From the IMG/VR virus record IMGVR_UViG_3300005077_000003, positions 96,001-160,000 of that record: DNA of 64,000 nucleotides, one strand, 5' to 3'. The notes below the pieces were generated by a model, which was not told the origin of the DNA, searched no databases, and worked only from the letters and a program-made list of their open reading frames with translations. The position numbers and the translations under genes were made by a program. The DNA is from a virus. Positions 1 through 64,000 of the stretch are shown one piece after another (positions within the stretch are counted from its first letter, which is position 1; the number at the start of each line of letters is the position of its first letter).

Positions 1-504
1 CTGCTAGGAAGTAAACTAAAGACGGAAGCAACAAAAGCCGGAGTGACTTCTGTTACTGCTGCAGCTGCAGGACAGTTTACTAAAAGATCTTTGTTCCCAG
101 TATTAGGAAGAGAAATTGCTGGGAATATTACAATTAAATCAATAGGAGTACAACTAAAAACTCTTGGTATCGCATTAGGAGAAGTTAGCCCAGCATTCTT
201 AAAATCATATGTAAAATATAATTTAATTGGATCATATGTAGCTGGAGCAATATCAAGATTGCTTATTCAGAATGCTCAAGTTGGTAATAAGGCTCTACCT
301 ATAACAATGATGCCACTTATCTTTAAGGGCGCTCCACTAGAGGCTGGTTTAAATAGTACTGATTACGGATATTGGTCATTATCATCTAAAATACATTGGG
401 CTTATAAAGACTTTACTTCAACCGTAGGACGATTGTTCCACGAGCTAACATCTCCAAATGCAGACTCACAAGAGTATAATATAATTAAGGAGTTATCTAA
501 ATAA
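1..504 (+). CDS. Hypothetical protein in the baseplate region, 5'-truncated
   Basis: Frame is open from base 1 (CTG CTA GGA...) to TAA at 502-504; no recognised motif. Confidence 0.7.
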   Translation: MLGSKLKTEATKAGVTSVTAAAAGQFTKRSLFPVLGREIAGNITIKSIGVQLKTLGIALGEVSPAFLKSYVKYNLIGSYVAGAISRLLIQNAQVGNKALPITMMPLIFKGAPLEAGLNSTDYGYWSLSSKIHWAYKDFTSTVGRLFHELTSPNADSQEYNIIKELSK

Positions 505-507
505 GAT

Positions 508-1221
508 ATGTCAGTAGATAATGAAAGAAGGTTTGAGTTATGGCCAGGCTTATCATATGAGCTATTGCCAGAAAAAATACTTAATTTTGTATTCCATCCT
601 CTTGTAAGAGGTAAGATACTTGGGCTATTTTCTGGTACTGAAGGTGTATTTGAAGAGAATAGAAAATATATATACTGGAATACCCAATTTGGTGTGGCCG
701 CAAAAAGCTCTAGCGATGAACTAATATTTCTTGGCGCCAGCTCTTCTGATATAAAATCAATAGTAAATACTATGAAGTTTTTAAACATAGAAGGTTTACT
801 ATCAAATAGCAGCGATTACATAAGAGATGCCAGCATTGAAGATATTAGTAACTCTACTTATACAACTGATTTTATCAAAAAGACTATTAATATTGCTATA
901 ACAGAAATAGGCAAAAGGATATCTCTTGTAACAGCTGCAAATTACGGATCAAAGGATTCAGCTTTGTTTATAACTGATCATACATCTCCTGGTAATGGTA
1001 TTCAGCCAATAAAAAGGCTAACTGGATTTTATTCTAAAGATACTAATAAAGGGAAAATAATAGCATATTCTCATTTTACTGGGTCAAACAGATCAAATGT
1101 ATCTGATTCACACGCTGGAAGAATAAAAGATTCTGTGGCCCATATATCTAACCAAGAATTTACAGGCCCATTTGCAGAAGCAAAAATGAGATATCTTATG
1201 TATAAGGATACCCATGAGTAA
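508..1221 (+). CDS. Hypothetical protein (237 aa), baseplate region
   Basis: Long ORF overlapping the next gene by 8 nt; function inferred from position only. Confidence 0.65.
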   Translation: MSVDNERRFELWPGLSYELLPEKILNFVFHPLVRGKILGLFSGTEGVFEENRKYIYWNTQFGVAAKSSSDELIFLGASSSDIKSIVNTMKFLNIEGLLSNSSDYIRDASIEDISNSTYTTDFIKKTINIAITEIGKRISLVTAANYGSKDSALFITDHTSPGNGIQPIKRLTGFYSKDTNKGKIIAYSHFTGSNRSNVSDSHAGRIKDSVAHISNQEFTGPFAEAKMRYLMYKDTHE

Positions 1222-1681
1222 TTTTGTAGCAAACCTATATCCAGATATTAATGGATATACACCAGCAGATATAACCAATTGGTTGGTTGCATCTACTGAT
1301 GGCAAATTAATGGTATTGTCTCCAAACAGCGGGAAGACGGTTCCGGTCCTACAGGTTGGTGGCGCAGATAGTGAACTAGTATCACAAGCAGATAGTGAAA
1401 CAGAAGGCACTGTAGACAAGAATTACTCTAAAGAAGGATTAAGGACTAATCCATTATCACTGTTCCCATCATCATTTTTTACTCCTATCCCACCACAATT
1501 AAGCGCGCTTCTTCCTGGTCCTCTATCTGTTATAAGTAATCCAAATTTATTGGTTACTATATTAGCCATATCTGCTGCTGCAACAAAGGATGAAGTAAAA
1601 TATAGTTATAATGTAAAAACTTTACCAATTAAAGTTATTGACAATCAAGATCTTGAAGATAAGTTCTTTGGGAGAGAATAA
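1214..1681 (+). CDS. Hypothetical protein (155 aa), baseplate region
   Basis: TAATG overlap with the wedge gene; no motif. Confidence 0.65.
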   Translation: MSNFVANLYPDINGYTPADITNWLVASTDGKLMVLSPNSGKTVPVLQVGGADSELVSQADSETEGTVDKNYSKEGLRTNPLSLFPSSFFTPIPPQLSALLPGPLSVISNPNLLVTILAISAAATKDEVKYSYNVKTLPIKVIDNQDLEDKFFGRE

Positions 1682-2112
1682 TGGCATATAATCAAGTTGA
1701 TATATATATGGGTCTATCTGGAGATTTTCAATTAGGTTCAAATGGCGATATAATGCTTGCAGAATCATTTGAATCAACTAAACAGACAGTGAATTATATT
1801 GCGCGTACTGATAAAGGCGACTATATCCCTGATGGGAGAATTGGCGGGGACTTGGGGACCTTTGTTGGCGATATACTAGATGAAGAAATACTATCTAATA
1901 TGGAGCGCTCATTATCGTCAAATTTATCTAGATTTATTCTAAATGAGAGCGATTTCAAAGTACATTGTATGCCAATATCTATAAACGACGTTGGAGTATT
2001 CATAGTTTTAGGCGGTCAGTATCTTGATAAAGACGGAAATATATTAGATACAGATACAGAAGTTATATCATTCTCCTTCCCATATGCTGAGGGATCATCT
2101 TCTTTAGAGTAA
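1681..2112 (+). CDS. Baseplate wedge protein, gp25/DUF2634(XkdS)-like
   Basis: 143 aa; SGDFQLGSNGDI...RTDKGDY...IGGDLGTFVG pattern; lies directly upstream of baseplate J, as in contractile-tail modules. Confidence 0.7.
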   Translation: MAYNQVDIYMGLSGDFQLGSNGDIMLAESFESTKQTVNYIARTDKGDYIPDGRIGGDLGTFVGDILDEEILSNMERSLSSNLSRFILNESDFKVHCMPISINDVGVFIVLGGQYLDKDGNILDTDTEVISFSFPYAEGSSSLE

Positions 2113-2118
2113 TATGCC

Positions 2119-3273
2119 ATGAGAGCGCTTAAGACGTACGATCATATGATTGCAGACTCGCTAATTTATTTAGCTGAGAATACTGATATAACATATTTAT
2201 CAGAAGGATCGGTCGCGAGATCTCTAGTAGAAGCTACTATGCTAGAGATTGCTAAAGTACAAGAATATATAGCTGCTGGTTATGCCAATGTTTTTATTAA
2301 CTCAGCTACGGGGACATATCTTGATCTTATAGGGGAGATGGTTGGGACAGCCAGACTTACCAGTGCTAAGTCATCAGTTTCAGCAGAAGATAAAAATATT
2401 AAGTTTAGCGTGGTTTCTGGCGTATTAAGGGACAAATTCCCTCACCCAACTGATTCTACATTAGGACAAATTCCGGCTGGAATTATAATACAAACGTCAG
2501 ATGGTGCAATAAAATTCATTACTTCTGCTGCGATAACCTTCCCAGGAGGCGCCACAGAAGTCTTTGTAAGCGCAGAAGCGGAGGATTATGGCTCCATATA
2601 TAACATAGGTAAATACAGGCTAAATACGCATGATGGGCCGTCTGGAGTAAGCGTCACTAATCTATACCCTATAAGCAATGGCGGATCAGAAGAGAGTGAT
2701 GCCAACTATAGATATAGGCTAAGCAATATATTTGCTGCAGCTCCTTCTTCAAATGCGACATCTATAAGATTAGCCGTAGCTGGGATACCAGATGTTTCGC
2801 GCGTCATTTTAAATGAGTACTCAAGAGGAGCTGGCACTTTTGATGCTATGCTAATTCCTATTGGTAATAAGGTAAGCTCCAGAGCCAGAAGCTTGGCTCA
2901 AGCAGCCGTAAATCACGCATCTGCATTTGGTGTAAGTGCATTTGTAACAGAACCATCTTATTTGCCATTCAAAATAACAATACAATTAATACCAGCTAAT
3001 GGTGCGACAGCAGGTACTGTGGATGTTAATAGAATTAGTGCTAAAAATGCAGTACTTAATTATATGGAAACCATCCCCATTGGTGGAGAGCTTATAATAA
3101 ATAGGCTCCGCGCCGCAGTTATTGACAGCGTAATAAGCCAAATAAAAGACATAAAGATTATTGATATATGCTTAGAAGGTCGTTCTCGCGTAATTAGAAA
3201 TTATCAGCTAGAAAGAAACCAGCTGTTCACACCAGACACAGAATCAGGCAGCGAAGCTGTTGTTATAGTATGA
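2119..3273 (+). CDS. Baseplate J-like protein
   Basis: Motifs ATGTYLDLIG, VSAEAEDYGSIYNIG and NGGSEESDANYRYR (the GGxDxEsD..YR.R pattern of Baseplate_J). Confidence 0.88.
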   Translation: MRALKTYDHMIADSLIYLAENTDITYLSEGSVARSLVEATMLEIAKVQEYIAAGYANVFINSATGTYLDLIGEMVGTARLTSAKSSVSAEDKNIKFSVVSGVLRDKFPHPTDSTLGQIPAGIIIQTSDGAIKFITSAAITFPGGATEVFVSAEAEDYGSIYNIGKYRLNTHDGPSGVSVTNLYPISNGGSEESDANYRYRLSNIFAAAPSSNATSIRLAVAGIPDVSRVILNEYSRGAGTFDAMLIPIGNKVSSRARSLAQAAVNHASAFGVSAFVTEPSYLPFKITIQLIPANGATAGTVDVNRISAKNAVLNYMETIPIGGELIINRLRAAVIDSVISQIKDIKIIDICLEGRSRVIRNYQLERNQLFTPDTESGSEAVVIV

Positions 3274-3752
3274 CAGAGTATTTTAAGTTCTATTTTCCAC
3301 AGTATAACCCTGCAGAATTAACTGGGGCAGTTGGTGGAGCTATTAGTTCAAAAGAACTTGCTTCATCAATAAATGAATTGTTTGTACCAATAGATGTATC
3401 ATCTGGTGGGTACGCATCTGAGTTTTATCAATATAGGAAAATGTGGATCAAGCAAGTTTCGCATACCAGCTATTCTTATTTAAGTATGCAAACTGCAAAT
3501 GTGGAATATAATAGCAGGTTTGCCATAGCAACAGGGAATCACTCAGTAGGTACAGGAACAGCAACAAATGCGCTTACCGCTCCATCAGAAGTAGGGACCT
3601 GGACTTCAAATTTAGGTGCTCAGGTAAACTTATTGACAGGAGCTACCAGCGAATATAATAGTAAATATTGTATCTGGATAAGGCAAAAAATAGTATCAGG
3701 TGATACACCCGATACTATAAATAGCTTAAACATTAGATTAATTGGCTATTAA
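3270..3752 (+). CDS. Putative virion structural protein (160 aa)
   Basis: ATGA and TAATG overlaps with neighbours; beta-rich sequence (YRKMWIKQ, CIWIRQK). Confidence 0.6.
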   Translation: MTEYFKFYFPQYNPAELTGAVGGAISSKELASSINELFVPIDVSSGGYASEFYQYRKMWIKQVSHTSYSYLSMQTANVEYNSRFAIATGNHSVGTGTATNALTAPSEVGTWTSNLGAQVNLLTGATSEYNSKYCIWIRQKIVSGDTPDTINSLNIRLIGY

Positions 3753-5404
3753 TGACAGTATCAGAAAACATAGGCGAGTACTATACATATAGTACTTCAT
3801 CACCATTTCTTGGTAATATAACAATATCTACCAAGCTGGTAGATAATTCTATAACATCAATTAAGCCAAGATATGGTTGCCGCGCATATTCTACTCAGAA
3901 GATTATGAACAATCTTCCTGCATGGATGGAAATGCGCAAAAACCATGAGTCAATTGCACAACAATTAACTCACGCATGGGGTAAAGAATTAGATGATACT
4001 ATATCACTATATAATGAGTATAGAGCAAATCAGTTCATAGGTACTTCTGATACCTTCTGTGACATAAGTACTGGTATTTCAGATTTATCTTTTAGTGAAT
4101 ATAAAGTTTATGAACCAAGATTAGTAAACTTATTATTTAACTCATCTTTTAGTATTAAAGGAGCAGCAAGGCTGCAAAAGCCAGAAGGCTGGCATGTTGA
4201 AAGAGATGAATTAAATGCTCTATCTTTTTATACAGAAGATACATTATTTGGAGAGAACTCCCTATTACTCGATGGCTCTATTGGAGAAGTTGTTTTAAAA
4301 CAAAGCAGGGAATATACTCAAAGTGGTGGCTCCCTAAACCTAAGTATATTTGTAAAAACAATTGGTTCTACTGGTTCTACTACTAGTAAAGTACAAGAAC
4401 ATAAAGGTGGAATTATATTAGTACTACAATATGCTGATGGTGAAACAAGGTCGTATGGTATAGGATTCCCTAATAATACACAAGACAAATGGGCGCGCGC
4501 CACTTTCTCTGTAGAGGTAACCAAAAAAATATTTAAGTATGAAGTTCTAATAATAAATAGAACAGCATATATTTATGCAGTAGATCTACCACAGCTTGAA
4601 GTAGGTAAGTCAGCAACTAACTGGACACCTAGCTTATATGATACTCCTATATTCTTAAACTCTAATGTAAGACATATGGCGGCAGTACAAGTATTACTTG
4701 GGAAGTCTGATGGTGCTATAAATAAATTAGAGCTACTAGCAATAAATTCCTCGGATGAATTCAAGGATACTATTATACCAACAAGAATAGAGGCAGCTAC
4801 TATAGTAGATAATCCAAGACATTCATTTAATTTAGAGTATCTACAAGAAGTAACATATGGTAAAGAAGAACTACCCACTAAATGGGTTGTCTATAACAAT
4901 AAAATAAGACAACAAAGCATAACTACTCCAGATGTATATGGAGAAGAAATGCTACCAGTAGATTTATATATGAATGAAGATGGCGTATTATTACTAAATA
5001 CTTATGATGCCGATAATGGTAATATATCAGTATGCGCTTTGACTATATATAACAACTGGATGTTTGTTGTAACTAAAGAATCATATATGGGCAGTACTAA
5101 GTATGTGCTAAAATTTGTAAGACCTGGAAAGCTTACGTATGATGATGTGTACTTGCAATCTTTTGGAGATATAGAACTACCATTAGATTTAGCGGGCAAC
5201 CCACAACTTGATGAACCAGAAGATACAATAACAAGGATAGGTATATGTAAGAATATACCATTTACAATTTTCATAGACACAGATTTAAGAAAGAGATTCT
5301 ACTTCAGCATGAAGTATGATTATACCTATGCTGATTTTAGACAACGTAAACTTTATTGTAGAGAAAATTACGTCGCTAACGGTAGTAGATTACAAGTAGT
5401 GTAG
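3752..5404 (+). CDS. Virion protein with a CBM4/9-like carbohydrate-binding module (550 aa)
   Basis: NLLFNSSF...PEGW and LPQLEVG..ATNWTP motifs typical of galactose-binding-like domains in phage tail proteins. Confidence 0.55.
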   Translation: MTVSENIGEYYTYSTSSPFLGNITISTKLVDNSITSIKPRYGCRAYSTQKIMNNLPAWMEMRKNHESIAQQLTHAWGKELDDTISLYNEYRANQFIGTSDTFCDISTGISDLSFSEYKVYEPRLVNLLFNSSFSIKGAARLQKPEGWHVERDELNALSFYTEDTLFGENSLLLDGSIGEVVLKQSREYTQSGGSLNLSIFVKTIGSTGSTTSKVQEHKGGIILVLQYADGETRSYGIGFPNNTQDKWARATFSVEVTKKIFKYEVLIINRTAYIYAVDLPQLEVGKSATNWTPSLYDTPIFLNSNVRHMAAVQVLLGKSDGAINKLELLAINSSDEFKDTIIPTRIEAATIVDNPRHSFNLEYLQEVTYGKEELPTKWVVYNNKIRQQSITTPDVYGEEMLPVDLYMNEDGVLLLNTYDADNGNISVCALTIYNNWMFVVTKESYMGSTKYVLKFVRPGKLTYDDVYLQSFGDIELPLDLAGNPQLDEPEDTITRIGICKNIPFTIFIDTDLRKRFYFSMKYDYTYADFRQRKLYCRENYVANGSRLQVV

Positions 5405-5407
5405 ATC

Positions 5408-8182
5408 ATGGCTTACAAACAGTATTCTGATTATGCATATACGGGCAACCAAGAATCCTATAAAAATAGGATACAAAATAATGCATTCGACACTAATTAT
5501 GCGGAAGAAATCTCTTTCCCATATAAATATGATGTCTTTGTAAATAAAGAAAATACAACAGAAGGTCCATTCTCTGTTACTGAGAGCCACATAAGCTCTC
5601 AGATAGATGGCGGTGTATTATATTTAGACCACAGATTCGCGGTAGATGCTACCGGCGGTATTGCAAGTGTAACATGTTCTGATGGTTCCGCGACAATAGT
5701 CGGATATGATACGTATGTTGGTTCAATAGAGTTTGGTGTTGAACCAACAACTTCGCCTTTTACTATAACATATTCAGCGCGCGGAGATAAGACCTGGGAC
5801 TCACATATAAATGCCGTACAAAACGCAGTAATGCGTATAGAGAATACTATTGGCCTACATGATAATGACCCTGCCCAAACAGGATTAATATCTCTTCCTC
5901 TTGTAACTACTTGGGAGCCAGCTAATCAAGCAGACCTTGATAATATGAAGCTGAATACTCTCAAGAATATAGTGCTACTTGAACACTTACAAGATGATAT
6001 TAAGATAGGTAGTACCCGTGGTGCAATTACTTCTACTGGCCCTCATACAATTACAATAGGCAATCCTGGTGGTGCTGATACTGATAGCATAGTAATAGAT
6101 GCTGCATCTATTACAGTTAATTCATCTAATACTGATGGCGGCACACTAATATATAGTGCCAGCACTGGAGACTTTGTATATTTTACTGGTCAATCTGAGT
6201 TTGCATCTCAGATGACAATCGGTAAATCTTGGGCGGTAACCGGCCTATATTCTGGGGTTATCCCATCACATATGACCGGCTTCTACAATGACGCAATGCT
6301 TAGAGTAAATGGGAACATTTACTTTGGCGGCAATATGTCTGGGAATGGTTCCATAACCTTCGTTTTATCGACAGGAGAAATGGTTGATGTTGTTGGTGGC
6401 AACATGTATATAGACAACCTTACTGTAGATTCATCTCTAACAGTAAATGCGCCATCTACTTTCTCAAAAAGATTATACGTACAAGGTCCTGGATATTTTG
6501 AAACAAATAATGATATTACATTAACTAATAAAACAAACTACAGCCCTACAAAAATTGATGGCCTAGATCCCAGCTATGCCGATGCAGCAGTAAATAGCAA
6601 CGCAATGTTGCCAGGTACTATTGGTACTCCTATATATAAAGAACCATTTGATGGCACTGATTATAGTAATCCATATATATCTGGAGCCAAAGAACATCCT
6701 ATACTTAGAAGCTGGATGTATCCGATGCTAGGTGGGTGGATGTTTACAGGCACAGTAAATTACGAAAAAGCATCCTATTATTCTCATAAAAATGTACTAT
6801 TAGTTAATGCTAATATGAGAGCTGCCAGTGGTGGCTATGGCGATGTTGATGACTATTTTACATATTGCCCTGGACTATTCTCACCTGGTGATACATATAT
6901 AGAAATAGAAAATTCTACATCAGATGCTTTTGCATACCCAATATATTATCACGAAGCTCTTACTGGAACAGTAAGTACGGTTGTAACAGCAACTGGGTTA
7001 AATTTATATGTAGTTGCAGATGACGATGCTTTTGAGGGAGCAACAATAGCTGGTAGCACGTATAGATTATTCCAGCCAAGCAATGCACCAATGGGGTATT
7101 TGTCAGGATGGGGAGGCGCTACAACTTCTCCTAATGTAAGCTTTGGAGTACAATCATATAGCTACTATGGAGGATCAACGCAAAAAACTATTGATATTAA
7201 AACGCACCCATCACACATTGGTCCATCAGCTGGAGCTACTCCTTGGCCTATATATAGAAGGATAAAAAATAATTCTATATTGACTTGTAGTGTAAAAACA
7301 GCACTACAAAGGAATATAGACCATGAAGGAATATCTGACTTACCTGGAGGGTACGGAGATATAACTACTCCCATAAATGGTATTGCATATATATATGCAG
7401 CTAGCCATAATTCATATGGAACACTAGATGAAAACGTAACTTTAATAGCATCTCCAAGTCCATATGGTATATGTGCAGAAAATACTTGGGGAGTAGGATT
7501 AAACCTAAATCCTGGTCAGTGGACTATCGTTGGTGAGGTAGCAGCATCTACTTCAGATGGAAATACCTGGACACATATAGAGACAGTTGGCTATAGGCCA
7601 AATGGATTGTACGATTCTTGCTGGGTACCTATTACTCAATATAGAATGACGGATTTATCTTTACCATGGTCTACTATACCATCAGAACCGGTTGAGAATA
7701 TGGGCAGGTGCTTGCCTATTATTGTACATGATGATTGGATTTCTGTAGCCGATGATTTATGGAGGGATAATGTATATGAAGGGAGGATGAATTTTTATGT
7801 TGAACATAACTTAGGCCCAATTAGAAATCTCTCAGATGTTTCATTAGAAGTATACGTTGGAGATATAAAACCAGATATATTTATGCATCCATTATCTGGT
7901 GCATCTGCAAATGATTGGGGAAGTTTCCATCAGGCATCTTCAACATGGGCATCAGTATGGGGCGGTTTAACATCCCCATTTGGCGATCGACATTGGCTTG
8001 GTGATGGATATAAACCAACTTGGAATGACAGAAGAGGATTCTTAAGACAAATACCTGATGCTCAGCTAGCATTTTTTGATTCAAGATTTGCTAGGATATC
8101 TATCTTTGATGAAGAATATATGAAAGCATATGATGAATCTCTACCTCAATATATTAGAGTTATTATAAAGAGAACTAAGTAA
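5408..8182 (+). CDS. Large tail/fibre-associated protein (924 aa)
   Basis: SHINAVQNAVMRIENTIG fibre-anchor-like motif; Gly/Thr/Ser-rich; coupled within the operon. Confidence 0.55.
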   Translation: MAYKQYSDYAYTGNQESYKNRIQNNAFDTNYAEEISFPYKYDVFVNKENTTEGPFSVTESHISSQIDGGVLYLDHRFAVDATGGIASVTCSDGSATIVGYDTYVGSIEFGVEPTTSPFTITYSARGDKTWDSHINAVQNAVMRIENTIGLHDNDPAQTGLISLPLVTTWEPANQADLDNMKLNTLKNIVLLEHLQDDIKIGSTRGAITSTGPHTITIGNPGGADTDSIVIDAASITVNSSNTDGGTLIYSASTGDFVYFTGQSEFASQMTIGKSWAVTGLYSGVIPSHMTGFYNDAMLRVNGNIYFGGNMSGNGSITFVLSTGEMVDVVGGNMYIDNLTVDSSLTVNAPSTFSKRLYVQGPGYFETNNDITLTNKTNYSPTKIDGLDPSYADAAVNSNAMLPGTIGTPIYKEPFDGTDYSNPYISGAKEHPILRSWMYPMLGGWMFTGTVNYEKASYYSHKNVLLVNANMRAASGGYGDVDDYFTYCPGLFSPGDTYIEIENSTSDAFAYPIYYHEALTGTVSTVVTATGLNLYVVADDDAFEGATIAGSTYRLFQPSNAPMGYLSGWGGATTSPNVSFGVQSYSYYGGSTQKTIDIKTHPSHIGPSAGATPWPIYRRIKNNSILTCSVKTALQRNIDHEGISDLPGGYGDITTPINGIAYIYAASHNSYGTLDENVTLIASPSPYGICAENTWGVGLNLNPGQWTIVGEVAASTSDGNTWTHIETVGYRPNGLYDSCWVPITQYRMTDLSLPWSTIPSEPVENMGRCLPIIVHDDWISVADDLWRDNVYEGRMNFYVEHNLGPIRNLSDVSLEVYVGDIKPDIFMHPLSGASANDWGSFHQASSTWASVWGGLTSPFGDRHWLGDGYKPTWNDRRGFLRQIPDAQLAFFDSRFARISIFDEEYMKAYDESLPQYIRVIIKRTK

Positions 8183-10221
8183 TGACTGCAGTAACTGGAT
8201 TTTATACTGGTCAGTACGGTGGTTTCGTAACTGGCGCAAGCACTTCATCTAGTGCTTGTGGAGAATATTGGCGTGATGTCTACGGCGATGCGACCGTAGG
8301 CTATATACCTCCGGTATCAGGATATAATTATGTTGAAAATATTCCCAAGCGCGGTCCTTATGATGGCATATTTCGCTGGGAAGAAGTAACCATACAACTT
8401 GAAAATGTGCAGTCTGGTGCACTATTAGAATTCACAGTACCAGATTCATATACTATACAAATTACTCCTGACTTAGGCTGGCAAAGTACAATCGCCATGT
8501 TTGGCGATGATCCAGATGCTAAAGCAAATAACCCGCACCTTAAAACTGCTGGGGTATTTTCTATACTTGAGGGAACTCTTACTGATAATGGTGATGGTAC
8601 AGTAACAGCAGATATTAGCGGGAATGCTTTCGCTAATGCTGCCACAGATGGATATGGCCCCCATTTATGGCGCGCAGTTCCTTGGGCAGATGGTAACCCA
8701 GGACTAGGTGGCTATCCCGCTAGGTTTGAATATTACTCAGATGAGTCTCAATTAGATTTTACTATTGATAATATAATAAAAGAAACAAATCATCCAAACC
8801 AAGTAATAACAGGGAAGAAATCACTCAGGGCTACTATATCAATAGAGGACGAAAATAACCCCACAGTATTTATAGAACAGAATAATACTGCTTGGAGAGT
8901 ATGGTTTTCAATTGATAGGCCACAAGTAAAATTTAAAATAGTTGCCTCTGATAGTGGTGGTGGAATAGTTGGCTACCATAGTGTATCAATAGACTATGAT
9001 AGTTTTAACCAATATAATAGTCACATATGGAACTCGATAGATAGCTTTGCGCTATTTGCAAGCTTAGCCAGATTACCAGGTGAAACCAGCTATTCATTAA
9101 AAGAAAGAATAGTAGACGCCTATAATAATAAAGGCGGCTCCCATTATACTGGGCTTATTAGAGCTATCAATAGAGAGCTTGGTATTCATAGATTTGATGA
9201 GGCCCTAAATATATCAAGAGCAACTGATCAATTTGGCCAGCCTAATGTTGATATACTTTCTGTTATCACAACTCATACTAGACTATCACTATATTGCAAC
9301 TCTCTAATAAGAGATGAAGAAGTCAAAGTCGTAGATACATACGAGCATTTAGTATATACAGATTATAGAATAAATTCTATTGCAAGGATTACTACTGAGC
9401 GCGGCGATCTTTTGCCAGAAAAAGATTGGTATGTGTACAATACTCCTGATTATAACTGCATAAGATTTGCTGATTATGTAGAGGGTATAATAAAAATAAC
9501 ATATCAATATTATATAGACTTTAATTATGAAGACTATTCTACACTAGTAGATCTAGTAGATGCAATTAATTTAGCCGCTAATCCATCTGGAACGCTAATA
9601 GCAGAAGCCTCGCTTGCTGATAACATATCTGGTATAGAAAATCCAAATAGATTATATCATACAACTATTACATTAGATATAAATAACACAGAAGATACTA
9701 TTGGATGGTCTACTATAAAGCTTAGCAGCATTGCTGACCAAGAATGGAAAGAATCTTTTAAAGACGAAAGTCTTATGTATTTTGGCAGTGCATTCTATAA
9801 ATATATATTAGAACTAAAAAGCCAAACAAATGTTGAATGGGGATTTGTTGTGGCTGATAAAGATATATGGGATGCTGTTGAATCTGATACATATGGCCAT
9901 ACACACCTACCACTGGTATATGATATAAAATTATCTAATTGGAAACTAACTGCGCCTGTTGCTATAAAGCATTCATTTGATATATGGGATGCATTTAGAA
10001 TGGGTTTCTATTATGATGGCAGGCTAATTAAAAATACTGGTATGAACAAAGAGTTGTTCAGATCAGGAGTTGGATTTAAAAAAGACTGTATGGTATCTCT
10101 TAAATTTACAAGCGTATCATCAAAAGATAAAAGAATAAATTTAAATCCATATTTATCTCTCCCAATAGATACTATTGATATAGATGATAGCCTAATACAA
10201 GATATTATATTGGATATTTAA
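8182..10221 (+). CDS. Large virion structural protein (679 aa)
   Basis: TAATG overlap at both ends; no catalytic motif seen. Confidence 0.6.
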   Translation: MTAVTGFYTGQYGGFVTGASTSSSACGEYWRDVYGDATVGYIPPVSGYNYVENIPKRGPYDGIFRWEEVTIQLENVQSGALLEFTVPDSYTIQITPDLGWQSTIAMFGDDPDAKANNPHLKTAGVFSILEGTLTDNGDGTVTADISGNAFANAATDGYGPHLWRAVPWADGNPGLGGYPARFEYYSDESQLDFTIDNIIKETNHPNQVITGKKSLRATISIEDENNPTVFIEQNNTAWRVWFSIDRPQVKFKIVASDSGGGIVGYHSVSIDYDSFNQYNSHIWNSIDSFALFASLARLPGETSYSLKERIVDAYNNKGGSHYTGLIRAINRELGIHRFDEALNISRATDQFGQPNVDILSVITTHTRLSLYCNSLIRDEEVKVVDTYEHLVYTDYRINSIARITTERGDLLPEKDWYVYNTPDYNCIRFADYVEGIIKITYQYYIDFNYEDYSTLVDLVDAINLAANPSGTLIAEASLADNISGIENPNRLYHTTITLDINNTEDTIGWSTIKLSSIADQEWKESFKDESLMYFGSAFYKYILELKSQTNVEWGFVVADKDIWDAVESDTYGHTHLPLVYDIKLSNWKLTAPVAIKHSFDIWDAFRMGFYYDGRLIKNTGMNKELFRSGVGFKKDCMVSLKFTSVSSKDKRINLNPYLSLPIDTIDIDDSLIQDIILDI

Positions 10222-13200
10222 TGGCAGACAAGATCAAAAATATCTATAACGTCGGCCCCGGCTCACCTTATAGAACAGTAAATAAAGCATTAGAAGAAAT
10301 AGCTAATGCTTTATTTGGAGGTGATTTTGAATTACCATCATCACTATTATCAGATGGTGGACAAATTAATATAGTACTAAGAGGCGCTAATAAATTTCTG
10401 CCATTCTCAGTACCAGATAATATGACATCTATTTTAGTAGACTATAATAGATATCTTATTATAAAAAGAGAAGAATATACAACTAGTGGCCAAGTTATAT
10501 CTGATAAGCTTGCAGTAATATCTCCAGATGCTCCAGAGGCAAACTTATTAGATAAAGAATATTTAGTAATAGGATGCGACCTCGGTACTAATAATCCAAA
10601 TATAATATTAAGAGGACTTAGAGTACAAGAGTTTGTGATAGGAGTTAGGTCAGGAACAAACAATAATAACCTGCACATAGACAGATGTTTTATTACTAAT
10701 AACTCCAACGTACAAATATATTGCAGAGATTCTGATAAAGTAACTATTACAAACAATATAGCTGTCGGTGGACAATACGGAGTTGTTGCTACTAATTGCA
10801 AGAGAATTAGATCATACCATAATACGGTATTTCTTGATGGATCAACTGCCTTAGGTGGAGAGATAAAGGCTGGTATGATCCTACAGGGCGAGCGCTTATT
10901 TGGTAATACATCGCCAAGCACATTATATAATAATGGCAATCTAATATATACAATAGGTGCGCCAGCAGTAATATATTATGATGAAGATATAAAACAAGGC
11001 AGACTTATATCTGATTATAATGATATATTTGCTTTAGACGCGCCTTTAGTCCAAGTAAGACAAGACAGTGCTCAACTTCCAGACGAAGCACAGATTATAG
11101 GGAAAGAATTCTATGATCTTCTTTCGTGGACTAAGGAAGCACAAATGTCTAATTTTACTGATGATTATGGTGCTCCAATTGGATTAGATCAACATTCCAT
11201 ATCTGCACATCCAATATTTATAACATCAGTAAATGACATAAGCTATGAGAACGTAAGTATATTAGATCTTACATTACTAAATAACTCGCCATTATTAGGG
11301 AGGGTTCCTTCCTGGTATGATGAAACTATAAATGGTCCATATATCCCAAGTGATTTTAATACGGAGCATATATGGAAAGACTGCTTACTAAATATAAGAG
11401 AAAAACCATTTACTGCAATTGGTGCAAATGATTCACCATCTTTAAACGGATTCTTCGGCGACGATATTTTCACATCTCCACTTGATAGCGCAATAGAAAA
11501 TGATTGTGGAACTGACCCACTAATTAGTGCCGCATCACAACATATTAATATGGCTTTCCCAGAAATACTCCCAGGGTATTTCTATTCACATGAAAGAAAA
11601 TATTATCTATATGCCAACAAAGGAGCATATCAACTTGGCTACCTAATAAAAGCAGAGTTTAAATTACCAGGGTTCCTTGATAAAAATAACTTATCAGTAA
11701 AAGTTAATGGTACAGAAATCCCAGAAAATGATTATGACATTGCTGGTAGAAGATTATATGTATATACAAGAACTAGTGGATTAACTACACTAGATGATGA
11801 AGTACATATAGACGGATATATTAGAAAATGGTCTTCTGGTGGATTAGCATTAGCTCCTGTATACTATAGATATAAATTTAGTGATGCTATAATAAAATAT
11901 ATATTACCAAGTAACTTTGTGCCAAGCGGTCCAGTAGTAATAACTGATGATAGAGTAAACTATAGAGATCCAATAGATGTAGTAAGGAGAGAGTTTAAAG
12001 TAGAGTTTAACGAAGATACACAAGAATCTGAAATAATATTTGGTGGAAATAAGAATTGGATTAAAAATGCCCAGTTTGATATAACAATAGATAATGCTAC
12101 TCCAGCATACTGGATAACCTCAACTGGTTCAAGAGTAGTATTGGCAGAAAGAGACTTTGCTCATATAGGAGATTGGAGTTGCGCACTATTAAATGGTAGT
12201 GGTATAGGTACACTAAAATCTAATTATGTACCAGTAGAAAGCGGTAAGCCATTAACATATTCATGGCATTCTATGTTCCCTTCTGTAAACCAATCATCTA
12301 TAGTTGTAGAAACTGGGATATTAGATGTAGACATAAACTTTTATAAATCAGATTATACGATACTATCTGGATCTGGAGAAAGCTACTCGTTTACATGCGA
12401 ACCAATATCATATCAGTTTACCAGGTTCTATGCTACTCTAGAAGATAGCTCTGGAAATATACCAGACAATATATTTGAATCAGAGTATGCACCACTTGAA
12501 ATGGCTACTGGCATAATGCAGATACCATACAATGCATCATACTCGACTATAAAATTCTCTTCAAGAGATTCTGTTGACTGGGATCCACCAGGATGGATGG
12601 TTGTTGATGCAGTTATGGCTGAGCAATCTAATTATCCAACTGCCTTTATTCAAGAAGAAGATCCTCTGCATATGACCGTAGAGTTTGAAACTTCTACTGG
12701 AAAATTTGTTGATAAGAGAATGAACTTATCACCAATAATAAATGAAAATCCAAACGGATTCCTATATATTTCTGATATGCCCGCATCAATTTGGGGAGGA
12801 CCAGAAACTTTAGAGACCACTACCCTTCATGAATATAGGTGGCCAGAAGGTAGATTATTTGTAATGCCTTGGGCGCGCATGGTAGGGAAAGATAAGTTAA
12901 CACAAAAATCTTATTTCTCTTCTACTCCAACTGAGCCATTAGATATAATAGAAGTATTTAATTATCCCAAGAAAGCATTTCAAGCACATTTATATCCATC
13001 AACAGTAATAGCAGTACAGGGTGATACAAGCGCATATGGTATCAACGTACAAGTTCTTGATGACATAGGCAACCCATACGCTCTTAGGAACTATGTTCTT
13101 TCACTGCACGAACAAAATGATATGTTCCCTGGGTGGCTATCAAAAAGAAAGTTTGGCGCCAAAGAGCAGCTAGGTACAACAGTATATGGACAACTTAATG

Positions 13201-13874
13201 AGCGCGGTACGGCTATAGCATATTATACTCCGCCATCAGCAGAATCAGTTAGGTGGGTTGGTATGACTCCAACACCACTATCAAACACTGATGCACAAAA
13301 TAGTTCTGATACTATATCTTCAATAAAAACAGCATACGCTATTAATCCAGATAACAATGGAAATATAACTATCTTTGGTAAAGATAGTAGATATATAAAG
13401 ATATCTGATGATACCCCAATAACAGGAACATATAGTATCATATCAGACAATAGTACTGGGCCATATGTAACGCTACAATATCCACCGGTATTTGGTACAG
13501 TTTCTATATATGTTGATAACACTAAATACTTTGAAACATATGGTGATCCACAAAATCTAGAATATTTAGTTGATTATGAAAATGCGCAAATAGTATTAAG
13601 TAGATCAACTGATACATTATCAGAAGTATATGTATCATACCTGCCGCGCTATGCATATAAAGATCCAACAGACGATAATACTATTGTGTTTCATCATAAT
13701 AAAATATTTAGCGGATATTCTGGAGCAATAGAAATAGATTATGATGCTCAAATAAGACTTGAAATAAACGCGCACCTACCAATGTCAGGGGAGTTTGTTG
13801 ATAGTTATTATATAGTAGCTCAAAACAGTAAGCTATCATCTGCCTTTAATAACAGCGATGCATTAGAGTTCTAA
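10221..13874 (+). CDS. Virion protein with an N-terminal right-handed parallel beta-helix (pectin-lyase-like) and a CBM-like domain (1217 aa)
   Basis: VGPGSPYRTVNKAL opening, then Asn-ladder strands (IDRCFITNN, VTITNNIAV, RSYHNTV); later KNWIKNAQFD...YW CBM-like start. Confidence 0.6.
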   Translation: MADKIKNIYNVGPGSPYRTVNKALEEIANALFGGDFELPSSLLSDGGQINIVLRGANKFLPFSVPDNMTSILVDYNRYLIIKREEYTTSGQVISDKLAVISPDAPEANLLDKEYLVIGCDLGTNNPNIILRGLRVQEFVIGVRSGTNNNNLHIDRCFITNNSNVQIYCRDSDKVTITNNIAVGGQYGVVATNCKRIRSYHNTVFLDGSTALGGEIKAGMILQGERLFGNTSPSTLYNNGNLIYTIGAPAVIYYDEDIKQGRLISDYNDIFALDAPLVQVRQDSAQLPDEAQIIGKEFYDLLSWTKEAQMSNFTDDYGAPIGLDQHSISAHPIFITSVNDISYENVSILDLTLLNNSPLLGRVPSWYDETINGPYIPSDFNTEHIWKDCLLNIREKPFTAIGANDSPSLNGFFGDDIFTSPLDSAIENDCGTDPLISAASQHINMAFPEILPGYFYSHERKYYLYANKGAYQLGYLIKAEFKLPGFLDKNNLSVKVNGTEIPENDYDIAGRRLYVYTRTSGLTTLDDEVHIDGYIRKWSSGGLALAPVYYRYKFSDAIIKYILPSNFVPSGPVVITDDRVNYRDPIDVVRREFKVEFNEDTQESEIIFGGNKNWIKNAQFDITIDNATPAYWITSTGSRVVLAERDFAHIGDWSCALLNGSGIGTLKSNYVPVESGKPLTYSWHSMFPSVNQSSIVVETGILDVDINFYKSDYTILSGSGESYSFTCEPISYQFTRFYATLEDSSGNIPDNIFESEYAPLEMATGIMQIPYNASYSTIKFSSRDSVDWDPPGWMVVDAVMAEQSNYPTAFIQEEDPLHMTVEFETSTGKFVDKRMNLSPIINENPNGFLYISDMPASIWGGPETLETTTLHEYRWPEGRLFVMPWARMVGKDKLTQKSYFSSTPTEPLDIIEVFNYPKKAFQAHLYPSTVIAVQGDTSAYGINVQVLDDIGNPYALRNYVLSLHEQNDMFPGWLSKRKFGAKEQLGTTVYGQLNERGTAIAYYTPPSAESVRWVGMTPTPLSNTDAQNSSDTISSIKTAYAINPDNNGNITIFGKDSRYIKISDDTPITGTYSIISDNSTGPYVTLQYPPVFGTVSIYVDNTKYFETYGDPQNLEYLVDYENAQIVLSRSTDTLSEVYVSYLPRYAYKDPTDDNTIVFHHNKIFSGYSGAIEIDYDAQIRLEINAHLPMSGEFVDSYYIVAQNSKLSSAFNNSDALEF

Positions 13875-16529
13875 ATGGAACACAAAATAGTAATACTAGA
13901 TATAGAGCACGTAGAATATGCTGGTAGGATTATAATTAGATACCAGCTATTGTGGGATACTGCTAACTATAATTCACCGGGTTGGCTATACATATCAGAT
14001 GGCTGCGGATATAGAGACATATGCAGTAATGAGTGGATGTGCATAGAACCAAATACTCAACACCCACTTCACTCTGATACAATAAAGCAAGCTGGCGTAT
14101 ATTATTTTGTTTGGGATTATCATGGCATAAATGGATTATCTAATGAAGATTTTTCTAGTGAAAGAAGCTTCCTAATACAGCTTGCATTACAAGATAGCGG
14201 CGTAGGCTGGGTAGATCCTTGTATAGAAGATCCAAACCTATCACCATTAGATGGATCACCAGTTACAGGAGATGTAGGTACTCAAGGCAATTGTGGAGAA
14301 GGATATCTAATAGATTTAGATTGGAGAGGTTGTCCAATATGCGTAAAGCAGGATGATCCTCCTGGTACCACAGGAGATTATGCAGGTACGCTCCCACCAA
14401 TTACTGGTACATCTGTGCCACCAGGGCCACCTCCACCTCCTCCAAAGATACCTAAAAACCCATTACCAAAGCCGCCATTTATTACAACTATAACACCAAT
14501 AGATGGTGGAACCATTGGAGCTATAGGCTCAGAAGGCTATGGCGATACTAATGACCAAGGCGGTGGTGGGACAACAGAAACAACTCTACACAGAAACTAT
14601 TTTACAAAACCAACAGTAGGGGATAATTCTAATGGTGGTGGCAATGATAATGATGACAACATTCCCGGAGTTGAGGATATCCCACCAGAAGCTACAAATC
14701 TAGATAGAGGCCTAGTAATTAAATTTGAGTCAGTAGGATCTGATGGATCTCCATTGGGCCATATCCCACCATGGATGGTGCAAAATACTCCAGACGACTC
14801 AGACGGCGATGGCACATACAATATCGGTGTCAGCAAAATAACTACGCCAGCTACCTACTTAGATAGGGGATATTTTGCCGGTAAATCTCCACATATAAAT
14901 AATATTACGAACCTCTATTATAATCAAAGGTATAACCAATATATAATAAACTCCTACGGTAAGAGTAAAATTGCCCCATCAGAAAATGAGGCTAATATAA
15001 CTACTAGGCATTTTAGAACTGCTAGCAATACAATAAATTCTACTGCTAATAAACAAATTGTTAGAAGTAAGTCTATGCCATCTAATGCTATTTCTGTTAG
15101 TAGCATGACCGCAAAAATATCTTCTCCAACAAGCGCCTCATTAGCAAATAGTATTTTAAGACGTACTAGTACAAAAAATAAAATACAAAGAGAAACATTA
15201 GCTTCAGTAAATCAAGCTGATAAATCAGTAGAATCAAGAGCAGCAAAATTTGGAATACACAAAGAAGATGGGGTAATTAACACCAAGCCGGGATCTGCAA
15301 ACAGAAAGCCGACCACCTCTTCTTTTGAAAGAAATATAACAGTAGCAGATAGATCACCAAAAAGATTAGTAAACACAAGAGATAAGGAGAAAGCAGAACT
15401 GTTTAATCTTGTTAGTAACGATAATAGCTTTACTAACTTAAATAGGGTTGGTCTTTCGTGTGTACCAAAGACTGGTCCTGTAGGATCAAACTTTTATGCA
15501 ACTTGTTATGCAATACCACATGACAAAAACAACCTACAAACTTTTACATTATCACTATATATCAAAGACTCCGCAGGTAAAACAGAAAAAGTAGCCTCTA
15601 CTAATTTAGAATCTACAGTAGGTATGGCAAGGAGAATAGCGGCAACTATAGGTACATCCAATTTGTCATCAGGAAGAGCAATAGTATATTTTGTTGCAAA
15701 AGATTCTACTGGGTATCCAATATTTACAAAGGGACAGCCAATATATTTATATCCACCTGGACAAATTGTTGGAATGCCTGATAGGGCCATATCAAATTCT
15801 GGAGTAAGTTCTGGAGGAAGAAACTTTATATCTGGTCTGACAAAAAAAGGCATATCATCATCTATAGATATCCCAATTGGGGGCGGGAATAGCCCCGCAA
15901 GATTATTGGCTGATTTAACCAAAACATCTGGAGTAATTGAATTAGGAGCACAAACAATATCTCTTAGGGGAAGAAAACATCACATACTAAACATATATGA
16001 TGGGTTTGTATCAAACCACACATCATCTACTGGGAAAATACTAAGCGCAGAGCTGTTCGCAGCCAATAGCCTAAATAACTACGGACAAAATATATTTGGT
16101 ACATCTGGCTATGTTTCTAGCGCATTATATCAAGAAGTAGACTATAGCAGATTTAGTGAAGAAAGGGACTTCGTTCTAATTACTATATCAAACACAGAGG
16201 ATACTAAATTAAGTTACGTTACTCTAGAAGTTGGTGGTGATCTAACTCTAAAAGAAACATATATATATTCAACAACAAACAATGGAGATGGGACATATAC
16301 TTTTGTAATGTATACCCCATTTTGCAGCACTGATTTGATAGCCTTCCAAGCTGGCGGAAATAATATAATAAGTTCAGATTCTTCTACTGTTGGTGTAACT
16401 ACAAATACTGGAGGCAAAATTACAAGTCTGACCATAGCACTAGATGACAATGCATGGCTTGCTTTAGCACTAAAAGAACCATCAAATGCCCCATTAGCTA
16501 GTAGAACATTTTTCTTTGAGCAAATATAA
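13875..16529 (+). CDS. Large protein with Cys-rich, poly-Pro, acidic and basic low-complexity segments (884 aa)
   Basis: CGEG...CPIC, then PPGPPPPPPKIPKNPLPKPP, a D/G-rich stretch and an S/T/K/R-rich stretch. Confidence 0.6.
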   Translation: MEHKIVILDIEHVEYAGRIIIRYQLLWDTANYNSPGWLYISDGCGYRDICSNEWMCIEPNTQHPLHSDTIKQAGVYYFVWDYHGINGLSNEDFSSERSFLIQLALQDSGVGWVDPCIEDPNLSPLDGSPVTGDVGTQGNCGEGYLIDLDWRGCPICVKQDDPPGTTGDYAGTLPPITGTSVPPGPPPPPPKIPKNPLPKPPFITTITPIDGGTIGAIGSEGYGDTNDQGGGGTTETTLHRNYFTKPTVGDNSNGGGNDNDDNIPGVEDIPPEATNLDRGLVIKFESVGSDGSPLGHIPPWMVQNTPDDSDGDGTYNIGVSKITTPATYLDRGYFAGKSPHINNITNLYYNQRYNQYIINSYGKSKIAPSENEANITTRHFRTASNTINSTANKQIVRSKSMPSNAISVSSMTAKISSPTSASLANSILRRTSTKNKIQRETLASVNQADKSVESRAAKFGIHKEDGVINTKPGSANRKPTTSSFERNITVADRSPKRLVNTRDKEKAELFNLVSNDNSFTNLNRVGLSCVPKTGPVGSNFYATCYAIPHDKNNLQTFTLSLYIKDSAGKTEKVASTNLESTVGMARRIAATIGTSNLSSGRAIVYFVAKDSTGYPIFTKGQPIYLYPPGQIVGMPDRAISNSGVSSGGRNFISGLTKKGISSSIDIPIGGGNSPARLLADLTKTSGVIELGAQTISLRGRKHHILNIYDGFVSNHTSSTGKILSAELFAANSLNNYGQNIFGTSGYVSSALYQEVDYSRFSEERDFVLITISNTEDTKLSYVTLEVGGDLTLKETYIYSTTNNGDGTYTFVMYTPFCSTDLIAFQAGGNNIISSDSSTVGVTTNTGGKITSLTIALDDNAWLALALKEPSNAPLASRTFFFEQI

Positions 16530-17635
16530 TGGAATGTAATTTCAGAGAACTGGGTACTGATATAATCTATAACGATCTGGATGATCGTGATGATCCAGCA
16601 CTTGCTGTTGGTATTGGCGGCAAAATAGTACCAGAATTAGTAAGCATAAAAGAAGTATGCCAAGATCCAGATAATGTAAATATAGTTTATCTACTCGTCG
16701 ATGTTAACGGAGTATTTAATTATATTCCAAAAGTAACTATATATTATACAGATTTTGAAGATAAAGAACAAGCAGTTGATATATCATCTGGTTTAATATT
16801 AAACTATAAATCTTCTCCAAACTCATTACAAAGTATTCCATTTAGTACAGCTTGTGGGTCGCAAACTATCCTATTAGCATATGATGTAGCTCAATTTATT
16901 CCAAGCTTCCCAACGCTATATAAGTTTACAATTGTACTCAAATTATATGGAGAATTTGATACTTCAAAGTTTGACTTTTTACAAGACTTCCCAGAGCTTG
17001 TTGAAACAGTAAATATATTTAATTCATCCAATCCAAGTGATACAATAGTATTTACTAAGGGCATACAAGCGAAACCATATAAGCTATATTATGACTCTAC
17101 TACTGGAGAACTGAAATTACAGTTCTATACAGTTGGATCAAATAAATGCATATGCAATATAACATGTGTAGACGTAACTTTTGAAGATCAAGACTTAACT
17201 CCATGCGAGGATGAGATACAAGAAGTTGTTGTAAACACAAGTTCATTAGTTGGAGACCCAACATATGTTAATATAGTTATACGAGATTCAATTGGTAATA
17301 TATCAGATTTATCATATCTGATATTATTAGGCGTGACCCCGCTGGCCCCCGGATTATTAAGGAAAGAATCTCCAACTAGAGTAGATGTTGTTCCACATAT
17401 AGCTGCTGATGATTTAGACTATATTGATCCTAAAAAAGTACAGTACCAAATATGGAGATACATAAACAATACTGGTACAGCAAAATTAGTATTGGATTGG
17501 ACCACAAAATCTTTTAAGCAATTCACTGATACAGACATACAGCCAGGCAATACGTATGGCTATGCAATAAGACTTCGCGGCGAATTTAAAGAAGTAAGTA
17601 ACTTCTCTAGTTGGGCTACAGTATATATACCATGA
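16529..17635 (+). CDS. Virion protein with a C-terminal fibronectin type III-like domain (368 aa)
   Basis: YQIWRY...FTDTDIQPGNTYGYAIR...SNFS is an FN3 signature. Confidence 0.65.
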   Translation: MECNFRELGTDIIYNDLDDRDDPALAVGIGGKIVPELVSIKEVCQDPDNVNIVYLLVDVNGVFNYIPKVTIYYTDFEDKEQAVDISSGLILNYKSSPNSLQSIPFSTACGSQTILLAYDVAQFIPSFPTLYKFTIVLKLYGEFDTSKFDFLQDFPELVETVNIFNSSNPSDTIVFTKGIQAKPYKLYYDSTTGELKLQFYTVGSNKCICNITCVDVTFEDQDLTPCEDEIQEVVVNTSSLVGDPTYVNIVIRDSIGNISDLSYLILLGVTPLAPGLLRKESPTRVDVVPHIAADDLDYIDPKKVQYQIWRYINNTGTAKLVLDWTTKSFKQFTDTDIQPGNTYGYAIRLRGEFKEVSNFSSWATVYIP

Positions 17636-20600
17636 CATTTCATCCGCAATACGGACATTGGTCTAGAGAAACCTTTTCAGATTCTGGCGGGGCAATATAT
17701 GAAAACCCCGGAGAGTTTGAAATACGTGGTGGCGTAACCAAGCTTATACCAGTAAATTTTAATACTGGAACTTATTCTTTTAATGCGCCCTGGGACCAAG
17801 TACCTGAATGGCATATTAATTCTACAATGGATTCCAAGTCCATTGTAACAGGAGACTTTTTTATATATACTGGCACAACTACGTCATCCTATGGTAATAT
17901 AGGTACATATTACAATAGTGCATTTTATACTAGCGGTAATCAATCCTGTTTTGTATTAGGTCTTGGTCCAGACGGTTTAGGATCTGGTGTAACAATTGAA
18001 CTTGATACAAGATCTTTATGGGCAGCTCAAAGCGGTAGCTTAACAGGGACTGGAGACTGCGCCTTTTATCCAAGTATAATATTTGCGAGAAATGGTACCG
18101 AACTTAAATATGCGCAAATAGAAATTCGCCCAGATGGTTTAAGGATACCATATATATCAGGTGCCTATATACCAGGAGACTATAACGATGCACTAAGAGC
18201 AATTAGAATAATTAAGAATGGCGACGATATTATACTAATGACTCAAAAGGATGAACAGGTCCTTTATGTTAACGATGGTATGCAAGATTATTCTTCGGCA
18301 ATTCCTAATGTAGAAGACTATATCGCATTTGGTAGTTGGCCACAAGTACAAAGTAATAAATATTATTCTGGAGCAGCAGGAAACGCAAAGTTTATAGATT
18401 TTTATACTTCTCCTAACTCATCTGGCTTTCAAGGTATGGCCTTATGGGATGATGTTAAAATAAATACTGGCTTAGCTGTTTCAATTAGACCAGAAGATTA
18501 CTTCCCGGATTATCCAGGCGGGGATAAGGTTATATACACTGATGAATGGCATCCAAGCAATAGTATAACATCATATCAAAATGCTTTTGTTTCTGTTATA
18601 GGGACAAGTGGAGGTAGAACAAAAGTAGAAGTAGAATATCTTGAACCACTTGGTGATTACGGCGATAAGCAGTGGACTCAATATTCTGAATACTTAAATA
18701 TAACTAGTGGTCATAATGAAACCTATTACTTAGGCTTAACTGACATACCAGTTCAAAGTGATAAATTTGGTAATGCATTAAGATTTAAGATAACTTCTAC
18801 AAAAGCCGCTTTTGATCGTGGCGTTCCACCAGAAGTAGATACTATAACAGTAATAGCAAACAATAATGCAAATGTAGGTATTATAAAACCAAACTGGAAA
18901 ATGTCTGCTCTTCCAAAAGAGCATATAGTATATCCAGACATTATAGCTCACGATAAGTACATACCAAAACCAAGCCCCCAAGATATTTGGTTCTTACATA
19001 ACGAAGATGGTATAGATAATATAGCTTGCAATACCTATATAAGTCAAGCACAAGTAGGATTACTTAGTGGATTAGTTACTGGTACTTTAACAGATTTTGA
19101 TACTGTACCGCAGGGGCTTGTCAAAATAACTGACGGTATATATGGTAATGCATGGAGTAACTTTGGATATAGCGGTGAATATGTAGCAGTATGGGAATCT
19201 ACTAATTCATATTTTACCGGCTCATCCGGCGATGGTGGGATGGCTGAAGGCGAGCTACTTGATATATATTCTATATATCCCACTGGAGCTATGACATTAG
19301 CTTACGGTACCCATTCAGTAAAATATAGTATTTATAAATATAGTGACTTTGATGGTGTAGAACGTAAAGCTCAAAAAGTAAGAGTAATTAACTATAACAA
19401 AGAAACTACAGACTCAAGCTACTATGATACATGGGTTGGAATGCATATTAATAATATGCAAGTTCCTAGCAAAACTGGTACGCAAAGGCAATTTGGTATA
19501 ATAGAAGGCATAATCAAAATACCAAAAGGTCCTGGTGTTACTATTGCTCTTCATGAAGGAGCTACAACTTCAAAAGTTTTCCTTAAAGGATCTGAGTATC
19601 GTACGCCAAAACCATTTGCTTGTGCCACAAAATATTTTAAAACACATACAGGAGAAGGGCAAAACGGTCCCACCTACGCTTCATTTGGAGTATTACCAAG
19701 AAGCACTGGACTCTCAATTCCAAACTACTATGAATACGGAGAATGGACAGAGCCATTTGATAGAGATAGAGTAGACGAGTTTATACTATATAGCGTTACT
19801 GGATATATAGCAGACCACTCATATATTATATATAGTGGTGGTGACGTAACTAACTGGAGAATAGGCGCTGGCATTACTGGTGGCGCTCAAATAGCTCTCA
19901 ACTGGGGTACTGGTTGGGGAGAGTCCGGCACACTAGGTACAGTACAAGAAATAAATGAAAATTTCAATGAACAAGGGTATGTTGTTGATTACGTCCCAGT
20001 AAGGAGAAATTCATTATTGTTCGAAGGCTGGTTCAGGCCATATGGAATTAGAGATCATACCGAAACAGAGCAGCTATTAGCTTCACTAACTGACAACCAT
20101 GCTTCTGCGAGAGGAATGCATGTATACCTATCAAGAGATGGTTCAATAAGAACTACCGTACAAACCGCTACGTGCTATGCATCATTTGGATTAATGGGCG
20201 ACAGCGTAGTTGCGTCACCAGTTACAAATGAACTAAACTCAAAAGAGTATAGAGTTTTATGGGGCAACTGGAATCATATAGGGATATGTACAGAATTTGC
20301 TGCAATAGGAGATGGTAATATAGCATCAAATCAACCTGCTGCACCAATAGATCCATATACTAGAGAAGTATTGCATGGTGCCAGGGCATCAAAAATATAC
20401 TTAACTCTTAATGGCAGAATAGTTGATGAAGTAGATTGTTGTTATGATACATATAGCAAATTAAATTATAATAGTGGAGCATTAGCTGCTGGATATCCTC
20501 CAGTAGATGCAGTAAAAGATTCTTTACCCCCATTAAAAATGTTAGCCGCCAGGACTGGCGCATTTATTTCTACCATTGGGTCTGGAGTATATACAGATTT

Positions 20601-22767
20601 TGACCACGTCAGAATGAGCGTAAGAGATAGTGCTGACGTGCTTACAGACATATTTACACTTGGTAGTAAAGACACACCAGGTCTCCTATCCCATAAGAAT
20701 GCGCCAAAGCCATTTGCTCCAGTCGCTAGTGGAGTATCCCATTGGGAGCTTGCACATATATATAGATTTGATGAGCAATTAGATAAATATAATTTACTGG
20801 ATGACGGGTTTGCTCCTGGCCACGCATTATTAGCGGGGTGGCCGACATTAGCCTCTGGTACTTCAGAACTTGAACCATATGAAGCAGACCCAATATATTT
20901 TATAAGTGAAGATACTGGTCCAGATGGAAGGAGAGCTCTTCGTATAGGTCCAGGTGCACGCATTGATATTCCATGGAATTCATTTGATGAAAGACTATTT
21001 AACGGTCCCTATTCTATGGATTATTCTGGTAATTATATAGTAACAGGTACTTCTCATTATACTGGCTATATGGCAGATAGAGGGTATGCTTTTAGCAGAC
21101 AATGCTCCGACTCTGCTCCAAGAATGGGAGGATGGTTCAAGCTTAATAAATATCCAACCACAGGTATAATGGATCTTTGTACCTTTGATGAGTTTGGAGC
21201 CCCGGAAGATTATGGTAAACATCAAGTTTATATGGGAGTTGATTATACTGGAGGCTTTAAACTTGGTACAAGATATAACTTCTCTACAACAAATGAGGTA
21301 GGCCCATATCATGCCAATGTTGGTGTGCTTGACTTAAATACCTGGTACCATCTTGGTCTCAACTTCTCTTTAAGAGAGAATATGATTGAAGTAGCCAATA
21401 GAAACCTATGGAAACTATACTTAAATGGTGAAAGAGTCTGGCAAGCAAGTATAAGCGCAGGAACCGGGGGTGGTTCAGTATTAAGCCAAGGGCGGGCAAT
21501 GGCTTACCAGGGGATTCAGGGCTATGGAGCAGGCACTAATTTCTCTAAGTTTAGAGTAGGTGGAGACCTTCCCAGAACAGGAGCAACCCATTCTTGGTCA
21601 TACTGCTATGGCGATATAAGCGTACAAGATTTCGTTATAGGATACCAGCTACAGCTAGATGCCACCGGCGATTCAGTAGGAGACACCAGCCAATGGGACT
21701 GGGCAGCCTTAGCAAGCACCGGGCAAAAGTATGGACGAGATGAGATAATGGTAGCCAATGGAACCACAGTAGCTACTATATCTGGTGGTCCTGGTACTGG
21801 TACTGCATACTATCCCGCCACATTATATGAAGATGCTGGTGAGCAATTAGTTTTCTTTACTGTCAATAGAGGTAATGATTATGAGTCTCTATTAAATAGA
21901 GGTTTAGCACTATACCCAGAGGTACCATTTGTTAATGCCGCATCATATTATGTAATATACCAAGATGACAATTCAAGAGAAGTAATAGGATCTACTGATT
22001 CCCCAATACAAATTGGGGATACTGTTCCAAGTGAAGGAGTAAATCTCGCACTTGTAAATATAAGCTCGTGGGATCCAGAGAAGTCTATATCAACATTTAA
22101 TTTGTCAGATAGGACATATAGTAATATTACTCCAAAAATATTTGGCGATAGATACCTATCATTTGATACTATATCTGGTAGTATGATATCACGCCAAGCC
22201 ACTATGACTGATAATGTTAGGGTATCAAGTATCCCAGTATATTCTAATAATAGTAGTATATCAAATCCTGGTTACTTTATGCACCAGATAGGAGATGATA
22301 AAAAGGGCGTATATATTAAGAGTGCATATGGGCATGCCAGTGCTTCAGGTGATTTAGTATTTAGTAATCTTGATAAGATCAATAACGCGATTTCAATAAA
22401 AGATGTTGATGGTAATGAAATTGATTATGAAACATTCTCCTATAAACTAATCGCAACTGGTAGTTTTAATAATATTCAACTTCAAGACGGCACTTTCGCT
22501 GTTACCTTGGTAGGCCAAAAACAAACTATTGGCCAATCTGTATTCATTCATTATCCATCAATAGACTATAGGAATGGTTACATAAACCTACAGGATAAAG
22601 AAGTATATAATCCAATACCAGTTATGAAGCATATTTATACAGATATGTCTACTCCATTTAGTGGAGAGTTTTCTACTAATTATGGAATATTTAAAAACAA
22701 ATTTGATATAACAATATATGGAGCTACCACTGGCGAATTAATGACTGATAACCAAGGATCACTATGA
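17632..22767 (+). CDS. Very large virion protein with two LamG/concanavalin-A-like lectin domains (about 1711 aa)
   Basis: SLLFEGWFRP...WNHIGI...LTLNG and MGGWFK...TWYHLGL...LYLNG. Start moved from 17611 to the ATG at 17632, which makes an ATGA overlap. Confidence 0.7.
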   Translation: MTFHPQYGHWSRETFSDSGGAIYENPGEFEIRGGVTKLIPVNFNTGTYSFNAPWDQVPEWHINSTMDSKSIVTGDFFIYTGTTTSSYGNIGTYYNSAFYTSGNQSCFVLGLGPDGLGSGVTIELDTRSLWAAQSGSLTGTGDCAFYPSIIFARNGTELKYAQIEIRPDGLRIPYISGAYIPGDYNDALRAIRIIKNGDDIILMTQKDEQVLYVNDGMQDYSSAIPNVEDYIAFGSWPQVQSNKYYSGAAGNAKFIDFYTSPNSSGFQGMALWDDVKINTGLAVSIRPEDYFPDYPGGDKVIYTDEWHPSNSITSYQNAFVSVIGTSGGRTKVEVEYLEPLGDYGDKQWTQYSEYLNITSGHNETYYLGLTDIPVQSDKFGNALRFKITSTKAAFDRGVPPEVDTITVIANNNANVGIIKPNWKMSALPKEHIVYPDIIAHDKYIPKPSPQDIWFLHNEDGIDNIACNTYISQAQVGLLSGLVTGTLTDFDTVPQGLVKITDGIYGNAWSNFGYSGEYVAVWESTNSYFTGSSGDGGMAEGELLDIYSIYPTGAMTLAYGTHSVKYSIYKYSDFDGVERKAQKVRVINYNKETTDSSYYDTWVGMHINNMQVPSKTGTQRQFGIIEGIIKIPKGPGVTIALHEGATTSKVFLKGSEYRTPKPFACATKYFKTHTGEGQNGPTYASFGVLPRSTGLSIPNYYEYGEWTEPFDRDRVDEFILYSVTGYIADHSYIIYSGGDVTNWRIGAGITGGAQIALNWGTGWGESGTLGTVQEINENFNEQGYVVDYVPVRRNSLLFEGWFRPYGIRDHTETEQLLASLTDNHASARGMHVYLSRDGSIRTTVQTATCYASFGLMGDSVVASPVTNELNSKEYRVLWGNWNHIGICTEFAAIGDGNIASNQPAAPIDPYTREVLHGARASKIYLTLNGRIVDEVDCCYDTYSKLNYNSGALAAGYPPVDAVKDSLPPLKMLAARTGAFISTIGSGVYTDFDHVRMSVRDSADVLTDIFTLGSKDTPGLLSHKNAPKPFAPVASGVSHWELAHIYRFDEQLDKYNLLDDGFAPGHALLAGWPTLASGTSELEPYEADPIYFISEDTGPDGRRALRIGPGARIDIPWNSFDERLFNGPYSMDYSGNYIVTGTSHYTGYMADRGYAFSRQCSDSAPRMGGWFKLNKYPTTGIMDLCTFDEFGAPEDYGKHQVYMGVDYTGGFKLGTRYNFSTTNEVGPYHANVGVLDLNTWYHLGLNFSLRENMIEVANRNLWKLYLNGERVWQASISAGTGGGSVLSQGRAMAYQGIQGYGAGTNFSKFRVGGDLPRTGATHSWSYCYGDISVQDFVIGYQLQLDATGDSVGDTSQWDWAALASTGQKYGRDEIMVANGTTVATISGGPGTGTAYYPATLYEDAGEQLVFFTVNRGNDYESLLNRGLALYPEVPFVNAASYYVIYQDDNSREVIGSTDSPIQIGDTVPSEGVNLALVNISSWDPEKSISTFNLSDRTYSNITPKIFGDRYLSFDTISGSMISRQATMTDNVRVSSIPVYSNNSSISNPGYFMHQIGDDKKGVYIKSAYGHASASGDLVFSNLDKINNAISIKDVDGNEIDYETFSYKLIATGSFNNIQLQDGTFAVTLVGQKQTIGQSVFIHYPSIDYRNGYINLQDKEVYNPIPVMKHIYTDMSTPFSGEFSTNYGIFKNKFDITIYGATTGELMTDNQGSL

Positions 22768-25700
22768 TATCTAATAGAGCAATAGCACATGCTAGGGAAA
22801 TAATTTTGCCTCATACTACAAGGCCTGTTGGGGTTCTATTATTTACTGATCCACTATATCCAAATAATAGTGTTGATTATAAAGTAAGTTTAACCACAAC
22901 ACAAATTGGTATATATACTAGTGGTCAAGATCCATTTATGGTAGACTACGTTGGTAAAACTATAAAGCAAGTAGCTGCTGAATTAAGCAATTCGCCATTT
23001 CCAATAGAAGTAAAGTCACTTGTAGATATATCTTATTTACAAGAAGGAGAGCTGCTAACAAGTGGGACCACTATACCATCTAGTTTTAGCCTAATAGATA
23101 GAAGTATAGACGGGAAAGGCGCTATAATAAGAGCGCGTCGCTGGTCAATTAGTTATAATAAACAAACAACAGTAGAAGTAAAAGCGCCGTACAACACAGG
23201 TTCTGTGCAGCCATGGTATGCAAGAATTAGCAATGGTTCATTTTCTAAAATAGAGAATGCCACATTATATTACTTTGGCGTACCAGAATATAAAAACCAA
23301 GCATGGTCTACCAGATTTGGTTATCCCTTTGTAGACGTAGAAGGAGAGAGAGTTAATTTAGTAGGTGATAAAAAAATAAGAACTAATAGGTCACCTATAT
23401 ATTGGAAAGGTAACAATATAGTTATTACAGATATATCTGGTAGTAGAGTATATCCATCTACTATTATAAAAGATGTTGATACTATTAATGGAATAATCTA
23501 TTTAACAGATGGTGCTAGGGTTGGCAGCAATGCATTAATTCACTATACATATAAAGAAGATAATCTAATATATAGGGGGGTGAATTTAAATGCACATTTC
23601 TCACAGAATCCGCAGATTCTTGATATGTATGTTGTATACTATGCGCTACCAATAAAATCTACTGCAGGTGGGGAGAGAGAAAAAGGTATATATCATTCTA
23701 TTGGTAATAGTATACCAGAAGCAATTAATAATATAACAGATGTATCTATGGCAGAAGCTATTGCTATACTTGGAGCAATACATGTTACATCTAATTTGGG
23801 ATATGAAGAATCAAATATAATTGATACAAGAAGTTATGGCGGCGGCCTTACTGAAGATAGAGTTGGTAAACTAGCAGAGAAAAGATTCCCGCAAACTCAA
23901 TACTTTAATGATCTAAGCACATATGATGGTATACCATATCATGGATCTGCAGCAGTTGTGGTAGAACTACCAAAAGAAATTACTAACGTAATGTCATTGG
24001 AAGACTTGAAAAGAGCTACCAAAAAGTTTATTGCTGCAGGTGTATATGTAATCATGGACTATGAGAACATATCAAATATATGGTATCCAACTGAAAGAAC
24101 GCCTGATATATCGCAGGTAAGTTTTGGGCTTAGAAGAAGGGCCGAACCAGAAAGAAGAAACTATCTTGACTTTACAACTACCTGGTATGACTCTGGTGAT
24201 GCAATTGCTGCTGGGTTCGGATCAAGCTGGGCATATCAATATCAGGTTAAGCTAGCTGTTAGGGGTAACCCTTTATATTATACACTATATAATGATGTAG
24301 AAAGATCAGATGGACAAGTACCAACATGGAAGCTATGGATACAAAGCGGTCAAGGCGGCGGTCTTGATGCCTACCATGTTATGTGGGGATATGTAAGAAA
24401 AGATTGGGGGTACCCATATAACTGGGAAACAGAACACTCATTTGGTCATGATACTCCATACTATGATCCTCTAGTAATAGGATATGCAACAGATTACAAT
24501 ACAATTTCTGTAGAAGTTAAAGAGCCTGAAACTGATGCTGCAGAATATTTCTCTATTTCAATGGAAGTTAGGGGAACAACAGGAACCCCAACTATAGTAA
24601 AGAAAGATTTCTGGGGTGCATGTTTTAAATGGGTAAATGGAGTTCCTGTATGGAACAATAGTTTAGCTGCCGGTGCACTTAATAAGAACCTCCCTTCTGG
24701 TAGTTCTTTTGTTAAGTATGTTAGAGATGGTTGGTATAGATGCGGTATAACTGTACACTTAACAGGAAGTGATCTTGATTATTTTAGTGGTGATTATAGG
24801 CAACTATTCCTCCGCCCTAATGATCCAGGAAGCGTTGGTCCTGTTTTACCAGGTATTGGAGATTTTGGTAAAGGAACTTACTTTGCTAGACCTCAAGTTC
24901 AGGATACTCCAAACTTCACCTATTATCAAGAGATACCTGGCATGTGGGATGTTACTCTTAAAGATGATGATCCACGCAAAGATAGTTTTCATACACTATT
25001 AGATAAACAAGTAGGACCAACAGGTACTGCACCAGGTTGGATCAACTCTAGGTTAAGACTCCCTAATGATATAACAACTGGTTATAATGCATTAACATAT
25101 GATTGTACTCCTGATGTAAAAAATAATCATATACATATAGAGCCGGGCCAAACTTATTATGTAAAATATCTGCGTAGCTCTCCACATGCGAACTTCTCTT
25201 GGGAAGAGCTAAATAATGAAGGTAAGTGGGTAAGCAAAACACATATAGATAAAAGAGATGTACCTGCTAATACTATAGCTGCTGGTAAGATAACTTTCTC
25301 AAGTAGAGCCGAGAAAGAGATCCGCAATTTTTCTGGTATTGCCCCGTTTAAAGCAAACACTATTGATAGCTTAATAGATAAAATAATACCAGAAGTACAT
25401 CAAATATATTTAGACCTATCCGCGCTTAGTCTTACAGGTACTTCATACCAAGTAGCCACAGGTGTGGTATCAAATATATCAGACGGTACAATATCATTAC
25501 CAAACGTAGGAACAACAACAGAACTGCTAACAGATTTGTCATACAAACAATTTTTACTTAATACCTATAACATAGGTAGTATGGTTGCTAACTATAAATC
25601 TGTTGCTCTTAGTACAAATCCTTTAGCCGTAGGAAGGGCGCTCTTATTTGCCAGCGGAGTTCTATACACAAGTGATTATCCAAGAAGATATGATTGGAAC

Positions 25701-27044
25701 ACTAAAACACTTATACCACATATAAATACTCCATATGATTTTATGGATGAACTATATACATATTCAAAATACACACAAGATGTAATTAATGAATATGTAT
25801 ATGGAAGATATTATCCAACATCTACTGCGCCAACAGAAGCAGATCCTTTATTAGCAGTTGTACAATCTGGTATATTTGCTTTAGCCACTCAGTTTGAAGA
25901 AGACACTACTGCTCCAGGCGGATGGGATATTGGTGGTCAAATAAGATCTCCATTCTTTAGAGCCTCATCTACAACAGAATATCCTTTAAGCGGAGATTAC
26001 GCGGAAACAGCTGAAGACATAAGCAATATGTATCTATCAACTGATTACGTAAGAGCGTATGCAAAACTTTATACTGCCCAAGATAGACATACTAATGCAG
26101 AGTTTGCAAATGCTACAAGTATACAATATAATATATCACCGCTTAATATCGCGGTATCAGGCATAAATTCAGCTATACATCATTTTGAAAGATATTACTT
26201 TGCTCCTAGGTTTAGTGGAGAATACAAAACCCTAAACTGGCTATATACATATAATAGACACGGGAAATTAGCTGGCAGATTTGTAAGGAACATAACATCT
26301 GCTATTGATGATATCTATTTTGGAAATGGAGAATGGGCTGGTTGGTATGGCGAAAAAGGCGGCGGCTATGCAGGCCCTCCACAACAGTTTGAAGACACTA
26401 GATTTAGCGGCCAATTTAGTAGACCAGAAGGCGGAAGTGTAGTACTATCAGGGCATTTCCCGCTTATGATAAGTGGATATAAGCAAATTCTTGATGAAAT
26501 GCGCCCGCTTGTTGAAGCAAATATGCAGTTTGGTGGTATTACAACACCTGAAATGGTAGACTTAATAAGAGGCTATCTATGGATACCAAGGCGTGCTGCA
26601 AGGAATTACCCGTACTTTGTTGATGCATTCAATCAAGATGATATTGATACATTTGAATTAGGTATGACATCATTACTAAAAGGGTCTTTTACAGAAGACG
26701 GACAATTCTTTGAAAGTACCTCTTTCAAGCATGAGCCAGTAGGGCAGCCATATTTCCCAGTAGAAGTATTTAAGGGAGCTGTTGATGCAGTAGAGTACTA
26801 TAGACAAATAGATGATTCTTACAATGAAGCTAGGTGGATAGCCATATTAGATGGTATGTGGAATACAGCTACTGGCCTATATAAGAATACCTATGGATAT
26901 CCAACAATGCTAACCTTTGATAATAGTGGTGATTCTGGATCTAAATTACTTGAAGCTGCCCTACCTATATTATCTCTTAAGCCCGATCAATATACTAGTG
27001 GAGATCTGTTCACATTAACTGGTGGTATGTCATCTAGGATATAA
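22764..27044 (+). CDS. Very large virion protein with an internal head-spike/CBM-like module (1426 aa)
   Basis: DGWYRCGITV...YFARPQVQ resembles the GWYRC motif of phage spike-fibre CBM-like domains; ATGA and TAATG overlaps. Confidence 0.55.
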   Translation: MISNRAIAHAREIILPHTTRPVGVLLFTDPLYPNNSVDYKVSLTTTQIGIYTSGQDPFMVDYVGKTIKQVAAELSNSPFPIEVKSLVDISYLQEGELLTSGTTIPSSFSLIDRSIDGKGAIIRARRWSISYNKQTTVEVKAPYNTGSVQPWYARISNGSFSKIENATLYYFGVPEYKNQAWSTRFGYPFVDVEGERVNLVGDKKIRTNRSPIYWKGNNIVITDISGSRVYPSTIIKDVDTINGIIYLTDGARVGSNALIHYTYKEDNLIYRGVNLNAHFSQNPQILDMYVVYYALPIKSTAGGEREKGIYHSIGNSIPEAINNITDVSMAEAIAILGAIHVTSNLGYEESNIIDTRSYGGGLTEDRVGKLAEKRFPQTQYFNDLSTYDGIPYHGSAAVVVELPKEITNVMSLEDLKRATKKFIAAGVYVIMDYENISNIWYPTERTPDISQVSFGLRRRAEPERRNYLDFTTTWYDSGDAIAAGFGSSWAYQYQVKLAVRGNPLYYTLYNDVERSDGQVPTWKLWIQSGQGGGLDAYHVMWGYVRKDWGYPYNWETEHSFGHDTPYYDPLVIGYATDYNTISVEVKEPETDAAEYFSISMEVRGTTGTPTIVKKDFWGACFKWVNGVPVWNNSLAAGALNKNLPSGSSFVKYVRDGWYRCGITVHLTGSDLDYFSGDYRQLFLRPNDPGSVGPVLPGIGDFGKGTYFARPQVQDTPNFTYYQEIPGMWDVTLKDDDPRKDSFHTLLDKQVGPTGTAPGWINSRLRLPNDITTGYNALTYDCTPDVKNNHIHIEPGQTYYVKYLRSSPHANFSWEELNNEGKWVSKTHIDKRDVPANTIAAGKITFSSRAEKEIRNFSGIAPFKANTIDSLIDKIIPEVHQIYLDLSALSLTGTSYQVATGVVSNISDGTISLPNVGTTTELLTDLSYKQFLLNTYNIGSMVANYKSVALSTNPLAVGRALLFASGVLYTSDYPRRYDWNTKTLIPHINTPYDFMDELYTYSKYTQDVINEYVYGRYYPTSTAPTEADPLLAVVQSGIFALATQFEEDTTAPGGWDIGGQIRSPFFRASSTTEYPLSGDYAETAEDISNMYLSTDYVRAYAKLYTAQDRHTNAEFANATSIQYNISPLNIAVSGINSAIHHFERYYFAPRFSGEYKTLNWLYTYNRHGKLAGRFVRNITSAIDDIYFGNGEWAGWYGEKGGGYAGPPQQFEDTRFSGQFSRPEGGSVVLSGHFPLMISGYKQILDEMRPLVEANMQFGGITTPEMVDLIRGYLWIPRRAARNYPYFVDAFNQDDIDTFELGMTSLLKGSFTEDGQFFESTSFKHEPVGQPYFPVEVFKGAVDAVEYYRQIDDSYNEARWIAILDGMWNTATGLYKNTYGYPTMLTFDNSGDSGSKLLEAALPILSLKPDQYTSGDLFTLTGGMSSRI

Positions 27045-29803
27045 TGGAAATACTAAAGAAAATATTTTCTGCAATACCAGCAGGACATCAAGCTGCAATT
27101 AAGCAAGTAATGCTTGCTATAAGGAAATCTAGTGAAGATAAAACTTCACGAGAATTACAATTTGATGCCAAAAGATTGGTAAATATGGTTAAGGGTAATA
27201 AATCAGTATATAATCCAATATATGCTAATACTCTTACTGTAATAAGTTCTGATGTACACAATCAGAATATGGAAGGTGCTTATATAGATCTAAAAACTCT
27301 ATATACAGAATCTGCGCATATAGGGAATATACAAAGCTATCAGAAAGCATCAATTGAAAGTAATTTCTCCAAAGCTAGGGCGGCTATTCTTAAACTAATA
27401 AATGATGCTCGCATATTTACGCTTAGAACAAGATACCAAGAGTTTGATGATATTAAACTAGTTAATTTTAATATTGCACGTAATGAAACCAAGCTAACAC
27501 CAACCGCAATAATTGATCAAGAAAGCAGACTACTTAAACTTCCCGAAGTAGCCAAAGTAAGAAACCATATTAAGAGGAGAGGCCAGCGCAATACAAAAGC
27601 TTCTGTTGAATTATTAAGCGCTGGTCAAAAGGGACTTCTTTCAACCCAGTTTTCCCCAGACTTAGCCCTTGATAGTAAAACAGAAACATTCTGGGGAGAG
27701 ATAATATATTCTTCAGAACCACTTCAAACAACTTATACGCGCATAAATATATCTGGACATGGATATCAAAATGAATTTGTAACAGGTCCAGTAGTAAAAT
27801 TCAAAATAGAATTCAGCTCTGCAGAATCAATAAATCAAATAAAAATTCTACCATTTGCACCAACAGCCGTAAAAGTATTAGATATAACATATAAACCATC
27901 TAGTGCATCAACCGTAAAATATCCAATACCAGACTTTACTGTTGAAGAAAGCTTAGACTGGATAGAATATAATTTTGATAGAATTTATGCAAAAGAAATT
28001 GAAATAGTTTTTGCACAAGAAAGTTACCGCGAATATATTATCCATGCACCAAAGCATGTTTTATACTCCACTGACTTTTTCCTACGTCTTTTAGAAGAGC
28101 GCAAATTACAACTACAAGAAATACCAGACTTAGACTCTATAGATATTGGTGGCAATCATGAAATTTATAATCAGGCAATAGAAGATTTATCTAGTTTAAT
28201 ACTAGAAAAAGAATTAGATAAATCACCAAGTACAGAATTAGATTTAGCCGGCAAAGTTATAATGTCTATAGGCGAGGCATTGGCCAGCTTTAGCCCTGAT
28301 GTAGCAACCTTATTAGAAGATGTATCAAACTATACGGCTGCATTACCAAAAGAAATATCTGATAAAATAGAAACCATAACAAAGTATGAGTATATATTAG
28401 GGGCTAAAGAAATACAAGTAAATTATGTTGTATACTCTCCTTATGGGATATATCAGTCACCAGAGTTTGATACTGCGGCAACAGTAGTTTCTGCGCAATT
28501 ATTAGTAGAAGAATCACACCCATCTTCTGTATCAATTAATGGATCAAGACCAAATACCTCAACAGAATGGGAGGTCGAATTTTCTAGTGATAGAAAGGTT
28601 CCTATATATCCCGCAAATAATGTTGAGAATGGATTCCTGCCAGTAATAGGGGAAAGATTAATACTAGACCCAATAACAAAGCTGGGCTTGTCAAGATTCT
28701 CTGCCCATATGAGTACGGTTGCTGTGAGAGAAAATGGTAGACTTTTAGATCCTTATTGGGGATATAGTTCTGTATGGTCATCTGATTATGATGGCAGATT
28801 ACAGATAACTATAACAGAAACAGAGTACGATAGTAATGCAGTATATACTATAGATTATTATGCCGCGCCATCTTCAAAAGAAATAGATGTGCTATCTAGA
28901 TATGATGCGAAAAAAATTCCGTCTCCTGATTCATATGATAAAACAGATTCTGATAAGAAAGTAGTAACCAGCTATTTCCCATTTGTAGATTATAATATAA
29001 TTAACTCTGATGTATTCTTAAAAGATACAGATACAAATGACTATAAATATATTGCACCAACAGGCGTATATAATCTTGGGCTATTACGAGTAAATCCAAA
29101 CTGGGTATTTGCATCTGGAATAGTACCTGATTCTGTTATATCTGGGAGTAACCAAGTAGTATTACAAACTGGGTGGGTTACAACAGGGGACTTTTCTGTA
29201 CTTGATAGTGCATATCTAACAAATCCATATAGGTACTACTTAAAAATACAGAACTATGAAACTCCATTTGAAGTACAGTCTATTGACAGTTCAACCGGCC
29301 TATCTCTTACAAGAGTTCCATTAATAAGCTCTGGAGAAATAGGGGATACTATTGATAGTCAGTATTTTATTGGGAATGCCCTATCTGGCACTACATGGCC
29401 CGACGTTACTAGCGGCCTTACTGGATATCTTGAAGTACCATATGAGCTCCATGTTGTATATAAAAATGGCGATGAACTATTCGGATTTGACCACCTAACT
29501 TATGCTCCTATCACGGTTTATATCGGTGGTAGTAGAGCAAAAAATATTTCAGACTATGAAAATCTAGAGCAGCCGGCATTTACTGTATCAGAAAGTAATG
29601 ATGATGAGTACGAATTTATTCATGATGGTAAAAATATTTACTTCAATCAAGGAATATCTAGTACTGAAATACTAGTAGATTATAAGAAAATAATAGACTA
29701 TATAAGAGTAAACTGCATTCTTAGGTCTAATAAGATTATAAATCCTAACGTTAGTCCGCAAGTAAACGAGTATACTCTTATGCTCAATACAACAGTACTG
29801 TAA
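27044..29803 (+). CDS. Virion structural protein, paralogue family member 1 (919 aa)
   Basis: Helical N-terminus, galactose-binding-like beta-sandwich (YEYILGAKEI), C-terminal SPQVNEYTL; motifs shared with downstream paralogues. Confidence 0.65.
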   Translation: MEILKKIFSAIPAGHQAAIKQVMLAIRKSSEDKTSRELQFDAKRLVNMVKGNKSVYNPIYANTLTVISSDVHNQNMEGAYIDLKTLYTESAHIGNIQSYQKASIESNFSKARAAILKLINDARIFTLRTRYQEFDDIKLVNFNIARNETKLTPTAIIDQESRLLKLPEVAKVRNHIKRRGQRNTKASVELLSAGQKGLLSTQFSPDLALDSKTETFWGEIIYSSEPLQTTYTRINISGHGYQNEFVTGPVVKFKIEFSSAESINQIKILPFAPTAVKVLDITYKPSSASTVKYPIPDFTVEESLDWIEYNFDRIYAKEIEIVFAQESYREYIIHAPKHVLYSTDFFLRLLEERKLQLQEIPDLDSIDIGGNHEIYNQAIEDLSSLILEKELDKSPSTELDLAGKVIMSIGEALASFSPDVATLLEDVSNYTAALPKEISDKIETITKYEYILGAKEIQVNYVVYSPYGIYQSPEFDTAATVVSAQLLVEESHPSSVSINGSRPNTSTEWEVEFSSDRKVPIYPANNVENGFLPVIGERLILDPITKLGLSRFSAHMSTVAVRENGRLLDPYWGYSSVWSSDYDGRLQITITETEYDSNAVYTIDYYAAPSSKEIDVLSRYDAKKIPSPDSYDKTDSDKKVVTSYFPFVDYNIINSDVFLKDTDTNDYKYIAPTGVYNLGLLRVNPNWVFASGIVPDSVISGSNQVVLQTGWVTTGDFSVLDSAYLTNPYRYYLKIQNYETPFEVQSIDSSTGLSLTRVPLISSGEIGDTIDSQYFIGNALSGTTWPDVTSGLTGYLEVPYELHVVYKNGDELFGFDHLTYAPITVYIGGSRAKNISDYENLEQPAFTVSESNDDEYEFIHDGKNIYFNQGISSTEILVDYKKIIDYIRVNCILRSNKIINPNVSPQVNEYTLMLNTTVL

Positions 29804-29804
29804 A

Positions 29805-29951
29805 ATATGGAGTACTTGTAGAGATTTACTAAATCTTAGTGGCGGTGTATATTCAGTAGACATACATCCAAGTGGCTCTTATGCAGTAGTTTCAAATAGC
29901 AACACATTCTCCTACAATAGTGTTGGAGACATAATTTGTATTAACCTATAA
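29805..29951 (+). CDS. Unannotated 48-codon mini-ORF lacking a canonical start in frame
   Basis: Frame ATA TGG AGT ACT TGT...AAC CTA TAA fills the whole gap, and its TAA overlaps the next ATG. An ATG at 29807 is one base out of frame. Confidence 0.4.
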   Translation: MWSTCRDLLNLSGGVYSVDIHPSGSYAVVSNSNTFSYNSVGDIICINL

Positions 29952-31525
29952 TGGATATCTTTCAAGCTATAGAAGTATCTCCTCTTTCATCAGAAAGAGT
30001 AAGGTATCACTTATCAAAAATAAGCGAAGCACAATCTCAGTCAGGTGATATTGGAGAAGCTATAGCTGAAGCTATAACGGAGTTCAATAAATTCTTTTTG
30101 AATTATGGCAAACCATATTTTAAAGTAAATAAGTTTCATAAAAATATAGATACACCAAATTCAAAAAAATATAATGAAACTCTTGAAACATTAAAGGAAG
30201 ATATTGACAGACTATATAACATGGCAGAGGCTGCAGCAAACTCTACAGTCTCTGCCTATAACTATTCTTCTATCACATCAGAAGAAATAAAAAACCTTGC
30301 TGCTCAAGCATCTAGCAAAGTACTTGATCTTAAAATACTAAATGACTTTGTAAAAGGCACTACTATAGTAGCTGGCGACGACTTTATTGATACGTCTAAA
30401 ATAGATACGACTATACAACCAGAAACTACACAAGCCGAAGTTCTTGAGGGCGCAAGCTCTATTGGACTAAAAGCAGTAGGAGTAGAGCGAGTTAGCAGAC
30501 CAGACAACACATCTATCAGAATAACCCCTATTTCACCAGCATTTAGAATAGAACAATATTACACAACTAACCATTCTCTCTTTGGACATTCCATTGAAAG
30601 CCAAAATAGATACGTAAGCGCTGATAGAGTTAATACTGAACCAACCCCAGATAACATAGAGCGGTTTTACGAAGGCCATTTTTATGCACCAGTAGGCGAA
30701 ATAAGACCAGAAGGTGGAAGTTTAAACTTTAAATATATTGTTGATCCTGCTGATTTGCCACCAGAAATTGCCACAAGAGTAGTACAAAATAATACAACTG
30801 TAAGCGACGATGGCGTGGCAGAAGCTCAAGAATATAAGCATGCTGGGTATTATTCAGTAGTAGCAGCCTCTGAAGAAGACAAGCAGGCAATTAGGCTTAG
30901 AATGATTGATGGGAAGCCAGAAACCTTCTGGGAATGTGAATACGTTTGTGCTACGCCATCTCTTATAGATACAGTAAATATTGAAGATGGTATCGTAGAT
31001 GGATCAAGCGATACCGTTGCAAATGTTTCAGAAGAAGTAACTAGCGTTTCTGTAAATGTTAGCGCAGCAGAGGCATTAGCAAAAGCATATGACTTTGCAG
31101 GCAGAGATTTAATAATTCATATAGATTATGAATTTGATCAAGAAGTGCCAATGAACTTCGTTGTAATCAATCCTGTACAATTTCATACTTCAGCATTTGC
31201 TGAAGTTATAGATGTCGCCACGTCATCTAATGATAAAGAATTTGAAACAGTCGATGGATTTGATGAACAAATGTTTGATAAGATTCTTACTCCAGAAGCA
31301 AATAAGATAGTCAATAATGAAATTGTTGAAAAGACATTCGCGCCATCTAATTTTGCATATCAAGGACTTGGAGTATTTTCATTCCCTATGAGGATAGGGA
31401 ATAAACTTAGAGTAACCATAGCTATGAAAGACCCAGTATTAGTTCCATATGAAAGAATTCATATATTATTGCAAGAAACATTCTTGTTGACTAATACTAC
31501 AACGGTAAAGAAATCTCTATTCTAA
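29951..31525 (+). CDS. Virion structural protein, paralogue family member 2, N-terminal part (524 aa)
   Basis: Same helical N-terminus and KPETFWE...LRVTI pattern as the paralogues, but it stops before the final Y..G.KEI strand. Confidence 0.7.
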   Translation: MDIFQAIEVSPLSSERVRYHLSKISEAQSQSGDIGEAIAEAITEFNKFFLNYGKPYFKVNKFHKNIDTPNSKKYNETLETLKEDIDRLYNMAEAAANSTVSAYNYSSITSEEIKNLAAQASSKVLDLKILNDFVKGTTIVAGDDFIDTSKIDTTIQPETTQAEVLEGASSIGLKAVGVERVSRPDNTSIRITPISPAFRIEQYYTTNHSLFGHSIESQNRYVSADRVNTEPTPDNIERFYEGHFYAPVGEIRPEGGSLNFKYIVDPADLPPEIATRVVQNNTTVSDDGVAEAQEYKHAGYYSVVAASEEDKQAIRLRMIDGKPETFWECEYVCATPSLIDTVNIEDGIVDGSSDTVANVSEEVTSVSVNVSAAEALAKAYDFAGRDLIIHIDYEFDQEVPMNFVVINPVQFHTSAFAEVIDVATSSNDKEFETVDGFDEQMFDKILTPEANKIVNNEIVEKTFAPSNFAYQGLGVFSFPMRIGNKLRVTIAMKDPVLVPYERIHILLQETFLLTNTTTVKKSLF

Positions 31526-31587
31526 TGGAAGATCTAAATAAATTATCATCTGCTTTAGCGGACTATATCATATATAGTATAAAATAA
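31525..31587 (+). CDS. 20-aa bridging mini-ORF MEDLNKLSSALADYIIYSIK
   Basis: ATG 31525-27 overlaps the upstream TAA; its TAA 31585-87 overlaps the downstream ATG (TAATG at both ends). Confidence 0.5.
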   Translation: MEDLNKLSSALADYIIYSIK

Positions 31588-32387
31588 TGGGCTGGTTTTC
31601 AAAATCATCTACTACAATTACAAAGACTACTACTGTAGCTAGTACTGTAGTAAAGTTATCATATTTGCAAACGCTTGCTACTTCCCAAAATTTAATAAAT
31701 GCGTCTGATCTAGAAACAGAAGCATTTGATGAAGACATAAAAAATGCACAACAAAAAGATTCCTTAATAAAAGCCCACGGCATAATTGGCGGGTTAATAG
31801 GTGCTGGATTCGGCGCTATTGGAGCTATATTAGGATTCTTTGGATTTGGACATACTAAAGTATCAACTAATGAAAACCTGAAATCTTCTGGAGCTAAAGT
31901 AAAAGATACTTGGAACCAGCCATATTTCGACAAAATATCCTACAAGTTGGGTATTAAAGAAATGGCTGTATCAAGGTATACATTTGCAGATACATCAGAA
32001 TTTACATCTGTAGCATATGGATCTCCAAAAGAGATTATAAAAATTTCATTAGTTGTTGACGAATATATACCTGCTCAATTTGATTCATCACAAGTATGGT
32101 TGAAATACTATATAAAAATAGAGGGAGAAAATAATTGGGTAAGAATTAATCCGCTAAATAAGCCCACTATTTTTGATAGCGAAGGTCTTATAGTTCCAAG
32201 AATACTCAATTATAATATACCAAAGCCGACTTCAGCACAAATAGAGGACAAATACCAATATACTTCAGATCCAGTAAAACAAGTTAGAATTAGAGTTGTA
32301 TTATCTAGGCCGTCAGGCAGCGGGAATGAAGCATCAATAACTCCTCTATTAAAATCATATAGAATAGCAATGCACCCAAGAGAATGA
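31587..32387 (+). CDS. Paralogue family member 2, C-terminal part, with a glycine-zipper hydrophobic segment (266 aa)
   Basis: GIIGGLIGAGFGAIGAILGFFGFG; ISYKLGIKEM and ITPLLKSYRI match the C-terminal halves of the paralogues. Confidence 0.7.
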   Translation: MGWFSKSSTTITKTTTVASTVVKLSYLQTLATSQNLINASDLETEAFDEDIKNAQQKDSLIKAHGIIGGLIGAGFGAIGAILGFFGFGHTKVSTNENLKSSGAKVKDTWNQPYFDKISYKLGIKEMAVSRYTFADTSEFTSVAYGSPKEIIKISLVVDEYIPAQFDSSQVWLKYYIKIEGENNWVRINPLNKPTIFDSEGLIVPRILNYNIPKPTSAQIEDKYQYTSDPVKQVRIRVVLSRPSGSGNEASITPLLKSYRIAMHPRE

Positions 32388-35332
32388 TAGGCATATCAAG
32401 ATACAAAAAATTATATGACAAGTATTTTACCCGACTTTTAAAGAGAGGTAAAATACCGACATATGAAGAAGTCACAAATGAAGCAGGAGATAAACTAAAT
32501 ATAGTTAATTCTCCTGATGAGCCTGTATATAAATATAGGCCACAGGTAAGAAAATCAGTATTTGATGTTGATTACTATAATGAAGCAATAGATGATATAT
32601 CATTTGATCTCGATGTTTTATTTGAGGACCTAGAAGAGTCAACAAAAAATAACATGCAAAGAATATTGCATGCTAATATGTTTCATACAGTACATAATGC
32701 TGAATTAACTCGACTATCTAATACTCTTGATGCGCTATTGTTTTCTACAGATGGTGGTGATGAAAACTTTTTTGTGCAGTTTGAAGACTTCTCAAGCTTT
32801 AATAAAACTGATACAGAATACAGTACAAATGGAATAGTAAACACATCAGAGAAGGTTATAGCACTACCAGTTGGACTCCATGGTTCTTTAAAAATAGATA
32901 TGTCTCATTTGCAGAATACACAAACTGCAAGTGATTGGCAGGTATCTCGCTCTGATATAAGAAGCGAAGAACAGCACGCTAATACAAAAATAGGAGATAT
33001 AGTAAAAGATACAGCATTCCCTTGGGGCTATACAATAGTTACAGAAAATGATGGCCCATTAGAAGTATCATTTACATTACGGCTAAAGCACGAAGAATTT
33101 ATTAACAGGATATCTGTAGTACATTTTGGATATAAGCCAACAACTATAACTATAAAAACTAGTGTAGATAAAAAGAATATTAAAGATATTCAAGACTATG
33201 CTGGTGGTGTTGTACTACAAACACAAGCAAAAACATACGGATTTGATTTTGACGATAGGCTTGTAGATTATTTGCATATCACTTTAAGAAAAGAACAAGC
33301 TGATACTACTAACGAAGAAGAAGATGGCAGCAAATCATACTCATATGATTTTGGTATTAGAAACATTTCTGTTTATTCCACCGGAAGATTAGAGACAGCA
33401 ATATATCAATCAAAAGCCTTTGACTTTTCTGAAGATTTAGCAGCGATAGGCCGCATTGCATTAAACACTACAGAAATTATACCAGAAAATACATCAGTTG
33501 ATTGGTATATTGTACCTATATCTAGTGATGGAACTCAAGGTAGTTCTATAGCTATTACTCCACAAAATCATAGTACAAGCGCGGGTCCCCCAAAAACTAT
33601 AGTATTGCAAGATGTATTAGCCAACAGTAAATCATTTACTACATCATATAGTAATATAGCCAACATAGAAAACTATAATAACATAAGCTATTGGAGGATA
33701 CAACTTTTAAATACTAAGCCAGTATTCGGTACTGCTAAATTATATAGAGGTTTTAAGTCTTGGTATAGGGATAGTAGCGCCGCAGTAAATCCTGTTTTGG
33801 TTAAAGATAATTATATTACTTTCTCAAAAGGCGATACTCAATCTTTATATAATACTATTAGTGAATCACATGATTATGTTATATCAGACTTAAATGGTGA
33901 TAATGTTGTAACTGTTGTCCTAAATAATAGGCCGCTATATAACCCTGCAAAAGGCCATTTTCTTATTCCAGAACCTGGAATAAATACAGATAAAGATACC
34001 CAACCTAATTACGCAATATATAGTGTTTCTTTAAATACAAGCACCGATTCTGTTACAACTTCATCTTTTACATTTGATGGCGGAACTGCCAATGATGGTA
34101 GCCCCAACGTAAAAGATACTGGTATACGTATAATAAAATATGCCAATCCAGGTGATGTAGTACTAAAGAAATATGATGGATCGTATACATATATAGATGG
34201 CACACATTATATAGTACAATTAAATGATGATGGTTACCCAACTGGGAAGATAGTTGGGTTACATACTGATTTAACTCAAGAAGGAGAGAGCGGTTGGCAG
34301 TCTGTAAAGCTAACTTATAATAGAGACACAAACCTTACCAGGTTTGTTACAGAAATATCTGGACAGCAAATTTACTTTAATTTAGAAGATGGAGAACTTC
34401 CAAGTGATGCATCATTAATTATTAAATATAGATATGCTGCACAAGATATTCTTAAAGCTTCTGTAAAAGCAAAGTCTATGTATGGGATATTACTATCTGA
34501 TCTATATATACAAGGAGTAGACTATATATTTGACTCATCTACAGGCACAATACAAAGACTAACAACTGGATCAATAAATCCTGGTGCAGATATATATGTT
34601 GACTATAAGTATAATGATTTATCTGATCAATTGGAACAGTTCTTTATTTGGGCACATGTAGAAGATAAAAATGGTAAAACAATAAGTACTGCAACTAAAG
34701 ATACTGGATTCCTTTCAAAAGAAAGTACTCTTGTACCAAATACAGAACTTGGCGAGCAACTCCTTGCAAATATCCCAGCGGTTGGTCTTATAGATTTATC
34801 AAAAACTACTGAGTGGCCAACTATACAGGGGTGGGTGCAATTTGTTGTAAAGTCTATTACACCTACAGTTGAAAATAATGCATTGATAAATCAGGTAATT
34901 AAACTAAAAGATAATTCTGGACAATTCATATTTGTACAGAGTGGTAAATATTTTGATACTCTTACCGCTATAAGAGATCCATTAATACAAGTCGCCTATC
35001 CTTTTTTAAAGAATGGCGTACTTAAAAATGATCATACAAAATTCTCTATTAGAGAAGTATTAGGTGGAGATATAACATACGAAGTAATAACAAATTTCCA
35101 ACCTAATACAGACGATATGCTATACAGATATACTCCTAATAGTGTTCCCGGGACAGGAGAAGACGAAATAATAGAAACAGATGAAGAATGGCAAATAAAT
35201 TGGTCTAGTACAGAAGTCAATAATGATTCTATTTCTAGGCTTGCAGTAAAAGCTGTTCTAAATAGAAATAAAAATGTCGATGGCAATATAACTCCAAAAG
35301 TAGATAAGTATTTTTTAAAGGTAGGGTTTTAA
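32384..35332 (+). CDS. Virion structural protein, paralogue family member 3 (982 aa)
   Basis: YSYDFGIRNI...YQSKAF and C-terminal ITPKVDKYFL. Confidence 0.65.
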   Translation: MIGISRYKKLYDKYFTRLLKRGKIPTYEEVTNEAGDKLNIVNSPDEPVYKYRPQVRKSVFDVDYYNEAIDDISFDLDVLFEDLEESTKNNMQRILHANMFHTVHNAELTRLSNTLDALLFSTDGGDENFFVQFEDFSSFNKTDTEYSTNGIVNTSEKVIALPVGLHGSLKIDMSHLQNTQTASDWQVSRSDIRSEEQHANTKIGDIVKDTAFPWGYTIVTENDGPLEVSFTLRLKHEEFINRISVVHFGYKPTTITIKTSVDKKNIKDIQDYAGGVVLQTQAKTYGFDFDDRLVDYLHITLRKEQADTTNEEEDGSKSYSYDFGIRNISVYSTGRLETAIYQSKAFDFSEDLAAIGRIALNTTEIIPENTSVDWYIVPISSDGTQGSSIAITPQNHSTSAGPPKTIVLQDVLANSKSFTTSYSNIANIENYNNISYWRIQLLNTKPVFGTAKLYRGFKSWYRDSSAAVNPVLVKDNYITFSKGDTQSLYNTISESHDYVISDLNGDNVVTVVLNNRPLYNPAKGHFLIPEPGINTDKDTQPNYAIYSVSLNTSTDSVTTSSFTFDGGTANDGSPNVKDTGIRIIKYANPGDVVLKKYDGSYTYIDGTHYIVQLNDDGYPTGKIVGLHTDLTQEGESGWQSVKLTYNRDTNLTRFVTEISGQQIYFNLEDGELPSDASLIIKYRYAAQDILKASVKAKSMYGILLSDLYIQGVDYIFDSSTGTIQRLTTGSINPGADIYVDYKYNDLSDQLEQFFIWAHVEDKNGKTISTATKDTGFLSKESTLVPNTELGEQLLANIPAVGLIDLSKTTEWPTIQGWVQFVVKSITPTVENNALINQVIKLKDNSGQFIFVQSGKYFDTLTAIRDPLIQVAYPFLKNGVLKNDHTKFSIREVLGGDITYEVITNFQPNTDDMLYRYTPNSVPGTGEDEIIETDEEWQINWSSTEVNNDSISRLAVKAVLNRNKNVDGNITPKVDKYFLKVGF

Positions 35333-36054
35333 TGTTAAATAAGAAAATAATAATCTGGCTAACTACTATGTTGGTATCTATATTTTTAATTGGATGCATA
35401 AGCACTGATCCAAATGAAGACATAGTAATTACACGACCAGAAAACGTTTTACCAGAAGTAATGTCTGGTGATTATACAAATATTCCTCTGGAAGAGCGCC
35501 CAGTACAGGTGGTAAAGCCTGATGAAATCAGTGGCCAACTTGGTAATACTGTAAGAAAAGTAATGCCTGACGCAACTGTTTTGGTATTTACGCAACGTAA
35601 ATTCCTGAAAGAGGAATTCAGATCTACTACAGACCTAAGTCAAGCAATTTTCCTTGTAGTAGGACATATGGATCCTGAAACAGGCGAAGTAACTCCTGAT
35701 ACACAAGGTATTATAAGTACTCTTACTGGTGTCGTAGGGGCATTCGCCCCTGAATTTGCCCCATTAGTTGGCTTAATTGGGCTGCTTCCCTGGTTTGCTC
35801 GTAAGCGCTCCAGGCAGCATCTGGCTACAGCTGTAAAAGCAGCAGTACCATATGATGGCACTATAAATATAGCCGCATCAGCTTCAGCAATAGCTAAAGC
35901 ATTTGGCTGGAGCCATAGCACAGAAAATCCAGAAGAATTAGAGGCTATTGCTAAGCGTAAGCGCGTAGCAGAAGCAGCTAAAAATGGAGGCCTTGACACA
36001 TTGGCGAAATCTATTGAGCCAAAGCCTCAATCTGATGTAATACAACCATCATAG
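35332..36054 (+). CDS. Lipoprotein with an internal hydrophobic/transmembrane segment (240 aa)
   Basis: Basic N-terminus, hydrophobic core and LIG-C lipobox (Cys22); later GIISTLTGVVGAFAPEFAPLVGLIGLLPWF followed by ARKRSR. Confidence 0.65.
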   Translation: MLNKKIIIWLTTMLVSIFLIGCISTDPNEDIVITRPENVLPEVMSGDYTNIPLEERPVQVVKPDEISGQLGNTVRKVMPDATVLVFTQRKFLKEEFRSTTDLSQAIFLVVGHMDPETGEVTPDTQGIISTLTGVVGAFAPEFAPLVGLIGLLPWFARKRSRQHLATAVKAAVPYDGTINIAASASAIAKAFGWSHSTENPEELEAIAKRKRVAEAAKNGGLDTLAKSIEPKPQSDVIQPS

Positions 36055-36065
36055 TGTAATAAAAA

Positions 36066-37397
36066 ATGGAAACTAAAATAGTACAACCACAAGTAACTAG
36101 AGACCCCCTAAGATTTAGGGGTCATAACTCTTCTGAAGAAGCCAACCGGTTTCAAGACGCAGTAGTATATGATGTACATAATCTATCTACTGCAGTAAAT
36201 ACTCTTAACTCTAAAATAATATCTCTATCTGGTGAACGTGATTCAGAAGTATCTTTCTTAAAGAGGCGCCTAGCTGACCTGGAAGAAAGGTTTGCATATA
36301 GGGAACACACATTCGGCAAAGCAGGTATTAAGATAGATAAGTATATTGATTTCCATAATACAAAAGGTTTCTATATTTCACCCAGTCTTTCTGCTCTTAA
36401 AACCGCCTCGTTTAAGAGTCAGTTTGGTGAAGTATATTTACCTGCTACTGCAATAGAAAATAAATTTTATAATTTATCTCTTAGGACTACTGAAATAGTA
36501 TTGCCGCCAGACCTCCTGGTAGACACCACAAGCCAATTTGACAAAGGTGAGGGCGATGGTATTCAGGACTACGAAAACGGCGGCATAGCCTCAGAGACAA
36601 GCCCTCTGAATGCCTTTAATGGGATTAATGAGAAAGCCTGGATCAGACATGTAACTTTCCCATTAGAATCAGACGTAGATCAGGTAGAAGTGCAATTAGA
36701 TGCAGTAGTCCCCGCTGGTGCATCAGAGCATGCTAATTTAATTGAGATAGTTCCCTTCCCAGAAGGCTCCTGCGACATTACTTTGTTAGCCACCTCTCCT
36801 TCAATTGGCTCCTCATTTGTATCAGTTGACAACTTTGAAGAAACTAATAATGCTACTGCTACTAGATATCATTTTACTCCAAGGTCTGTAGACCAAATAA
36901 GAGTTAGAATGAGATGTAGAAACTGGCGAGAACTAAATGGCAAAAAGGTATTTATATATGGCCTACAAGAGCTAGGTGCAAAACATATTAATTATGTAAA
37001 AGAGTACTCTACTGATGATAACTTTGGAGATAACGTTACTCATATAGTTAAAATAGATGCTCCTAGAGATCATATATTTACAAAGCTATTTAGGATAGAT
37101 CCATATCCAAATTTCTTTAATGAAGACCTACAGTATAGACATATTAGACTAAGATTGTCTACTACTCCAGATTATAATAATGTTTTCTGGGATTCAGCTA
37201 CAAATATAGCTCCTCAACTAGGAGTTGTTGCTGGCATAACTATGGGTGGCAGCTCAACAATATATGCAATATATACGCTGAAATATGTTGATAGTATTTC
37301 TACTGGTGCTATTCAAGTATTTTCGACAGGCACTACATCTTATCAAAAAGGTTTGGGATTAGTATTTAGTGCTACTCCAACAAATGCTAATAGGTAA
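36066..37397 (+). CDS. Virion structural protein, paralogue family member 4 (443 aa)
   Basis: Coiled-coil N-terminus and IRVRMR...FIYGLQEL beta-sandwich strands. Confidence 0.6.
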   Translation: METKIVQPQVTRDPLRFRGHNSSEEANRFQDAVVYDVHNLSTAVNTLNSKIISLSGERDSEVSFLKRRLADLEERFAYREHTFGKAGIKIDKYIDFHNTKGFYISPSLSALKTASFKSQFGEVYLPATAIENKFYNLSLRTTEIVLPPDLLVDTTSQFDKGEGDGIQDYENGGIASETSPLNAFNGINEKAWIRHVTFPLESDVDQVEVQLDAVVPAGASEHANLIEIVPFPEGSCDITLLATSPSIGSSFVSVDNFEETNNATATRYHFTPRSVDQIRVRMRCRNWRELNGKKVFIYGLQELGAKHINYVKEYSTDDNFGDNVTHIVKIDAPRDHIFTKLFRIDPYPNFFNEDLQYRHIRLRLSTTPDYNNVFWDSATNIAPQLGVVAGITMGGSSTIYAIYTLKYVDSISTGAIQVFSTGTTSYQKGLGLVFSATPTNANR

Positions 37398-37402
37398 CTA
37401 AA

Positions 37403-37684
37403 ATGACTGACTTATCAGGAAGAGTTGATGCATTAGAGTCTGGACTAACTTCTTTAGAAGGTCAAATACTTGCATTACCAACGAATAGTGATATATCAAA
37501 TTTTACACAGCTAATATCTGGTAAATTAAATACAATAGAAACTAGTTTAAATAATCATGGCGATGTTATTACACAATTAATACAAAGCTTTGCTAATTTA
37601 AAAAATACAATTCTTGGTATTGATACTGCTTTTGCTGCACATACCGGCACTACTACCGGCGAAGGCGTACACGGACATCAATGA
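37403..37684 (+). CDS. Small coiled-coil fibre/spike-like protein with C-terminal HxH (93 aa)
   Basis: Heptads ([19 protein letters not shown]...) ending AHTG...VHGHQ. Confidence 0.55.
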
Positions 37685-40600
37685 GAATAAATGCGCAAAC
37701 ATTTAAGATACATTCTGGTGGATCAGGTGTAAAGGAAGTAGAAAAGTTTATAGCTAATCGAATTGGCAGAGATCTTAGTTTAATACATAGCATCTCTGCT
37801 ATTTCTATAAATGCGACTACTACAGAATTAACTTTAAATTATTACGACTCACCAGAAATATCAGTACAAACAACAAACCCCCCTAATGGGTTTGTTGCTA
37901 GTACAGGTACGCCATTAGATGTAATATTTGCACAATATTCTTCGCCACTTAATGAAAACTCTATTAGTGGTGGCATTACATTAAATGGGTCAGAAACTAC
38001 TGGTTGGTATATAGAAGAAAATACTAATAATTATATATTAGCCATACAGATTAATACTGGATCACAAGACGAAGTTGCAGTAATAGTTGTATTAGATGAT
38101 TCCATAGAAGATTATAGGGGCAACCAACAAAACGGTAGTACAGTGCTAGGGTATACCACTAGCACTAGAGCAATAGTCACTGAAGGCTATGAGGATGTAT
38201 ATTCTGCTAAAGATATAAGGGGAACCGTAAAACTTAAATATGCTAGGATAGATGCGTCCGCTTCTCCTACCAGAAAAATAAAAGAAATATTAAATAAATC
38301 AGATGAACTACTAGCATATGCTTCAGTATCAAAAAATATTACTACTACCGAGCTGTTTATGCTAATAGTAGATGAAGCGGAGCCAGTAGTTAAAAGTATG
38401 TTCCCTCGTCAAGGAGCCAACAACCCTACCGACGTTTCTTTTGGCTCGCTTGTTTTGTCGTTTGCGAATCCTATTGATATAGTACAAGCTACTACCGTAT
38501 TAGGAACATTTGGTGTATATCAATCATATGGAGTTACACAAGATGTTCCACTAAATAGAATTAGCGCAATTGATGAGAGAACTATTAAGTTTGATACATC
38601 TGGTATATGGTCTGATTTATCTTTAACTACAGCATATGTAAATATATTTGTAAGACCAGGCCTTAGAAGTGCTAAGGGATTAGAGTCTACAAAAGGGTAT
38701 GTATTTGGTCACGAGATAAGTGAAATAGCTTTCGGAGGCGTTGGTGCACAAGGTCCTCCAGGTCCTCCAGGACCTACAGGAGCACAAGGAGAATCAGGAG
38801 CACCAGGAGAACAAGGACCCACTGGTGAGCCAGGTCCTACTGGTGCTACAGGTGACCCGGGTCCTCAAGGGGATCCTGGTCCTCCAGGAGAAGACGGTGA
38901 AGATGGAGCTCCAGGCCAAGGATTTATATGGTCTGGAGAATGGACCTCGACAAATACGTATCAACCATATGATGTAGTATATTATTCTGGTAATGGTGAC
39001 ACATATGTTTGCGTTCAGACTGACCTAGGACATCCTCCAGAAACAACCAGTAGTTGGGAGTTAATGGTTAGAGCCTATGATGGCACTGGTACTGGAGGTG
39101 GAGGTGGACCTATAGCTCACTCTGATCTAATAGATATGCCCTCTTCCCTTAATGATGATCATGATGGGAGATATAGCTTAACAGGCCACAACCATGACGG
39201 TATCTATGTCACTACCGGTGCTTTCTATACACTATCAGGTGAAGTAACCAATATATCAAATGATTTAACTACACTAGAATCAGCATTTGATACTCACTCT
39301 GGAGATGATACTATCCACTTTACTATGGGCGAAATATTAATTTCCCATAGTGATCTTACTGATTTAGATGCTGACGACCACACACATTACTATAATCAAA
39401 CCAGAGGAGATGCTCGCTATGCCTTATCCGGTCATAATCACGACAGCTCTTACCCTACTATAGGTAGCTTTAGCTATCTATCGGGACAAGTTGGGACACT
39501 TTCCACTGATTTAGAAATACTATCAGGTGACTTAGATACACATACATCGGACTCCACAATTCACTATACTGTAGACAGTATAGTGCATAGTGATTTAGCA
39601 GAATTAGATGGCGATGACCATACACAATATTATAACCAAACCAGGGGAGACGCGCGCTATGCTTTGTCGGGGCATAACCATGATAGTTCCTACCCAACAA
39701 TAGGCGCATTTACTTCTTTATCAGGTACAGTAGCCACTTTAGTAACCGACTTAGCTACTACTTCCGGCGACCTTTCCGCCCACACTTCTGATAATACCAT
39801 TCACTTTACTGAAGACTCTATTTCTCATAGTGCTATAGATGACTTAACCTCTGATGACCACCTTCAGTACTTTACCACAGGTAGAGCAGACACAAGATAT
39901 TCACAAACCGGCCATACTCATACACAGTTTGATGATATTAGACCAGATGCTTTTGCATTATCTGGCGGCAACTGGTCGGCAGTTCCAACCTATGTACTAG
40001 GCGATGTAGTATTTCATAGTGGAATATCTTATGTAGCTAGACAGTCCAGCACTGCCAAAACTCCCGCGCCTATTTCAGCATATTGGTACCAATTAGGTAC
40101 ATTAACAACATATACTGGATTTAGCGGCGCCAGTACGTCAATAGATATTACTGCCGTACACTATCAAGGCCCATGGAGTGATGTAGAATATTACTATGAA
40201 AATGATCTAGTAACATATAGCGGATTAGCCTATATAAATATACAAGAGATTATATCTAATCCACCAACTGATACAGATTATTGGGCTAATATAGGCGTAC
40301 TTACTGGATACCTAGATGACTATCTTACTGGTGGAGCAGGTACATACGTAGCCCTTTCCGGCGCATTTTCTGGAGCTTCTATAGACAACATAGCCACGTT
40401 TGCTACTGCTGATGGTCTACAAATAAAAGATTCTGGTGTAGACATAACTAAGGTGGCCCGCTTACAAGAGCATAATACATATACTGCCCCCAATACATTC
40501 CAGGGAGATGCTGGCTTTGAATCTGATGCTTATTTTAATGAGCAAGCAGTCTTTAGTAAAGGCATAAAAACTCCTAGTGTTTTATTAATCCCTAGCGGCC

Positions 40601-41841
40601 AATCATTTAGGCCAGACTTTGGCGTTTCCTATCTACAATATGCAAATGCAAGTTCTTTTACTACTGGCTCAATACAAATACCAGAATGCATTGATTTAGC
40701 TAGCGGGAAAACAATAGAATTATTATTGTTAGCTCCAGCAGTTGATTTACCAATTGGTTATAACAATAGCTGGAACTGGGTTGCAGACAGATCAACTACA
40801 GTATGTGCTAATGATAATATAAAAATAAAATTTATATGTATTGATGAAACTAGCCAATCTGGTATTTGGGTTGATATGTCGAGAAACAACCCGCCAATGC
40901 CAGCTGTGCATAGCCACGCATATCATAATGGTCAAGGTAACTTAGGAGTATCTGGAGATCTTACAGTAGAAAGCGGGCTATCAGTCGGTGGCTTAATTAA
41001 TGGCGTCGACTTAACTGGTCACACTGATGATGCAACAATACATTTTACTGAAGGCTCTATTTCACATAGCAACATAGACAACTTAGACGCTGATGACCAT
41101 ACACAATACTATAATGAGACCAGAGGGGACGCTAGATATAGCTTAACCGGACATACTCACACAGAGTATACTACAGACGTAGAGTATAACTATCTTTCTG
41201 GAGAAGTAAATACACATACGTCAGACTCCACAATACATTTCACAGAAGCGTCAATTGATCATACTAATATACAAAATATTGGTACCAATACTCACTCACA
41301 AATAGATACTGCCATATCTTCTGGAGTTTCCCACAGAGCTGATTCTACTATACATTTTACTGAAGGATCTATATCCCACAGTAATATAGACGATCTAGAT
41401 GCAGATGATCATACTCAGTATCATAATGATACCAGAGGTGACACAAGATATTTATACACTGGTAATGCTTCTTCGTATACACCTACAACAGACTATCACC
41501 CAGCTACCAAGGTATATGTAGATGACCTGGTAAGCGATGCTTATTATTATCAACCAGTAATAAATATTGCTGGAAACCTCTCTCTTACTGCTGCGCATAG
41601 AAATGTATTTGTAAATGCTACCGCCACATCTTATACTGTAATCCCGCCTAATCCTACAACAGTATCCGGCCACGTATTCTCTACTACAAAAACAGATTCT
41701 AGTGCCTATACGGTAACAGTAAACCCTGCTGGCGCTAATACTATTAATGGCTCATTAACATATGTACTTACTGCACAGTATGATAGTATTACCTATATTA
41801 GTGATGGTACAGAGTATAAAATTATTGGAAAGTATCCATAA
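37681..41841 (+). CDS. Long mosaic fibre protein: two Ig-like (Big_5) domains, collagen triple helix, three CBM5/12-like modules and His-rich repeats (1386 aa)
   Basis: TTNPPNG...[13 protein letters not shown] and SMFPRQGA...LSFANPID (Ig-like); Gly-X-Y run; three W...Y...DVV..SG..Y modules; repeated HxxDxTIHFT and DDHTQY. Confidence 0.75.
38743..38922 (+). repeat. Collagen-like Gly-X-Y repeat, 19-20 triplets
   Basis: [58 protein letters not shown]. Confidence 0.95.
39118..39921 (+). repeat. His/Asp-rich protein repeat block 1 (about 75-80 aa unit; three full units plus one partial)
   Basis: Unit H-x2-D-x-TIH(F/Y)T...HS-x-L/I-x2-L-x2-DDH-x2-Y...RGDARY-x2-(S/T)GH(N/T)H; synonymous sites have diverged. 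Confidence 0.9.
41020..41451 (+). repeat. His/Asp-rich protein repeat block 2 (three TIHFTE units)
   Basis: [16 protein letters not shown]..., [16 protein letters not shown]..., [16 protein letters not shown].... Confidence 0.9.
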
Positions 41842-41874
41842 AAGTATTTTAATTATATGTAGTATATATTATAT

Positions 41875-42588
41875 ATGACACAAGACCCACCAAAAGATCA
41901 TAGAGATTTTGCTAGATGGTTTGTAAAAGAGTATTCTTCACAACTATATAAATCTATTTCCCGCAGGTTAATACCTAATAGGTATTCTATAGATGATGTA
42001 AAACATTATATGATAGAGAGAATACTAGACATCCTAGATAAGCGCGAACAAAGAGGCAACCCAATAGAGGAGCCAAAGACTTATTTTCGAAAGCTTATCC
42101 CATATTGGTGTGTAGAATTCCAACGCATGCATGGGTTCATATACTCTTTACCTAAAAGGCCAAGGGATGCTAACGCAGAAAAAGATATAGGACAGCACGG
42201 GTTCGTATATCTTAATTCTGATTATAATGTTGACGAGAATAATTCTAACAATGAACATGCAATACAAACATCATATATAGAATGCAGCTTCAACGAACCA
42301 ATAAAATATCTTAACCAATATAAAGTAGTTGGAAATGATCCTGATGAGATATCTCCTGCGTGGGAAGTTCTTATGGGAGCCTTAAAAGAAGAAGAGGCTG
42401 ATATTATATCATGTTTATTTAGATATAACTTAACGGTCCCACAAGCAGCCAAGAAGCTTGGTATAGCTGTATCTACGGCCTATCAAAGGAAGGAACGAGC
42501 ATTAAATATACTTAGTGGATATATAGTAGCAAATACTAGTATTAACGATATAAGCTGGATTACGTTAAAAGGATTAACTAATGGTTAA
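41875..42588 (+). CDS. Sigma-70 family (ECF-like) RNA polymerase sigma factor
   Basis: Region-2-like helices (TYFRKLIPYWCVEFQR) and a region-4 HTH, ALKEEEADII...LTVPQAAKKLGIAVSTAYQRKERAL. Confidence 0.7.
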   Translation: MTQDPPKDHRDFARWFVKEYSSQLYKSISRRLIPNRYSIDDVKHYMIERILDILDKREQRGNPIEEPKTYFRKLIPYWCVEFQRMHGFIYSLPKRPRDANAEKDIGQHGFVYLNSDYNVDENNSNNEHAIQTSYIECSFNEPIKYLNQYKVVGNDPDEISPAWEVLMGALKEEEADIISCLFRYNLTVPQAAKKLGIAVSTAYQRKERALNILSGYIVANTSINDISWITLKGLTNG

Positions 42589-42679
42589 AGAAAATGATTT
42601 GGCAGAAAAATTTGTATTTGGATTTACTGTACTAATTGTTGCAACCGTATTGTTATTAACCATATTGGTAGTTGTATAG
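42581..42679 (+). CDS. 32-aa single-pass membrane peptide (not in the ORF track)
   Basis: MVKENDLAEKFVFGFTVLIVATVLLLTILVVV*; overlaps the sigma gene stop by 8 nt and ends just before the terminator. Confidence 0.55.
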   Translation: MVKENDLAEKFVFGFTVLIVATVLLLTILVVV

Positions 42680-42693
42680 TAATTACTATATAC

Positions 42694-42729
42694 AAAAAAA
42701 TTAGGGAGCCAAAATTGGCTCCCTTTTTT
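42694..42729. terminator. Bidirectional Rho-independent terminator
   Basis: A7 tract, AGGGAGCCA/TGGCTCCCT stem, T6 tract; lies between the converging virion and sugar operons. Confidence 0.85.
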
Positions 42730-42730
42730 G

Positions 42731-42929
42731 TCTACTGACAAATTGAGCATTAAGTGGGGCGGATCAGCATCGAGAGACTCCTTATTTGTTTTTGTATTAG
42801 ATATTTCTAATTGTGTTTAAATGAAAATTACGAAGGTCAGTAGATATTCAAAACCCCTAAGCACAAAAAAATATAACACGTTAGCCTGTGGGTCGCATCT
42901 AACTATGTTAATGGAATATGCTTAGGGGT
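42731..42929. other. Non-coding region with two adjacent long-range inverted repeats (candidate structured RNA)
   Basis: TCTACTGAC 42731-39 / GTCAGTAGA 42836-44; ACCCCTAAGCA 42853-63 / TGCTTAGGGGT 42919-29 enclosing a nested bulged stem. Confidence 0.4.
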
Positions 42930-42950
42930 ATTCTGTATATAGAATCGGCT

Positions 42951-44084
42951 TTATTCAAAGCACTCTGAAAGAGCTTTTTTTATAGTGGCAATATCTTCTT
43001 CTGTCATATATGCGTGTGTTCCAATATGCACTCCATGATTTCCTACATATTCGGCATTTGGAAACTCGCCTAGCTTATGATTCATAAATTCATATGCTAT
43101 ATGTTGAGTAGGAATGCAGCCAAAATTTCTTTTCCACTCTATATTATATTTGTCTAATATCGTTGTTAGGTTACTTACCTGTTTGTTGTCTTTTAGTGTT
43201 ATACTAAAGCCATGAGGACATACAGAATATCCTTCAGGCTCTATGCTAAAATATGCTAAATCAGTAAATTGTTTTGTATAGTTTACAAGATTATACCATA
43301 CTTCCTTTCTTTTAGAAAAAATATCACTGAAATTTTTAATGGAACTTATACCTAAGGCTGCTTCCATATCATTCATCTTAGAATTATAACCCACTCTAAG
43401 ATGCGAAAAATATAAGCTATCATGTATTCTACCATGAGACCTGGTAGATACAACTGAATTATATACCGTATCACTATTGGTAGATACCATTCCTCCTTCA
43501 GCAGTGCATATTAGGTGAGCAACATAGTAACTAAATGCTGCACCATAGCTTTCTTGGCCAATATATACAGGTCCTCCATAGTTATTAGTGTAAGTAGCTC
43601 CATGTGCTTCACAGGCGTCCTCAAACACAATTAAATTGTGCTTGTTAGCAATTTCTAGTATTTTATTCATATTGCAGGGAAGCCCCATAGTATGTACTGC
43701 TAGTATTGCTCTGGTTTTATTTGTAATTGCTGCTTCTATTAGATCCTCGTTTATATTAAGAGTATCTCTTCTTATATCTACAAAAACAGGAGTAAATCCA
43801 GCTGTTAATACAGCATTAGTAGACGCTATAAAAGAAAGTGCTGGAACAATCACTTCATCTCCTCGTTTAGCCCCAAAGTCATATAACGAAGAGACTAGAT
43901 TAAGTACTGCATCTGTACCTGAAGAAACTGCTGCGCTATATTTATAATTAAATATAGTGTTCCATTTTTTTTCAAACTCCTTTACCTTAGGTCCCATAGT
44001 AACCCAGTTATTTTCTATACATTCTTGTATAGAACTAATGACATCATTGTCTATAGATAATTTACCAAAATTAATTTTTTTCAT
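42951..44084 (-). CDS. colD: DegT/DnrJ-fold PLP enzyme with His in place of the catalytic Lys: GDP-4-keto-6-deoxymannose 3-dehydratase (ColD-like)
   Basis: AVSSGT, EDACEAHGA and FSYYVAHLICTAEGG. The His is six residues before EGG, where aminotransferases have Lys; adjacent to gmd and fcl. Confidence 0.72.
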   Translation of the reverse strand: MKKINFGKLSIDNDVISSIQECIENNWVTMGPKVKEFEKKWNTIFNYKYSAAVSSGTDAVLNLVSSLYDFGAKRGDEVIVPALSFIASTNAVLTAGFTPVFVDIRRDTLNINEDLIEAAITNKTRAILAVHTMGLPCNMNKILEIANKHNLIVFEDACEAHGATYTNNYGGPVYIGQESYGAAFSYYVAHLICTAEGGMVSTNSDTVYNSVVSTRSHGRIHDSLYFSHLRVGYNSKMNDMEAALGISSIKNFSDIFSKRKEVWYNLVNYTKQFTDLAYFSIEPEGYSVCPHGFSITLKDNKQVSNLTTILDKYNIEWKRNFGCIPTQHIAYEFMNHKLGEFPNAEYVGNHGVHIGTHAYMTEEDIATIKKALSECFE

Positions 44085-45039
44085 ATAGTTTTATCCAATA
44101 ATCTATCATTTCATCTAACATAGATTCAAAAGTATATTCAAATTGAAGATCTATAATTTCTTTTGTTTTACTAGTATCGCCACATAAAGTATAAAGTTCC
44201 TGTGGTCTAATATATCTCTGGTTTTGAGTAACATATTTATTATAGTCTAATTCTAACTTGCTAAATACATATTCACACATTTCTCTTACACTATGGGTTA
44301 TTCCAGTAGCACATAAATAATCACCAGGAGTAGGTAACTGCATAAGCTGATACATTACTTTTACGTAATCTTTAGCATGTCCCCAGTCGCGCTTAGCTTC
44401 TAGATTTCCTAATGCAAGTGTAGATTTTTTACCTTTAGCTATTTCAATAGCACCCTTTACTATTTTAGTACTAACGAAATTAGCTCCTCTTCTGACTGAT
44501 TCATGGTTAAACAGTATACCATTAGTAATATACATATTATATGCTTGCCTATAACATTTAGCAAGATTATACGCGGCTACTTTAGAGCAAGCATAAGGAC
44601 TTACTGGATGCATTGGAGTCAGCTCAGTTTGCATTTTATCAGTAGAATTGCCAAACATCTCTGATGATGCAGCATTATATATCTTTACATGGGGACATAC
44701 TAACTTAACTGCCTCCAGTAAATTTAGTGTTCCAACTGCGTTTGTTTGGTAAGTATAAGTAGGCTTTATAAAACTAACATTAACATGTGATTGTGCTGCT
44801 AAATGATATATAACATCTGGTTCATATTTTTGTAATAACGAGATTATAGATAAAACATCTGTTATATCTCCATACTCGATTGAAATATCTCCAATAATAT
44901 GATTTAGCCTTGCAGACTGGTTCTCTGAAACTGAGTTCCTTCGGACCATACCACATACTTGGCTACCCTCTTTTAATAAGAGCTCTGCCAAGTATGAACC
45001 ATCTTGGCCTGCTATACCTGTTATTAGGGCTTTTTTCAT
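44071..45039 (-). CDS. gmd: GDP-mannose 4,6-dehydratase
   Basis: ITGIAGQDGSYLAE, LAAQSHV, SSEMFG, SPYACSK, LFNHES, GNLEAKRDWGHAKDYV. Confidence 0.96.
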   Translation of the reverse strand: MKKALITGIAGQDGSYLAELLLKEGSQVCGMVRRNSVSENQSARLNHIIGDISIEYGDITDVLSIISLLQKYEPDVIYHLAAQSHVNVSFIKPTYTYQTNAVGTLNLLEAVKLVCPHVKIYNAASSEMFGNSTDKMQTELTPMHPVSPYACSKVAAYNLAKCYRQAYNMYITNGILFNHESVRRGANFVSTKIVKGAIEIAKGKKSTLALGNLEAKRDWGHAKDYVKVMYQLMQLPTPGDYLCATGITHSVREMCEYVFSKLELDYNKYVTQNQRYIRPQELYTLCGDTSKTKEIIDLQFEYTFESMLDEMIDYWIKLYEKN

Positions 45040-45980
45040 TATAATCTAATCTCTGTTCCCCTCAGCATACTATCTTGGAACCATTCTATACTTTTTGTAA
45101 GTGCTTCTTTCATATCTGTATACTTAAAGTCTGGTAGAATACTATCAAATAGTGTTCTATTTGATCTTCTAAACATTTGACCATTTGGCTTTGAACTGTC
45201 AAAAACAATATTTTTATACCCATATATTTTGGCTACTAAGTTAGCCATATGGCTAATTCTATATTCTCCTTCGCCAGGAATTAATAACAATTCTGGAAGA
45301 ATATCGTTATTAATTTTCTTTTCTGTTATATCCAATACAGCCCTAGCTAAGTCATGAGAATAAATAAATTCTCTTGTTGGTTCTCCCGTACCCCAGACAA
45401 CAAATGGTTTATTGTCTCGCTGAGCCTCATAGCATTTACGTATTAAACTTGGCATAACATGTCCCAAAGTTAAGTCATAATTATCATGTTCTCCAAATAC
45501 ATTGCCTGGGATAACTGTCATATAGTTTGTTCCAAATTGTTTGTTATAAGCATGTATTTGTATATCTACCATGCGCTTAGTATAAGCATAAACATAGTGG
45601 AATGAAGCTGGAGGACTATCGTGGAGCTTGCTTTCTTCTAAGGTTTCTAGTTCACCAGGGAAGGCACAATTCGATCCAAATGCAATTACATTTGGTATGT
45701 TATTTATACGTGCTGATTCAATTACATTAGTATTAATTAAAATATTATCTCTAAATAATTCCCCAGAGTAATGCATGTTTCTATATATGCCTCCTACTCT
45801 GGCAGCAGCATGTATTATAGCATCAGCATCTTTATGTAGTAAGCAAATATTATTTGCTACAGCTGGATCTCGTAGATCACATTCTCTGGGTATTGGAACC
45901 ATATCATGGCCGCGCTTGATTCCGTTTTCTAATATTGCACTACCAGCTAATCCTTTAGGTCCCGTAAGTAAAATTTTCAT
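45039..45980 (-). CDS. fcl: GDP-4-keto-6-deoxymannose 3,5-epimerase/4-reductase (Fcl/ColC type)
   Basis: HAAARVGGI, GSNCAFP (catalytic Cys), YAYTKR (YxxxK), DNYD...GHVMPSLI (catalytic His), WGTGEPTREF. Confidence 0.88.
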   Translation of the reverse strand: MKILLTGPKGLAGSAILENGIKRGHDMVPIPRECDLRDPAVANNICLLHKDADAIIHAAARVGGIYRNMHYSGELFRDNILINTNVIESARINNIPNVIAFGSNCAFPGELETLEESKLHDSPPASFHYVYAYTKRMVDIQIHAYNKQFGTNYMTVIPGNVFGEHDNYDLTLGHVMPSLIRKCYEAQRDNKPFVVWGTGEPTREFIYSHDLARAVLDITEKKINNDILPELLLIPGEGEYRISHMANLVAKIYGYKNIVFDSSKPNGQMFRRSNRTLFDSILPDFKYTDMKEALTKSIEWFQDSMLRGTEIRL

Positions 45981-46585
45981 ATTTTTTGTGCCTCAACATT
46001 TAATGACATTAATATACCATTTACTTTGTCAAAGTTAGGAAGATAAGATTGACTGTAATCATCTATCCACCAATGTTCTGTTTCTTTCCAGTCATATCTA
46101 CATATGTTTGTAAAGCCTACTAGTTCTAGTATCGACTTGAGTCTGTCAAAATCCCAGCTTGATCTATGGATTGCTGATTCGTATAGAGAACTGCCATGAA
46201 TAATATTCTGAAGAATAGTAAGATTCTTAGTAAGTAAGTAATAGTTTACTATTGTTGCGAAATCAGGCATAGCTAGTCTAAGAATACCTCCGTTTTCAAG
46301 AACAGAATACCAATTTGCTAAAGAAGAGTTTATTTCTTCTGGTTTTAAATGTTCAAGTACATGACAGGCATATATAAGCCCAACTGATCCTGGCTTATAT
46401 TTGGAAAGAGTTCTTATATCATCTACTATGTCTGGATTACAATTTTCACGAGAATCTATGTTTATAAATCCAGGAATCTTTTTTATCCCGCATCCTAGGT
46501 TTAGTTTAGGACCTCTAATTGTAAGTTTTTTAGAAGTTCCATCTATAATAGGACAGTCAGTTCCTTTTATATGCGCCTTTTCCAT
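45977..46585 (-). CDS. Class I SAM-dependent methyltransferase (Methyltransf_11-like)
   Basis: LNLGCG, NID, IYACHVLEH, GGILRLAMPD. Confidence 0.85.
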   Translation of the reverse strand: MEKAHIKGTDCPIIDGTSKKLTIRGPKLNLGCGIKKIPGFINIDSRENCNPDIVDDIRTLSKYKPGSVGLIYACHVLEHLKPEEINSSLANWYSVLENGGILRLAMPDFATIVNYYLLTKNLTILQNIIHGSSLYESAIHRSSWDFDRLKSILELVGFTNICRYDWKETEHWWIDDYSQSYLPNFDKVNGILMSLNVEAQKI

Positions 46586-47328
46586 ATCTTTGGTGACTCC
46601 TTCCAGTTGTCATAGGGGATTTGAATTTCGCGCTGCCCTGGGGCTGAATAAATTGAATTAAAAAGTGGTTTATCGTTCTCTATATCTGCTGCTACCAGTG
46701 GATGTGTAGCATCTCTTGGTTCCCAAAACGCATCCATGGCAAAAAATGGGGGGATAATAATAGATGCTCCATCCATCTGGGCTCTAAATCCCATGTCGAT
46801 TACGTTCATATTTGCTTGTTCAAATCTGCAATCTAGTCCACCAAGATATCTAAAATAGCTAGTTCTAAGGAATGAGATAAGAGGAATTGCCCAGTTTTGG
46901 GATATTCCTGGAAGTCTTAACGCTTCATGATACCATGCCATCCAGTATCTTTCATGGAAATGTTGTTCTTGTCCAGGCTTGGTAAAGTCTTCTACATATC
47001 TCATACATACAATGTCTTTCTCATTATTTCTTTCGTTAAGTATATCTGTAGTAGTTTGTATAGCATTTTGTCTTGCAATACAGTCATCTGGCATCCATGT
47101 TAAATATTTGCCTTCAACAAATAGCGAAGCTATTTGCAAAGCTCTCGCAGGAGATCCAAGTTCTCTAATATATTTTACATTATCTAGGTAAAGGTCTCCT
47201 GGCATTGCATACGGACCACAAAAAATTACTTCAAATGATTTATTTCCTACCGATTCTTTTAAAGAATTATACGTTCTTTGCCAGGCCTCATTTCTAATAC
47301 CAGGAACTATAATTGAAATATCTATCAT
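46567..47328 (-). CDS. GT-A fold (GT2-like) glycosyltransferase, tandem paralogue 5
   Basis: SIIVPGIR, WMPDDC, LGGLDCRFE, C-terminal NW...WKRR. Confidence 0.8.
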   Translation of the reverse strand: MIDISIIVPGIRNEAWQRTYNSLKESVGNKSFEVIFCGPYAMPGDLYLDNVKYIRELGSPARALQIASLFVEGKYLTWMPDDCIARQNAIQTTTDILNERNNEKDIVCMRYVEDFTKPGQEQHFHERYWMAWYHEALRLPGISQNWAIPLISFLRTSYFRYLGGLDCRFEQANMNVIDMGFRAQMDGASIIIPPFFAMDAFWEPRDATHPLVAADIENDKPLFNSIYSAPGQREIQIPYDNWKESPKIWKRRI

Positions 47329-48083
47329 ACTTTAAATCTCCTTTCCCATATTGCTGGGCTTTGTTTCCAGTTATAAAGATCTATACATTGAGGACGCTGC
47401 TTAGCTGTTAACTCAGAACCATAAATTGATCTAAACAATAATTGATCTGGACCATCAGATAAACAAATAGCAGCATGGTCTCCAGAGTGTCCTGGCATAT
47501 GGTCGTCATTACTGATTTCTGTATTAGATGGATAACAATTTCCTCCAGCTCTCTGAATACGGAATAGTAAGTCATGTATATTGTAGTTGATATGTTCAAA
47601 TCTGCAGTCATAACCACCAAATTGTTTAATAGTTGCTAAACTAAGGAGGGTATGACCGCAAATTTTCCAGCCTGGATCTATTCCAGGAAGCCGTAGGGCT
47701 TCATGGTACCACGCATTCCAGTTTTCAATAGGTGCCTCCTTACCAGTTCTTCCAGGAGATTCTCGATACCTCATTAGAATAACATCTAAATTTCCACACA
47801 TATTATCATATTGCTCGATAGCATTATCTATTGCTCCAGGAAGGAACAAAGCATCATCTACAGCATTAAAGTATAGTTCACCACTGCAATATAACAATCC
47901 TATTTGGGTAGCTCTTGATGGAGTTCCATAGTCTATAACACAAATAGTTTTGTCGTATACAGAAAAATTAGGACCTACTAATATAACTTCATATTCATAT
48001 TTGGTACAAGACTGAGCTAAGCTATCTAGCATAGCCGGAATAAGTGTGGATCTTATTGATGGAATTACAATACTAAGTTTCAA
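47325..48083 (-). CDS. GT2-like glycosyltransferase, tandem paralogue 4
   Basis: SIVIPSIR, AVDDA, FGGYDCRFE, NW...WERRF. Start reassigned to the TTG at 48083, downstream of an AGGAGG site. Confidence 0.8.
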   Translation of the reverse strand: MKLSIVIPSIRSTLIPAMLDSLAQSCTKYEYEVILVGPNFSVYDKTICVIDYGTPSRATQIGLLYCSGELYFNAVDDALFLPGAIDNAIEQYDNMCGNLDVILMRYRESPGRTGKEAPIENWNAWYHEALRLPGIDPGWKICGHTLLSLATIKQFGGYDCRFEHINYNIHDLLFRIQRAGGNCYPSNTEISNDDHMPGHSGDHAAICLSDGPDQLLFRSIYGSELTAKQRPQCIDLYNWKQSPAIWERRFKV

Positions 48084-48837
48084 TTTTAAACCTCCTGCTC
48101 CAAACCCGCTCAGCAGTTTGCCAATTATCGTATGGAACGTATATCCTTTCAAGGCAACTTTCGTCTTTATATATATCAATTAGTAGTTGCCAGTCATGAT
48201 TATTCTGAGCATCTTCAATTGGTCCATGATCTAGATGACCATGATCACAGTCTAATATAAAGTTATTTAACATAGTAACTTCACATCCTGACCTATATGA
48301 TCTCATCGCAAAATCAGCATGAGAACAACAGCCTACTTCAAATTTACAGTCAAGTCCGCCAAGTTCTATGAAGGTTTCCCTATGCATAATAGCAGGCTGA
48401 AACATCCACCATGACGGGTCTGCAAATTTAGCAAGCGGGCTATAGTTATTTAATCTAAAATATTGATCTGGTTGTTTTGTTTTTACTATACCATTTCTCC
48501 CTTCATAATATCTACCCACACATATTTTTTCTTTTGAGGATTCTTTTAGTAAAGTTATTGCCTCATCTAATGCATCTGGTAAATAGATTGCATCATCAGC
48601 TCCCCATGTAATTAAGTTTCCTTCTGCAAACAGAGTTCCTATTTGCTGTGCTCTAACAGCAGAGCCAAAATCCTTTATATATTTTATATTTGCATATTTA
48701 GTAAGAGGTTCAGGTAAAAGAAATGGACCAACAAATATAACTTCTATATCTTCTTGTGAAGTATTTTTTATTGACGCATAAAGAGCTTCCCAATTATATG
48801 GGCGTATTCCTGGGATAATAATAGACAATGTTGGCAT
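48073..48837 (-). CDS. GT2-like glycosyltransferase, tandem paralogue 3
   Basis: SIIIPGIR, GADDA, LGGLDCKFE, NW...WSRRF. Start reassigned to the ATG at 48837 (TAATG overlap). Confidence 0.8.
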   Translation of the reverse strand: MPTLSIIIPGIRPYNWEALYASIKNTSQEDIEVIFVGPFLLPEPLTKYANIKYIKDFGSAVRAQQIGTLFAEGNLITWGADDAIYLPDALDEAITLLKESSKEKICVGRYYEGRNGIVKTKQPDQYFRLNNYSPLAKFADPSWWMFQPAIMHRETFIELGGLDCKFEVGCCSHADFAMRSYRSGCEVTMLNNFILDCDHGHLDHGPIEDAQNNHDWQLLIDIYKDESCLERIYVPYDNWQTAERVWSRRFKIET

Positions 48838-49616
48838 TATTGAAATCTCCTTGACCAAACATGTTCTGCGTATTTCCAATTATTGAAATCAATTATAGTT
48901 CTTGTTGAGGGAATACTATAAAGTTGGTATAATATACGATAGTCTGTTTGTGGATTATTCATATCATCTACCACTGTTACTGGATCATGATCTCCATACA
49001 TTCCAGCTGAACCAGGAGCCCAATCACACATTAATACTGGGCCACAGGGAGTTCCTATATGTGCTCCATACTTTATAAGCCTTACAGTAAGATCTTGTCC
49101 ACCCCAGTTACATGTGTTAAAATTTATACAATCATACCCACCTATTGCATAAAACAAATCAGGAGACATGATAGAGTTAAGCATCATAGGCGCCCCATCT
49201 GGGATACCAGGAAGATTTAGATGTGGCCATCTTTTCATGTGCCAGTAATTCTCTGGCATGTTATTATTTCCTTCTCCATATCGAAGAGGAATTACGGTGT
49301 TTTCAGCTTCACCTTTTTCCCATTCAGAGAATGCTTCTTCTAACTTTCCTGGATGATATACTCCATCATCTGCCCCAAGAGTTATAGCTTTTCCTTCGCA
49401 GAACATGGCTGCAATTTGAGCACCACGAGATACTGATCCAAAGTCTCTTATATATTTAAAGTTTTTGAATTCAATCATATCTTTTTGTGGTGGAAAAGGG
49501 CCACATATGATTAATTCAAAACTATATTTTCCTATTGATGGGATAATACTATCGTAATATCTTTTCCATAGTTGTGGTCTAATGCCTCCAAGGAATATAG
49601 ACAGATCTGGCTTCAT
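48837..49616 (-). CDS. GT2-like glycosyltransferase, tandem paralogue 2
   Basis: SIFLGGIR, GADDG, IGGYDC, NW...WSRRF. Confidence 0.8.
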   Translation of the reverse strand: MKPDLSIFLGGIRPQLWKRYYDSIIPSIGKYSFELIICGPFPPQKDMIEFKNFKYIRDFGSVSRGAQIAAMFCEGKAITLGADDGVYHPGKLEEAFSEWEKGEAENTVIPLRYGEGNNNMPENYWHMKRWPHLNLPGIPDGAPMMLNSIMSPDLFYAIGGYDCINFNTCNWGGQDLTVRLIKYGAHIGTPCGPVLMCDWAPGSAGMYGDHDPVTVVDDMNNPQTDYRILYQLYSIPSTRTIIDFNNWKYAEHVWSRRFQ

Positions 49617-50386
49617 TTGAACCTCCTAGCCCATACGCTTGGGGCGTTTTTCCAGTTATTAATAGGAATTTTTATAATAGGAATATAGTCTGGACTATTA
49701 TATTTAGTTCTAAATGCTGGTTCGTCCTCTTCGGTCTGTGCGTAATGAATAGGTGCATGATCTCCTGTGGTACCTGGCATATGGGTAATATCTAAAATAA
49801 CTTCATTAGTAAAAATTATCTTTGCAGCATCTTGTTGAGCTCTTATACTAAAGTCAACAAAGGCCATGGCAGTACCTTGAAATACAGAATCAAGTCCACC
49901 AAGTGATCTCATATATTCTGTTTTTATCATAGAGGTAGGAAGAAATACATAACTGTCATCTATGTTATGTGAAGATATGCCAGCATGAATATTTATATGG
50001 CATTCGTTGTAACTGTAAATACGAGCAGATTCATGTGCTACCATTCCTAAAATAAATTTAGGTTCTTGTTTTATAGTGTTTTCAAATATTGTTATGCATT
50101 GTGATAGTAAAGTTGGTCTAAATAATCCATCATCAGTAACATCTATTAAAATTTCTCCTTCTACCATCTCGAGTCCAATATTAAAACACCTTGTAGGAGA
50201 TCCAAAGTCCCTAACTAATTTTATGTTTTTATATTGCTCTAATTCTTGTGGTAACAAATAAGGAGATACTATAATAAGTTCAAATGAATTGTTTCCTATT
50301 GCATTTATTAATGATGTAAATACATTTACCCAATTTTGGGGCCTAATACCAGGCATTACAAATGAAACTTTAGGTTTATCATACAT
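49613..50386 (-). CDS. GT2-like glycosyltransferase, tandem paralogue 1
   Basis: SFVMPGIR, VTDDG, LGGLDSVF, NW...WARRF. Confidence 0.8.
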   Translation of the reverse strand: MYDKPKVSFVMPGIRPQNWVNVFTSLINAIGNNSFELIIVSPYLLPQELEQYKNIKLVRDFGSPTRCFNIGLEMVEGEILIDVTDDGLFRPTLLSQCITIFENTIKQEPKFILGMVAHESARIYSYNECHINIHAGISSHNIDDSYVFLPTSMIKTEYMRSLGGLDSVFQGTAMAFVDFSIRAQQDAAKIIFTNEVILDITHMPGTTGDHAPIHYAQTEEDEPAFRTKYNSPDYIPIIKIPINNWKNAPSVWARRFK

Positions 50387-51293
50387 TATTTAAAATCTTT
50401 GACCAGAACGGCACTGGTGAGTAGTCTTCTAAATACCTAAGAAGACCTGCGGCAGCTATCTTATTTCGTTCTTCCTCGTGCATTGTGTAATATTCAATTT
50501 TTTCTAAAAGATCTTTGGGAGTAGTATATTCTACATACTCTTTATCTACATGTAGCCTTTCTCTTGTAAAAGGATTCTCTCCTTCTAAAAGTAGACAGCC
50601 ACAAGCCAAAGATTCAAAGACTCTATTTTTTAGTTGCAATTTCCCTGATGGAGAACTTGGCATACCAATAGATATAGCAGATCTTCGTAATAATTTAGCG
50701 TACTCTTCTATTGGCATTTTAGATATTCTTTTGCCAGGAGAATACGTAACTGGAATCTTAGAAAGAGACAAGGCCTGAAGATAAGGTATTCTTTGAGAAT
50801 AAGTAGACCCCATAAAAGAAACTGGGATATCTTTTGCTTCAGGGTAGAATAAACTAGGACATTGCGGTGCCGGTAAAGAAAGTAGTCCACCCCTTGCTAA
50901 GTTAGTTAATTTTTCATCTGGAAAATCAAAGCACGTATGAAGATCTGCATACGGATTTGTGTCATTCACAACCTTATAAATCCAAGGCCATACAGTATCC
51001 TGCCATAAGAATATTTTCTTTCCACCTATCTTTGCTAAAGATCTTGTAGTAGGATTTGAGGGACAGTCTCCAATATAAGTAAAAGCGTAATAGTCTGGAT
51101 GACTTGTTCTTTCTAATAAAACGTCATCAATATGTTTACCATTTATGAAAGATTCATCTGGGTAAAGGCATTCAACAGAATCAAATAGTTTGCATGCTAT
51201 TGCTGATTTATAGTATGTTTGATATGTATCAGATAGCAACATAGCAGGGTTGCCATCACACCAACGTTCTGAAACTAATATTAGACTGGACAT
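50379..51293 (-). CDS. GT-B glycosyltransferase, CgeB/Glyco_trans_1_2-like
   Basis: VSFMGS...RIPYL, NRVFESLACGCLLL, EYVEY...DLLEKIEYY...ERNKIAAAG. Confidence 0.8.
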   Translation of the reverse strand: MSSLILVSERWCDGNPAMLLSDTYQTYYKSAIACKLFDSVECLYPDESFINGKHIDDVLLERTSHPDYYAFTYIGDCPSNPTTRSLAKIGGKKIFLWQDTVWPWIYKVVNDTNPYADLHTCFDFPDEKLTNLARGGLLSLPAPQCPSLFYPEAKDIPVSFMGSTYSQRIPYLQALSLSKIPVTYSPGKRISKMPIEEYAKLLRRSAISIGMPSSPSGKLQLKNRVFESLACGCLLLEGENPFTRERLHVDKEYVEYTTPKDLLEKIEYYTMHEEERNKIAAAGLLRYLEDYSPVPFWSKILNNV

Positions 51294-53107
51294 AATTCTA
51301 CTGAGTATTCATCTTCATTGCACAAATATCCACCAGTTTTATTTTGATACCATACTACATTTCTAAGCCATTCTTCTTCTGAATAGTTTGTTAATTTATT
51401 ATATAGCTTATTATCTATTATAATTGATCCCAATTTTATAGGAGATTTAAGTAAAAAAATATTTAGTTTTATACTATTATAAATAGTATTTTTATCAATA
51501 TGGGACCATGATTCAGTGAACAATTTTGTTGTCTCTTCAACAAAATTTTCAAGTCCTTCTTTGTTAGTAACAAGTTCTGTAAATAATTTTATAAATACAT
51601 ATTCGTCTATTGGCCACCAGATTCCAAGTTTTGTTCTGGATGCAACCATTCCTGGTTTACCATTTTGAATATTGACAGCACTATGTTTAAATCTATCTAT
51701 GATAGATTTTAGTGTTTTGTAATTGGAAGATACACCTTCTAAAACACTAAAAATATCAGCATAAGGAATACCATATTTATTATTTAATAAGTCAATTGGT
51801 TTTTGTAGCACCTTATCAAAGTAATAAAAACTTACAACCCAACAAAATACCCTGGTTGCTACCCAACTATCTGATTGCATAGTTGATGTAGATGTTACTA
51901 AGTTTTCATATTCAGGAATATATGTTCCTTTCTTTTTTATTGATGTATGAGCAGTAATTTGCTCTACCATAGTAGATACTATATTATATTTTTCCCTATA
52001 GCTTTGTTCTGATAATTCCGTATTTGGTAGTACTGATAAATTATTAAATTGTATTCTATTGCATTGTCCTGATTCTATAATAGAACATACACTATCTTTA
52101 AATGATCCATATGTTTCATTAGGAAGTCCTATAATAAAATCTGAGTATGTAAGAATACCATCAGAAGAAAATCTATGTTGTAATTCTCTATAAGATTCAG
52201 AAGATATATTATCACGTTTTATAGCCTGAAGTACACTAGGTGTGGTAGTTTGTAATGCTATATTTACTCCTTTATTTAGGCCAGCAGCAGACAATAAACT
52301 TTGTACTGCATAAACTTTCTCTGTAGAATTTTTGGCACTATCAAAAGATGTCGCCTTAGGAAAGCCAGTTCTTTCTTTTGTCTTAACAAGATATTGAGCT
52401 ATTTCTAAATCTCGCTTAAGCATTCCAAAGTTACCATCACAACAAAATATAAATTCAATTTTATTTTCTGCTATCCAATCTATTTCTGCTTTTACTCTGT
52501 CTAATTCAAACTTGTTTACTTTACTTGCAGTAGCAGATCCCCAGTTACAGTAAGTGCACTTAAAAGGACAACCGCGATTAGTTTCTAATAGAAAGAGCCA
52601 TTGATGGTCTGCCTCTTCCATAATTTTATCAAATACGCCAGTAAGATAAGGAGATGGAATAGTTTCTAAATCTGAAATGCGGGTAGAAGAATATGGCATT
52701 TCATCCTCTGAATCATTGATATAGGTATCTAAAATAGTAGTAAATACCTTTTCTCCTTCGCCAATGCATATAGCATCAACACATTTTATTTCTTTTGTTT
52801 CTTTAGTTATTTGCGGACCCCCGAAGATAGTAAAAATCTTAGGATTTAGTTTTTTTAGTTCGGTAGCAGTAGCAATAGAAATATTTATATTCCATACATA
52901 ACAACTAAATCCTACAATATCACATCGTGATAATTTTTTTACTATATCTTTTAGATCTTCATTTTTATATATATAGGGAATAAACTCAAATTTACTTGAG
53001 TCTTTAGAATGATGAATAAAATATGCCTCTAGTAACCCTATACTATATGGAAGATAGTTTGCACCGGCAAATTCATTATTAATCTGGACAAGGCCTACTG
53101 TATACAT
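51281..53107 (-). CDS. Cobalamin-binding radical SAM enzyme (608 aa)
   Basis: N-terminal B12-domain motifs (LPYSIGLL, VGFSCYVWN, IFGGPQ, GEGE) and ETNRGCPFKCTYC. Confidence 0.9.
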   Translation of the reverse strand: MYTVGLVQINNEFAGANYLPYSIGLLEAYFIHHSKDSSKFEFIPYIYKNEDLKDIVKKLSRCDIVGFSCYVWNINISIATATELKKLNPKIFTIFGGPQITKETKEIKCVDAICIGEGEKVFTTILDTYINDSEDEMPYSSTRISDLETIPSPYLTGVFDKIMEEADHQWLFLLETNRGCPFKCTYCNWGSATASKVNKFELDRVKAEIDWIAENKIEFIFCCDGNFGMLKRDLEIAQYLVKTKERTGFPKATSFDSAKNSTEKVYAVQSLLSAAGLNKGVNIALQTTTPSVLQAIKRDNISSESYRELQHRFSSDGILTYSDFIIGLPNETYGSFKDSVCSIIESGQCNRIQFNNLSVLPNTELSEQSYREKYNIVSTMVEQITAHTSIKKKGTYIPEYENLVTSTSTMQSDSWVATRVFCWVVSFYYFDKVLQKPIDLLNNKYGIPYADIFSVLEGVSSNYKTLKSIIDRFKHSAVNIQNGKPGMVASRTKLGIWWPIDEYVFIKLFTELVTNKEGLENFVEETTKLFTESWSHIDKNTIYNSIKLNIFLLKSPIKLGSIIIDNKLYNKLTNYSEEEWLRNVVWYQNKTGGYLCNEDEYSVELCPV

Positions 53108-53647
53108 TTATTTTTCGTTGTAGTAATCTCCATATTCTACTAGAATAGAAGAATTTCCATGAGTCGCAGCATAATATGCATTTCTATATGTACTAAATAT
53201 CTCTTCTGGCTCTTTTAGTTCATATATTTTTATATTATCACACATAGACCTAAATGCTTCTGAGTAATTACCTACGTGTTGGTGTTGTGGATGTATAGGT
53301 CTCTCTGAGCCTATACTTACTTTTATAATAACTCCTGGCATAAATGGCCTATCAGCCATTACTGGTATTTTATCTAAATGATTTACTATTTGATTTGTTG
53401 CTAGCAAAAGAAAGTTCCAGCGTGGATACACACTAATAGGTATCATTCCATCAAGAGCAAGTCCAATAGATAGCCCCATCTGGAACTCTTCGCATACGGG
53501 CATTTCTAATAATTTTTCTTTTGGAATATCAGCAAAAGTATTTGACATAGCAGTCCCTGGATATGCTACTGCCTGACCTAAGAAGATAACTTCTTTCTTT
53601 TCTGCAAGCCAATCCATGGTTCGCTTCATTTCATCAACATATTTCAT
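53108..53647 (-). CDS. TPP-dependent dehydrogenase E1 beta-like subunit, pyrimidine-binding domain only (179 aa)
   Basis: FLGQAV, LLEMPVCEEFQMGLSIGLAL, RWNFLLLATNQIVNHLDK. Confidence 0.85.
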   Translation of the reverse strand: MKYVDEMKRTMDWLAEKKEVIFLGQAVAYPGTAMSNTFADIPKEKLLEMPVCEEFQMGLSIGLALDGMIPISVYPRWNFLLLATNQIVNHLDKIPVMADRPFMPGVIIKVSIGSERPIHPQHQHVGNYSEAFRSMCDNIKIYELKEPEEIFSTYRNAYYAATHGNSSILVEYGDYYNEK

Positions 53648-54252
53648 TAGAATTGTACCCTCTTACCTGCGCCAGCATGGGGATATTTATTTTTATAATC
53701 ATAATATATTATATGTTTTAAGTCTTTATATGGGAGTTCTTTCATTCCCCAAGTATTCTTTGTGTCAGTGCAGACAGAGAGACCGTTATTTTCCACTATA
53801 AATGTTATAGGTAAATTAAAGTTTTCTACATATGTAATACACTCATGGAATTGTCCTGTCACATAAGCCATGTCACCTAGAAAACAATATACATGAGTAT
53901 CTGCACTTTTGCGCTTTATTGATAAAGCTACACCTGTAGCAATAGAAAGACAGCCTGTAACAATACCAGAAGAGAAGATATTATAGTTTGGATATTGTAA
54001 AGCAATAGATCTACCATTCAATATGTCTTTCTTGAGTTCTTCTGGAGGAACTCCTTTAAGAAGACATTGGTAGTGACTACGCCAGGTACAAAAAACCCAA
54101 TCTTGTTCACGTACTTTTTGAAAAATCTCAATCATCTTCTCTTCATTATTAGAGTAAAGATGGATTGGTGCTCTTATGTGAGCGGCATCAAATTCGGCGG
54201 CAATATCCGTCTCAAAATCTATTAGATCTTGTGCTGTTAGGTTTGTAATCAT
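53647..54252 (-). CDS. TPP-dependent dehydrogenase E1 alpha-like subunit, short (201 aa)
   Basis: IHL, DWVFCTWRSHY, GRSI, SSGIV, TPP motif GDM...ENN. Confidence 0.85.
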   Translation of the reverse strand: MITNLTAQDLIDFETDIAAEFDAAHIRAPIHLYSNNEEKMIEIFQKVREQDWVFCTWRSHYQCLLKGVPPEELKKDILNGRSIALQYPNYNIFSSGIVTGCLSIATGVALSIKRKSADTHVYCFLGDMAYVTGQFHECITYVENFNLPITFIVENNGLSVCTDTKNTWGMKELPYKDLKHIIYYDYKNKYPHAGAGKRVQF

Positions 54253-55739
54253 TATCTATTAGCGTAAGTTCTTTTTAAAGAATAAGACAGCATATCTTTT
54301 AACTCATCTGCTGCTCTAGGACCAAATTTCTTTGTCATCATATTAATATATCTTTCATCTGAATGATATGTGTTAAAAGCAAAGTCTCTGAATTTGAGTA
54401 TCTCTCCTGCAGATAAGAATTCAGTAGGAAGGTTAAACGTTTCTGCTGAATATTGAGAATATCCTACCCAACTTACTCCATTATTTTCTGGCAATAATTC
54501 TGGAGCACTAACAGAAATTTCTCTATGTAATCTTGATCCAGGGTATGCCATAGCAGAACAAAAACTTGCATACTCAGTATTTAGTTCTTGAGCTAAAGCC
54601 AATGTTTCTTTCATAGTATCTATATTTTCCCCAGGAAGACCAATAATATAATTACCTATTATACTTATATCATAGTATCTAATTTTATTTACTATATCCA
54701 CTATATCAACATCTTTGTATTGTCCTTTAGCACTTTCAAGACGTATATTCCTATTAGCAGACTCTATCCCAAGAGCAATCCAATTTACTCCCGCTCTCTT
54801 TAGAAGAGAAAGATATTCATCTTTTATAGTATCTATCCTTGCATAACACCATATATTAAATTTATGGCCTCTTTCTACAATAAGTTCACAGATACGAGCA
54901 AAGTGATTTGGGTTTAAAACAAACATTTCATCAGCTATTTTAAGATTAGTAATCCCCATTTCTGCTATTTTATCGAGTTCTGTTATTACAAATTCTGGAC
55001 TCCAGTATCTAATTCTTGGAGTACCAAATGGTGCATTTATCATACAGAACGAGCAGCTATATGGACAGCCTAAACTAGTATAAATGCTTGCAAATGGTTG
55101 GCGTTTATTATTATTTGTCCAACTTAACCAATTATTCGCCTTATATCTTGTAGATGGAAGCAGGTCCCAAGCTAATCCTGGTAGTTCCTCATCAAGATTT
55201 TTTATTAATTCTGCTGGTTTAGTAGATACAATATCTTTTGATTTAGAATAGTAATATAGTCCTGGAACTGTACTAAGTTGAGTTTCGTCAAACATATTTA
55301 CTTGAAGAAGCTTATCTAGTGTAAATAGGCCCTCTCCTTTAGCTACAAAAGCAGCTTTATCATCTAATATCGTTTTTTCTGGTAGAGCAGAAGGATGAGC
55401 TCCTACATATATAATTGGTATATTACTTCCAGATAAAGCTGCAGAAATATCCATTAGCCCTACCATATTAGGAGTAGATGCTTGAGGATTTTGTCCATAT
55501 GCGACAAGAGCAACAAGTCTAGGGTTAATGTTTACTATTTTTTTTGCTGCAGTTGTTGCTGAAATATTTTCTGCTTCTGTATCTAAAACACCAGCTCGAT
55601 GTCCTTTCTTTCTAAGGCCGTTTGCTAATAAAGATATCCATATTGGTGGCTCTATTGCAGAAAGCCTAGTACTCAGAGTTTGGTATATCTTTTTTGAACC
55701 ATTTGGATGAACAAGAAGTAAATCTATATTATTATTCAT
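54252..55739 (-). CDS. Cobalamin-binding radical SAM enzyme (class B methyltransferase-like, 495 aa)
   Basis: EPPIW, VGAHPSALP, GEG, TSLGCPYSCSFC, DEMF, LGIES, YIIGLPGE. Confidence 0.9.
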   Translation of the reverse strand: MNNNIDLLLVHPNGSKKIYQTLSTRLSAIEPPIWISLLANGLRKKGHRAGVLDTEAENISATTAAKKIVNINPRLVALVAYGQNPQASTPNMVGLMDISAALSGSNIPIIYVGAHPSALPEKTILDDKAAFVAKGEGLFTLDKLLQVNMFDETQLSTVPGLYYYSKSKDIVSTKPAELIKNLDEELPGLAWDLLPSTRYKANNWLSWTNNNKRQPFASIYTSLGCPYSCSFCMINAPFGTPRIRYWSPEFVITELDKIAEMGITNLKIADEMFVLNPNHFARICELIVERGHKFNIWCYARIDTIKDEYLSLLKRAGVNWIALGIESANRNIRLESAKGQYKDVDIVDIVNKIRYYDISIIGNYIIGLPGENIDTMKETLALAQELNTEYASFCSAMAYPGSRLHREISVSAPELLPENNGVSWVGYSQYSAETFNLPTEFLSAGEILKFRDFAFNTYHSDERYINMMTKKFGPRAADELKDMLSYSLKRTYANR

Positions 55740-56451
55740 ATTTAGTATCTTTTAAATTATTAAGTTTATTTGCAGCTTCTATAATGCTAGATACGCATTG
55801 TCTATAAATTGTTGACGGATGATTTGTTTTAATATTTACTCTACGTTCAATATATGTTGTATCTATTTGAGACTTACCTAGTATAAAGTGCATATGCTCA
55901 TTTATAAATGGTAGTCTTTTTCTTCTATTAATAAGTTTTGCTATATCATTAATATAGTTGTCACTATAGTCAAATTCAAAACATGGTAATGATATATAGC
56001 CTACTGTTTCTATCCATCTTTTGTGTATAATAGGATGACTTGCAAACCCTTCTTCATTTCCACCAGCAGTTCCTACTAAATCATCGCCTGATACTAACCA
56101 TAATTTATCTATCGAACTATCAAAAAAATCTATTATAATCTTATCCCAGCTGAGTGTTCTTTGTATTAGATCATCTCCGCATAAATATATTATATCTTCT
56201 TTAACATCTTGGTATAGTATATCAAGCATTGCTGAGAAGACTATTCTAGGTCGTACAATATAGTGAATTTGATCTGGAAAGCTTTCTTGAAGAGGTAATA
56301 CAGCTGTTAATGATAATAAGTCATCATCATCTATGTAAAGATATAATTTTAAATTAGATATATCATCAGCAGTATTAACTACTGATTGCCAAAATCTAAT
56401 TAGCTCATTAGGCCTATTTCTTATAGGCATCAGCATAGCTATCTTAGCCAT
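55732..56451 (-). CDS. GT2-like glycosyltransferase
   Basis: MLMPIRNRP, YLYIDDDD, LCGDDL, YSD. Confidence 0.75.
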   Translation of the reverse strand: MAKIAMLMPIRNRPNELIRFWQSVVNTADDISNLKLYLYIDDDDLLSLTAVLPLQESFPDQIHYIVRPRIVFSAMLDILYQDVKEDIIYLCGDDLIQRTLSWDKIIIDFFDSSIDKLWLVSGDDLVGTAGGNEEGFASHPIIHKRWIETVGYISLPCFEFDYSDNYINDIAKLINRRKRLPFINEHMHFILGKSQIDTTYIERRVNIKTNHPSTIYRQCVSSIIEAANKLNNLKDTKYE

Positions 56452-56453
56452 GA

Positions 56454-57398
56454 CTATATATTTGTATAAGAAGTAAGAGTTCTGCTAATAATTTCATAGC
56501 ATTTTAATAGTTCGGCTATTCCAGAATCCAAAGTATAAATTGGCTTCCATCCAAGTGATTCAATTTTTTTATTAGATACTATATAGTCTCTTTTATCGGG
56601 ATCAGTTGCAATATTATCTTTCTGTATAGAGAACTCTGGAATAAATTTTTTAATTCTTTCTGCAAGTTGCAATTTAGTTATGTTAGTATCAGATAATCCT
56701 ATATTATAAGTTTGACCCGACATTTTATCATAGTTTTTTATTGCAAACTTAAATGCCCTAGCTACATCTTTTACATGGATATAATTTCTATTAAATTCCC
56801 ATTCAAATAGTACAATATACTTGTCTCGCATAGCTTTTAATGTAAAGTCATTTACCAATAAGTCTATACGCATTCTAGGAGATGAACCAAATACTGTTGC
56901 AAGTCTAAAAGATACACCTCCAGTAGATAATATATGGTCTTCTGCCATACATTTTGTTTTTCCATAATGGCTAATTGGATTAAGGGGTGTTTCTTCTGTA
57001 CAAAATACACCCTTTTCTCCTACGCCATACCCGCTATTTGTATTAGGATATATAATTTTTGTTTCAGCCCGTTTATGTTCAAGGATAGCCTTAATATGAT
57101 TATAATTAACATCAAGAGCTAATTGCTTATCCCGCTCACAAGCTGGAAACCCGACTATAGCTGCTAAAGGTATGATTATATCAGCCTTGTTTACATAACT
57201 GAGCAATTTCTTGATATCACGAACATCTCCATATACAAATGTAAAATCTTCGTTATAACAAAGGTCCATAAATGGAGTTTGCTTATACATAAGATTGTCA
57301 TATACAATAACTTTATGTCCAGCATTAATTAGCTCATATGTGAGCGTAGAACCTAAATATCCAGCTCCACCAGTAATCAAAACCTTAAAACTCGACAT
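56454..57398 (-). CDS. NAD-dependent epimerase/dehydratase (extended SDR)
   Basis: ITGGAGYLGS, GDVRD, LAAIVG, YGKTK (YxxxK), FRLATVFG. Confidence 0.9.
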   Translation of the reverse strand: MSSFKVLITGGAGYLGSTLTYELINAGHKVIVYDNLMYKQTPFMDLCYNEDFTFVYGDVRDIKKLLSYVNKADIIIPLAAIVGFPACERDKQLALDVNYNHIKAILEHKRAETKIIYPNTNSGYGVGEKGVFCTEETPLNPISHYGKTKCMAEDHILSTGGVSFRLATVFGSSPRMRIDLLVNDFTLKAMRDKYIVLFEWEFNRNYIHVKDVARAFKFAIKNYDKMSGQTYNIGLSDTNITKLQLAERIKKFIPEFSIQKDNIATDPDKRDYIVSNKKIESLGWKPIYTLDSGIAELLKCYEIISRTLTSYTNI

Positions 57399-58152
57399 AA
57401 GTTACTCCTCTTTTTTGTATTACCTTTGTTGCGCATTCGTTTGCATATTTTATCGCAGCAATTATATCTAAATTTAATAGGTATTTTATAGTTAATGCCG
57501 CTAGGAATGTATCGCCTGCTCCTACACAGTCTTTCATTGGTACAGATGGAACGTGAAACTCTTCATTTTGATATATACATCCTTTATCCCCTCTAGTTAC
57601 AATTACATTATGAGCCAGTATTGGATTTAAATCAAACACATGTTTAGTATTATTATATTCACTTGTATTGAGTTTTATGAAGGTAATGTCATTACACCAT
57701 CTGCCCAAGATTTTTTTTGTGTCCAAGAATGTAATTGGATAATAAACAGCTATTTTTGATATATCAGATTCTGTTAAAAATCCTTTGCAGTAATCTGATA
57801 TTATAACAGCCTTAGCATTTGGATAGCTATCAAATAGCTTATTAATATCACAGTGTTCTACTTTATCATCACCCTCATCTACTCTTAGCAACATACTATT
57901 AGTACGTTCTTCTACATACCTGGTCTTTGATATCTCTTTCCAATTATCATTAGTAATAATACCAGGTTTAGTATTTATATTGTTTATTTTTAGCAATGAC
58001 TCTAGATTTAATAAAGTATTCATAGCCATACCTGGATTGCTTTTCTGGCTAACTTTATTAAATACTAATGCTGGAGCTTCTGGGGCAATTCTATTACATG
58101 GTCCATAGATAAAATTATCTATACAACTTTCTCCAATGACAACTATTTCCAT
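57385..58152 (-). CDS. PfkB-family sugar kinase resembling the HldE/RfaE heptose-7-phosphate kinase domain
   Basis: VIGESCID...RIAPEAPALV, ISDYCKG, VTRGDKG, DCVGAGDTF. Confidence 0.82.
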   Translation of the reverse strand: MEIVVIGESCIDNFIYGPCNRIAPEAPALVFNKVSQKSNPGMAMNTLLNLESLLKINNINTKPGIITNDNWKEISKTRYVEERTNSMLLRVDEGDDKVEHCDINKLFDSYPNAKAVIISDYCKGFLTESDISKIAVYYPITFLDTKKILGRWCNDITFIKLNTSEYNNTKHVFDLNPILAHNVIVTRGDKGCIYQNEEFHVPSVPMKDCVGAGDTFLAALTIKYLLNLDIIAAIKYANECATKVIQKRGVTYVEF

Positions 58153-58156
58153 TTTA

Positions 58157-58546
58157 TTACCAACTTATTTCCCAATCTTTGAATTCACTAGCTAAACAAT
58201 CAACTTTGTAGTCTTTACGCCCACCAATTGATTCTTGTATAATATTTTTCGCAGTATTTCTTATGCCATTAAGGCCATGTGTTAGTTTTAGGTTTCCATC
58301 GGAAAGCCCTTTTCTAACATTAGACTCATTATGCCATATATGTAAATTCATTTGCGACAAAACTATTATCGCACGAATCATTTCTGATTGTATACCTAGT
58401 AGTTCTAAATCATGTAGTATATCTTTTATTTCCTGTGCATATTCTTCTTTATGCTCAGGAATAAAGACTTCTTTTAATTGTAAGATAGATAACCTATCTA
58501 TCAATTCTGAAACAGTTGGTAAATATTTTCTTTTGTTTTCATCCAT
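58157..58546 (-). CDS. Hypothetical helical protein in the sugar cluster (about 129 aa)
   Basis: KYLPTVSELIDRLSILQLKE...; start reassigned to the ATG just after the upstream stop. Confidence 0.65.
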   Translation of the reverse strand: MDENKRKYLPTVSELIDRLSILQLKEVFIPEHKEEYAQEIKDILHDLELLGIQSEMIRAIIVLSQMNLHIWHNESNVRKGLSDGNLKLTHGLNGIRNTAKNIIQESIGGRKDYKVDCLASEFKDWEISW

Positions 58547-58551
58547 AATAT

Positions 58552-59511
58552 TTATAATATACTCGTACAATGTTTTACTAATAATTCTGCATTATTACTT
58601 GGTAAATGTCTTTTTATAAAAGATTCTTTTATATATGATAGTGTTTTTTCGTCTTTAAAAGTAGTTGCCTCGGTGATTTTCTGTACCCACTCATCAATGT
58701 TATTGATATCGTCAACAACAAAGCCATATTGGGCAATATTATCATGTTTAACTGCACATCTATTAGATACAACTACTGGCAACCCAGCAACCTGTGCTTC
58801 AACAATAGTCATCCCATATGTTTCTGTTCTAAATGGAGATACTAATAATGATACATTATTATACATGCTGCCGTAATGCTGTTGACCAATTATATTGATA
58901 TTATTATTAACAATAACTGGTTCAAAGTCTTTATATCCAACAATATTAAATTGTAATGACGGCATTTTAGATGCTATATTGTTAAGAATATCAAATCCTT
59001 TTACAAATGATACTCTAGACATTAGTATAGGACCATCTATGGCTCTACAATTATTAAAGTTCGAAAAATCTATACTTGGATATACTACTTCAGTCTTATA
59101 ATTAAATTGGTCTTCTAATACAGATTTGAAATAATTAGAATTAGCAATAACTAAATCAGGTTTAAAGTTCTTATTTTGTAATTCACAATTAGAGCATTCT
59201 TTTGAACAAAAAGCAGTTATGCTTGGATATCCACCCTTTGAACAGATATGTTCATATGAATGAGCCATATAAACTAGCGGCTTATTTAATAAGCATGCAA
59301 CCTGTTCTCCATATGGAGTCCAGTTTAGTTGTGTAATAATAATATCAGAATCAACAAACTTTCTTAAACAAGAAAAGTCATTTAAATTAGTATTAGTAAT
59401 TGTATAGCAAATATGTCCACTATTTCTTAGTGCATTAATTAAGTTAATAGATGTTATTTCTGCACCACCAACTGGAATAGTTAGGTTATATGCTATATAA
59501 AGTATTTTCAT
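58552..59511 (-). CDS. GT-B (GT4-like) glycosyltransferase
   Basis: GGAEI, IANS, KGFD, ETYGMTIVEAQVAGLPVVVS. Confidence 0.88.
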   Translation of the reverse strand: MKILYIAYNLTIPVGGAEITSINLINALRNSGHICYTITNTNLNDFSCLRKFVDSDIIITQLNWTPYGEQVACLLNKPLVYMAHSYEHICSKGGYPSITAFCSKECSNCELQNKNFKPDLVIANSNYFKSVLEDQFNYKTEVVYPSIDFSNFNNCRAIDGPILMSRVSFVKGFDILNNIASKMPSLQFNIVGYKDFEPVIVNNNINIIGQQHYGSMYNNVSLLVSPFRTETYGMTIVEAQVAGLPVVVSNRCAVKHDNIAQYGFVVDDINNIDEWVQKITEATTFKDEKTLSYIKESFIKRHLPSNNAELLVKHCTSIL

Positions 59512-59533
59512 TTACTCTCTTATAAAAAGAAGG

Positions 59534-59578
59534 TGGCTCCCCGGCTGTGAATCGAATACAGGACATTCGGTTTAACAG
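59534..59578 (-). pseudogene. 3' half (positions 32-76) of an interrupted tRNA-Asn(GTT)
   Basis: CT GTT AA ACCGA ATGTC CTGTA TTCGATT CACAG CCGGGGA G CCA; discriminator G73; A53:C61 mismatch. Confidence 0.85.
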
Positions 59579-59613
59579 GGAGCGTTAATCTCAGGACGGA
59601 AATATTATTAAGA

Positions 59614-59844
59614 CTAACAATATTTGGTTAGCAATTTTAATAATTCTTCTGCTTGTTCACGAGTTTGGCAACTCCAAAAGTCTATCCCACCAGGACTACC
59701 TATCGTCTCTCCAGGCAGAACATAATCACAACTTGGCTTATCATAATCTCCATACTCAGCTACAGTATAATCATACTGCACCCAATATGGGAAATCTGAA
59801 CCTGATAGAGCATCTATTATTTTATATTTAGGAGTATCATTCAT
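59614..59844 (-). CDS. Hypothetical 76-aa protein inside the tRNA insertion
   Basis: Protein-like composition; its start codon shares a CATG with the HNH start; no obvious RBS. Confidence 0.5.
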   Translation of the reverse strand: MNDTPKYKIIDALSGSDFPYWVQYDYTVAEYGDYDKPSCDYVLPGETIGSPGGIDFWSCQTREQAEELLKLLTKYC

Positions 59845-60184
59845 GTTAAAAAAATGTAAGCGGCATGGATTAACTGACCATGCACCAATTAAGGGTAGGA
59901 AAAATGGTTATAGGTGCAGAAAATGCACTGTAGAAGCAGTACAAAAACGCAGGGAAGCTGTAAAACAAATGTCAATTGATTATAAAGGTGGTTGTTGTAA
60001 CAAGTGTGGTTATAGTAAATGTAATAAAGCTCTTGAGTTTCATCGTTTAGACCCTACTAAAAAAGACTTTTCCATATCGTACAATGGTAATACATATGCA
60101 TGGACAACAGTAAAGAAAGAGCTTGATAAATGTGTTTTGCTCTGTGCTAATTGTCATAGAGAAAAGCACGCTGGCCTTTTCTAG
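59843..60184 (+). CDS. HNH endonuclease with Zn-binding CxxC pairs, possibly inactivated
   Basis: CNKCG...LEFHRLDP...KELDKCVLLCANCHREKH; AGGAG RBS 8 nt upstream; the only + strand gene in this region. Confidence 0.88.
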   Translation: MLKKCKRHGLTDHAPIKGRKNGYRCRKCTVEAVQKRREAVKQMSIDYKGGCCNKCGYSKCNKALEFHRLDPTKKDFSISYNGNTYAWTTVKKELDKCVLLCANCHREKHAGLF

Positions 60185-60212
60185 ACGCTCTCAACCACTG
60201 AGCTACCGGGGA
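60184..60212 (-). pseudogene. 5' half (positions 1-28) of the interrupted tRNA-Asn
   Basis: TCCCCGG TA GCTC AGTGGTTGA GAGC G TC; acceptor strand pairs 7/7 with CCGGGGA in the 3' half. Confidence 0.85.
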
Positions 60213-60219
60213 TTACGTT

Positions 60220-60408
60220 TTATATTATATGTACGTCAATTGATTCTATATACCAATCTCTTTCTATAAAAGAGTGGTCTAATTCTGGTTCAGCTTCATT
60301 GGCAGCAGTCATCAATTGTTTTTCTGTTGGTTCATCAGAAAAATAAAAGTCTACATTGTATTCGTACCAATGTGCTTTGTATATAACATATGTTTTATCG
60401 TCATTCAT
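60220..60408 (-). CDS. Hypothetical acidic protein (62 aa)
   Basis: ATGA overlap with the GuaB/GuaC-family gene. Confidence 0.55.
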   Translation of the reverse strand: MNDDKTYVIYKAHWYEYNVDFYFSDEPTEKQLMTAANEAEPELDHSFIERDWYIESIDVHII

Positions 60409-61412
60409 AGTCTTCCAGCTCCATGGGGCATACTTTCAAGTACTCCATTGCTAGTAATTTCTGCCCAAATTGCGCGCTCCCTTATTTGGTGTAAATTATT
60501 AGCACCACAATAAGTCATACCACTACGGATACCACCCATTAGGTCTTTTATTACATCTTCTACTGGACCTTTAGCTTGTACTGTAATCTCTATACCTTCA
60601 GCAGTTTTCCAGTCATTCATAGAACCCATGTAATCTTCTTGGGCTTCTTTAGAAGCCATGCCGCGAAACAGCTTAAATAGGCTCCCGCTATCATCTCTAA
60701 TAACATTGCCAGGAGTTTCATCTGTACCTGCTAACATGCCACCAAGCATCACCAGATCAGCTCCAGCAGCGAAAGCTTTAACTGCATCACCAGGATACCT
60801 AATCCCGCCATCTGCTATTAGGAGACAAGTAGTTCGCCTACATTCCTGAATAGCAGTGAATTGAGGCAGACCAAACCCCGTCTTCATTCTAGTTGAACAT
60901 ACGGATCCAGGGCCGATGCCGACCTTAATAGCGTCAGCCCCAGATCCAGCTAAATATTCTGCGCCAGCTTGTGTGCATACATTGCCAGCTATTATAAAAC
61001 AACTATCATCTAATGATTTTATTTTGCCTATTAGTTCACCTACTGCTTTAGAATGTCCGTGAGCTACATCTACACAAAAGAATTTGGCGCCTACTTCATG
61101 TAATGCGGCAAATCTATTTAGTTCTTCATTAGTACCTATAGATATAACTGCTTCGGCAGATTCCGCACGTACTCTTTGGTACATGCTTATATTATCTTCT
61201 ATTGAGCAGAACCTATGAAGAAAGCCAAGGCCGCCCAGCTTTCTTATTTTGATAGCCATCTTACTACCAGTAATGGTATCCATATTGGATGACAGTACTG
61301 GTATATCTAAGATTAGACTACCAAAAGATACAGAGGTATCCGGCAACTTTCTGCTAGGTATATTATTATATCTTGGTAGTAAAGTTATATCATCAAATGA
61401 TAGTGCTTTCAT
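60405..61412 (-). CDS. guaC: IMPDH/GMP reductase family enzyme without CBS domains, probably a GMP reductase
   Basis: [45 protein letters not shown]. The flap reads WKTAEG and lacks the Arg-Tyr dyad of IMPDH. Confidence 0.7.
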
Positions 61413-61421
61413 TGATTTTAA

Positions 61422-62069
61422 TTAGCCAGGAATATAGGTGTATTCTATATGGAATTCCATACCAAATTTAAGGCCTACCAAATTATAAGTACCCGGCCAA
61501 TCAGCATAATTGTCTAATAGGAACATATCTATCCAAGTGGACGGATACATACATAAGTTTATATTATTATCCCCCTCCCAATAAGAGGCGGGTGGATCAT
61601 ATGATCCAAGCAGACTAAAATAGAAAGGCCCCCATTCTAATGGAACTCCATTACACCACAGATTATCAGTATCAGTATGTCTATGTGCTATATGAGAAGA
61701 GTTAGGTGGTACTACATACCAATAATGATCACCATGTGGAAATATAATTGATCCAAATGACAACATAGACCATATGTTATCTCTGGAATAAATCCATGGC
61801 ACAGTAGATATGCCGCTTACAATATCTTGTGCTGGGAAATACTGGTTTGTTGGATTAGTAATTAAAACTCTTGAATCCAACATAAATCTATCTACCTTTA
61901 TTTGTACGTCTATTAGCGTACCAAGGTTTGTATCAAATGGTTCTACCTGAAATGGAAATATTTCCCCATTAAAAATGTCAAGATTAGCAAACTGGTAATC
62001 TTGTGATATTGTTTGCGGGCTTGTTGGGCTTAATGTCATTATTAATGACGCAATTAAGTTAATTAGCAT
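61422..62069 (-). CDS. Secreted protein, choice-of-anchor E-like domain, no sorting tail (215 aa)
   Basis: Hydrophobic N-terminal signal; PFDTNLGTLIDV motif; ends EYTYIPG*. Confidence 0.5.
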   Translation of the reverse strand: MLINLIASLIMTLSPTSPQTISQDYQFANLDIFNGEIFPFQVEPFDTNLGTLIDVQIKVDRFMLDSRVLITNPTNQYFPAQDIVSGISTVPWIYSRDNIWSMLSFGSIIFPHGDHYWYVVPPNSSHIAHRHTDTDNLWCNGVPLEWGPFYFSLLGSYDPPASYWEGDNNINLCMYPSTWIDMFLLDNYADWPGTYNLVGLKFGMEFHIEYTYIPG

Positions 62070-62087
62070 TTTTGTTATCCTTTTACA

Positions 62088-62125
62088 TAAAAAAAGTAGA
62101 GATCAAAATAATTGGATCTCTACTT
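62088..62125 (-). terminator. Rho-independent terminator downstream of the initiator tRNA
   Basis: 11-bp stem AAGTAGAGATC/GATCTCTACTT followed on the minus strand by a U-run. Confidence 0.75.
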
Positions 62126-62150
62126 CCCAAGTACTATTTAGTAATGTATA

Positions 62151-62239
62151 TGGTAGCGGGGGTTGGATTCGAACCAACACTTTGCATTAGATGTCTTCGG
62201 GACATGAACCCGACATGTTACCTGTTACACTACCCCGCG
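62151..62239 (-). tRNA. Initiator tRNA-fMet(CAT), 89 nt, with an 18-nt variable region
   Basis: CGCGGGG acceptor with C1:U72 mismatch, TCGGG/CCCGA anticodon stem (three G-C pairs), CAT anticodon, GTTGG-TTCGAAT-CCAAC T arm, encoded CCA. Confidence 0.88.
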
Positions 62240-62249
62240 TTATTACTCA

Positions 62250-62453
62250 TCAGACTTCTTCCTCAGAATCTTCTTCTTCGTCAAAGTCAAATGGTTGTTC
62301 TACTGCATCTTCTATTACATCTTTAATATCTATTATAGATATATGGTCTGTAGTTTTTTCTTCATCCTCTTTAGGGGTTACTTTTTCTACTAGATCCTCT
62401 GATGTAATTGGTTGAGAATCTGATTTTTTTGGTTGTCTACCGTAGTGCTTCAT
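62250..62453 (-). CDS. Small protein with a very acidic C-terminus (67 aa)
   Basis: Ends FDFDEEEDSEEEV; fills the gap between the NUDIX gene and the tRNA. Confidence 0.6.
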   Translation of the reverse strand: MKHYGRQPKKSDSQPITSEDLVEKVTPKEDEEKTTDHISIIDIKDVIEDAVEQPFDFDEEEDSEEEV

Positions 62454-62455
62454 GA

Positions 62456-63154
62456 TTATAAAATGTCATCAATTACTTCTAGGATCATTTTTGACCAGGT
62501 TTCATATGTATTTAAGTTCTTTGGAGTTTTAGCCAAAAACTTGGGCGATATAAGACCTTCACTATCTTTTACAGATACACTATCGTCAATTCCTAGAATA
62601 AATATTATTCCTAAATGAACTGCCCCCACAGGTGGGGTACTATATGTAATACATTTATCTTTTCCGTCTAATGGGGTATAAATTAGGCCAACTTCCACCA
62701 AATTTTTTGCAATATCTGTCTTATCTATGCCTAATTCCTCTTCAACCTCTCTAGCTGCACCAAATAAAATAGTATTCCAGGTTATAGTTTTAATATTTCT
62801 ATTCACAGCTAAGTTGTCAGCATAATTAATATGGCCACCTATACCTATGGATCTTTTGCCCTCTAATCTGCCTTCCCCGCCGCCCTTTCTTCTGTAAGAA
62901 AGTATTTTATTATCTTTAGTAACGCATATTACATATGGTATTAATTGTACAATTGACGAGTCTCTTTCTGCCATCCACCTGGGCACAAATGAGCAATTAG
63001 ACAGTACACTTTTTTCCCATTCTTTATCATGTGGAGATAAATGCACATAGTCAGTTTCAAAATTATATAGTTCTACTCTACTTATTGGATGAATACTCGC
63101 CAAGTTTTTTGTAACTAAAACTTGTTCCTCGCTTTTATCTGGTTTTTCTGTCAT
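62456..63154 (-). CDS. NUDIX-family phosphoesterase (COG4112/YmaB-like)
   Basis: QLIPYVI, YRR...EGRLEGKRSIGIGGHIN, AAREVEEEL (Nudix box), VHLGIIF. Confidence 0.8.
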   Translation of the reverse strand: MTEKPDKSEEQVLVTKNLASIHPISRVELYNFETDYVHLSPHDKEWEKSVLSNCSFVPRWMAERDSSIVQLIPYVICVTKDNKILSYRRKGGGEGRLEGKRSIGIGGHINYADNLAVNRNIKTITWNTILFGAAREVEEELGIDKTDIAKNLVEVGLIYTPLDGKDKCITYSTPPVGAVHLGIIFILGIDDSVSVKDSEGLISPKFLAKTPKNLNTYETWSKMILEVIDDIL

Positions 63155-64000
63155 AGCATAATATTTTTTGATACTGCGGTTGAATTATTAATTTCATCTA
63201 TATTAAATAATATATCAGTTTTAACTTTACCAGCAGCTGGATTATTAGAATAACATAGCTCACTATATGCGCAAAATGCGCATTCTTTATCTCCAAGTTC
63301 TAAATCAAGCTCTCCTTGTTTAGCTCCTTTCTTCAACCATTTTTCAACTACAGCAATATCTTTTTTGAATTTTATATTGTCGGTTTTGTATAGTGCCATA
63401 ATATACTCTTCACTATACTGAATTTCGTAATCTCTATCTGGAAGCTTGTCTTTTTTAATTTCTTTTAAAATCTTTTCGTTTCTTTTTCTTATTGCTTCCA
63501 TAGTAATATCTGGATACTCAGTTTTATTACCCCTCTGGTCATATACTACCACGTATCCATTTTCAAACTTCATCCAAAACTGCCACATTAGTTTAAACAT
63601 GCTACCATGTTTATATGCTTTAAGGTCCCAGTTTTCATCTCTTGAAACATATAATATTACCCAATAGTCTACACTCCTATATCCTTTCCTAGAAGTATTT
63701 TGGTATGCATCAAGATATATTGCGCATTGCATTAAAGCTTCTGCGGATGGGTTTTCAATACATTGTTTCCCCGCAAATTCTCCAACAGTTTTTATATCTA
63801 CTCCAAATAGTTCTTTAGTTTCAATATCCATAAGAAACAAATCAGATGTTCCTATGGTATAGTTTGTTTTATCATAGAAGGTTTGTTCTGCTGACAGTAC
63901 TACTAAATTAGTAGATATAGTATTCTTTCTAAGGTAGTCTTGTATACCTCTATGTAACCAATTTCCCATTTCTGCCGACAAAACATACTCGGGGTTTTTA
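63151..64000 (-). CDS. PD-(D/E)XK (Cas4-like) nuclease, 5'-truncated
   Basis: GNWLH, GTSDLF, VDIKT, QCAIYL, terminal CAFC..SELC; the frame stays open to the window edge. Confidence 0.75.
   Translation of the reverse strand, partial: KNPEYVLSAEMGNWLHRGIQDYLRKNTISTNLVVLSAEQTFYDKTNYTIGTSDLFLMDIETKELFGVDIKTVGEFAGKQCIENPSAEALMQCAIYLDAYQNTSRKGYRSVDYWVILYVSRDENWDLKAYKHGSMFKLMWQFWMKFENGYVVVYDQRGNKTEYPDITMEAIRKRNEKILKEIKKDKLPDRDYEIQYSEEYIMALYKTDNIKFKKDIAVVEKWLKKGAKQGELDLELGDKECAFCAYSELCYSNNPAAGKVKTDILFNIDEINNSTAVSKNIML

Follow-up and report, generated by a model that had tools for sequence, protein, structure and literature searches.

The window analyzed here, a 64,000-nucleotide stretch of a 177.6-kb phage record, contains the end of a virion operon on the plus strand and, facing it, 19 minus-strand ORFs (42951-59511) whose ends overlap or abut in the ORF map. 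Because of this translational coupling, the 19 genes look like a single operon. Family assignments were made with Pfam, NCBIfam and PHROG profiles, motif checks and Atlas embedding clusters. An earlier note on this DNA had described a 19-gene cluster of nucleotide-sugar and tailoring enzymes with eight glycosyltransferases (GTs), which was confirmed by the ORFs, the Pfam/NCBIfam/PHROG matches and fold; the operon also encodes one 137-aa protein. The features are as follows:

1..42588, plus strand: last 42.6 kb of an approximately 87-kb virion operon (PHROG: baseplate wedge, virion structural proteins)
42703..42724, no strand assigned: predicted bidirectional intrinsic terminator (9-bp stem, 6 G-C pairs, T-runs on both strands)
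42951..44084, minus strand: ColD/E1-type PMP-dependent sugar 3-dehydratase, DegT family (PF01041, 284 bits)
44071..45039, minus strand: GDP-mannose 4,6-dehydratase, Gmd (PF16363, 358 bits; TIGR01472, 8e-104)
45039..45980, minus strand: Fcl/ColC-like epimerase-reductase (NF047922 GDP-L-fucose synthase, GDPFucSynFcl, 2e-53, below the equivalog cut-off)
45977..46585, minus strand: SAM-dependent methyltransferase (PF08241, 23.6 bits; phrog_6636 methyltransferase)
46567..50386, minus strand: five tandem GT-A paralogues (46567-47328, 47325-48083, 48073-48837, 48837-49616 and 49613-50386; pairwise identity 27-33%)
50379..51293, minus strand: GT-B-like glycosyltransferase, Glyco_trans_1_2 (PF13524, 67.7 bits)
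51281..53107, minus strand: class B (cobalamin) radical SAM enzyme, KedN5 family (NF033712, 6e-71)
53108..53647, minus strand: mini E1 beta-like (pyrimidine-binding) TPP-enzyme subunit, 179 aa (PF02779)
53647..54252, minus strand: mini E1 alpha-like (TPP-binding) subunit, 201 aa (PF00676, 59 bits)
54252..55739, minus strand: second B12-binding radical SAM enzyme (PF04055, 69.9 bits; PF02310, 39.8 bits)
55732..56451, minus strand: GT-A glycosyltransferase of a phage-typical family, 239 aa (phrog_14945 "glycosyltransferase", 4e-32)
56454..57398, minus strand: extended SDR, nucleotide-sugar epimerase/reductase (PF01370, 108 bits)
57385..58152, minus strand: PfkB sugar kinase (TIGR02198, 9e-32; phrog_8133, 2e-66)
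58157..58570, minus strand: predicted helical protein, 137 aa (among viral 133-135-aa Atlas clusters)
58552..59511, minus strand: GT4-family (GT-B) glycosyltransferase, operon gene 1 (PF00534, 45 bits; PF13692, 44 bits)
59534..60212, minus strand: interrupted tRNA-Gly(CCC), upstream border of the island (ARAGORN, introns allowed, relaxed threshold)

By sequence, fold or motif, a GDP-3,6-dideoxyhexose line can be recognized in Gmd, the ColD/E1-type 3-dehydratase and the Fcl/ColC-like reductase. In the DegT protein, a His is aligned to the Schiff-base Lys of perosamine synthase, as in ColD/E1 3-dehydratases, and the PDB matches include both ColD and E1. The YxxxK motif was found in Gmd by the motif check; this protein may alternatively be a GDP-heptose dehydratase. 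Both B12-binding radical SAM proteins contain the CxxxCxxC motif (CPFKCTYC at residue 180 of 51281..53107 and CPYSCSFC at residue 225 of 54252..55739), and the former, which is 40-46% identical to proteins of many bacterial phyla, is likely a sugar C-methyltransferase. The E1 alpha-like subunit has an intact GDM-x26-NN TPP motif; its identity is 38-40% with the fused "transketolase" genes that S-SM2 and P-TIM68 carry and 35.5% with one gene in a phage of 735 kb, while the beta-like subunit matches the C-terminal half of phrog_34187 (31-34% identity to S-SM2 and P-TIM68). The PfkB kinase, nearest to heptose-7-phosphate kinase (HldA-like; rfaE domain I, 9e-32), carries the GAGD motif and is 42-45% identical to the "carbohydrate kinase" of the same two phages; the SDR is 47-52% identical to a bacterial-cassette gene in six loci. 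Profiles, alignment and motif checks thus yielded an enzyme set with intact catalytic motifs, which supports the synthesis of rare deoxy, branched and methylated sugars by soluble enzymes.

Among the eight GTs, the GT4 (58552-59511) and Glyco_trans_1_2 (50379-51293) proteins passed the Pfam cut-offs. The 239-aa GT lies near Atlas viral GT2 clusters (cosine 0.99, TM 0.90) and is 30% identical to a GT of Pelagibacter phage HTVC008M; tblastn with it gave matches in Streptomyces and Pelagibacter phages and none in Mycobacterium phages. The five GT-A paralogues, for which no Pfam or PHROG family was matched, share invariant DD and R/E/G columns in their alignment, and a profile of the family retrieved 386 cluster representatives (E<=1e-30), among which are 2x and 4x fusions. 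An AF2 model of one paralogue (pLDDT 88.6) has a GT-A fold, with the GDP-fucose transferase WrtF, RmlT and ppGalNAc-Ts as best Foldseek matches. These eight soluble GTs could assemble sugars at the cytoplasmic face. The 137-aa protein had no Pfam, PHROG or phage tblastn match.

A hairpin with a perfect 9-bp stem (42703-42724) is sited between two converging units, virion/sigma on one side and the glycan operon on the other, and its T-runs on both strands agree with the common terminator proposed earlier. The convergence of the virion operon on the cluster also stood, whereas its supposed length of 42 kb proved to be only the window part of about 87 kb, and its last gene (41875-42588), previously counted as a virion protein, is a sigma-70 region-4 regulator (Sigma70_r4 match). 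The virion operon is listed here as the neighbor of the putative glycan system, not as a demonstrated part of it. The island is bordered by tRNA genes; the interrupted tRNA-Gly(CCC), whose acceptor stem pairs perfectly over 7 bp and whose anticodon loop holds an insert of 598 nt, was missed by ARAGORN at default settings. Primase-helicase, nuclease, NUDIX and GMP-reductase genes are on the same strand as the island, which lies downstream of these replication and nucleotide-metabolism genes and is transcribed separately from the virion genes.

A crude hydropathy scan of the entire 177.6-kb record detected no protein with more than four TM segments and, among the cluster proteins, no signal-like segment at the N-terminus, in line with the membrane-free cluster described before; the record also had no phosphoglycosyl transferase, flippase or polymerase candidate. 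The term "self-contained" had to be dropped, as no NTP_transferase or cytidylyltransferase-like gene is present anywhere in the phage record; the host has to supply GDP-mannose and whatever nucleotide activation the kinase product undergoes. The whole record was likewise examined for DNA base modification, in which phage DNA would receive sugars from the GTs on hydroxylated or hydroxymethylated bases and thereby evade restriction. Phage transferases do attach mono- to oligosaccharides to DNA (PMC13326640; bioRxiv 10.1101/2023.12.21.572611), and the position downstream of replication and nucleotide-metabolism genes would suit this role. However, the record contains no gene of the thymidylate-synthase (ThyA) family, the maker of 5hmC, 5hmU and 5hoC nucleotides, although the same search was positive in 10 of 14 control genomes, and DNA glycosylation is therefore unlikely. 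A search for TET/JBP, which lacked a working control, gave no match in the record, and eight GTs with branched C-methyl dideoxy sugars far exceed the complexity of described DNA glycans; we regard such a target as very improbable.

The relative G001, the only one showing the junction, is collinear with window 16529-42588 at 32-55% aa identity. Past its homolog of the gene ending at 42588 there are about 270 bp with one 79-aa ORF and then a homolog of window 62456-63154; the virion and flanking genes are kept and the entire 20-kb island is missing. The glycan island is a variable insert. The earlier argument from adjacency to a virion target is not supported by this comparison, and a relative that has the virion genes but no GT cluster is among the findings that the earlier note itself named as speaking against its proposal.

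Comparable glycan islands are already known from large ocean phages, namely the sugar ("LPS/cell-surface") clusters of the cyanomyoviruses P-SSM2, S-SM2, P-TIM68 and S-SCSM1/S-SCSM2R and of other jumbo phages (PMC1079782, PMC7824862, PMC12801897). Like them, the present island has many genes, with SDR epimerase/dehydratases, a PfkB kinase and several paralogous transferases; in both cases the clusters are sporadic among relatives, tRNA-bordered and of unproven target, and the E1 and kinase genes are true homologs (38-45% identity; phrog_34187, phrog_8133). Unlike them, this phage lacks phosphoheptose isomerase and nucleotidyltransferase genes, encodes E1 as two mini genes rather than one fused gene, and adds the 3-dehydratase, two cobalamin radical SAM enzymes and five PHROG-less GT-A copies.

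A rival reading, which we hold tentatively and rate only slightly below virion proteins as the acceptor, is that the host envelope is remodelled: the sugars and soluble GTs would act on a lipid- or wall-linked host acceptor at the inner membrane face, and the new glycan would be displayed by enzymes of the host (initiating transferase, then flippase or ABC exporter, and ligase), blocking superinfection or keeping progeny off debris, as proposed for cyanophage "LPS" clusters. The 38-45% identity of the E1 and kinase module to modules of the S-SM2 and P-TIM68 sugar clusters, both far from virion genes and the former adjoining a tRNA array, is in its favor, as are the dependence on host nucleotide sugars, the variable tRNA-bordered site (with other accessory genes in G001) and the fold matches, of which the best is an O-polysaccharide GDP-fucose transferase and the next a teichoic-acid rhamnosyltransferase. 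The enzyme TarP is soluble and acts without phage membrane parts. The premise that a phage must bring membrane proteins of its own to modify the host surface was too strong: prophage TarP alters wall teichoic acid (PMC9650247); sporadic occurrence among relatives is also as described for such clusters (PMC7824862). Nevertheless, no lytic large phage has been demonstrated to alter host surface glycan by such a cluster, the surface-modifier reading of the cyanophage clusters is itself a hypothesis (PMC1079782), an initiating or export gene is absent, and the flippase, polymerase or ligase of the host would still need to accept a foreign unit built by eight GTs. Seroconversion cassettes (GtrA/GtrB/Gtr-type, Oac, Wzy-beta) and TarP are also phage genes and alter host surface glycan, but Gtr, Oac and Wzy are integral membrane proteins, none of which occurs in this phage, and TarP is a single temperate-phage enzyme (PMC9650247) compared with the 19-gene factory here.

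The product could also be soluble, either a free glycoside or oligosaccharide or a compound resembling a secondary metabolite (signal, toxin or osmolyte), or the operon could mainly drain host GDP-mannose, in both cases with no macromolecule decorated; even together, these two options seem improbable. AviB1/AviB2 are an E1-like pair of an antibiotic deoxysugar pathway (avilamycin); such pairs and KedN5-type radical SAM methylases (NCBIfam name) are best known from these pathways, and secondary-metabolite-like sugar clusters occur in cyanophages (PMC7824862). Aglycone-forming genes (PKS, NRPS, cyclases) are, however, absent from the island, and eight GTs suggest a carrier-bound oligosaccharide.

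The bacterial pathways to branched or 3,6-dideoxy sugars include those of GDP-colitose (Gmd-ColD-ColC), yersiniose (E1/E3, YerE, YerF) and avilamycin (AviB1/AviB2), with which the island shares a 4,6-dehydratase, a His-type PMP 3-dehydratase, a reductase and a TPP enzyme. A cassette of KedN5-type radical SAM, E1, dehydratase, DegT, reductase and SDR genes recurs across many bacterial phyla, among them Planctomycetota, Nitrospirota, Omnitrophota, Verrucomicrobiota, Proteobacteria and CPR. In the bacterial cassettes the E1 subunits are full-length (320 and 347 aa) and are accompanied by a GHMP kinase and nucleotidyltransferases, whereas in the phage the E1 subunits are truncated, the kinase is of the PfkB type and a nucleotidyltransferase is absent. 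In three anammox Planctomycetes the cassette comes immediately after flgK and flagellin genes and NeuB is added to it, the make-up of a flagellin glycosylation island. This adjacency is confined to one bacterial clade; among other cassette genomes, flagellin genes are on separate contigs in three and none were found in two. In a Nitrospiraceae genome the cassette sits with a GT2-GT41 fusion, GT41 being a protein-glycosylating family, and within 10 kb, 26 of the 41 such bacterial loci lack any protein with at least five TM segments. Flagellin glycosylation islands O-glycosylate a self-assembling structural protein in the cytoplasm, using rare sugars and having no membrane enzymes dedicated to the task; unlike them, this phage has no flagellin, Maf or GT41 genes.

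To our knowledge, mycobacteriophages with virion glycans have no sugar factory. The chlorovirus route consists of Gmd, GDP-fucose synthase and soluble transferases. Chlorovirus PBCV-1 and mimiviruses, like this phage, encode GDP-sugar enzymes (Gmd and a fucose-synthase-type reductase) and sugar methylation, and their soluble transferases work without membrane machinery (PMC5408694, PMC4691112, PMC9614988); chloroviruses have their own sugar-nucleotide and GT genes alongside glycosylated capsid proteins (PMC5408694, PMC4691112). Giant-virus autonomous glycosylation is the working model nearest to virion glycosylation here, but the hosts are eukaryotic, and in those viruses the glycans were found chemically on capsid or fibril proteins. 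For mycobacteriophages, glycan is reported on structural proteins, at the C-termini of capsid and tail-tube subunits, attached by soluble phage-encoded transferases, one to few in contrast to the eight here (Freeman et al. 2023, via PMC12619734).

We propose that the island is an accessory operon active in the cytoplasm of the infected cell. Host GDP-mannose, and perhaps a heptose phosphate, would be diverted; the 4-keto intermediate would lose its oxygen at C3, the E1 pair would add a two-carbon branch, and the radical SAM enzymes would C-methylate the sugar before reduction. The eight GTs would then assemble an oligosaccharide of about eight residues, which, as our leading guess, would be placed directly on phage-particle proteins before or during assembly. 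We assign virion proteins as acceptor a probability of about 0.4. Rare-sugar synthesis, soluble GTs and the missing membrane part stand from the original proposal, and self-containment and the adjacency argument do not. The intact enzyme set, the single coupled operon, the record free of polytopic membrane proteins and flippase or polymerase, the bacterial cassettes beside flagellin or GT41, the 26 loci without multi-TM neighbors and the chlorovirus precedent argue for it. Against it, position is the sole link of the cluster to any virion protein, G001 keeps collinear virion genes without the island, and the island shares the replication and nucleotide-metabolism strand, apart from virion transcription. 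The virion proteins are, in correction of the earlier note, only mildly Ser/Thr-rich (17-22% versus a genome mean of 13%) and have no mucin-like tract (at most 42% S+T per 40 residues), and the want of an obvious acceptor tract also counts against virion glycosylation. So does the typical occurrence of 3,6-dideoxyhexoses in O-antigens. The O-polysaccharide fucosyltransferase as nearest solved fold (PMC12595478), flagellin adjacency in one clade only and the reading of homologous cyanophage modules as host-surface modifiers (PMC1079782, PMC7824862) weigh in the same direction.

Direct protein glycosylation has precedents in chloroviruses, mimiviruses, some mycobacteriophages and, in the cytoplasm, bacterial flagellin. 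Further accessory genes lie farther along in G001. The phage is not T4-like; judged by terminase, its nearest counterparts are large phages of Moorella and Bacillus.

Facing the virion genes, an earlier note had seen a cluster of 19 genes for rare-sugar synthesis and glycosyl transfer, and gene packing, Pfam/NCBIfam matches, motifs and fold all confirm it. Because the ends of neighboring genes overlap or abut, the 19 genes look like one translationally coupled operon. It is compact and rich in chemistry, with a 3-dehydratase, a TPP carboligase-like pair and two cobalamin radical-SAM enzymes.

Features at and next to the glycan island (window coordinates)
42703-42724, both strands: perfect bidirectional terminator hairpin between the virion operon and the island
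42951-59511, minus strand: glycan island, 19 genes
46567-50386, minus strand: five consecutive island genes without a Pfam match
59534-60212, minus strand: tRNA-Gly(CCC) with a perfect acceptor stem and an anticodon loop split by 598 nt
59843-60184, antisense within that 598-nt insert: ORF for a 113-aa zinc-ribbon protein
60405-61412, minus strand: GMP reductase/IMPDH-family gene (325 bits), between two tRNA genes, just upstream of the island

The Pfam/NCBIfam assignments in the island include a DegT-family enzyme, Gmd, an Fcl-like reductase, a methyltransferase, an SDR, two B12-binding radical-SAM proteins, an E1 beta-like protein (179 aa), an E1 alpha-like protein (201 aa) and a PfkB kinase closest to heptose-7-phosphate kinase. 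In an alignment, the DegT protein has a His at the position of the Schiff-base Lys of perosamine synthase which, as far as sequence can tell, is the mark of the ColD/E1 3-dehydratases. Moreover, the CxxxCxxC motif is kept in both radical-SAM proteins, YxxxK in the SDRs, the thiamine-diphosphate motif GDM-x26-NN in E1 alpha and GAGD in the kinase. As in the GDP-L-colitose pathway (Gmd, ColD and ColC), the His-type DegT enzyme has gmd and a homologue of fcl as neighbors; to judge from the E1 and radical-SAM genes, the sugar is probably processed further.

Starting from the enzyme families, motifs, operon packing and lack of membrane parts established by this analysis, we propose the following route. 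GDP-mannose of the host (or a GDP-heptose) would be dehydrated at C4/C6 and deoxygenated at C3, and the E1 pair would next add a two-carbon branch. Such a branch is attached by YerE and AviB1/AviB2. The sugar may then be C-methylated by the radical-SAM enzymes and reduced by the SDRs, and the eight transferases would build an oligosaccharide that probably also bears O- or N-methyl groups.

The number of eight glycosyltransferases, proposed from the sequence alone, is right, since the five genes without a Pfam match encode proteins of the GT-A fold and the 239-aa protein is a phage-typical GT-A enzyme (phrog_14945 at 4e-32; Atlas); one Glyco_trans_1_2 protein and one GT4 protein (Pfam/NCBIfam) make up the rest. 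The five are paralogues that share 27-33% identity, and the DD, R, E and G columns of their alignment do not vary. The first was modeled with AlphaFold (pLDDT 88.6) as a GT-A fold, and the best PDB matches of the model are WrtF (a GDP-fucose O-polysaccharide transferase), RmlT (a teichoic-acid rhamnosyltransferase) and polypeptide GalNAc-transferases. For the GT4 and Glyco_trans_1_2 proteins, no PDB relatives were found by sequence. Two more GT-B genes (483 and 389 aa, phrog_2170) form a small plus-strand unit at G000:165140-167761 of the full phage record (L166:5140-7761), outside the window and about 9.6 kb past the island, bringing the phage to at least ten transferases.

Further examination of the surroundings indicated how the island relates to the virion genes. 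The IMG/VR record (G000) comprises 177,611 bp, of which the window covers bases 96001-160000, and is 92% complete by its rating. Its virion operon is a single very long plus-strand unit from about G000:51,000 to 138,588, so that the 42-kb operon described earlier corresponds to the last 42.6 kb, which lie in the window, but not to the operon itself. In this part, PHROG matches are to baseplate-wedge proteins and 'virion structural protein', and the terminal gene encodes a sigma-70 region-4 regulator. The terminator that the earlier note saw as common to the island and the virion operon is the hairpin at 42703-42724. Upstream of the island, the same strand of the window carries genes for a primase-helicase, a PD-(D/E)XK nuclease, a NUDIX protein, tRNA-Met, a 215-aa protein, GMP reductase and the interrupted tRNA-Gly. 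A sigma-70 promoter scan performed no better than on shuffled sequences, and the timing of island expression can therefore not be inferred from it.

A natural 'minus' relative of the island is provided by G001, a 31-kb fragment collinear with window 16529-42588 at protein identities of 32-55%. In G001, the sigma-like gene is followed by about 270 bp with one 79-aa ORF and then by a minus-strand homologue of window 62456-63154; the 20 kb comprising the glycan operon, the GMP reductase gene and two tRNA genes are absent. Given this relative, the same-strand replication and nucleotide-metabolism neighbors and the tRNA border, the island is a variable insert with a tRNA border, placed where the replication/nucleotide-metabolism side ends, and it merely meets the virion operon at the terminator. 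The earlier note asked whether related phages retain the island together with the Ser/Thr-Gly-rich virion proteins, and named a relative with the virion genes and no glycosyltransferase cluster as evidence against its proposal. G001 is such a relative, a single and rather distant one, in which the collinear virion genes are kept without the island. Inheritance of transferases together with the structural proteins that they modify, a mark of virion glycosylation of the mycobacteriophage or giant-virus type, is not seen in this one informative relative. Sporadic presence in a variable region is thus seen, with G001 as the one case: among further candidates, none spans the junction, other NUDIX-bearing contigs being unrelated phages and a second relative (G002) stopping 476 bp after the 443-aa gene, short of the junction. 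A set of 80 loci drawn by a tail-fiber query was discarded as unrelated, having matched through repeats. Further along the same strand, G001 (L084:6747-11107) has genes for a RuBisCO-like large chain, a cupin, a methyltransferase, a DUF7796 protein and a small winged-helix protein. The junction is a hot spot of accessory metabolic genes.

NTP_transferase (PF00483) and cytidylyltransferase-like (PF01467) genes are absent from the whole record, and both searches were positive in 14 of 14 control genomes. GDP-mannose must be taken from the host, as must the nucleotide activation, if any, of the kinase product and the cofactors cobalamin, TPP, PMP and SAM. The system had been called self-contained; without a nucleotidyltransferase of its own, and with GDP-mannose, activation and cofactors coming from the host, it is not. 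A link between the GMP reductase/IMPDH gene and the supply of guanine nucleotides for GDP-sugars is possible.

With regard to the acceptor, crude scans revealed no protein with more than four predicted TM segments in the 177.6 kb (Kyte-Doolittle) and no signal-like N-terminus among the island proteins (hydropathy), in agreement with the reported lack of membrane components and signal peptides. Seroconversion cassettes (Gtr, Oac and Wzy) differ from this phage, by the same Kyte-Doolittle scan, in having an integral membrane flippase, transferase or polymerase. We give a probability of roughly 40% to virion proteins, glycosylated in the cytoplasm, as the acceptor. In the virion proteins, Ser and Thr together account for 17-22% of residues, a mild form of the Ser/Thr richness that had been pointed out, but there is no mucin-like tract, and no segment exceeds 42% per 40 aa. 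The last large virion protein (1386 aa, 37681-41841) consists of collagen triple-helix repeats and a CBM5/12 carbohydrate-binding module, and the match to its G001 counterpart is confined to the first ~350 residues. The fuller proposal is tentative: phage-made branched, C-methylated 3,6-dideoxy sugars would be assembled into an oligosaccharide of about eight sugars on virion proteins in the cytoplasm, the unnamed GT-A family would be protein-directed, and cobalamin radical-SAM chemistry would act on a viral glycan. If virion proteins are the acceptor, this phage would be the bacterial-virus counterpart of the autonomous glycosylation of chloroviruses and mimiviruses, and the exotic glycans of its own making would matter for adsorption, for immune recognition and for the stability of the particles in the environment. 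A soluble product is an unlikely outcome of the same enzymes.

DNA as the acceptor is highly improbable, because the record has no thymidylate-synthase-family gene (PF00303, search controls working) and all described routes to glycosylated DNA bases first use either a thymidylate-synthase-family enzyme or a methyltransferase plus TET (PMC13326640; bioRxiv 10.1101/2023.12.21.572611). The TET family (PF12851) had no match in the record, the same search being empty in every control genome too. The check for DNA base-modification genes in the rest of the genome, suggested in the earlier note, thus yielded no thymidylate-synthase-family gene.

Similar sugar clusters in large phages were described in P-SSM2 in 2005 and have been surveyed in jumbo phages; they have been read, as a hypothesis, as changing the host O-antigen or capsule against superinfection (PMC1079782, PMC7824862, PMC12801897). 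Such big islands have thus been known since 2005, and in none is the target proven. Identities of 38-45% link the mini-E1 pair and the kinase to the fused 'transketolase' and the 'carbohydrate kinase' of the cultured cyanophages S-SM2 and P-TIM68 (the PfkB kinase 42-45%, with phrog_8133 at 2e-66), whose sugar clusters also contain epimerases, heptose enzymes and transferases; in S-SM2, the cluster follows a tRNA array. The split E1 pair is also present in an uncultured 735-kb phage, and relatives of the 239-aa transferase occur in Pelagibacter phage HTVC008M and ~130-kb Streptomyces phages. Like cyanomyovirus-type islands, which have one to four NAD-dependent epimerase/dehydratase paralogues, a PfkB sugar kinase and several paralogous glycosyltransferases, the present island has Gmd, Fcl-like and SDR proteins, the kinase and the transferases, and it is likewise sporadic among relatives, judging from G001; unlike them, this phage has no HIGH-superfamily or other nucleotidyltransferase for making an NDP-sugar. 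Owing to this cyanophage context, another role is suggested for the E1 pair and kinase, which may supply or alter a heptose phosphate. Extension of a host lipid-linked glycan by the phage transferases is also a possible, if far from assured, reading, and the data are about as compatible with it as with cytoplasmic glycosylation of virion proteins. A host-surface target would mean receptor masking by a lytic-phage route. The island is real and chemically unusual, and it is not a demonstrated virion-glycosylation system; glycans on the particle, if detected, would add greatly to its importance.

The analysis also reaches beyond phages, to an uncharacterized bacterial sugar cassette. The family of the KedN5-type radical-SAM enzyme is very large in bacteria, and in 59 bacterial loci that were fetched, the radical SAM is repeatedly accompanied by E1 alpha/beta, 4,6-dehydratase, Fcl-like, DegT and SDR homologues (≤52% identity), to which the cassette adds a GHMP kinase and a nucleotidyltransferase. 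These genes are a conserved cassette of many phyla, which immediately follows flgK and flagellin genes in three anammox Planctomycetes.

Anammox form of the cassette
L120:971-20917, L107 and L105: E1 alpha/beta, 4,6-dehydratase, reductase, KedN5-type radical SAM, GHMP kinase, DegT, nucleotidyltransferases and NeuB

This form is a candidate island for glycosylating flagellin with branched or C-methyl sugars. A general linkage to flagellin was ruled out by five other cassette genomes, three with flagellin on other contigs and two in which none was found. In a Nitrospiraceae genome, the cassette is accompanied by a GT2-GT41 fusion, GT2, Glyco_trans_1_2 and methyltransferases, and in 26 of 41 bacterial loci no polytopic membrane protein is encoded within 10 kb.

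None of the five cassette-bearing bacterial genomes examined has the five-paralogue GT-A family, which is separate from the cassette. The family has hundreds of cluster representatives and neither a Pfam nor a PHROG model: a profile search gave 386 at E ≤ 1e-30, on contigs of phage-like size, and 928 at E ≤ 1e-10. The latter number ruled out an impression of near uniqueness from a first word-based search (four homologues). Some metagenomic members (P0132-P0139, including P0135) are fused two-domain (~510-540 aa) or four-domain (1110 aa) proteins. P0004 is encoded on 51 contigs of up to 51.5 kb and P0141 on 70 contigs, and P0132 and P0135 come from contigs of 129 kb and 59 kb. No close relatives of the radical-SAM enzyme or of the GT-A homologues P0004 and P0136 were found in IMG/VR, and none of the proteins P0003, P0004 and P0158 in GTDB genomes. 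The one hit of a single metagenome scan was a 2.2-kb contig (L085), on which GT-A, Fcl-like and E1-alpha-like genes adjoin.

No close phage was detected by megablast, the island matched none of 50,697 phage records, and the G000 terminase is only distant kin of terminases from Moorella, Bacillus and other large phages. The tRNA-Gly(CCC) was not called by default ARAGORN, and Rfam revealed no group I intron there; the alternatives are an unusual intron and disruption of the tRNA gene by a small mobile ORF. Three essential genes of G000 (terminase, primase-helicase and ribonucleotide reductase) are apparently intein-bearing. The 995-aa terminase (L001, G000:57433-60420) matches terminases in two separated parts and DnaB-type sequences in the middle; in the other two genes (L166:184-3840 and 12990-17393), a LAGLIDADG domain is found in the primase-helicase, and intein, LAGLIDADG and HNH domains in the ribonucleotide reductase.

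Follow-up and report, generated by a model that had tools for sequence, protein, structure and literature searches.

A baseplate-module gene of an uncultured phage divided at a predicted beta-hairpin turn and bridged by a conserved micro-ORF

Split genes are known from T4-like phages, among them nrdA-a/b of Aeh1 with mobE and genes 39/60 of T4 with mobA, and the two pieces of gene 43, 43A and 43B, are separated by an intercistronic untranslated sequence or by a seg gene (PMC2988022). The pieces of 44RR gene 43 have only an untranslated spacer between them, and a homing endonuclease is common, not obligatory, in split genes (PMC2988022). T4 gene 60, itself part of a gene split by a mobile element, is a known case of ribosomal bypassing, which is defined by matched codons, a hairpin at the take-off site, a gap that does not code and a signal in the nascent peptide (PMC5462505). 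The "fractured genes" form a further class, with split inteins and an endonuclease gene lying between the pieces (Dassa et al. 2009, PMC2677866).

Here we describe a divided gene in a 64,000-nucleotide stretch (the window) of the 178-kb (177.6-kb) genome of an uncultured phage, and we propose, with a probability of roughly 0.78, that it arose by natural gene fission: a gene cut at a hairpin turn, its two parts translated separately and reassembled as proteins, with a micro-gene added in the window's clade and no recoding site. As in the split genes of T4-like phages, sequence comparison indicates a gene that is contiguous in relatives and present here as two adjacent, collinear ORFs on the same strand, whose products would need reassembly, with a gap that varies among relatives, two of which (L030 and L057) have a free-standing homing endonuclease gene there and another (L056) a remnant. 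Unlike many T4-like split genes, the window's gap holds neither an endonuclease gene nor similarity to one, and whereas those genes encode enzymes of replication and nucleotide metabolism, the present gene belongs to phrog_21108 and encodes a structural protein of the baseplate module. It differs from them also in being cut at a predicted beta-hairpin turn, at a site that appears to have changed state several times with one re-fusion, and in that the gap of the window's lineage is a conserved micro-ORF rather than an untranslated spacer.

The likeness to T4 gene 60 is one of layout only: both have a stop directly behind a sense codon, then a gap tens of nucleotides long, and beyond it a synonymous codon (PMC5462505), whereas here the gap is a conserved ORF, a conserved start of its own stands downstream, neither the codon pair nor the gap length is conserved, and no take-off hairpin was detected. 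In contrast to fractured genes, the halves in the window carry no intein or Hint motifs (Pfam), and the joining could be non-covalent only; the end of the N-half and the start of the C-half are the family's own strands. The closest parallel in expression is termination-reinitiation in phage operons, as TAATG and ATGA overlaps link the N-half, the micro-ORF and the C-half in the manner of most gene pairs of this genome.

The features of the locus, all on the plus strand, are as follows.

29951 to 31525, plus strand: N-half gene, 524 aa, ending ...YERIHILLQETFLLTNTTTVKKSLF (last residues ...TTTVKKSLF) before its stop codon
30968 to 31054, plus strand: position of break A, N-half residues ~340-368, an acidic inter-domain linker that is uncut in the window
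31448 to 31522, plus strand: last beta-strand of the N-half, residues 500-524, predicted first arm of the hairpin
31523 to 31527, plus strand: first TAATG, the N-half stop overlapping the micro-ORF start
31525 to 31587, plus strand: micro-ORF, 20 codons, MEDLNKLSSALADYIIYSIK and stop, predicted amphipathic helix, specific to the window's locus, L013 and L058
31585 to 31589, plus strand: second TAATG, the micro-ORF stop overlapping the C-half start
31587 to 32387, plus strand: C-half gene, 266 aa, starting MGWFSKSSTTITKTTTV...
31587 to 31661, plus strand: head of the C-half, residues 1-25, predicted second arm of the hairpin, followed by a conserved VVKLSYLQTLA helix
31764 to 31862, plus strand: Gly-rich hydrophobic linker ("Gly-zipper"), residues 60-92, variable and lineage-specific (alignment A1)
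31926 to 32384, plus strand: C-terminal beta-sandwich domain, residues 114-266, where conservation within the family is highest

The two ORFs, the ORF filling the 61-nt gap and both TAATG overlaps, as placed by the preliminary description, proved exact to the base. Gene junctions of this genome are most often overlaps of -1 nt (16 of ~83) or of -4 nt, and an SD-like motif is absent from the N-half, the micro-ORF, the C-half and the next gene. The N-half combines long helices at its N-terminus with a middle domain and a sheet whose strands are very long.

On sequence evidence, the two large ORFs together encode a single virion protein of the baseplate/fibre module, each one half of it. Both match the phrog_21108 profile collinearly, N-half residues 35-172 to profile positions 36-171 (E 8.2e-10) and C-half residues 114-262 to positions 471-619 (E 5.6e-15), and the gene of this family is undivided, at ~580-830 aa, in many relatives. 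Single proteins collinear with both halves include KLEB27-3 gp056 (605 aa), Edson 0670 and MTATph1 CDS0054, with metagenomic examples in L006 (729 aa) and L055 (808 aa), and an exhaustive profile search yielded ~40 fused representatives of 660-940 aa. The C-half domain shares 34% identity with residues 446-597 of KLEB27-3 gp056, and the N-half aligns with residues 1-477 of fused L006; we collected 59 homologues of the N-half, the lowest at 23% identity, and 69 of the C-half (146-466 aa), and a profile search with the C-half gave 622 matches, split and fused alike. In cultured relatives, phrog_21108 is a virion structural protein of the baseplate/fibre module in 0305phi8-36-like and related large myophages (PMC2147016). 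The window's locus lies in a corresponding setting, with a phrog_6 baseplate wedge gene (2119-3273) on one side and a tail fibre gene (37681-41841) on the other; fold searches gave weak matches to baseplates of phi812 and contractile injection systems (E 1e-4 to 1e-3, TM 0.05-0.19) and CBM32/discoidin-like matches for the C-terminal beta-sandwich.

Other searches returned less: Pfam assigned no family to either half, a DNA search of annotated phages with the locus gave zero matches, a single-sequence search of viral contigs found no relatives, a profile search being required to find them, and a scan of prokaryotic genome contigs found no relative and hence no hint of a host. The claim that the halves together rebuild the architecture of neighbouring paralogues holds for the architecture of the fused homologues and could not be demonstrated for the flanking 919-aa and 982-aa proteins, to which BLASTP detects no similarity and hhalign gives marginal matches (E 0.004-0.08, probability <10%).

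Structure prediction places the cut at the turn, or tip, of an extended hairpin of two beta-strands. In the AF2 model of the fused L006 protein (pLDDT 83.9), residues 454-474 and 479-495 form strands, and F477, the equivalent of the break, lies in the turn between them, which supports the earlier suggestion that the two Thr-rich strands are the sides of one long hairpin. N-half residues 500-524 are equivalent to strand 454-474, the region of C-half residues 1-25 to strand 479-495, and the next helix to residues 498-505. In the N-half strand, Y500 is invariant and E501/R502 almost so (alignment A3), and Y26 and Q28 of the C-half are invariant (alignment A1). Folded alone, the C-half has a beta-sandwich at pLDDT >90 and a head at ~44, where the corresponding strand of the fused L006 model is at ~90. 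Across the turn, the fused sister group reads ...RTLFGTKKK... (P0140) and L006 reads ...KKGLF-SSSTKK..., and by this comparison the terminal Phe of the N-half and the Gly after the Met of the C-half appear to be the old turn residues (LF|G). Folded together, N-half residues 340-524 and C-half residues 1-266 score 0.46, against 0.00 for the best of three controls, which weakly favours their association; 58 out of 80 solved complexes and 2 out of 110 mismatched pairs attain that mark, although at or below 0.60 only 7 of the 80 solved complexes reach it, as do both passing mismatches, and the benchmark counts hold roughly for a co-fold made with alignments of its own. The co-fold runs share at least 46% of contacts, with a partner pLDDT of at least 60, and the score does not derive from a solved complex of the family, because the family profile found no sequence relative among solved structures.

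The same cut recurs across the family, with ~45 loci divided at the one alignment position used in the window, the split state outside the window's clade being read from protein length and N-terminus and two loci being partly inspected. The spacers at the cut measure -1, 0, 1, 2, 10, 18, 55, 61, 70, 75, 179, 453, 564, 1203 and 1327 nt. In almost all split loci the C-half has its own start (ATG, GTG or TTG), usually with Gly next, the exception being L056, which has ATC in a contig of 2x coverage. Break A serves as a second gene break in L004, L016/17, L022, L025 and L056, and the gene calls of L058 divide its N-half into 326+178 aa. An initial word-index search returned no longer, fused relatives for the C-half and was misleading, as the exhaustive profile search showed; the idea that the split form dominates the family was accordingly narrowed to the window's two nearest clades.

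Sequence phylogeny indicates that split and fused states have interchanged several times, one re-fusion included. The 780-column tree of N- and C-half positions nests L006 and L016 within a split clade, and in trees built by a quick method, with the tested groups named after viewing a first tree, the AU test rejects a grouping of all split forms for these columns (ΔlnL 124.7, p-AU 3e-56), for 132 family members (ΔlnL 571, p 2e-101) and for those members without the nested group (ΔlnL 366, p 6e-26). A single split clade is not rejected on the C-half alone (p 0.16), the N-half columns being needed.

In various relatives the junction appears, from its sequence, to have gathered insertions, namely genes for homing endonucleases, cargo ORFs and, in one of them, a Hint domain. 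That of L030 contains an endonuclease VII/HNH-type ORF (phrog_1035, E 7.5e-24) that is absent from the near-identical L007, a pair suggesting that the split was there before the endonuclease arrived and was not caused by it. An HNH-type tail stands directly upstream of the C-half in L057, and the mini-ORF of L056 resembles the N-terminus of the L030-type endonuclease (P 0.005). In the distant relative L054 a whole Hint domain lies inside the last strand of the N-half, its His-Asn being followed by Phe instead of Cys, Ser or Thr. The 453-nt spacer of L042 has no ORF of at least 50 aa. Pfam found nothing in the inserted ORFs of L004, L026 and L030, and PHROGs identified the L030 ORF only.

The micro-ORF itself is new to a three-member clade formed by the window's locus, L013 and L058, judging from the sequences collected. 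All three carry an insert of 55-75 nt with an ORF of 19-20 codons that is alike in position, frame and length and has no indels; the second TAATG overlap is present in L058 too, and L013 has in its place a 10-nt gap containing AGGT. An ATG-ORF filling the gap appears in 0.14% of shuffles of the 61 nt. Within the limits of three sequences and of pairwise tests that are non-independent, two of six lying above 0.05, the micro-peptides are more similar than shuffled ones (P<=0.0035), differences fall on the three codon positions as 25/11/32, with second positions least changed, and synonymous changes exceed a neutral simulation in which the frame merely stays open (P 0.06, 0.016 and 0.0024). A profile of the micro-ORF, run against the whole genome and all fetched loci, found itself, L013 and L058 only, and a degenerate DNA pattern of it had two chance matches in IMG/VR, both inside unrelated longer ORFs. 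To our knowledge, a short ORF that exactly bridges an otherwise untranslated 61-nt gap between two halves of one protein is unusual.

Because it is conserved as a peptide in these three loci, the micro-ORF is likely to be a genuine micro-gene, one that maintains translational coupling as well. That its product has no function, and that the insert is either what is left of a decaying mobile gene or a neutral filler whose frame stays open purely to relay ribosomes to the start of the C-half, is unlikely, though of the competing readings it is the one we take most seriously. Mobile genes do gather and decay at this junction, as the endonuclease of L030 against L007, the endonuclease-like mini-ORF of L056 and the ORF-less spacer of L042 illustrate; the mini-ORFs that fill the spacers of L018, L027 and L056 have no significant similarity to that of the window, which would fit a demand for an ORF and not for a particular peptide; and the micro-peptide, at 37-58% identity, is less conserved than the flanking proteins at ~66%. 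Against a remnant or relay stand the lack of indels, the codon-position pattern and synonymous excess given above, and the preservation of hydrophobic positions (L4, L/I7, L11, A12, I15 and I19) through synonymous changes. Derivation of the micro-ORF from the endonuclease ORFs was rejected, as they show no similarity to it (P >0.2). A third possibility, more speculative still and one we hold to be distinctly improbable, is that the peptide acts as a third subunit, an amphipathic helix docking on the intermolecular hairpin or on the unstructured head of the C-half and thereby clamping or chaperoning reassembly; if so, one baseplate protein would be built from three translationally chained pieces. 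The conservation of the mini-ORF that the preliminary description had proposed to look for exists in L013 and L058 and does not extend to the unrelated mini-ORFs of L018, L027 and L056.

Three other accounts of the break deserve comparison with fission. The preliminary description raised a bypass of the gene 60 type, by which peptidyl-tRNA-Phe would leave the TTC at 31520-31522, land on the TTT at 31596-31598 and yield one fused protein; the codons are in place, and the product, ...KKSLF-SKSSTT..., would resemble the sequence of fused L006 across the turn. Yet relatives have spacers of -1 to 1327 nt, some of them containing whole genes, a C-half start codon is present in almost all relatives (the ATC of L056 excepted) with "MG" widely conserved, and in L058, which belongs to the same clade as the window, both sides of the junction lack a Phe codon and so the TTC/TTT pair is missing. 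Of the testable features that define gene 60, the locus has only the stop next to its take-off codon (TTC TAA, 31520-31525), which any gene end would offer trivially; TTC and TTT are synonymous rather than identical and are not conserved, most relatives starting MGKKKK, and in place of a non-coding gap followed by a segment that depends on bypassing there is a conserved coding ORF in its own frame. RNA folding of 31500-31620 gives an MFE of -14.6 kcal/mol (z -0.53), and 55 of 200 shuffles fold as well or better. Many orthologues are fused, and the others carry two genes with a variable spacer, a finding that refutes the bypass model, to which we attach almost no credence. A short hop between the TTTAGA repeats flanking the L010 junction was likewise rejected, since L008 and L009 lack the repeat.

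Equally negligible is the possibility that the break is an assembly or sequencing error or that the gene is dead: dozens of independent assemblies, made from different samples, carry an identical break, both halves are open and share 66% protein identity each with those of L013, and stop and start codons meet at the junction as cleanly as is usual in this genome. Among public sequencing runs, no RNA run was listed as containing the stretch and one DNA run contained a small share of it, its reads giving a 194-nt contig (31789-31981) that does not include the junction, which leaves some room for an artefact. Expression of the C-half from an internal, leaderless-type promoter in the spacer, uncoupled from the N-half, is very improbable, if slightly less so. 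A TAGTAT at 31575-31580, 6 nt upstream of the ATG, had prompted this model, and a weak sigma-70-like match (9/12) lies at 31543-31571; promoter-like sites are not enriched in the region, however (17 against 12.7 +/- 3.7), the sigma-70-like match is among the weakest, TAGTAT is missing from L058, most relatives have no spacer at all, and no terminator follows the N-half. The model is thus unsupported.

Natural fission would account for the locus as follows. An ancestral gene reading ...K-K-x-L-F|G-K-K-K... would have been cut precisely at the hairpin turn when a stop/start overlap such as TAATG was inserted between the Phe and Gly codons, producing "...LF" and a stop followed by "MG..."; the terminal Phe and the Gly at position 2 would be conserved because the insertion fell between their codons. 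The two polypeptides would then be made separately, the C-half from its own ATG by termination-reinitiation, in an operon of nearly all overlapping genes, and would reassemble non-covalently by strand complementation, the last strand of the N-half pairing with the first strand of the C-half. Opened in this way, the turn may then have admitted genes of homing endonucleases, cargo ORFs and a Hint domain. Within the window's clade, the micro-gene would be translated into an amphipathic-helix peptide under constraint, and with a TAATG at each end of the window's micro-ORF no untranslated gap would therefore interrupt coupling.

This explanation retains the core of the earlier model of a genetically pre-cleaved protein, in that the protein is split, its halves are separate conserved genes and the mini-ORF is placed where it could preserve coupling, and parts with that model's further elements. 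The fusion-peptide-like GWF N-terminus is not conserved, most relatives having MGKKKK and L058 MGKKSS; the Gly-zipper membrane helix is TM-like in 2 of 36 homologues and is modelled as unstructured (pLDDT ~35, no helix), and the equivalent region of L006, residues 529-552, is disordered. Both ideas concern lineage-specific sequence and are unsupported.

Our findings indicate that annotation of the locus should show two genes and a micro-gene and no pseudogene, frameshift or recoding site, and that the same applies to dozens of related metagenomic phages. It provides a worked example of a bypass-like layout that is not bypass, and the L007/L030 pair bears on a question about T-even gene 43 raised earlier (PMC2988022). 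At the level of the family, a fission junction of this kind becomes a landing pad, open to homing endonucleases, to cargo genes and a Hint domain, and to a new micro-gene. That a structural protein withstands a cut of its backbone at a predicted beta-hairpin turn, and appears to have been repeatedly cut and, in at least one lineage, re-joined there, marks that turn as a natural split point, which may be useful for split-protein design and for reading cryo-EM maps of large baseplates.

We conclude that the window gene is a natural split, encoding in two ORFs what many relatives encode in one, and we dismiss the alternative readings of the junction as a ribosomal bypass or an internal promoter. 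On re-reading of the sequence, the coordinates of the preliminary description for the ORFs, their overlaps and three short motifs (TTC at 31520-22, TTT at 31596-98, TAGTAT at 31575-80) proved exact, and the locus is laid out as follows:

29951-31525, + strand: N-half ORF, 524 aa, ending ...LLTNTTTVKKSLF and a stop codon
31525-31587, + strand: mini-ORF (micro-ORF), 20 aa, peptide MEDLNKLSSALADYIIYSIK and a stop codon
31587-32387, + strand: C-half ORF, 266 aa, beginning MGWFSKSSTTITKTTTV
31523-27 and 31585-89, + strand: TAATG stop/start overlaps joining N-half to mini-ORF and mini-ORF to C-half

Because of the two TAATG overlaps, the three ORFs occupy three different frames, with a -1 shift at each. 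The window covers positions 96001-160000 of a single contig of 177,611 bp (36.4% GC), in which the split gene sits in a one-strand block with a gp6/J-like baseplate wedge gene (phrog_6, E 8.6e-39) at one end and a tail-fibre gene at the other, and with -1 or -4 overlaps connecting nearly every gene pair. A 147-nt gap (29804-29950) separates the N-half from the upstream 919-aa-type gene, and the best promoter-like matches of the region fall there (10 of 12 at 29924-29952).

Profile comparison matches both halves collinearly to phrog_21108, a baseplate/fibre-module virion protein family, and three cultured jumbo phages, KLEB27-3, Edson and MTATph1, encode the homologue as a single protein of 578-605 aa; in KLEB27-3 gp056, residues 37-187 and 232-370 align to N-half residues 36-190 and 347-481, and residues 446-597 to C-half residues 114-262. 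Metagenomic relatives closer than the cultured phages include L006, a fully fused protein of 729 aa (40% identity to the N-half, 51% to the C-half), and L055, a protein of 808 aa. The halves rebuild the architecture of these fused homologues; similarity to the neighbouring 919-aa and 982-aa genes, the "paralogues" of the preliminary description, is only marginal. Fold-level matches reach a set of uncharacterised virion proteins, and paralogous domain families have been described in the corresponding module of 0305phi8-36 (PMC2147016).

Among the approximately 60 homologous loci fetched, whose junctions we surveyed with two anchor motifs, about 45 are split at one shared alignment position, with the consensus ...K-K-(G/S)-L-F-stop followed by M-G-(L-F)-K-K-K-K...T.T..VVKLSYLQTLA. 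The spacer is -1 nt (TAATG or TGATG) in nine loci, 0 nt in one, 1 nt in twelve, 10 nt in two (L007 and L057), and 2, 18, 55, 61, 70, 75, 179, 453, 564, 1203 or 1327 nt in one locus each. Almost every split locus has its own C-half start codon; the exception, L056, carries ATC in place of the ATG of all its relatives, downstream of an AGGAGG (L056:2700-2770), which may be a sequence error, at the 2x coverage given in the contig name, or a rare non-canonical start. A T4 gene 60-type bypass, in which ribosomes would hop between the synonymous Phe codons TTC and TTT, is very unlikely given spacers ranging from -1 to 1327 nt and the relatives' own C-half start codons: two genes with a variable spacer are the pattern that the preliminary description itself named as refuting. 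The Phe pair itself is not conserved, as in L058, a member of the window's own clade that reads ...GKGI-stop and MGKKSS, and no RNA structure (folding z -0.53) or transcription terminator was found at the junction. An internal promoter had been suggested by the TAGTAT ahead of the C-half, and promoter-like sites are not enriched in the region. The remaining proposal, a genetically pre-cleaved protein, stands as a natural split and falls in its details: the supposed GWF fusion peptide is not conserved among homologues, and the supposed Gly-zipper membrane helix falls in a variable linker, looks TM-like in just 2 of 36 homologues and is disordered in models.

The natural split falls at a defined structural position. 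In an AF2 model of fused L006 (pLDDT 83.9, pTM 0.68), long N-terminal helices and a middle domain precede very long strands that form a sheet (341-363, 428-446, 454-474, 479-495); then come a short helix with the YLETLA motif (498-505), a linker modelled as disordered (529-552) and a C-terminal beta-sandwich (556-727). The last residue of the window N-half corresponds to F477, inside the turn of four residues that links strand 454-474 to strand 479-495, a placement that supports the earlier suggestion that the flanks of the break are the two arms of one long hairpin. Folded alone, the C-half is confident solely in its sandwich (residues 130-266), with pLDDT of about 44 for its head (residues 1-19) and about 35, without helix, for its Gly-rich stretch. 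Co-folding N-half 340-524 with C-half 1-266 lends weak support to association, scoring 0.46 (best of three controls, 0.00), with at least 46% of contacts shared between runs and partner pLDDT of at least 60; of 80 solved complexes 58 attained this mark, against 2 of 110 mismatched pairs, and the passes at a score of 0.60 or under comprise just 7 of the solved complexes and both passing mismatches, counts that hold only roughly as the co-fold used our own alignments. No sequence relative was found among solved structures, and the best fold matches, with weak global scores for all, were the phi812 baseplate, contractile-injection-system baseplates and CBM32/discoidin sandwiches.

P0140 belongs to the fused sister of the large split clade that includes the window, and its turn reads ...KKKRTLF-GTKKK.... 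The conserved Phe at the C-terminus and the Gly that follows Met are thus what remains of the old turn; inserting 5 nt (TAATG) between the Phe and Gly codons would suffice to create the split. Turn residues occur on both sides of the cut in about 15 loci (among them L007, L010, L013, L031, L032, L039, L041, L045 and L047), as in ...KGLFR-stop/VGLFKKK, ...GRFRF-stop/MGLFRKK and, in the window (31511-31598), ...KSLF-stop/MGWF, which looks like a short duplication from the moment of gene cutting.

A 780-column N+C tree nests L006 and L016, both fused at the main junction, within a 99%-supported split clade, and a single grouping of all split forms costs 124.7 lnL (p-AU 3e-56), which together indicate secondary re-fusion. 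An exhaustive profile search returned 622 matches and so brought in about 40 fused representatives as well as more split ones. Across 132 C-regions we count a minimum of 13 state changes, on a weakly resolved tree and with states beyond the main clades taken from gene calls, and monophyly of the split forms is rejected (dlnL 571, p 2e-101), also when the nested group is left aside (dlnL 366, p 6e-26); the trees were built by a quick method and the tested groups named after a tree had been seen. Split forms of other lineages likewise place the start Met 13-25 residues ahead of the YLQT-type motif; of the two examined as whole loci, L062 has an upstream ORF that terminates in a TAATG overlap, and in P0168, by gene calls only, a gene of at least 277 aa lies upstream across a 7-nt gap. 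These comparisons indicate that the main junction is a recurrent point of fission and fusion, reversed at least once.

The micro-ORF is confined to the clade (L058,(WIN,L013)), WIN being the window (supports 97 and 98 in the 780-column tree). L058 encodes MNDLDKITGDLADLITKLI (19 aa; junctions ATGA and TAATG) and L013 MNNLDNLTRDLAEVISQLI (19 aa; small gaps, with AGGT ahead of the C-half start), to set beside the window's 20 aa with TAATG at both ends; in the window and L058 the micro-ORF leaves zero untranslated gap between the halves. The three peptides align without indels and are significantly similar (shuffle P 0.0035, <0.0005, <0.0005), their differences fall 25/11/32 by codon position, and L4, L/I7, L11, A12, I15 and I19 are preserved through synonymous changes, which outnumber those of a neutral "stay open" simulation (P 0.06, 0.016 and 0.0024, for non-independent pairs). 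A gap-filling ORF would rarely arise by chance (P 0.0014 for the window, 0.024 for L013). The micro-ORF is probably a real, constrained micro-gene for a predicted amphipathic helix; it would relay ribosomes from one half to the other, and its peptide may have a further role. No further copies were found in the 177,611-bp genome or the fetched loci, nor any similarity to endonuclease ORFs. An SD-like motif is absent from micro-ORF and C-half, as from most genes here (motif 38% vs 17% background).

Other lineages carry inserts at the open junction. In L030, an endonuclease VII/HNH-type ORF of 186 aa sits exactly between the halves (L030:1929-2489; phrog_1035, E 7.5e-24), and the near-identical L007 has only a 10-nt spacer there (L007:2946-2955); since L007 is split without the ORF, the endonuclease probably entered an already split junction, a presence/absence polymorphism typical of free-standing homing endonucleases. 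L057 has an HNH-type tail immediately 5' of its C-half, and L056 a 27-aa ORF with a TAATG start resembling the N-terminus of the L030 endonuclease (P 0.005). Junction ORFs of 441 aa (L004:1622-2947, with a hydrophobic, signal-peptide-like N-terminus) and 398 aa (L026:1250-2446) have no significant family in Pfam or PHROG; their GC is 0.44-0.46, above that of short spacers. Small ORFs of 11, 24 and 23 aa fill much of the L018 (539-717, 179 nt) and L027 (2392-2461, 70 nt) spacers, with no significant similarity to the window micro-ORF. In the gene list of the P0017 contig the region comprises ORFs of 196, 328, 180 and 73 aa, a 185-nt gap and a 192-aa ORF; the 73-aa junction ORF may be a less decayed insert. 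L054 encodes a distant N-half homologue (L054:4001-5989, P0056, 662 aa, 30% identity) with a whole Hint/intein-like domain within the last N-half strand (...KTKVKTS / CFPGYVLVD...VVAHN / FVNF...); because Phe, not Cys, Ser or Thr, follows the His-Asn, canonical splicing looks impossible, and self-cleavage or decay is possible. An insert-collecting split junction matches the "genes-in-pieces" of T-even phages (PMC2988022), and differs from the "fractured genes" that carry split inteins (PMC2677866).

A second cut, break A, lies in the inter-domain linker at N-half residues ~340-368 and is patchy among relatives like the main junction. At this acidic linker ahead of the long-strand sheet (window 30968-31054; L016:3499-3501; L056:2081; L058:1287-1289), the N-half is cut into ~330 + 178 aa in L004, L016/17, L022, L025, L056 and L058; on the tree these alternate with intact forms such as the window's. 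Upstream of the N-half, L056 has a 208-aa ORF after the 919-aa-type gene (L056:375-1001) that, with its hydrophobic N-terminus and GDSGSP motif, looks like a putative serine protease; the P0017 196-aa ORF occupies the equivalent place.

Split genes are a known class in phages, to which the window gene belongs as a variant, distinguished by a cut at a hairpin turn, by the recurrence of that cut and its reversal at least once, and by a lineage-specific micro-gene in the gap.

Follow-up and report, generated by a model that had tools for sequence, protein, structure and literature searches.

The window that we analysed, a stretch of 64,000 nucleotides (positions 96,001 to 160,000 of IMG/VR record IMGVR_UViG_3300005077_000003), comes from a large uncultured marine phage that carries a look-alike of the sugar aminotransferases in which His replaces the catalytic Lys. 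The gene for this protein, P0001, is the last of its operon and lies within a 16.5-kb island (Table 1). It had been described in the initial annotation as standing in tandem with gmd and with an fcl homologue that keeps its catalytic Cys and His, and this description is borne out: the three genes share the minus strand, the open reading frames of P0001 and P0002 overlap by 14 nt and those of P0002 and P0003 by 1 nt, and both residues are present in P0003 (Cys105 and His174). Translation of P0001 is coupled to that of a true Gmd and of an Fcl homologue.

Among the other genes of the island, the 137-aa protein of cluster c12 was considered as a hidden nucleotidyltransferase, phosphatase or epimerase; hhalign showed no relation. 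The virus genome contains no NTP_transferase or other nucleotidyltransferase gene, and no recognisable heptose isomerase (GmhA) or phosphatase; the kinase is present alone, and the heptose-activation set of the virus is, as judged by gene content, incomplete.

Table 1. Features of the island and its downstream border, with positions in the window.
Feature	Position	Strand	Basis
Terminator-like bidirectional hairpin, between island end and convergent plus-strand genes	42703..42724		sequence
P0001, DegT-fold PMP/PLP enzyme, 377 aa, His190 at Schiff-base Lys position	42951..44084	-	translation, Pfam, alignments
CAC codon of His190	43515..43517	-	translation
P0002, GDP-mannose 4,6-dehydratase, 322 aa; S125-S126-E127, Y149/K153 motifs	44071..45039	-	Pfam, PDB homology
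P0003, Fcl-type GDP-4-keto-6-deoxyhexose epimerase/4-reductase, 313 aa; Ser103, Cys105, Tyr131, Lys135, His174	45039..45980	-	homology, alignment
SAM methyltransferase-like gene, 202 aa; kept beside the Fcl/Gmd pair in relatives L005, L024, L029	45977..46585	-	Pfam, neighbour maps
Four paralogous genes of ~260 aa (cluster c30), probable glycosyltransferases	46567..49616	-	weak GT2-like signal
257-aa unknown gene and Glyco_trans_1_2 glycosyltransferase (304 aa)	49613..51293	-	Pfam
B12-binding radical SAM enzyme, KedN5-like C-methyltransferase type, 608 aa	51281..53107	-	homology
Split ThDP enzyme, Transket_pyr-like subunit (179 aa) and PDH-E1-alpha-like subunit (201 aa); candidate C-branching enzyme	53108..54252	-	homology
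Second B12-binding radical SAM enzyme, 495 aa	54252..55739	-	homology
P0123, SDR, 314 aa, close homologue of PDB 6VO6/6VO8; conserved DegT-His partner	56454..57398	-	homology
PfkB kinase; best NCBIfam match heptose-7-phosphate kinase (rfaE domain I)	57385..58152	-	NCBIfam
137-aa protein (c12), family unassigned; 68-75% identity across related viral contigs	58157..58570	-	neighbour clustering
GT4 glycosyltransferase, 319 aa, upstream end of island	58552..59511	-	homology

The Lys-to-His replacement in P0001

P0001 matches the Pfam family DegT_DnrJ_EryC1 (PF01041) with an E-value of 2.6e-84, its residues 11-372 corresponding to positions 3-359 of the 360 in the profile. The translation contains AAFSYYVAHLICTAEGG, and residue 190 of the motif SYYVAH190LICTAEGG is encoded by CAC, confirming the His codon that had been read at this place. 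The initial annotation had further relied on the distinction between aminotransferases, with Lys at the PLP site, and 3-dehydratases, with His. When P0001 was aligned with these enzymes, the E. coli O55 ColD sequence being taken, like that of ColC, from NC_013941, His190 fell opposite the Schiff-base Lys of Caulobacter perosamine synthase (FSFFGNKIITTGEGG), the Lys of TFSFFGNK in E. coli O157 Per, and His188 of E. coli O55 ColD (FSSFYSHH), leaving His and no Lys at the PLP site. The pair A-H is kept there in all but one of the 119 listed homologues, the exception being a sequence with no match to the motif, and in an alignment of 28 sequences H190 and the cofactor residues D156, E159 and S185 are invariant. 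Conservation of this kind excludes an error or a one-off change.

The characterised DegT-fold enzymes with His at the Lys site, namely ColD, E1 and SpnQ, are all PMP-dependent sugar 3-dehydratases (PMC8987622). With His in place of the catalytic Lys, P0001 is likely to be a sugar C3-dehydratase, predicted to remove the 3-hydroxyl. Automatic annotation does miscall such genes, as had been foreseen: JGI labels homologues of P0001 'dTDP-4-amino-4,6-dideoxygalactose transaminase', and PGAP gives even E. coli O55 ColD as a 'DegT/DnrJ/EryC1/StrS family aminotransferase'. If our assignment is true, deoxygenases would stand behind a whole clade of 'aminotransferase' labels in phage, archaeal and bacterial metagenomes, and sugar predictions for many surface and virion glycans would change.

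Position of P0001 among the His-type enzymes

The proposal that P0001 is ColD does not stand. P0001 shares 30% identity with E. coli O55 ColD (E-value 1.8e-38), the characterised ColD members being 62-67% identical to one another (PMC10440746), and its best-scoring characterised relative is Per (33% identity, 6e-48). In the tree, the P0001 clade lies apart from ColD/E1 with support of 100/99 and forms a trifurcation with the classical 3-dehydratases and the Lys aminotransferases, so that its His could have an independent origin. In the alignment P0001 has A-H-L and no insert, whereas ColD, the S-CAM7 protein, an RfbH-like sequence and S-H68 all have HH and an insert; a place inside the ColD/E1 clade is ruled out by the tree and by the absence of both the insert and the HH doublet. 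The P0001 clade is large, with members on 31 viral contigs, in many bacterial MAGs and in DPANN archaea, and by tree and alignment it is a third, uncharacterised His-type clade on a scaffold like that of perosamine synthase. The viral relatives were found by an alignment-based scan of viral contigs; a single-protein scan of such contigs with P0001 gave only one distant Lys-type relative, and megablast of the Fcl-Gmd-DegT trio against a phage collection gave no match. A DNA search of E. coli genomes with gmd matched only fucose-type O-antigen loci.

ColD (WbdK), known from E. coli O55/O111 and Yersinia pseudotuberculosis and with heptose orthologues in C. jejuni HS:5/HS:11, is the GDP-4-keto-6-deoxy-D-mannose 3-dehydratase. 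It has in common with P0001 the DegT fold, His at the Schiff-base Lys position, the motifs ED-x-C-E and S-x4-H-x5-EGG, the lack of an Fe-S Cys loop and a GDP-sugar setting next to Gmd and an Fcl-type reductase; unlike ColD, P0001 has neither the insert of ~16 residues after the HG motif nor the second His (AHL rather than SHH), and the conserved partner of its clade is a C4-dehydrogenase, not a 4,6-dehydratase. The Fe-S-dependent NDP-hexose 3-dehydratases E1 (RfbH/DdhC/AscC) and SpnQ resemble P0001 in the replacement of Lys by His and in the Ala that precedes it, but their sugar context is CDP or dTDP rather than GDP, and their four-Cys [2Fe-2S] insert is absent from P0001 in the alignment, so that it has no [2Fe-2S] motif. 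The conserved C158, C193, C289 and C323 prompted us to consider an E1-like Fe-S mechanism nevertheless; it is unsupported, because an equivalent of C158 is also found in the cluster-free ColD, the other Cys residues lie outside the E1 loop position and the reductase partner is absent, no E3-like reductase gene occurring among the recurrent neighbours of P0001-family loci. GDP-perosamine synthase (Per/RfbE) shares with P0001 the insert-free scaffold and, in the window, the same likely substrate, the product of Gmd, but it has Lys as the catalytic residue (FFGNK) and its product is a 4-amino sugar.

Gmd, the Fcl homologue and a Cj1427-like partner

P0002 matches GMDs in the PDB at 1e-71 to 4e-79, compared with 3e-35 for a GDP-heptose 4,6-dehydratase, and the Pfam profile GDP_Man_Dehyd at 7e-107; homology thus identifies it as a true GDP-mannose 4,6-dehydratase. 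The initial annotation gave P0003, the sole reductase-type SDR in the virus genome, the role of ColC, the C5-epimerase/C4-reductase that is specific for the 3-deoxy intermediate; its similarities weaken this assignment. The best match is human FX (4e-59, against 1e-40 for E. coli Fcl), and P0003 is 32% identical to that Fcl and 27% to ColC of E. coli O55. Its Ser103, Cys105, Tyr131, Lys135 and His174 align with E. coli Fcl Ser107, Cys109, Tyr136, Lys140 and His179, the catalytic residues.

Further upstream in the island, P0123 matches PDB 6VO6/6VO8 over residues 3-304 (2.6e-112), 6VO6 presumably being Cj1427 of C. jejuni, a GDP-D-glycero-D-manno-heptose C4-dehydrogenase. Neighbour maps of the loci were built from clustered six-frame ORFs. 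Contig-wide, a Cj1427-like gene is present in 28 of the 29 related DegT-His viral contigs and in all six near-complete genomes. An SDR generating a 4-keto sugar was found ≤6 kb from DegT in 75 of 108 family loci (Cj1427-like in 66, 4,6-dehydratase-like in 18). In the closest complete relatives (G001, G002 and G014), DegT occurs with the Cj1427-like gene and without any Gmd or Fcl. The conserved partner of the P0001 clade is therefore the 6VO6-type dehydrogenase, not Gmd. The Gmd-linked DegT members of the window and of L024 form no subclade of their own in the tree, which did not include L005. Across the relatives, the P0003-type Fcl tracks Gmd and not DegT; the two occur together in G003, G020, G025 and G017, even 25-65 kb apart, and make up an accessory pair that travels together. 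The order Fcl-Gmd-DegT is repeated in L024. In L005, DegT adjoins Cj1427-like and kinase genes, at a distance of five genes from the Fcl-Gmd pair. At cellular DegT-His loci the neighbours are an HddA-like kinase and an HddC/ManC-like guanylyltransferase, indicating a GDP-linked heptose. Immediately upstream of DegT, most viral loci have a ThDP enzyme; that of L003 is AHAS-like.

In the yersiniose pathway, 3-dehydration by E1/E3 is followed by ThDP-dependent branching at C4 by YerE. The island would parallel it in the genetic coupling of a sugar 3-dehydratase to a ThDP enzyme, by which a 3-deoxy-4-keto sugar could take a two-carbon branch, but its ThDP enzyme is of a split PDH-E1/transketolase type and the nucleotide is probably GDP. 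With the capsular GDP-heptose pathway of C. jejuni, which comprises the Cj1427 C4-dehydrogenase, a C3-dehydratase, epimerases and Cj1428-type reductases, the island shares the 6VO6 homologue, a heptose-kinase-like gene and an Fcl-type reductase. Cj1427 and a ColD-type C3-dehydratase together yield GDP-3-deoxy-4-keto-heptose in vitro, and the C. jejuni C3-dehydratase takes both 6-deoxy and 6-hydroxy substrates (PMC10680097). That combination was an artificial mix, not known as a natural pathway, whereas in the phage and its relatives the pairing is natural and conserved, involves another dehydratase clade, and is supplemented with ThDP and B12-radical-SAM enzymes. If P0001 is a C3-dehydratase, the island would be a natural source of GDP-3-deoxy-heptoses, so far made only by mixing the C. 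jejuni enzymes.

Candidate pathways and phage precedents

The reading that we favour, and to which we give about an even chance, is that the core role of the P0001 clade lies in a GDP-heptose-type module, onto which the accessory Gmd/Fcl pair has been joined in the phage operon. P0001 would be an active vitamin-B6 enzyme in which an internal Lys aldimine is impossible. The Cj1427-like P0123 would supply a GDP-4-keto sugar, at whose C4 carbonyl PMP would form a ketimine; His190 would take the C4' proton of PMP, and the 3-OH would leave, giving a GDP-3-deoxy-4-keto product. With no E1-type Cys loop and no E3-type reductase nearby, regeneration of PMP would draw on glutamate, as it does in ColD. 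The product might then be branched by the ThDP enzyme and methylated by the B12-radical-SAM enzymes, or else reduced. Gmd and the Fcl-type enzyme would make GDP-4-keto-6-deoxymannose and GDP-fucose, and P0001 may also intercept the Gmd product, leaving P0003 as the single Fcl-type reductase to form a colitose-type 3,6-dideoxyhexose; that GDP-colitose arises in this way is possible, with a probability that we place somewhat below even. The sugars would be consumed by the ~8 glycosyltransferases of the island. What the sequences show directly are their features, homologies and co-occurrence, from which the chemistry, the substrates and the place where the glycan ends up are inferred. Against the heptose module, the adjacency of the genes in the window favours the Gmd route more than such a statement allows, the clade has one His (AHL) and not the HH of ColD/E1, an independent origin of that His, as the trifurcation permits, might mean a different chemistry, and heptose activation is represented by the kinase only.

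The initial annotation saw in the three tandem genes a complete pathway of the GDP-L-colitose type. Completeness holds from GDP-mannose onward but not upstream, the virus having no nucleotidyltransferase gene for a GDP-mannose supply (ManB/ManC), and of the evidence for colitose the conserved His, the true Gmd and the intact Fcl catalytic set survive, but P0001 is not ColD, P0003 is by similarity no close ColC relative and the conserved partner is Cj1427-like. We regard it as rather unlikely that the trio is a self-contained route with analogues of ColD and ColC and colitose as the main product, the remaining island serving other sugars. Translational coupling, the recurrence of the gene order in L024, the genuine Gmd, the Cys/His epimerisation pair and Ser/Tyr/Lys reduction triad of P0003 and the similarly built ColD-clan trios of cyanophages all speak for it, as would a reliance of the virus on host nucleotide sugars, GDP-mannose being a plausible host metabolite. 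Against this, the DegT clade does without Gmd in the three complete relatives, always with the Cj1427-like gene; its Gmd-linked members have no subclade in a tree lacking L005, where the Fcl-Gmd pair is displaced from DegT; and P0003 resembles fucose synthases more than it does ColC and follows Gmd, as expected of a plain GDP-fucose pair. A search of the virus genome for a GT11-type colitosyl/fucosyltransferase, GT11 being the colitosyltransferase family of E. coli O55, gave no match, although the GT11 control also matched nowhere. In a second reading, to which we attach a similarly low probability, Gmd and P0003 make GDP-L-fucose only, DegT-His acts solely on the product of the Cj1427-like enzyme and adjacency reflects operon packing. 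In its favour, the Gmd/Fcl pair persists even when its genes are far apart, DegT almost always accompanies the Cj1427-like gene, and the nearest matches of P0003 are bona fide fucose synthases. However, ColD-type enzymes tolerate changes at C6 (PMC10680097), so that a dehydratase expressed alongside Gmd would probably encounter its product and accept it; the virus also has no genes for making GDP-heptose.

It is also conceivable, but improbable, that P0001 is not a dehydratase but a slow PMP-dependent 4-aminotransferase, an enzyme of other PMP chemistry or an inactive paralogue. Its clade has the insert-free scaffold of the Per-type aminotransferases, scores higher with Per than with ColD and is not united with the classical dehydratases in the tree, and SpnQ without its reductase shows aminotransferase activity in vitro (PMC8987622). 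Yet no catalytic aminotransferase of the DegT fold without Lys is known, work on E1 H220K and on ColD indicates that Lys is required for transaminase turnover (PMC8987622), and inactivity is made less likely by how strictly His and the cofactor residues are kept across hundreds of sequences. A more extended form of the heptose-module reading is tentative, and we would not expect it to hold in full: DegT-His and the Cj1427-like enzyme may be the core of a natural, undescribed pathway from a GDP-3-deoxy-4-keto-heptose or -hexose to a C-branched, C-methylated higher sugar, made with ThDP and B12-radical-SAM enzymes. The pathway would serve marine phages as well as DPANN archaea and many uncultured bacteria, its sugar going into a surface or virion glycan. 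His-type 3-deoxygenation would in that case be independent and Per-derived, and the 2-oxoglutarate that its half-reaction makes from glutamate might be used by the Cj1427-type partner in its 2-oxoglutarate-dependent recycling. If the assignment of P0001 as a C3-dehydratase is right, marine phages would spend about 16 kb on making rare, possibly branched sugars.

Our literature search found no paper describing a colitose or 3-dehydrase pathway in phages or viruses, but at the genome level the earlier statement that phage examples are lacking is wrong. The cultured cyanophages S-CAM7 and ACG-2014f, cyanomyoviruses of Synechococcus, have in tandem a true gmd, a gene like fcl/colC and a DegT gene of the His type that belongs to the ColD/E1 clan, followed by glycosyltransferases, a phage-borne trio like that of the window. 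Unlike P0001, the cyanophage DegT protein groups with ColD and E1 and has the HH doublet and the insert, and the Fcl-like protein is closer to E. coli Fcl (48-51% identity) than to ColC (38-40%); the colitose model therefore fits the cyanophage trios more canonically than the window. The claim of phage colitose matters less for the window, because the chemistry is known and these more canonical Gmd/ColD-type/Fcl trios exist unremarked in cultured cyanophages, which offer an easier place to test it.

The DegT-His protein and its family

The product of the DegT-His gene, P0001, matched DegT/DnrJ/EryC1 over its full length (2.6e-84) and carries the motif FSYYVAHLICTAEGG, in which the histidine is residue 190 (CAC codon at 43517-43515). 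HMMER and MAFFT alignments placed His190 opposite the Schiff-base lysine of the Caulobacter and E. coli O157 perosamine synthases (Per) and opposite His188 of E. coli O55 ColD, so that the Lys-to-His swap noticed in the initial annotation was right in all its details. The tandem arrangement with gmd and an fcl homologue that keeps its catalytic Cys and His was likewise borne out: the ORFs of the Fcl homologue (P0003) and Gmd (P0002) overlap by 1 nt and those of P0002 and P0001 by 14 nt, with a bidirectional terminator-like hairpin at the operon end. Matches to PDB GMDs at 1e-71 to 4e-79, compared with 3e-35 for GDP-heptose 4,6-dehydratase, mark P0002 as a true GDP-mannose 4,6-dehydratase, and P0003 has Ser103, Cys105, Tyr131, Lys135 and His174 at the catalytic positions of Fcl. 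The best match of P0003 was human GDP-fucose synthase (4e-59). Its identity to E. coli Fcl is 32% and to E. coli O55 ColC only 27%; the E. coli ColC and Fcl proteins themselves share 39%.

P0001 is 30% identical to ColD (1.8e-38) and 33% to O157 Per (6e-48); identity among the ColDs characterised from E. coli, Yersinia and C. jejuni is 62-67% (PMC10440746). ColD, an RfbH-like sequence and the enzymes of cyanophages S-CAM7 and S-H68 all have an H-H doublet and, following the HG motif, an insert that in the E1 type is rich in Cys, whereas P0001 reads A-H-L and, like Per, has no insert. A maximum-likelihood tree resolved three clans, the classical His-type dehydratases (95/93), the Lys-type aminotransferases (100/98) and the P0001 family (100/99), which meet at an essentially zero-length branch, and the tree therefore fits one or two origins of the His alike. 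The low identity, the separate clan, the A-H-L sequence and the missing insert together rule out P0001 as a ColD.

Among the 119 homologues listed, all but one, which had no motif match, keep Ala-His at the site, so the His is a family trait and not an accident; in a 28-sequence alignment, H190 and the cofactor residues D156, E159 and S185 are invariant. Cysteines 158, 193, 289 and 323 are also widely conserved (EDACE, AHLxCC, CPHGFS and NFGC). The family is large, with members in DPANN archaea (Nanoarchaeota, Woesearchaeota and Pacearchaeota), Methanoperedens, MAGs of Nitrospirales, Terriglobia, Omnitrophota, Planctomycetes and Myxococcota, and 31 IMG/VR viral contigs; in the tree, its viral sequences form one clade (99/99), sister to DPANN sequences. 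The miscall predicted for this gene is real: source databases label family members 'aminotransferase' or 'dTDP-4-amino-4,6-dideoxygalactose transaminase', and PGAP applies the name 'DegT/DnrJ/EryC1/StrS family aminotransferase' even to ColD of E. coli O55.

Conserved partners

All ORFs within 6 kb of a DegT-His gene were clustered across 108 loci. A Cj1427-like SDR was present in 66 of these, Fcl-like SDRs in 58, an HddA-like GHMP kinase in 39, a B12-radical SAM gene in 37, a ManC/HddC-like guanylyltransferase in 23 and a 4,6-dehydratase-like gene in 18, only six of the last being at least 41% identical to P0002. PDH-E1/transketolase-type ThDP enzymes and PfkB heptose-kinase-like, HAD and RmlC-like genes also recurred, and a 98-residue Mpo1-like (DUF962) cluster, c19 (2.3e-28), recurs in viral sugar islands (e.g. 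locus L029:9976-10272). The SDR in the window matched PDB 6VO6/6VO8 (2.6e-112), which we take to be Cj1427, the C. jejuni GDP-heptose C4-dehydrogenase. Searches of whole contigs found a Cj1427-like gene in 28 of 29 viral contigs and in all six near-complete genomes, and true Gmd in only a few viral contigs; a P0003-type Fcl (at least 40% identity) occurred exactly in those with true Gmd (G003, G020, G025 and G017), the two genes sometimes lying 25-65 kb apart. The core partner of the P0001 family is a Cj1427-like, putative C4-dehydrogenase, not Gmd.

The nearest relatives of P0001 (59% identity), at loci L003 and L004, come from complete 130-kb genomes in which neither Gmd nor an Fcl-like gene was found. 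Their DegT genes neighbour an AHAS/YerE-like ThDP enzyme, a PanB-like enzyme, a radical-SAM/SPASM enzyme and a cupin. The PanB-like ketopantoate hydroxymethyltransferase (3.5e-98) and the 631-residue acetolactate-synthase/YerE-like enzyme (L003:4-2646, and L004) sit inside the glycan island of these genomes, adjoining glycosyltransferases and DegT-His, and could serve sugar C-branching or be a valine/pantothenate auxiliary module.

Predicted chemistry and the case for colitose

All characterised DegT-fold enzymes with His at this position (ColD, E1 and SpnQ) are PMP-dependent 3-dehydratases, in which the His removes a proton from C4' of PMP and the 3-OH is eliminated (PMC8987622). The P0001 family is consistently linked to enzymes that place a C4 keto group on GDP-sugars, and has neither the E1-type Fe-S loop nor an E3-type partner. 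Given these precedents, these links and the intact cofactor residues, P0001 is probably a ColD-like, glutamate-recycled C3-dehydratase. The Raushel laboratory made GDP-3-deoxy-4-keto-heptose in vitro with Cj1427 and a ColD-type C3-dehydratase, which accepts 6-deoxy and 6-hydroxy substrates alike (PMC10680097), and the conserved pairing seen here suggests natural use of this route. Reduction of the 4-keto product would follow, or its branching by a ThDP enzyme in a possible parallel to yersiniose biosynthesis.

The initial annotation read the trio as a complete GDP-L-colitose pathway. In the window phage, the accessory Gmd/Fcl pair would feed GDP-4-keto-6-deoxymannose into the pool, a C6-tolerant dehydratase would make the colitose precursor from some of it, and the single Fcl-type enzyme could complete the synthesis. 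The tight operon coupling, and the same Fcl-Gmd-DegT order at locus L024, favour this branch; the co-occurrence data do not call for it, P0001 is not ColD and its partner is Cj1427-like. Colitose is thus one plausible product of the window phage, not an established one, and we hold its actual formation to be possible rather than probable. The pathway is complete from GDP-mannose onward, but not upstream: no nucleotidyltransferase, GmhA-type isomerase or cytidylyltransferase-like gene was found in the virus genome, so activated mannose (or heptose) must be host-derived. P0001 and its relatives are best described as a third, insert-free clade of predicted His-type sugar 3-dehydratases with a C4-dehydrogenase as core partner.

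Cyanophage gene sets and the surroundings of the island

A literature search found no paper on colitose synthesis in a virus, but the suggestion that phages offer no example fails at the genome level. A tblastn search of a cultured-phage collection with ColD matched 86 records, of which 54 belong to Synechococcus phages. In S-CAM7 (NC_031927), gmd (62% identity to the E. coli enzyme) stands in tandem with an fcl/colC-like gene, itself 48% identical to Fcl and 40% to ColC, and a DegT gene whose product (FYFGHH..EGG) falls with ColD; a glycosyltransferase comes next. ACG-2014f is arranged alike. At the genome level, a colitose-type trio in a phage is not unprecedented, and these public cyanophage sets are more canonical than that of the window. 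Synechococcus phage S-H68 has an E1/RfbH-type His-DegT with a Cys-rich insert (CYC...C; L121:5881-7173), named 'CDP-4-dehydro-6-deoxy-D-glucose 3-dehydratase' in GenBank and adjoining dTDP-glucose 4,6-dehydratase, RmlC-like and GT11 genes, a candidate Fe-S-dependent 3,6-dideoxyhexose route in a cultured cyanophage.

Genes of the minus-strand glycan island (59511 down to 42951, in reading order) and other features of the window
Feature	Position	Strand
IMPDH/GMP-reductase-family gene	60405-61412	minus
GT4 glycosyltransferase		minus
137-aa protein without known family, highly conserved	58157-58570	minus
PfkB protein, heptose-7-phosphate-kinase-like		minus
Cj1427-like SDR (c1)	56454-57398	minus
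GT2-like protein, 239 aa		minus
B12-radical SAM enzyme		minus
Split ThDP enzyme		minus
B12-radical SAM enzyme, KedN5-like		minus
Glycosyltransferase		minus
Protein without assigned family		minus
Four GT2-like paralogues		minus
Methyltransferase		minus
P0003, Fcl homologue	45039-45980	minus
P0002, Gmd	44071-45039	minus
P0001, DegT-His	42951-44084	minus
Terminator-like hairpin	42703-42724	
237-aa ORF	41875-42588	plus
Baseplate J/wedge-like protein	2119-3273	plus

The window covers bases 96001-160000 of the virus record (177,611 bp, about 92% complete), in which Gmd, the Fcl-like protein and the Cj1427-like protein are the only extended SDRs. The last and the PfkB protein (together 56454-58152) occur in the virus with no recognisable GmhA, phosphatase or nucleotidyltransferase, and GDP-mannose might be a substrate of this SDR. 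At least eight related viral contigs share the 137-aa ORF at 68-75% identity, a higher conservation than that of the surrounding enzymes, and it always adjoins a PfkB kinase-like or DegT-His gene; it had no Pfam or NCBIfam match, and hhalign found no relation to nucleotidyltransferase, HAD or RmlC-like neighbours. The IMPDH/GMP-reductase-family gene (4.9e-97, phrog_9582), just upstream of the island, may be tied to guanine-nucleotide supply, and the 237-aa ORF, convergent with the island, is a possible sigma-like factor from its sigma-70 region-4 match (2.6e-05). Contractile-tail genes are present; one of them matches phrog_6 (baseplate wedge). The best cultured-virus matches of the baseplate J/wedge-like protein were haloarchaeal myoviruses (about 27% identity), whereas one close relative (L003 or L004) was deposited as a Prochlorococcus single-cell genome contig.
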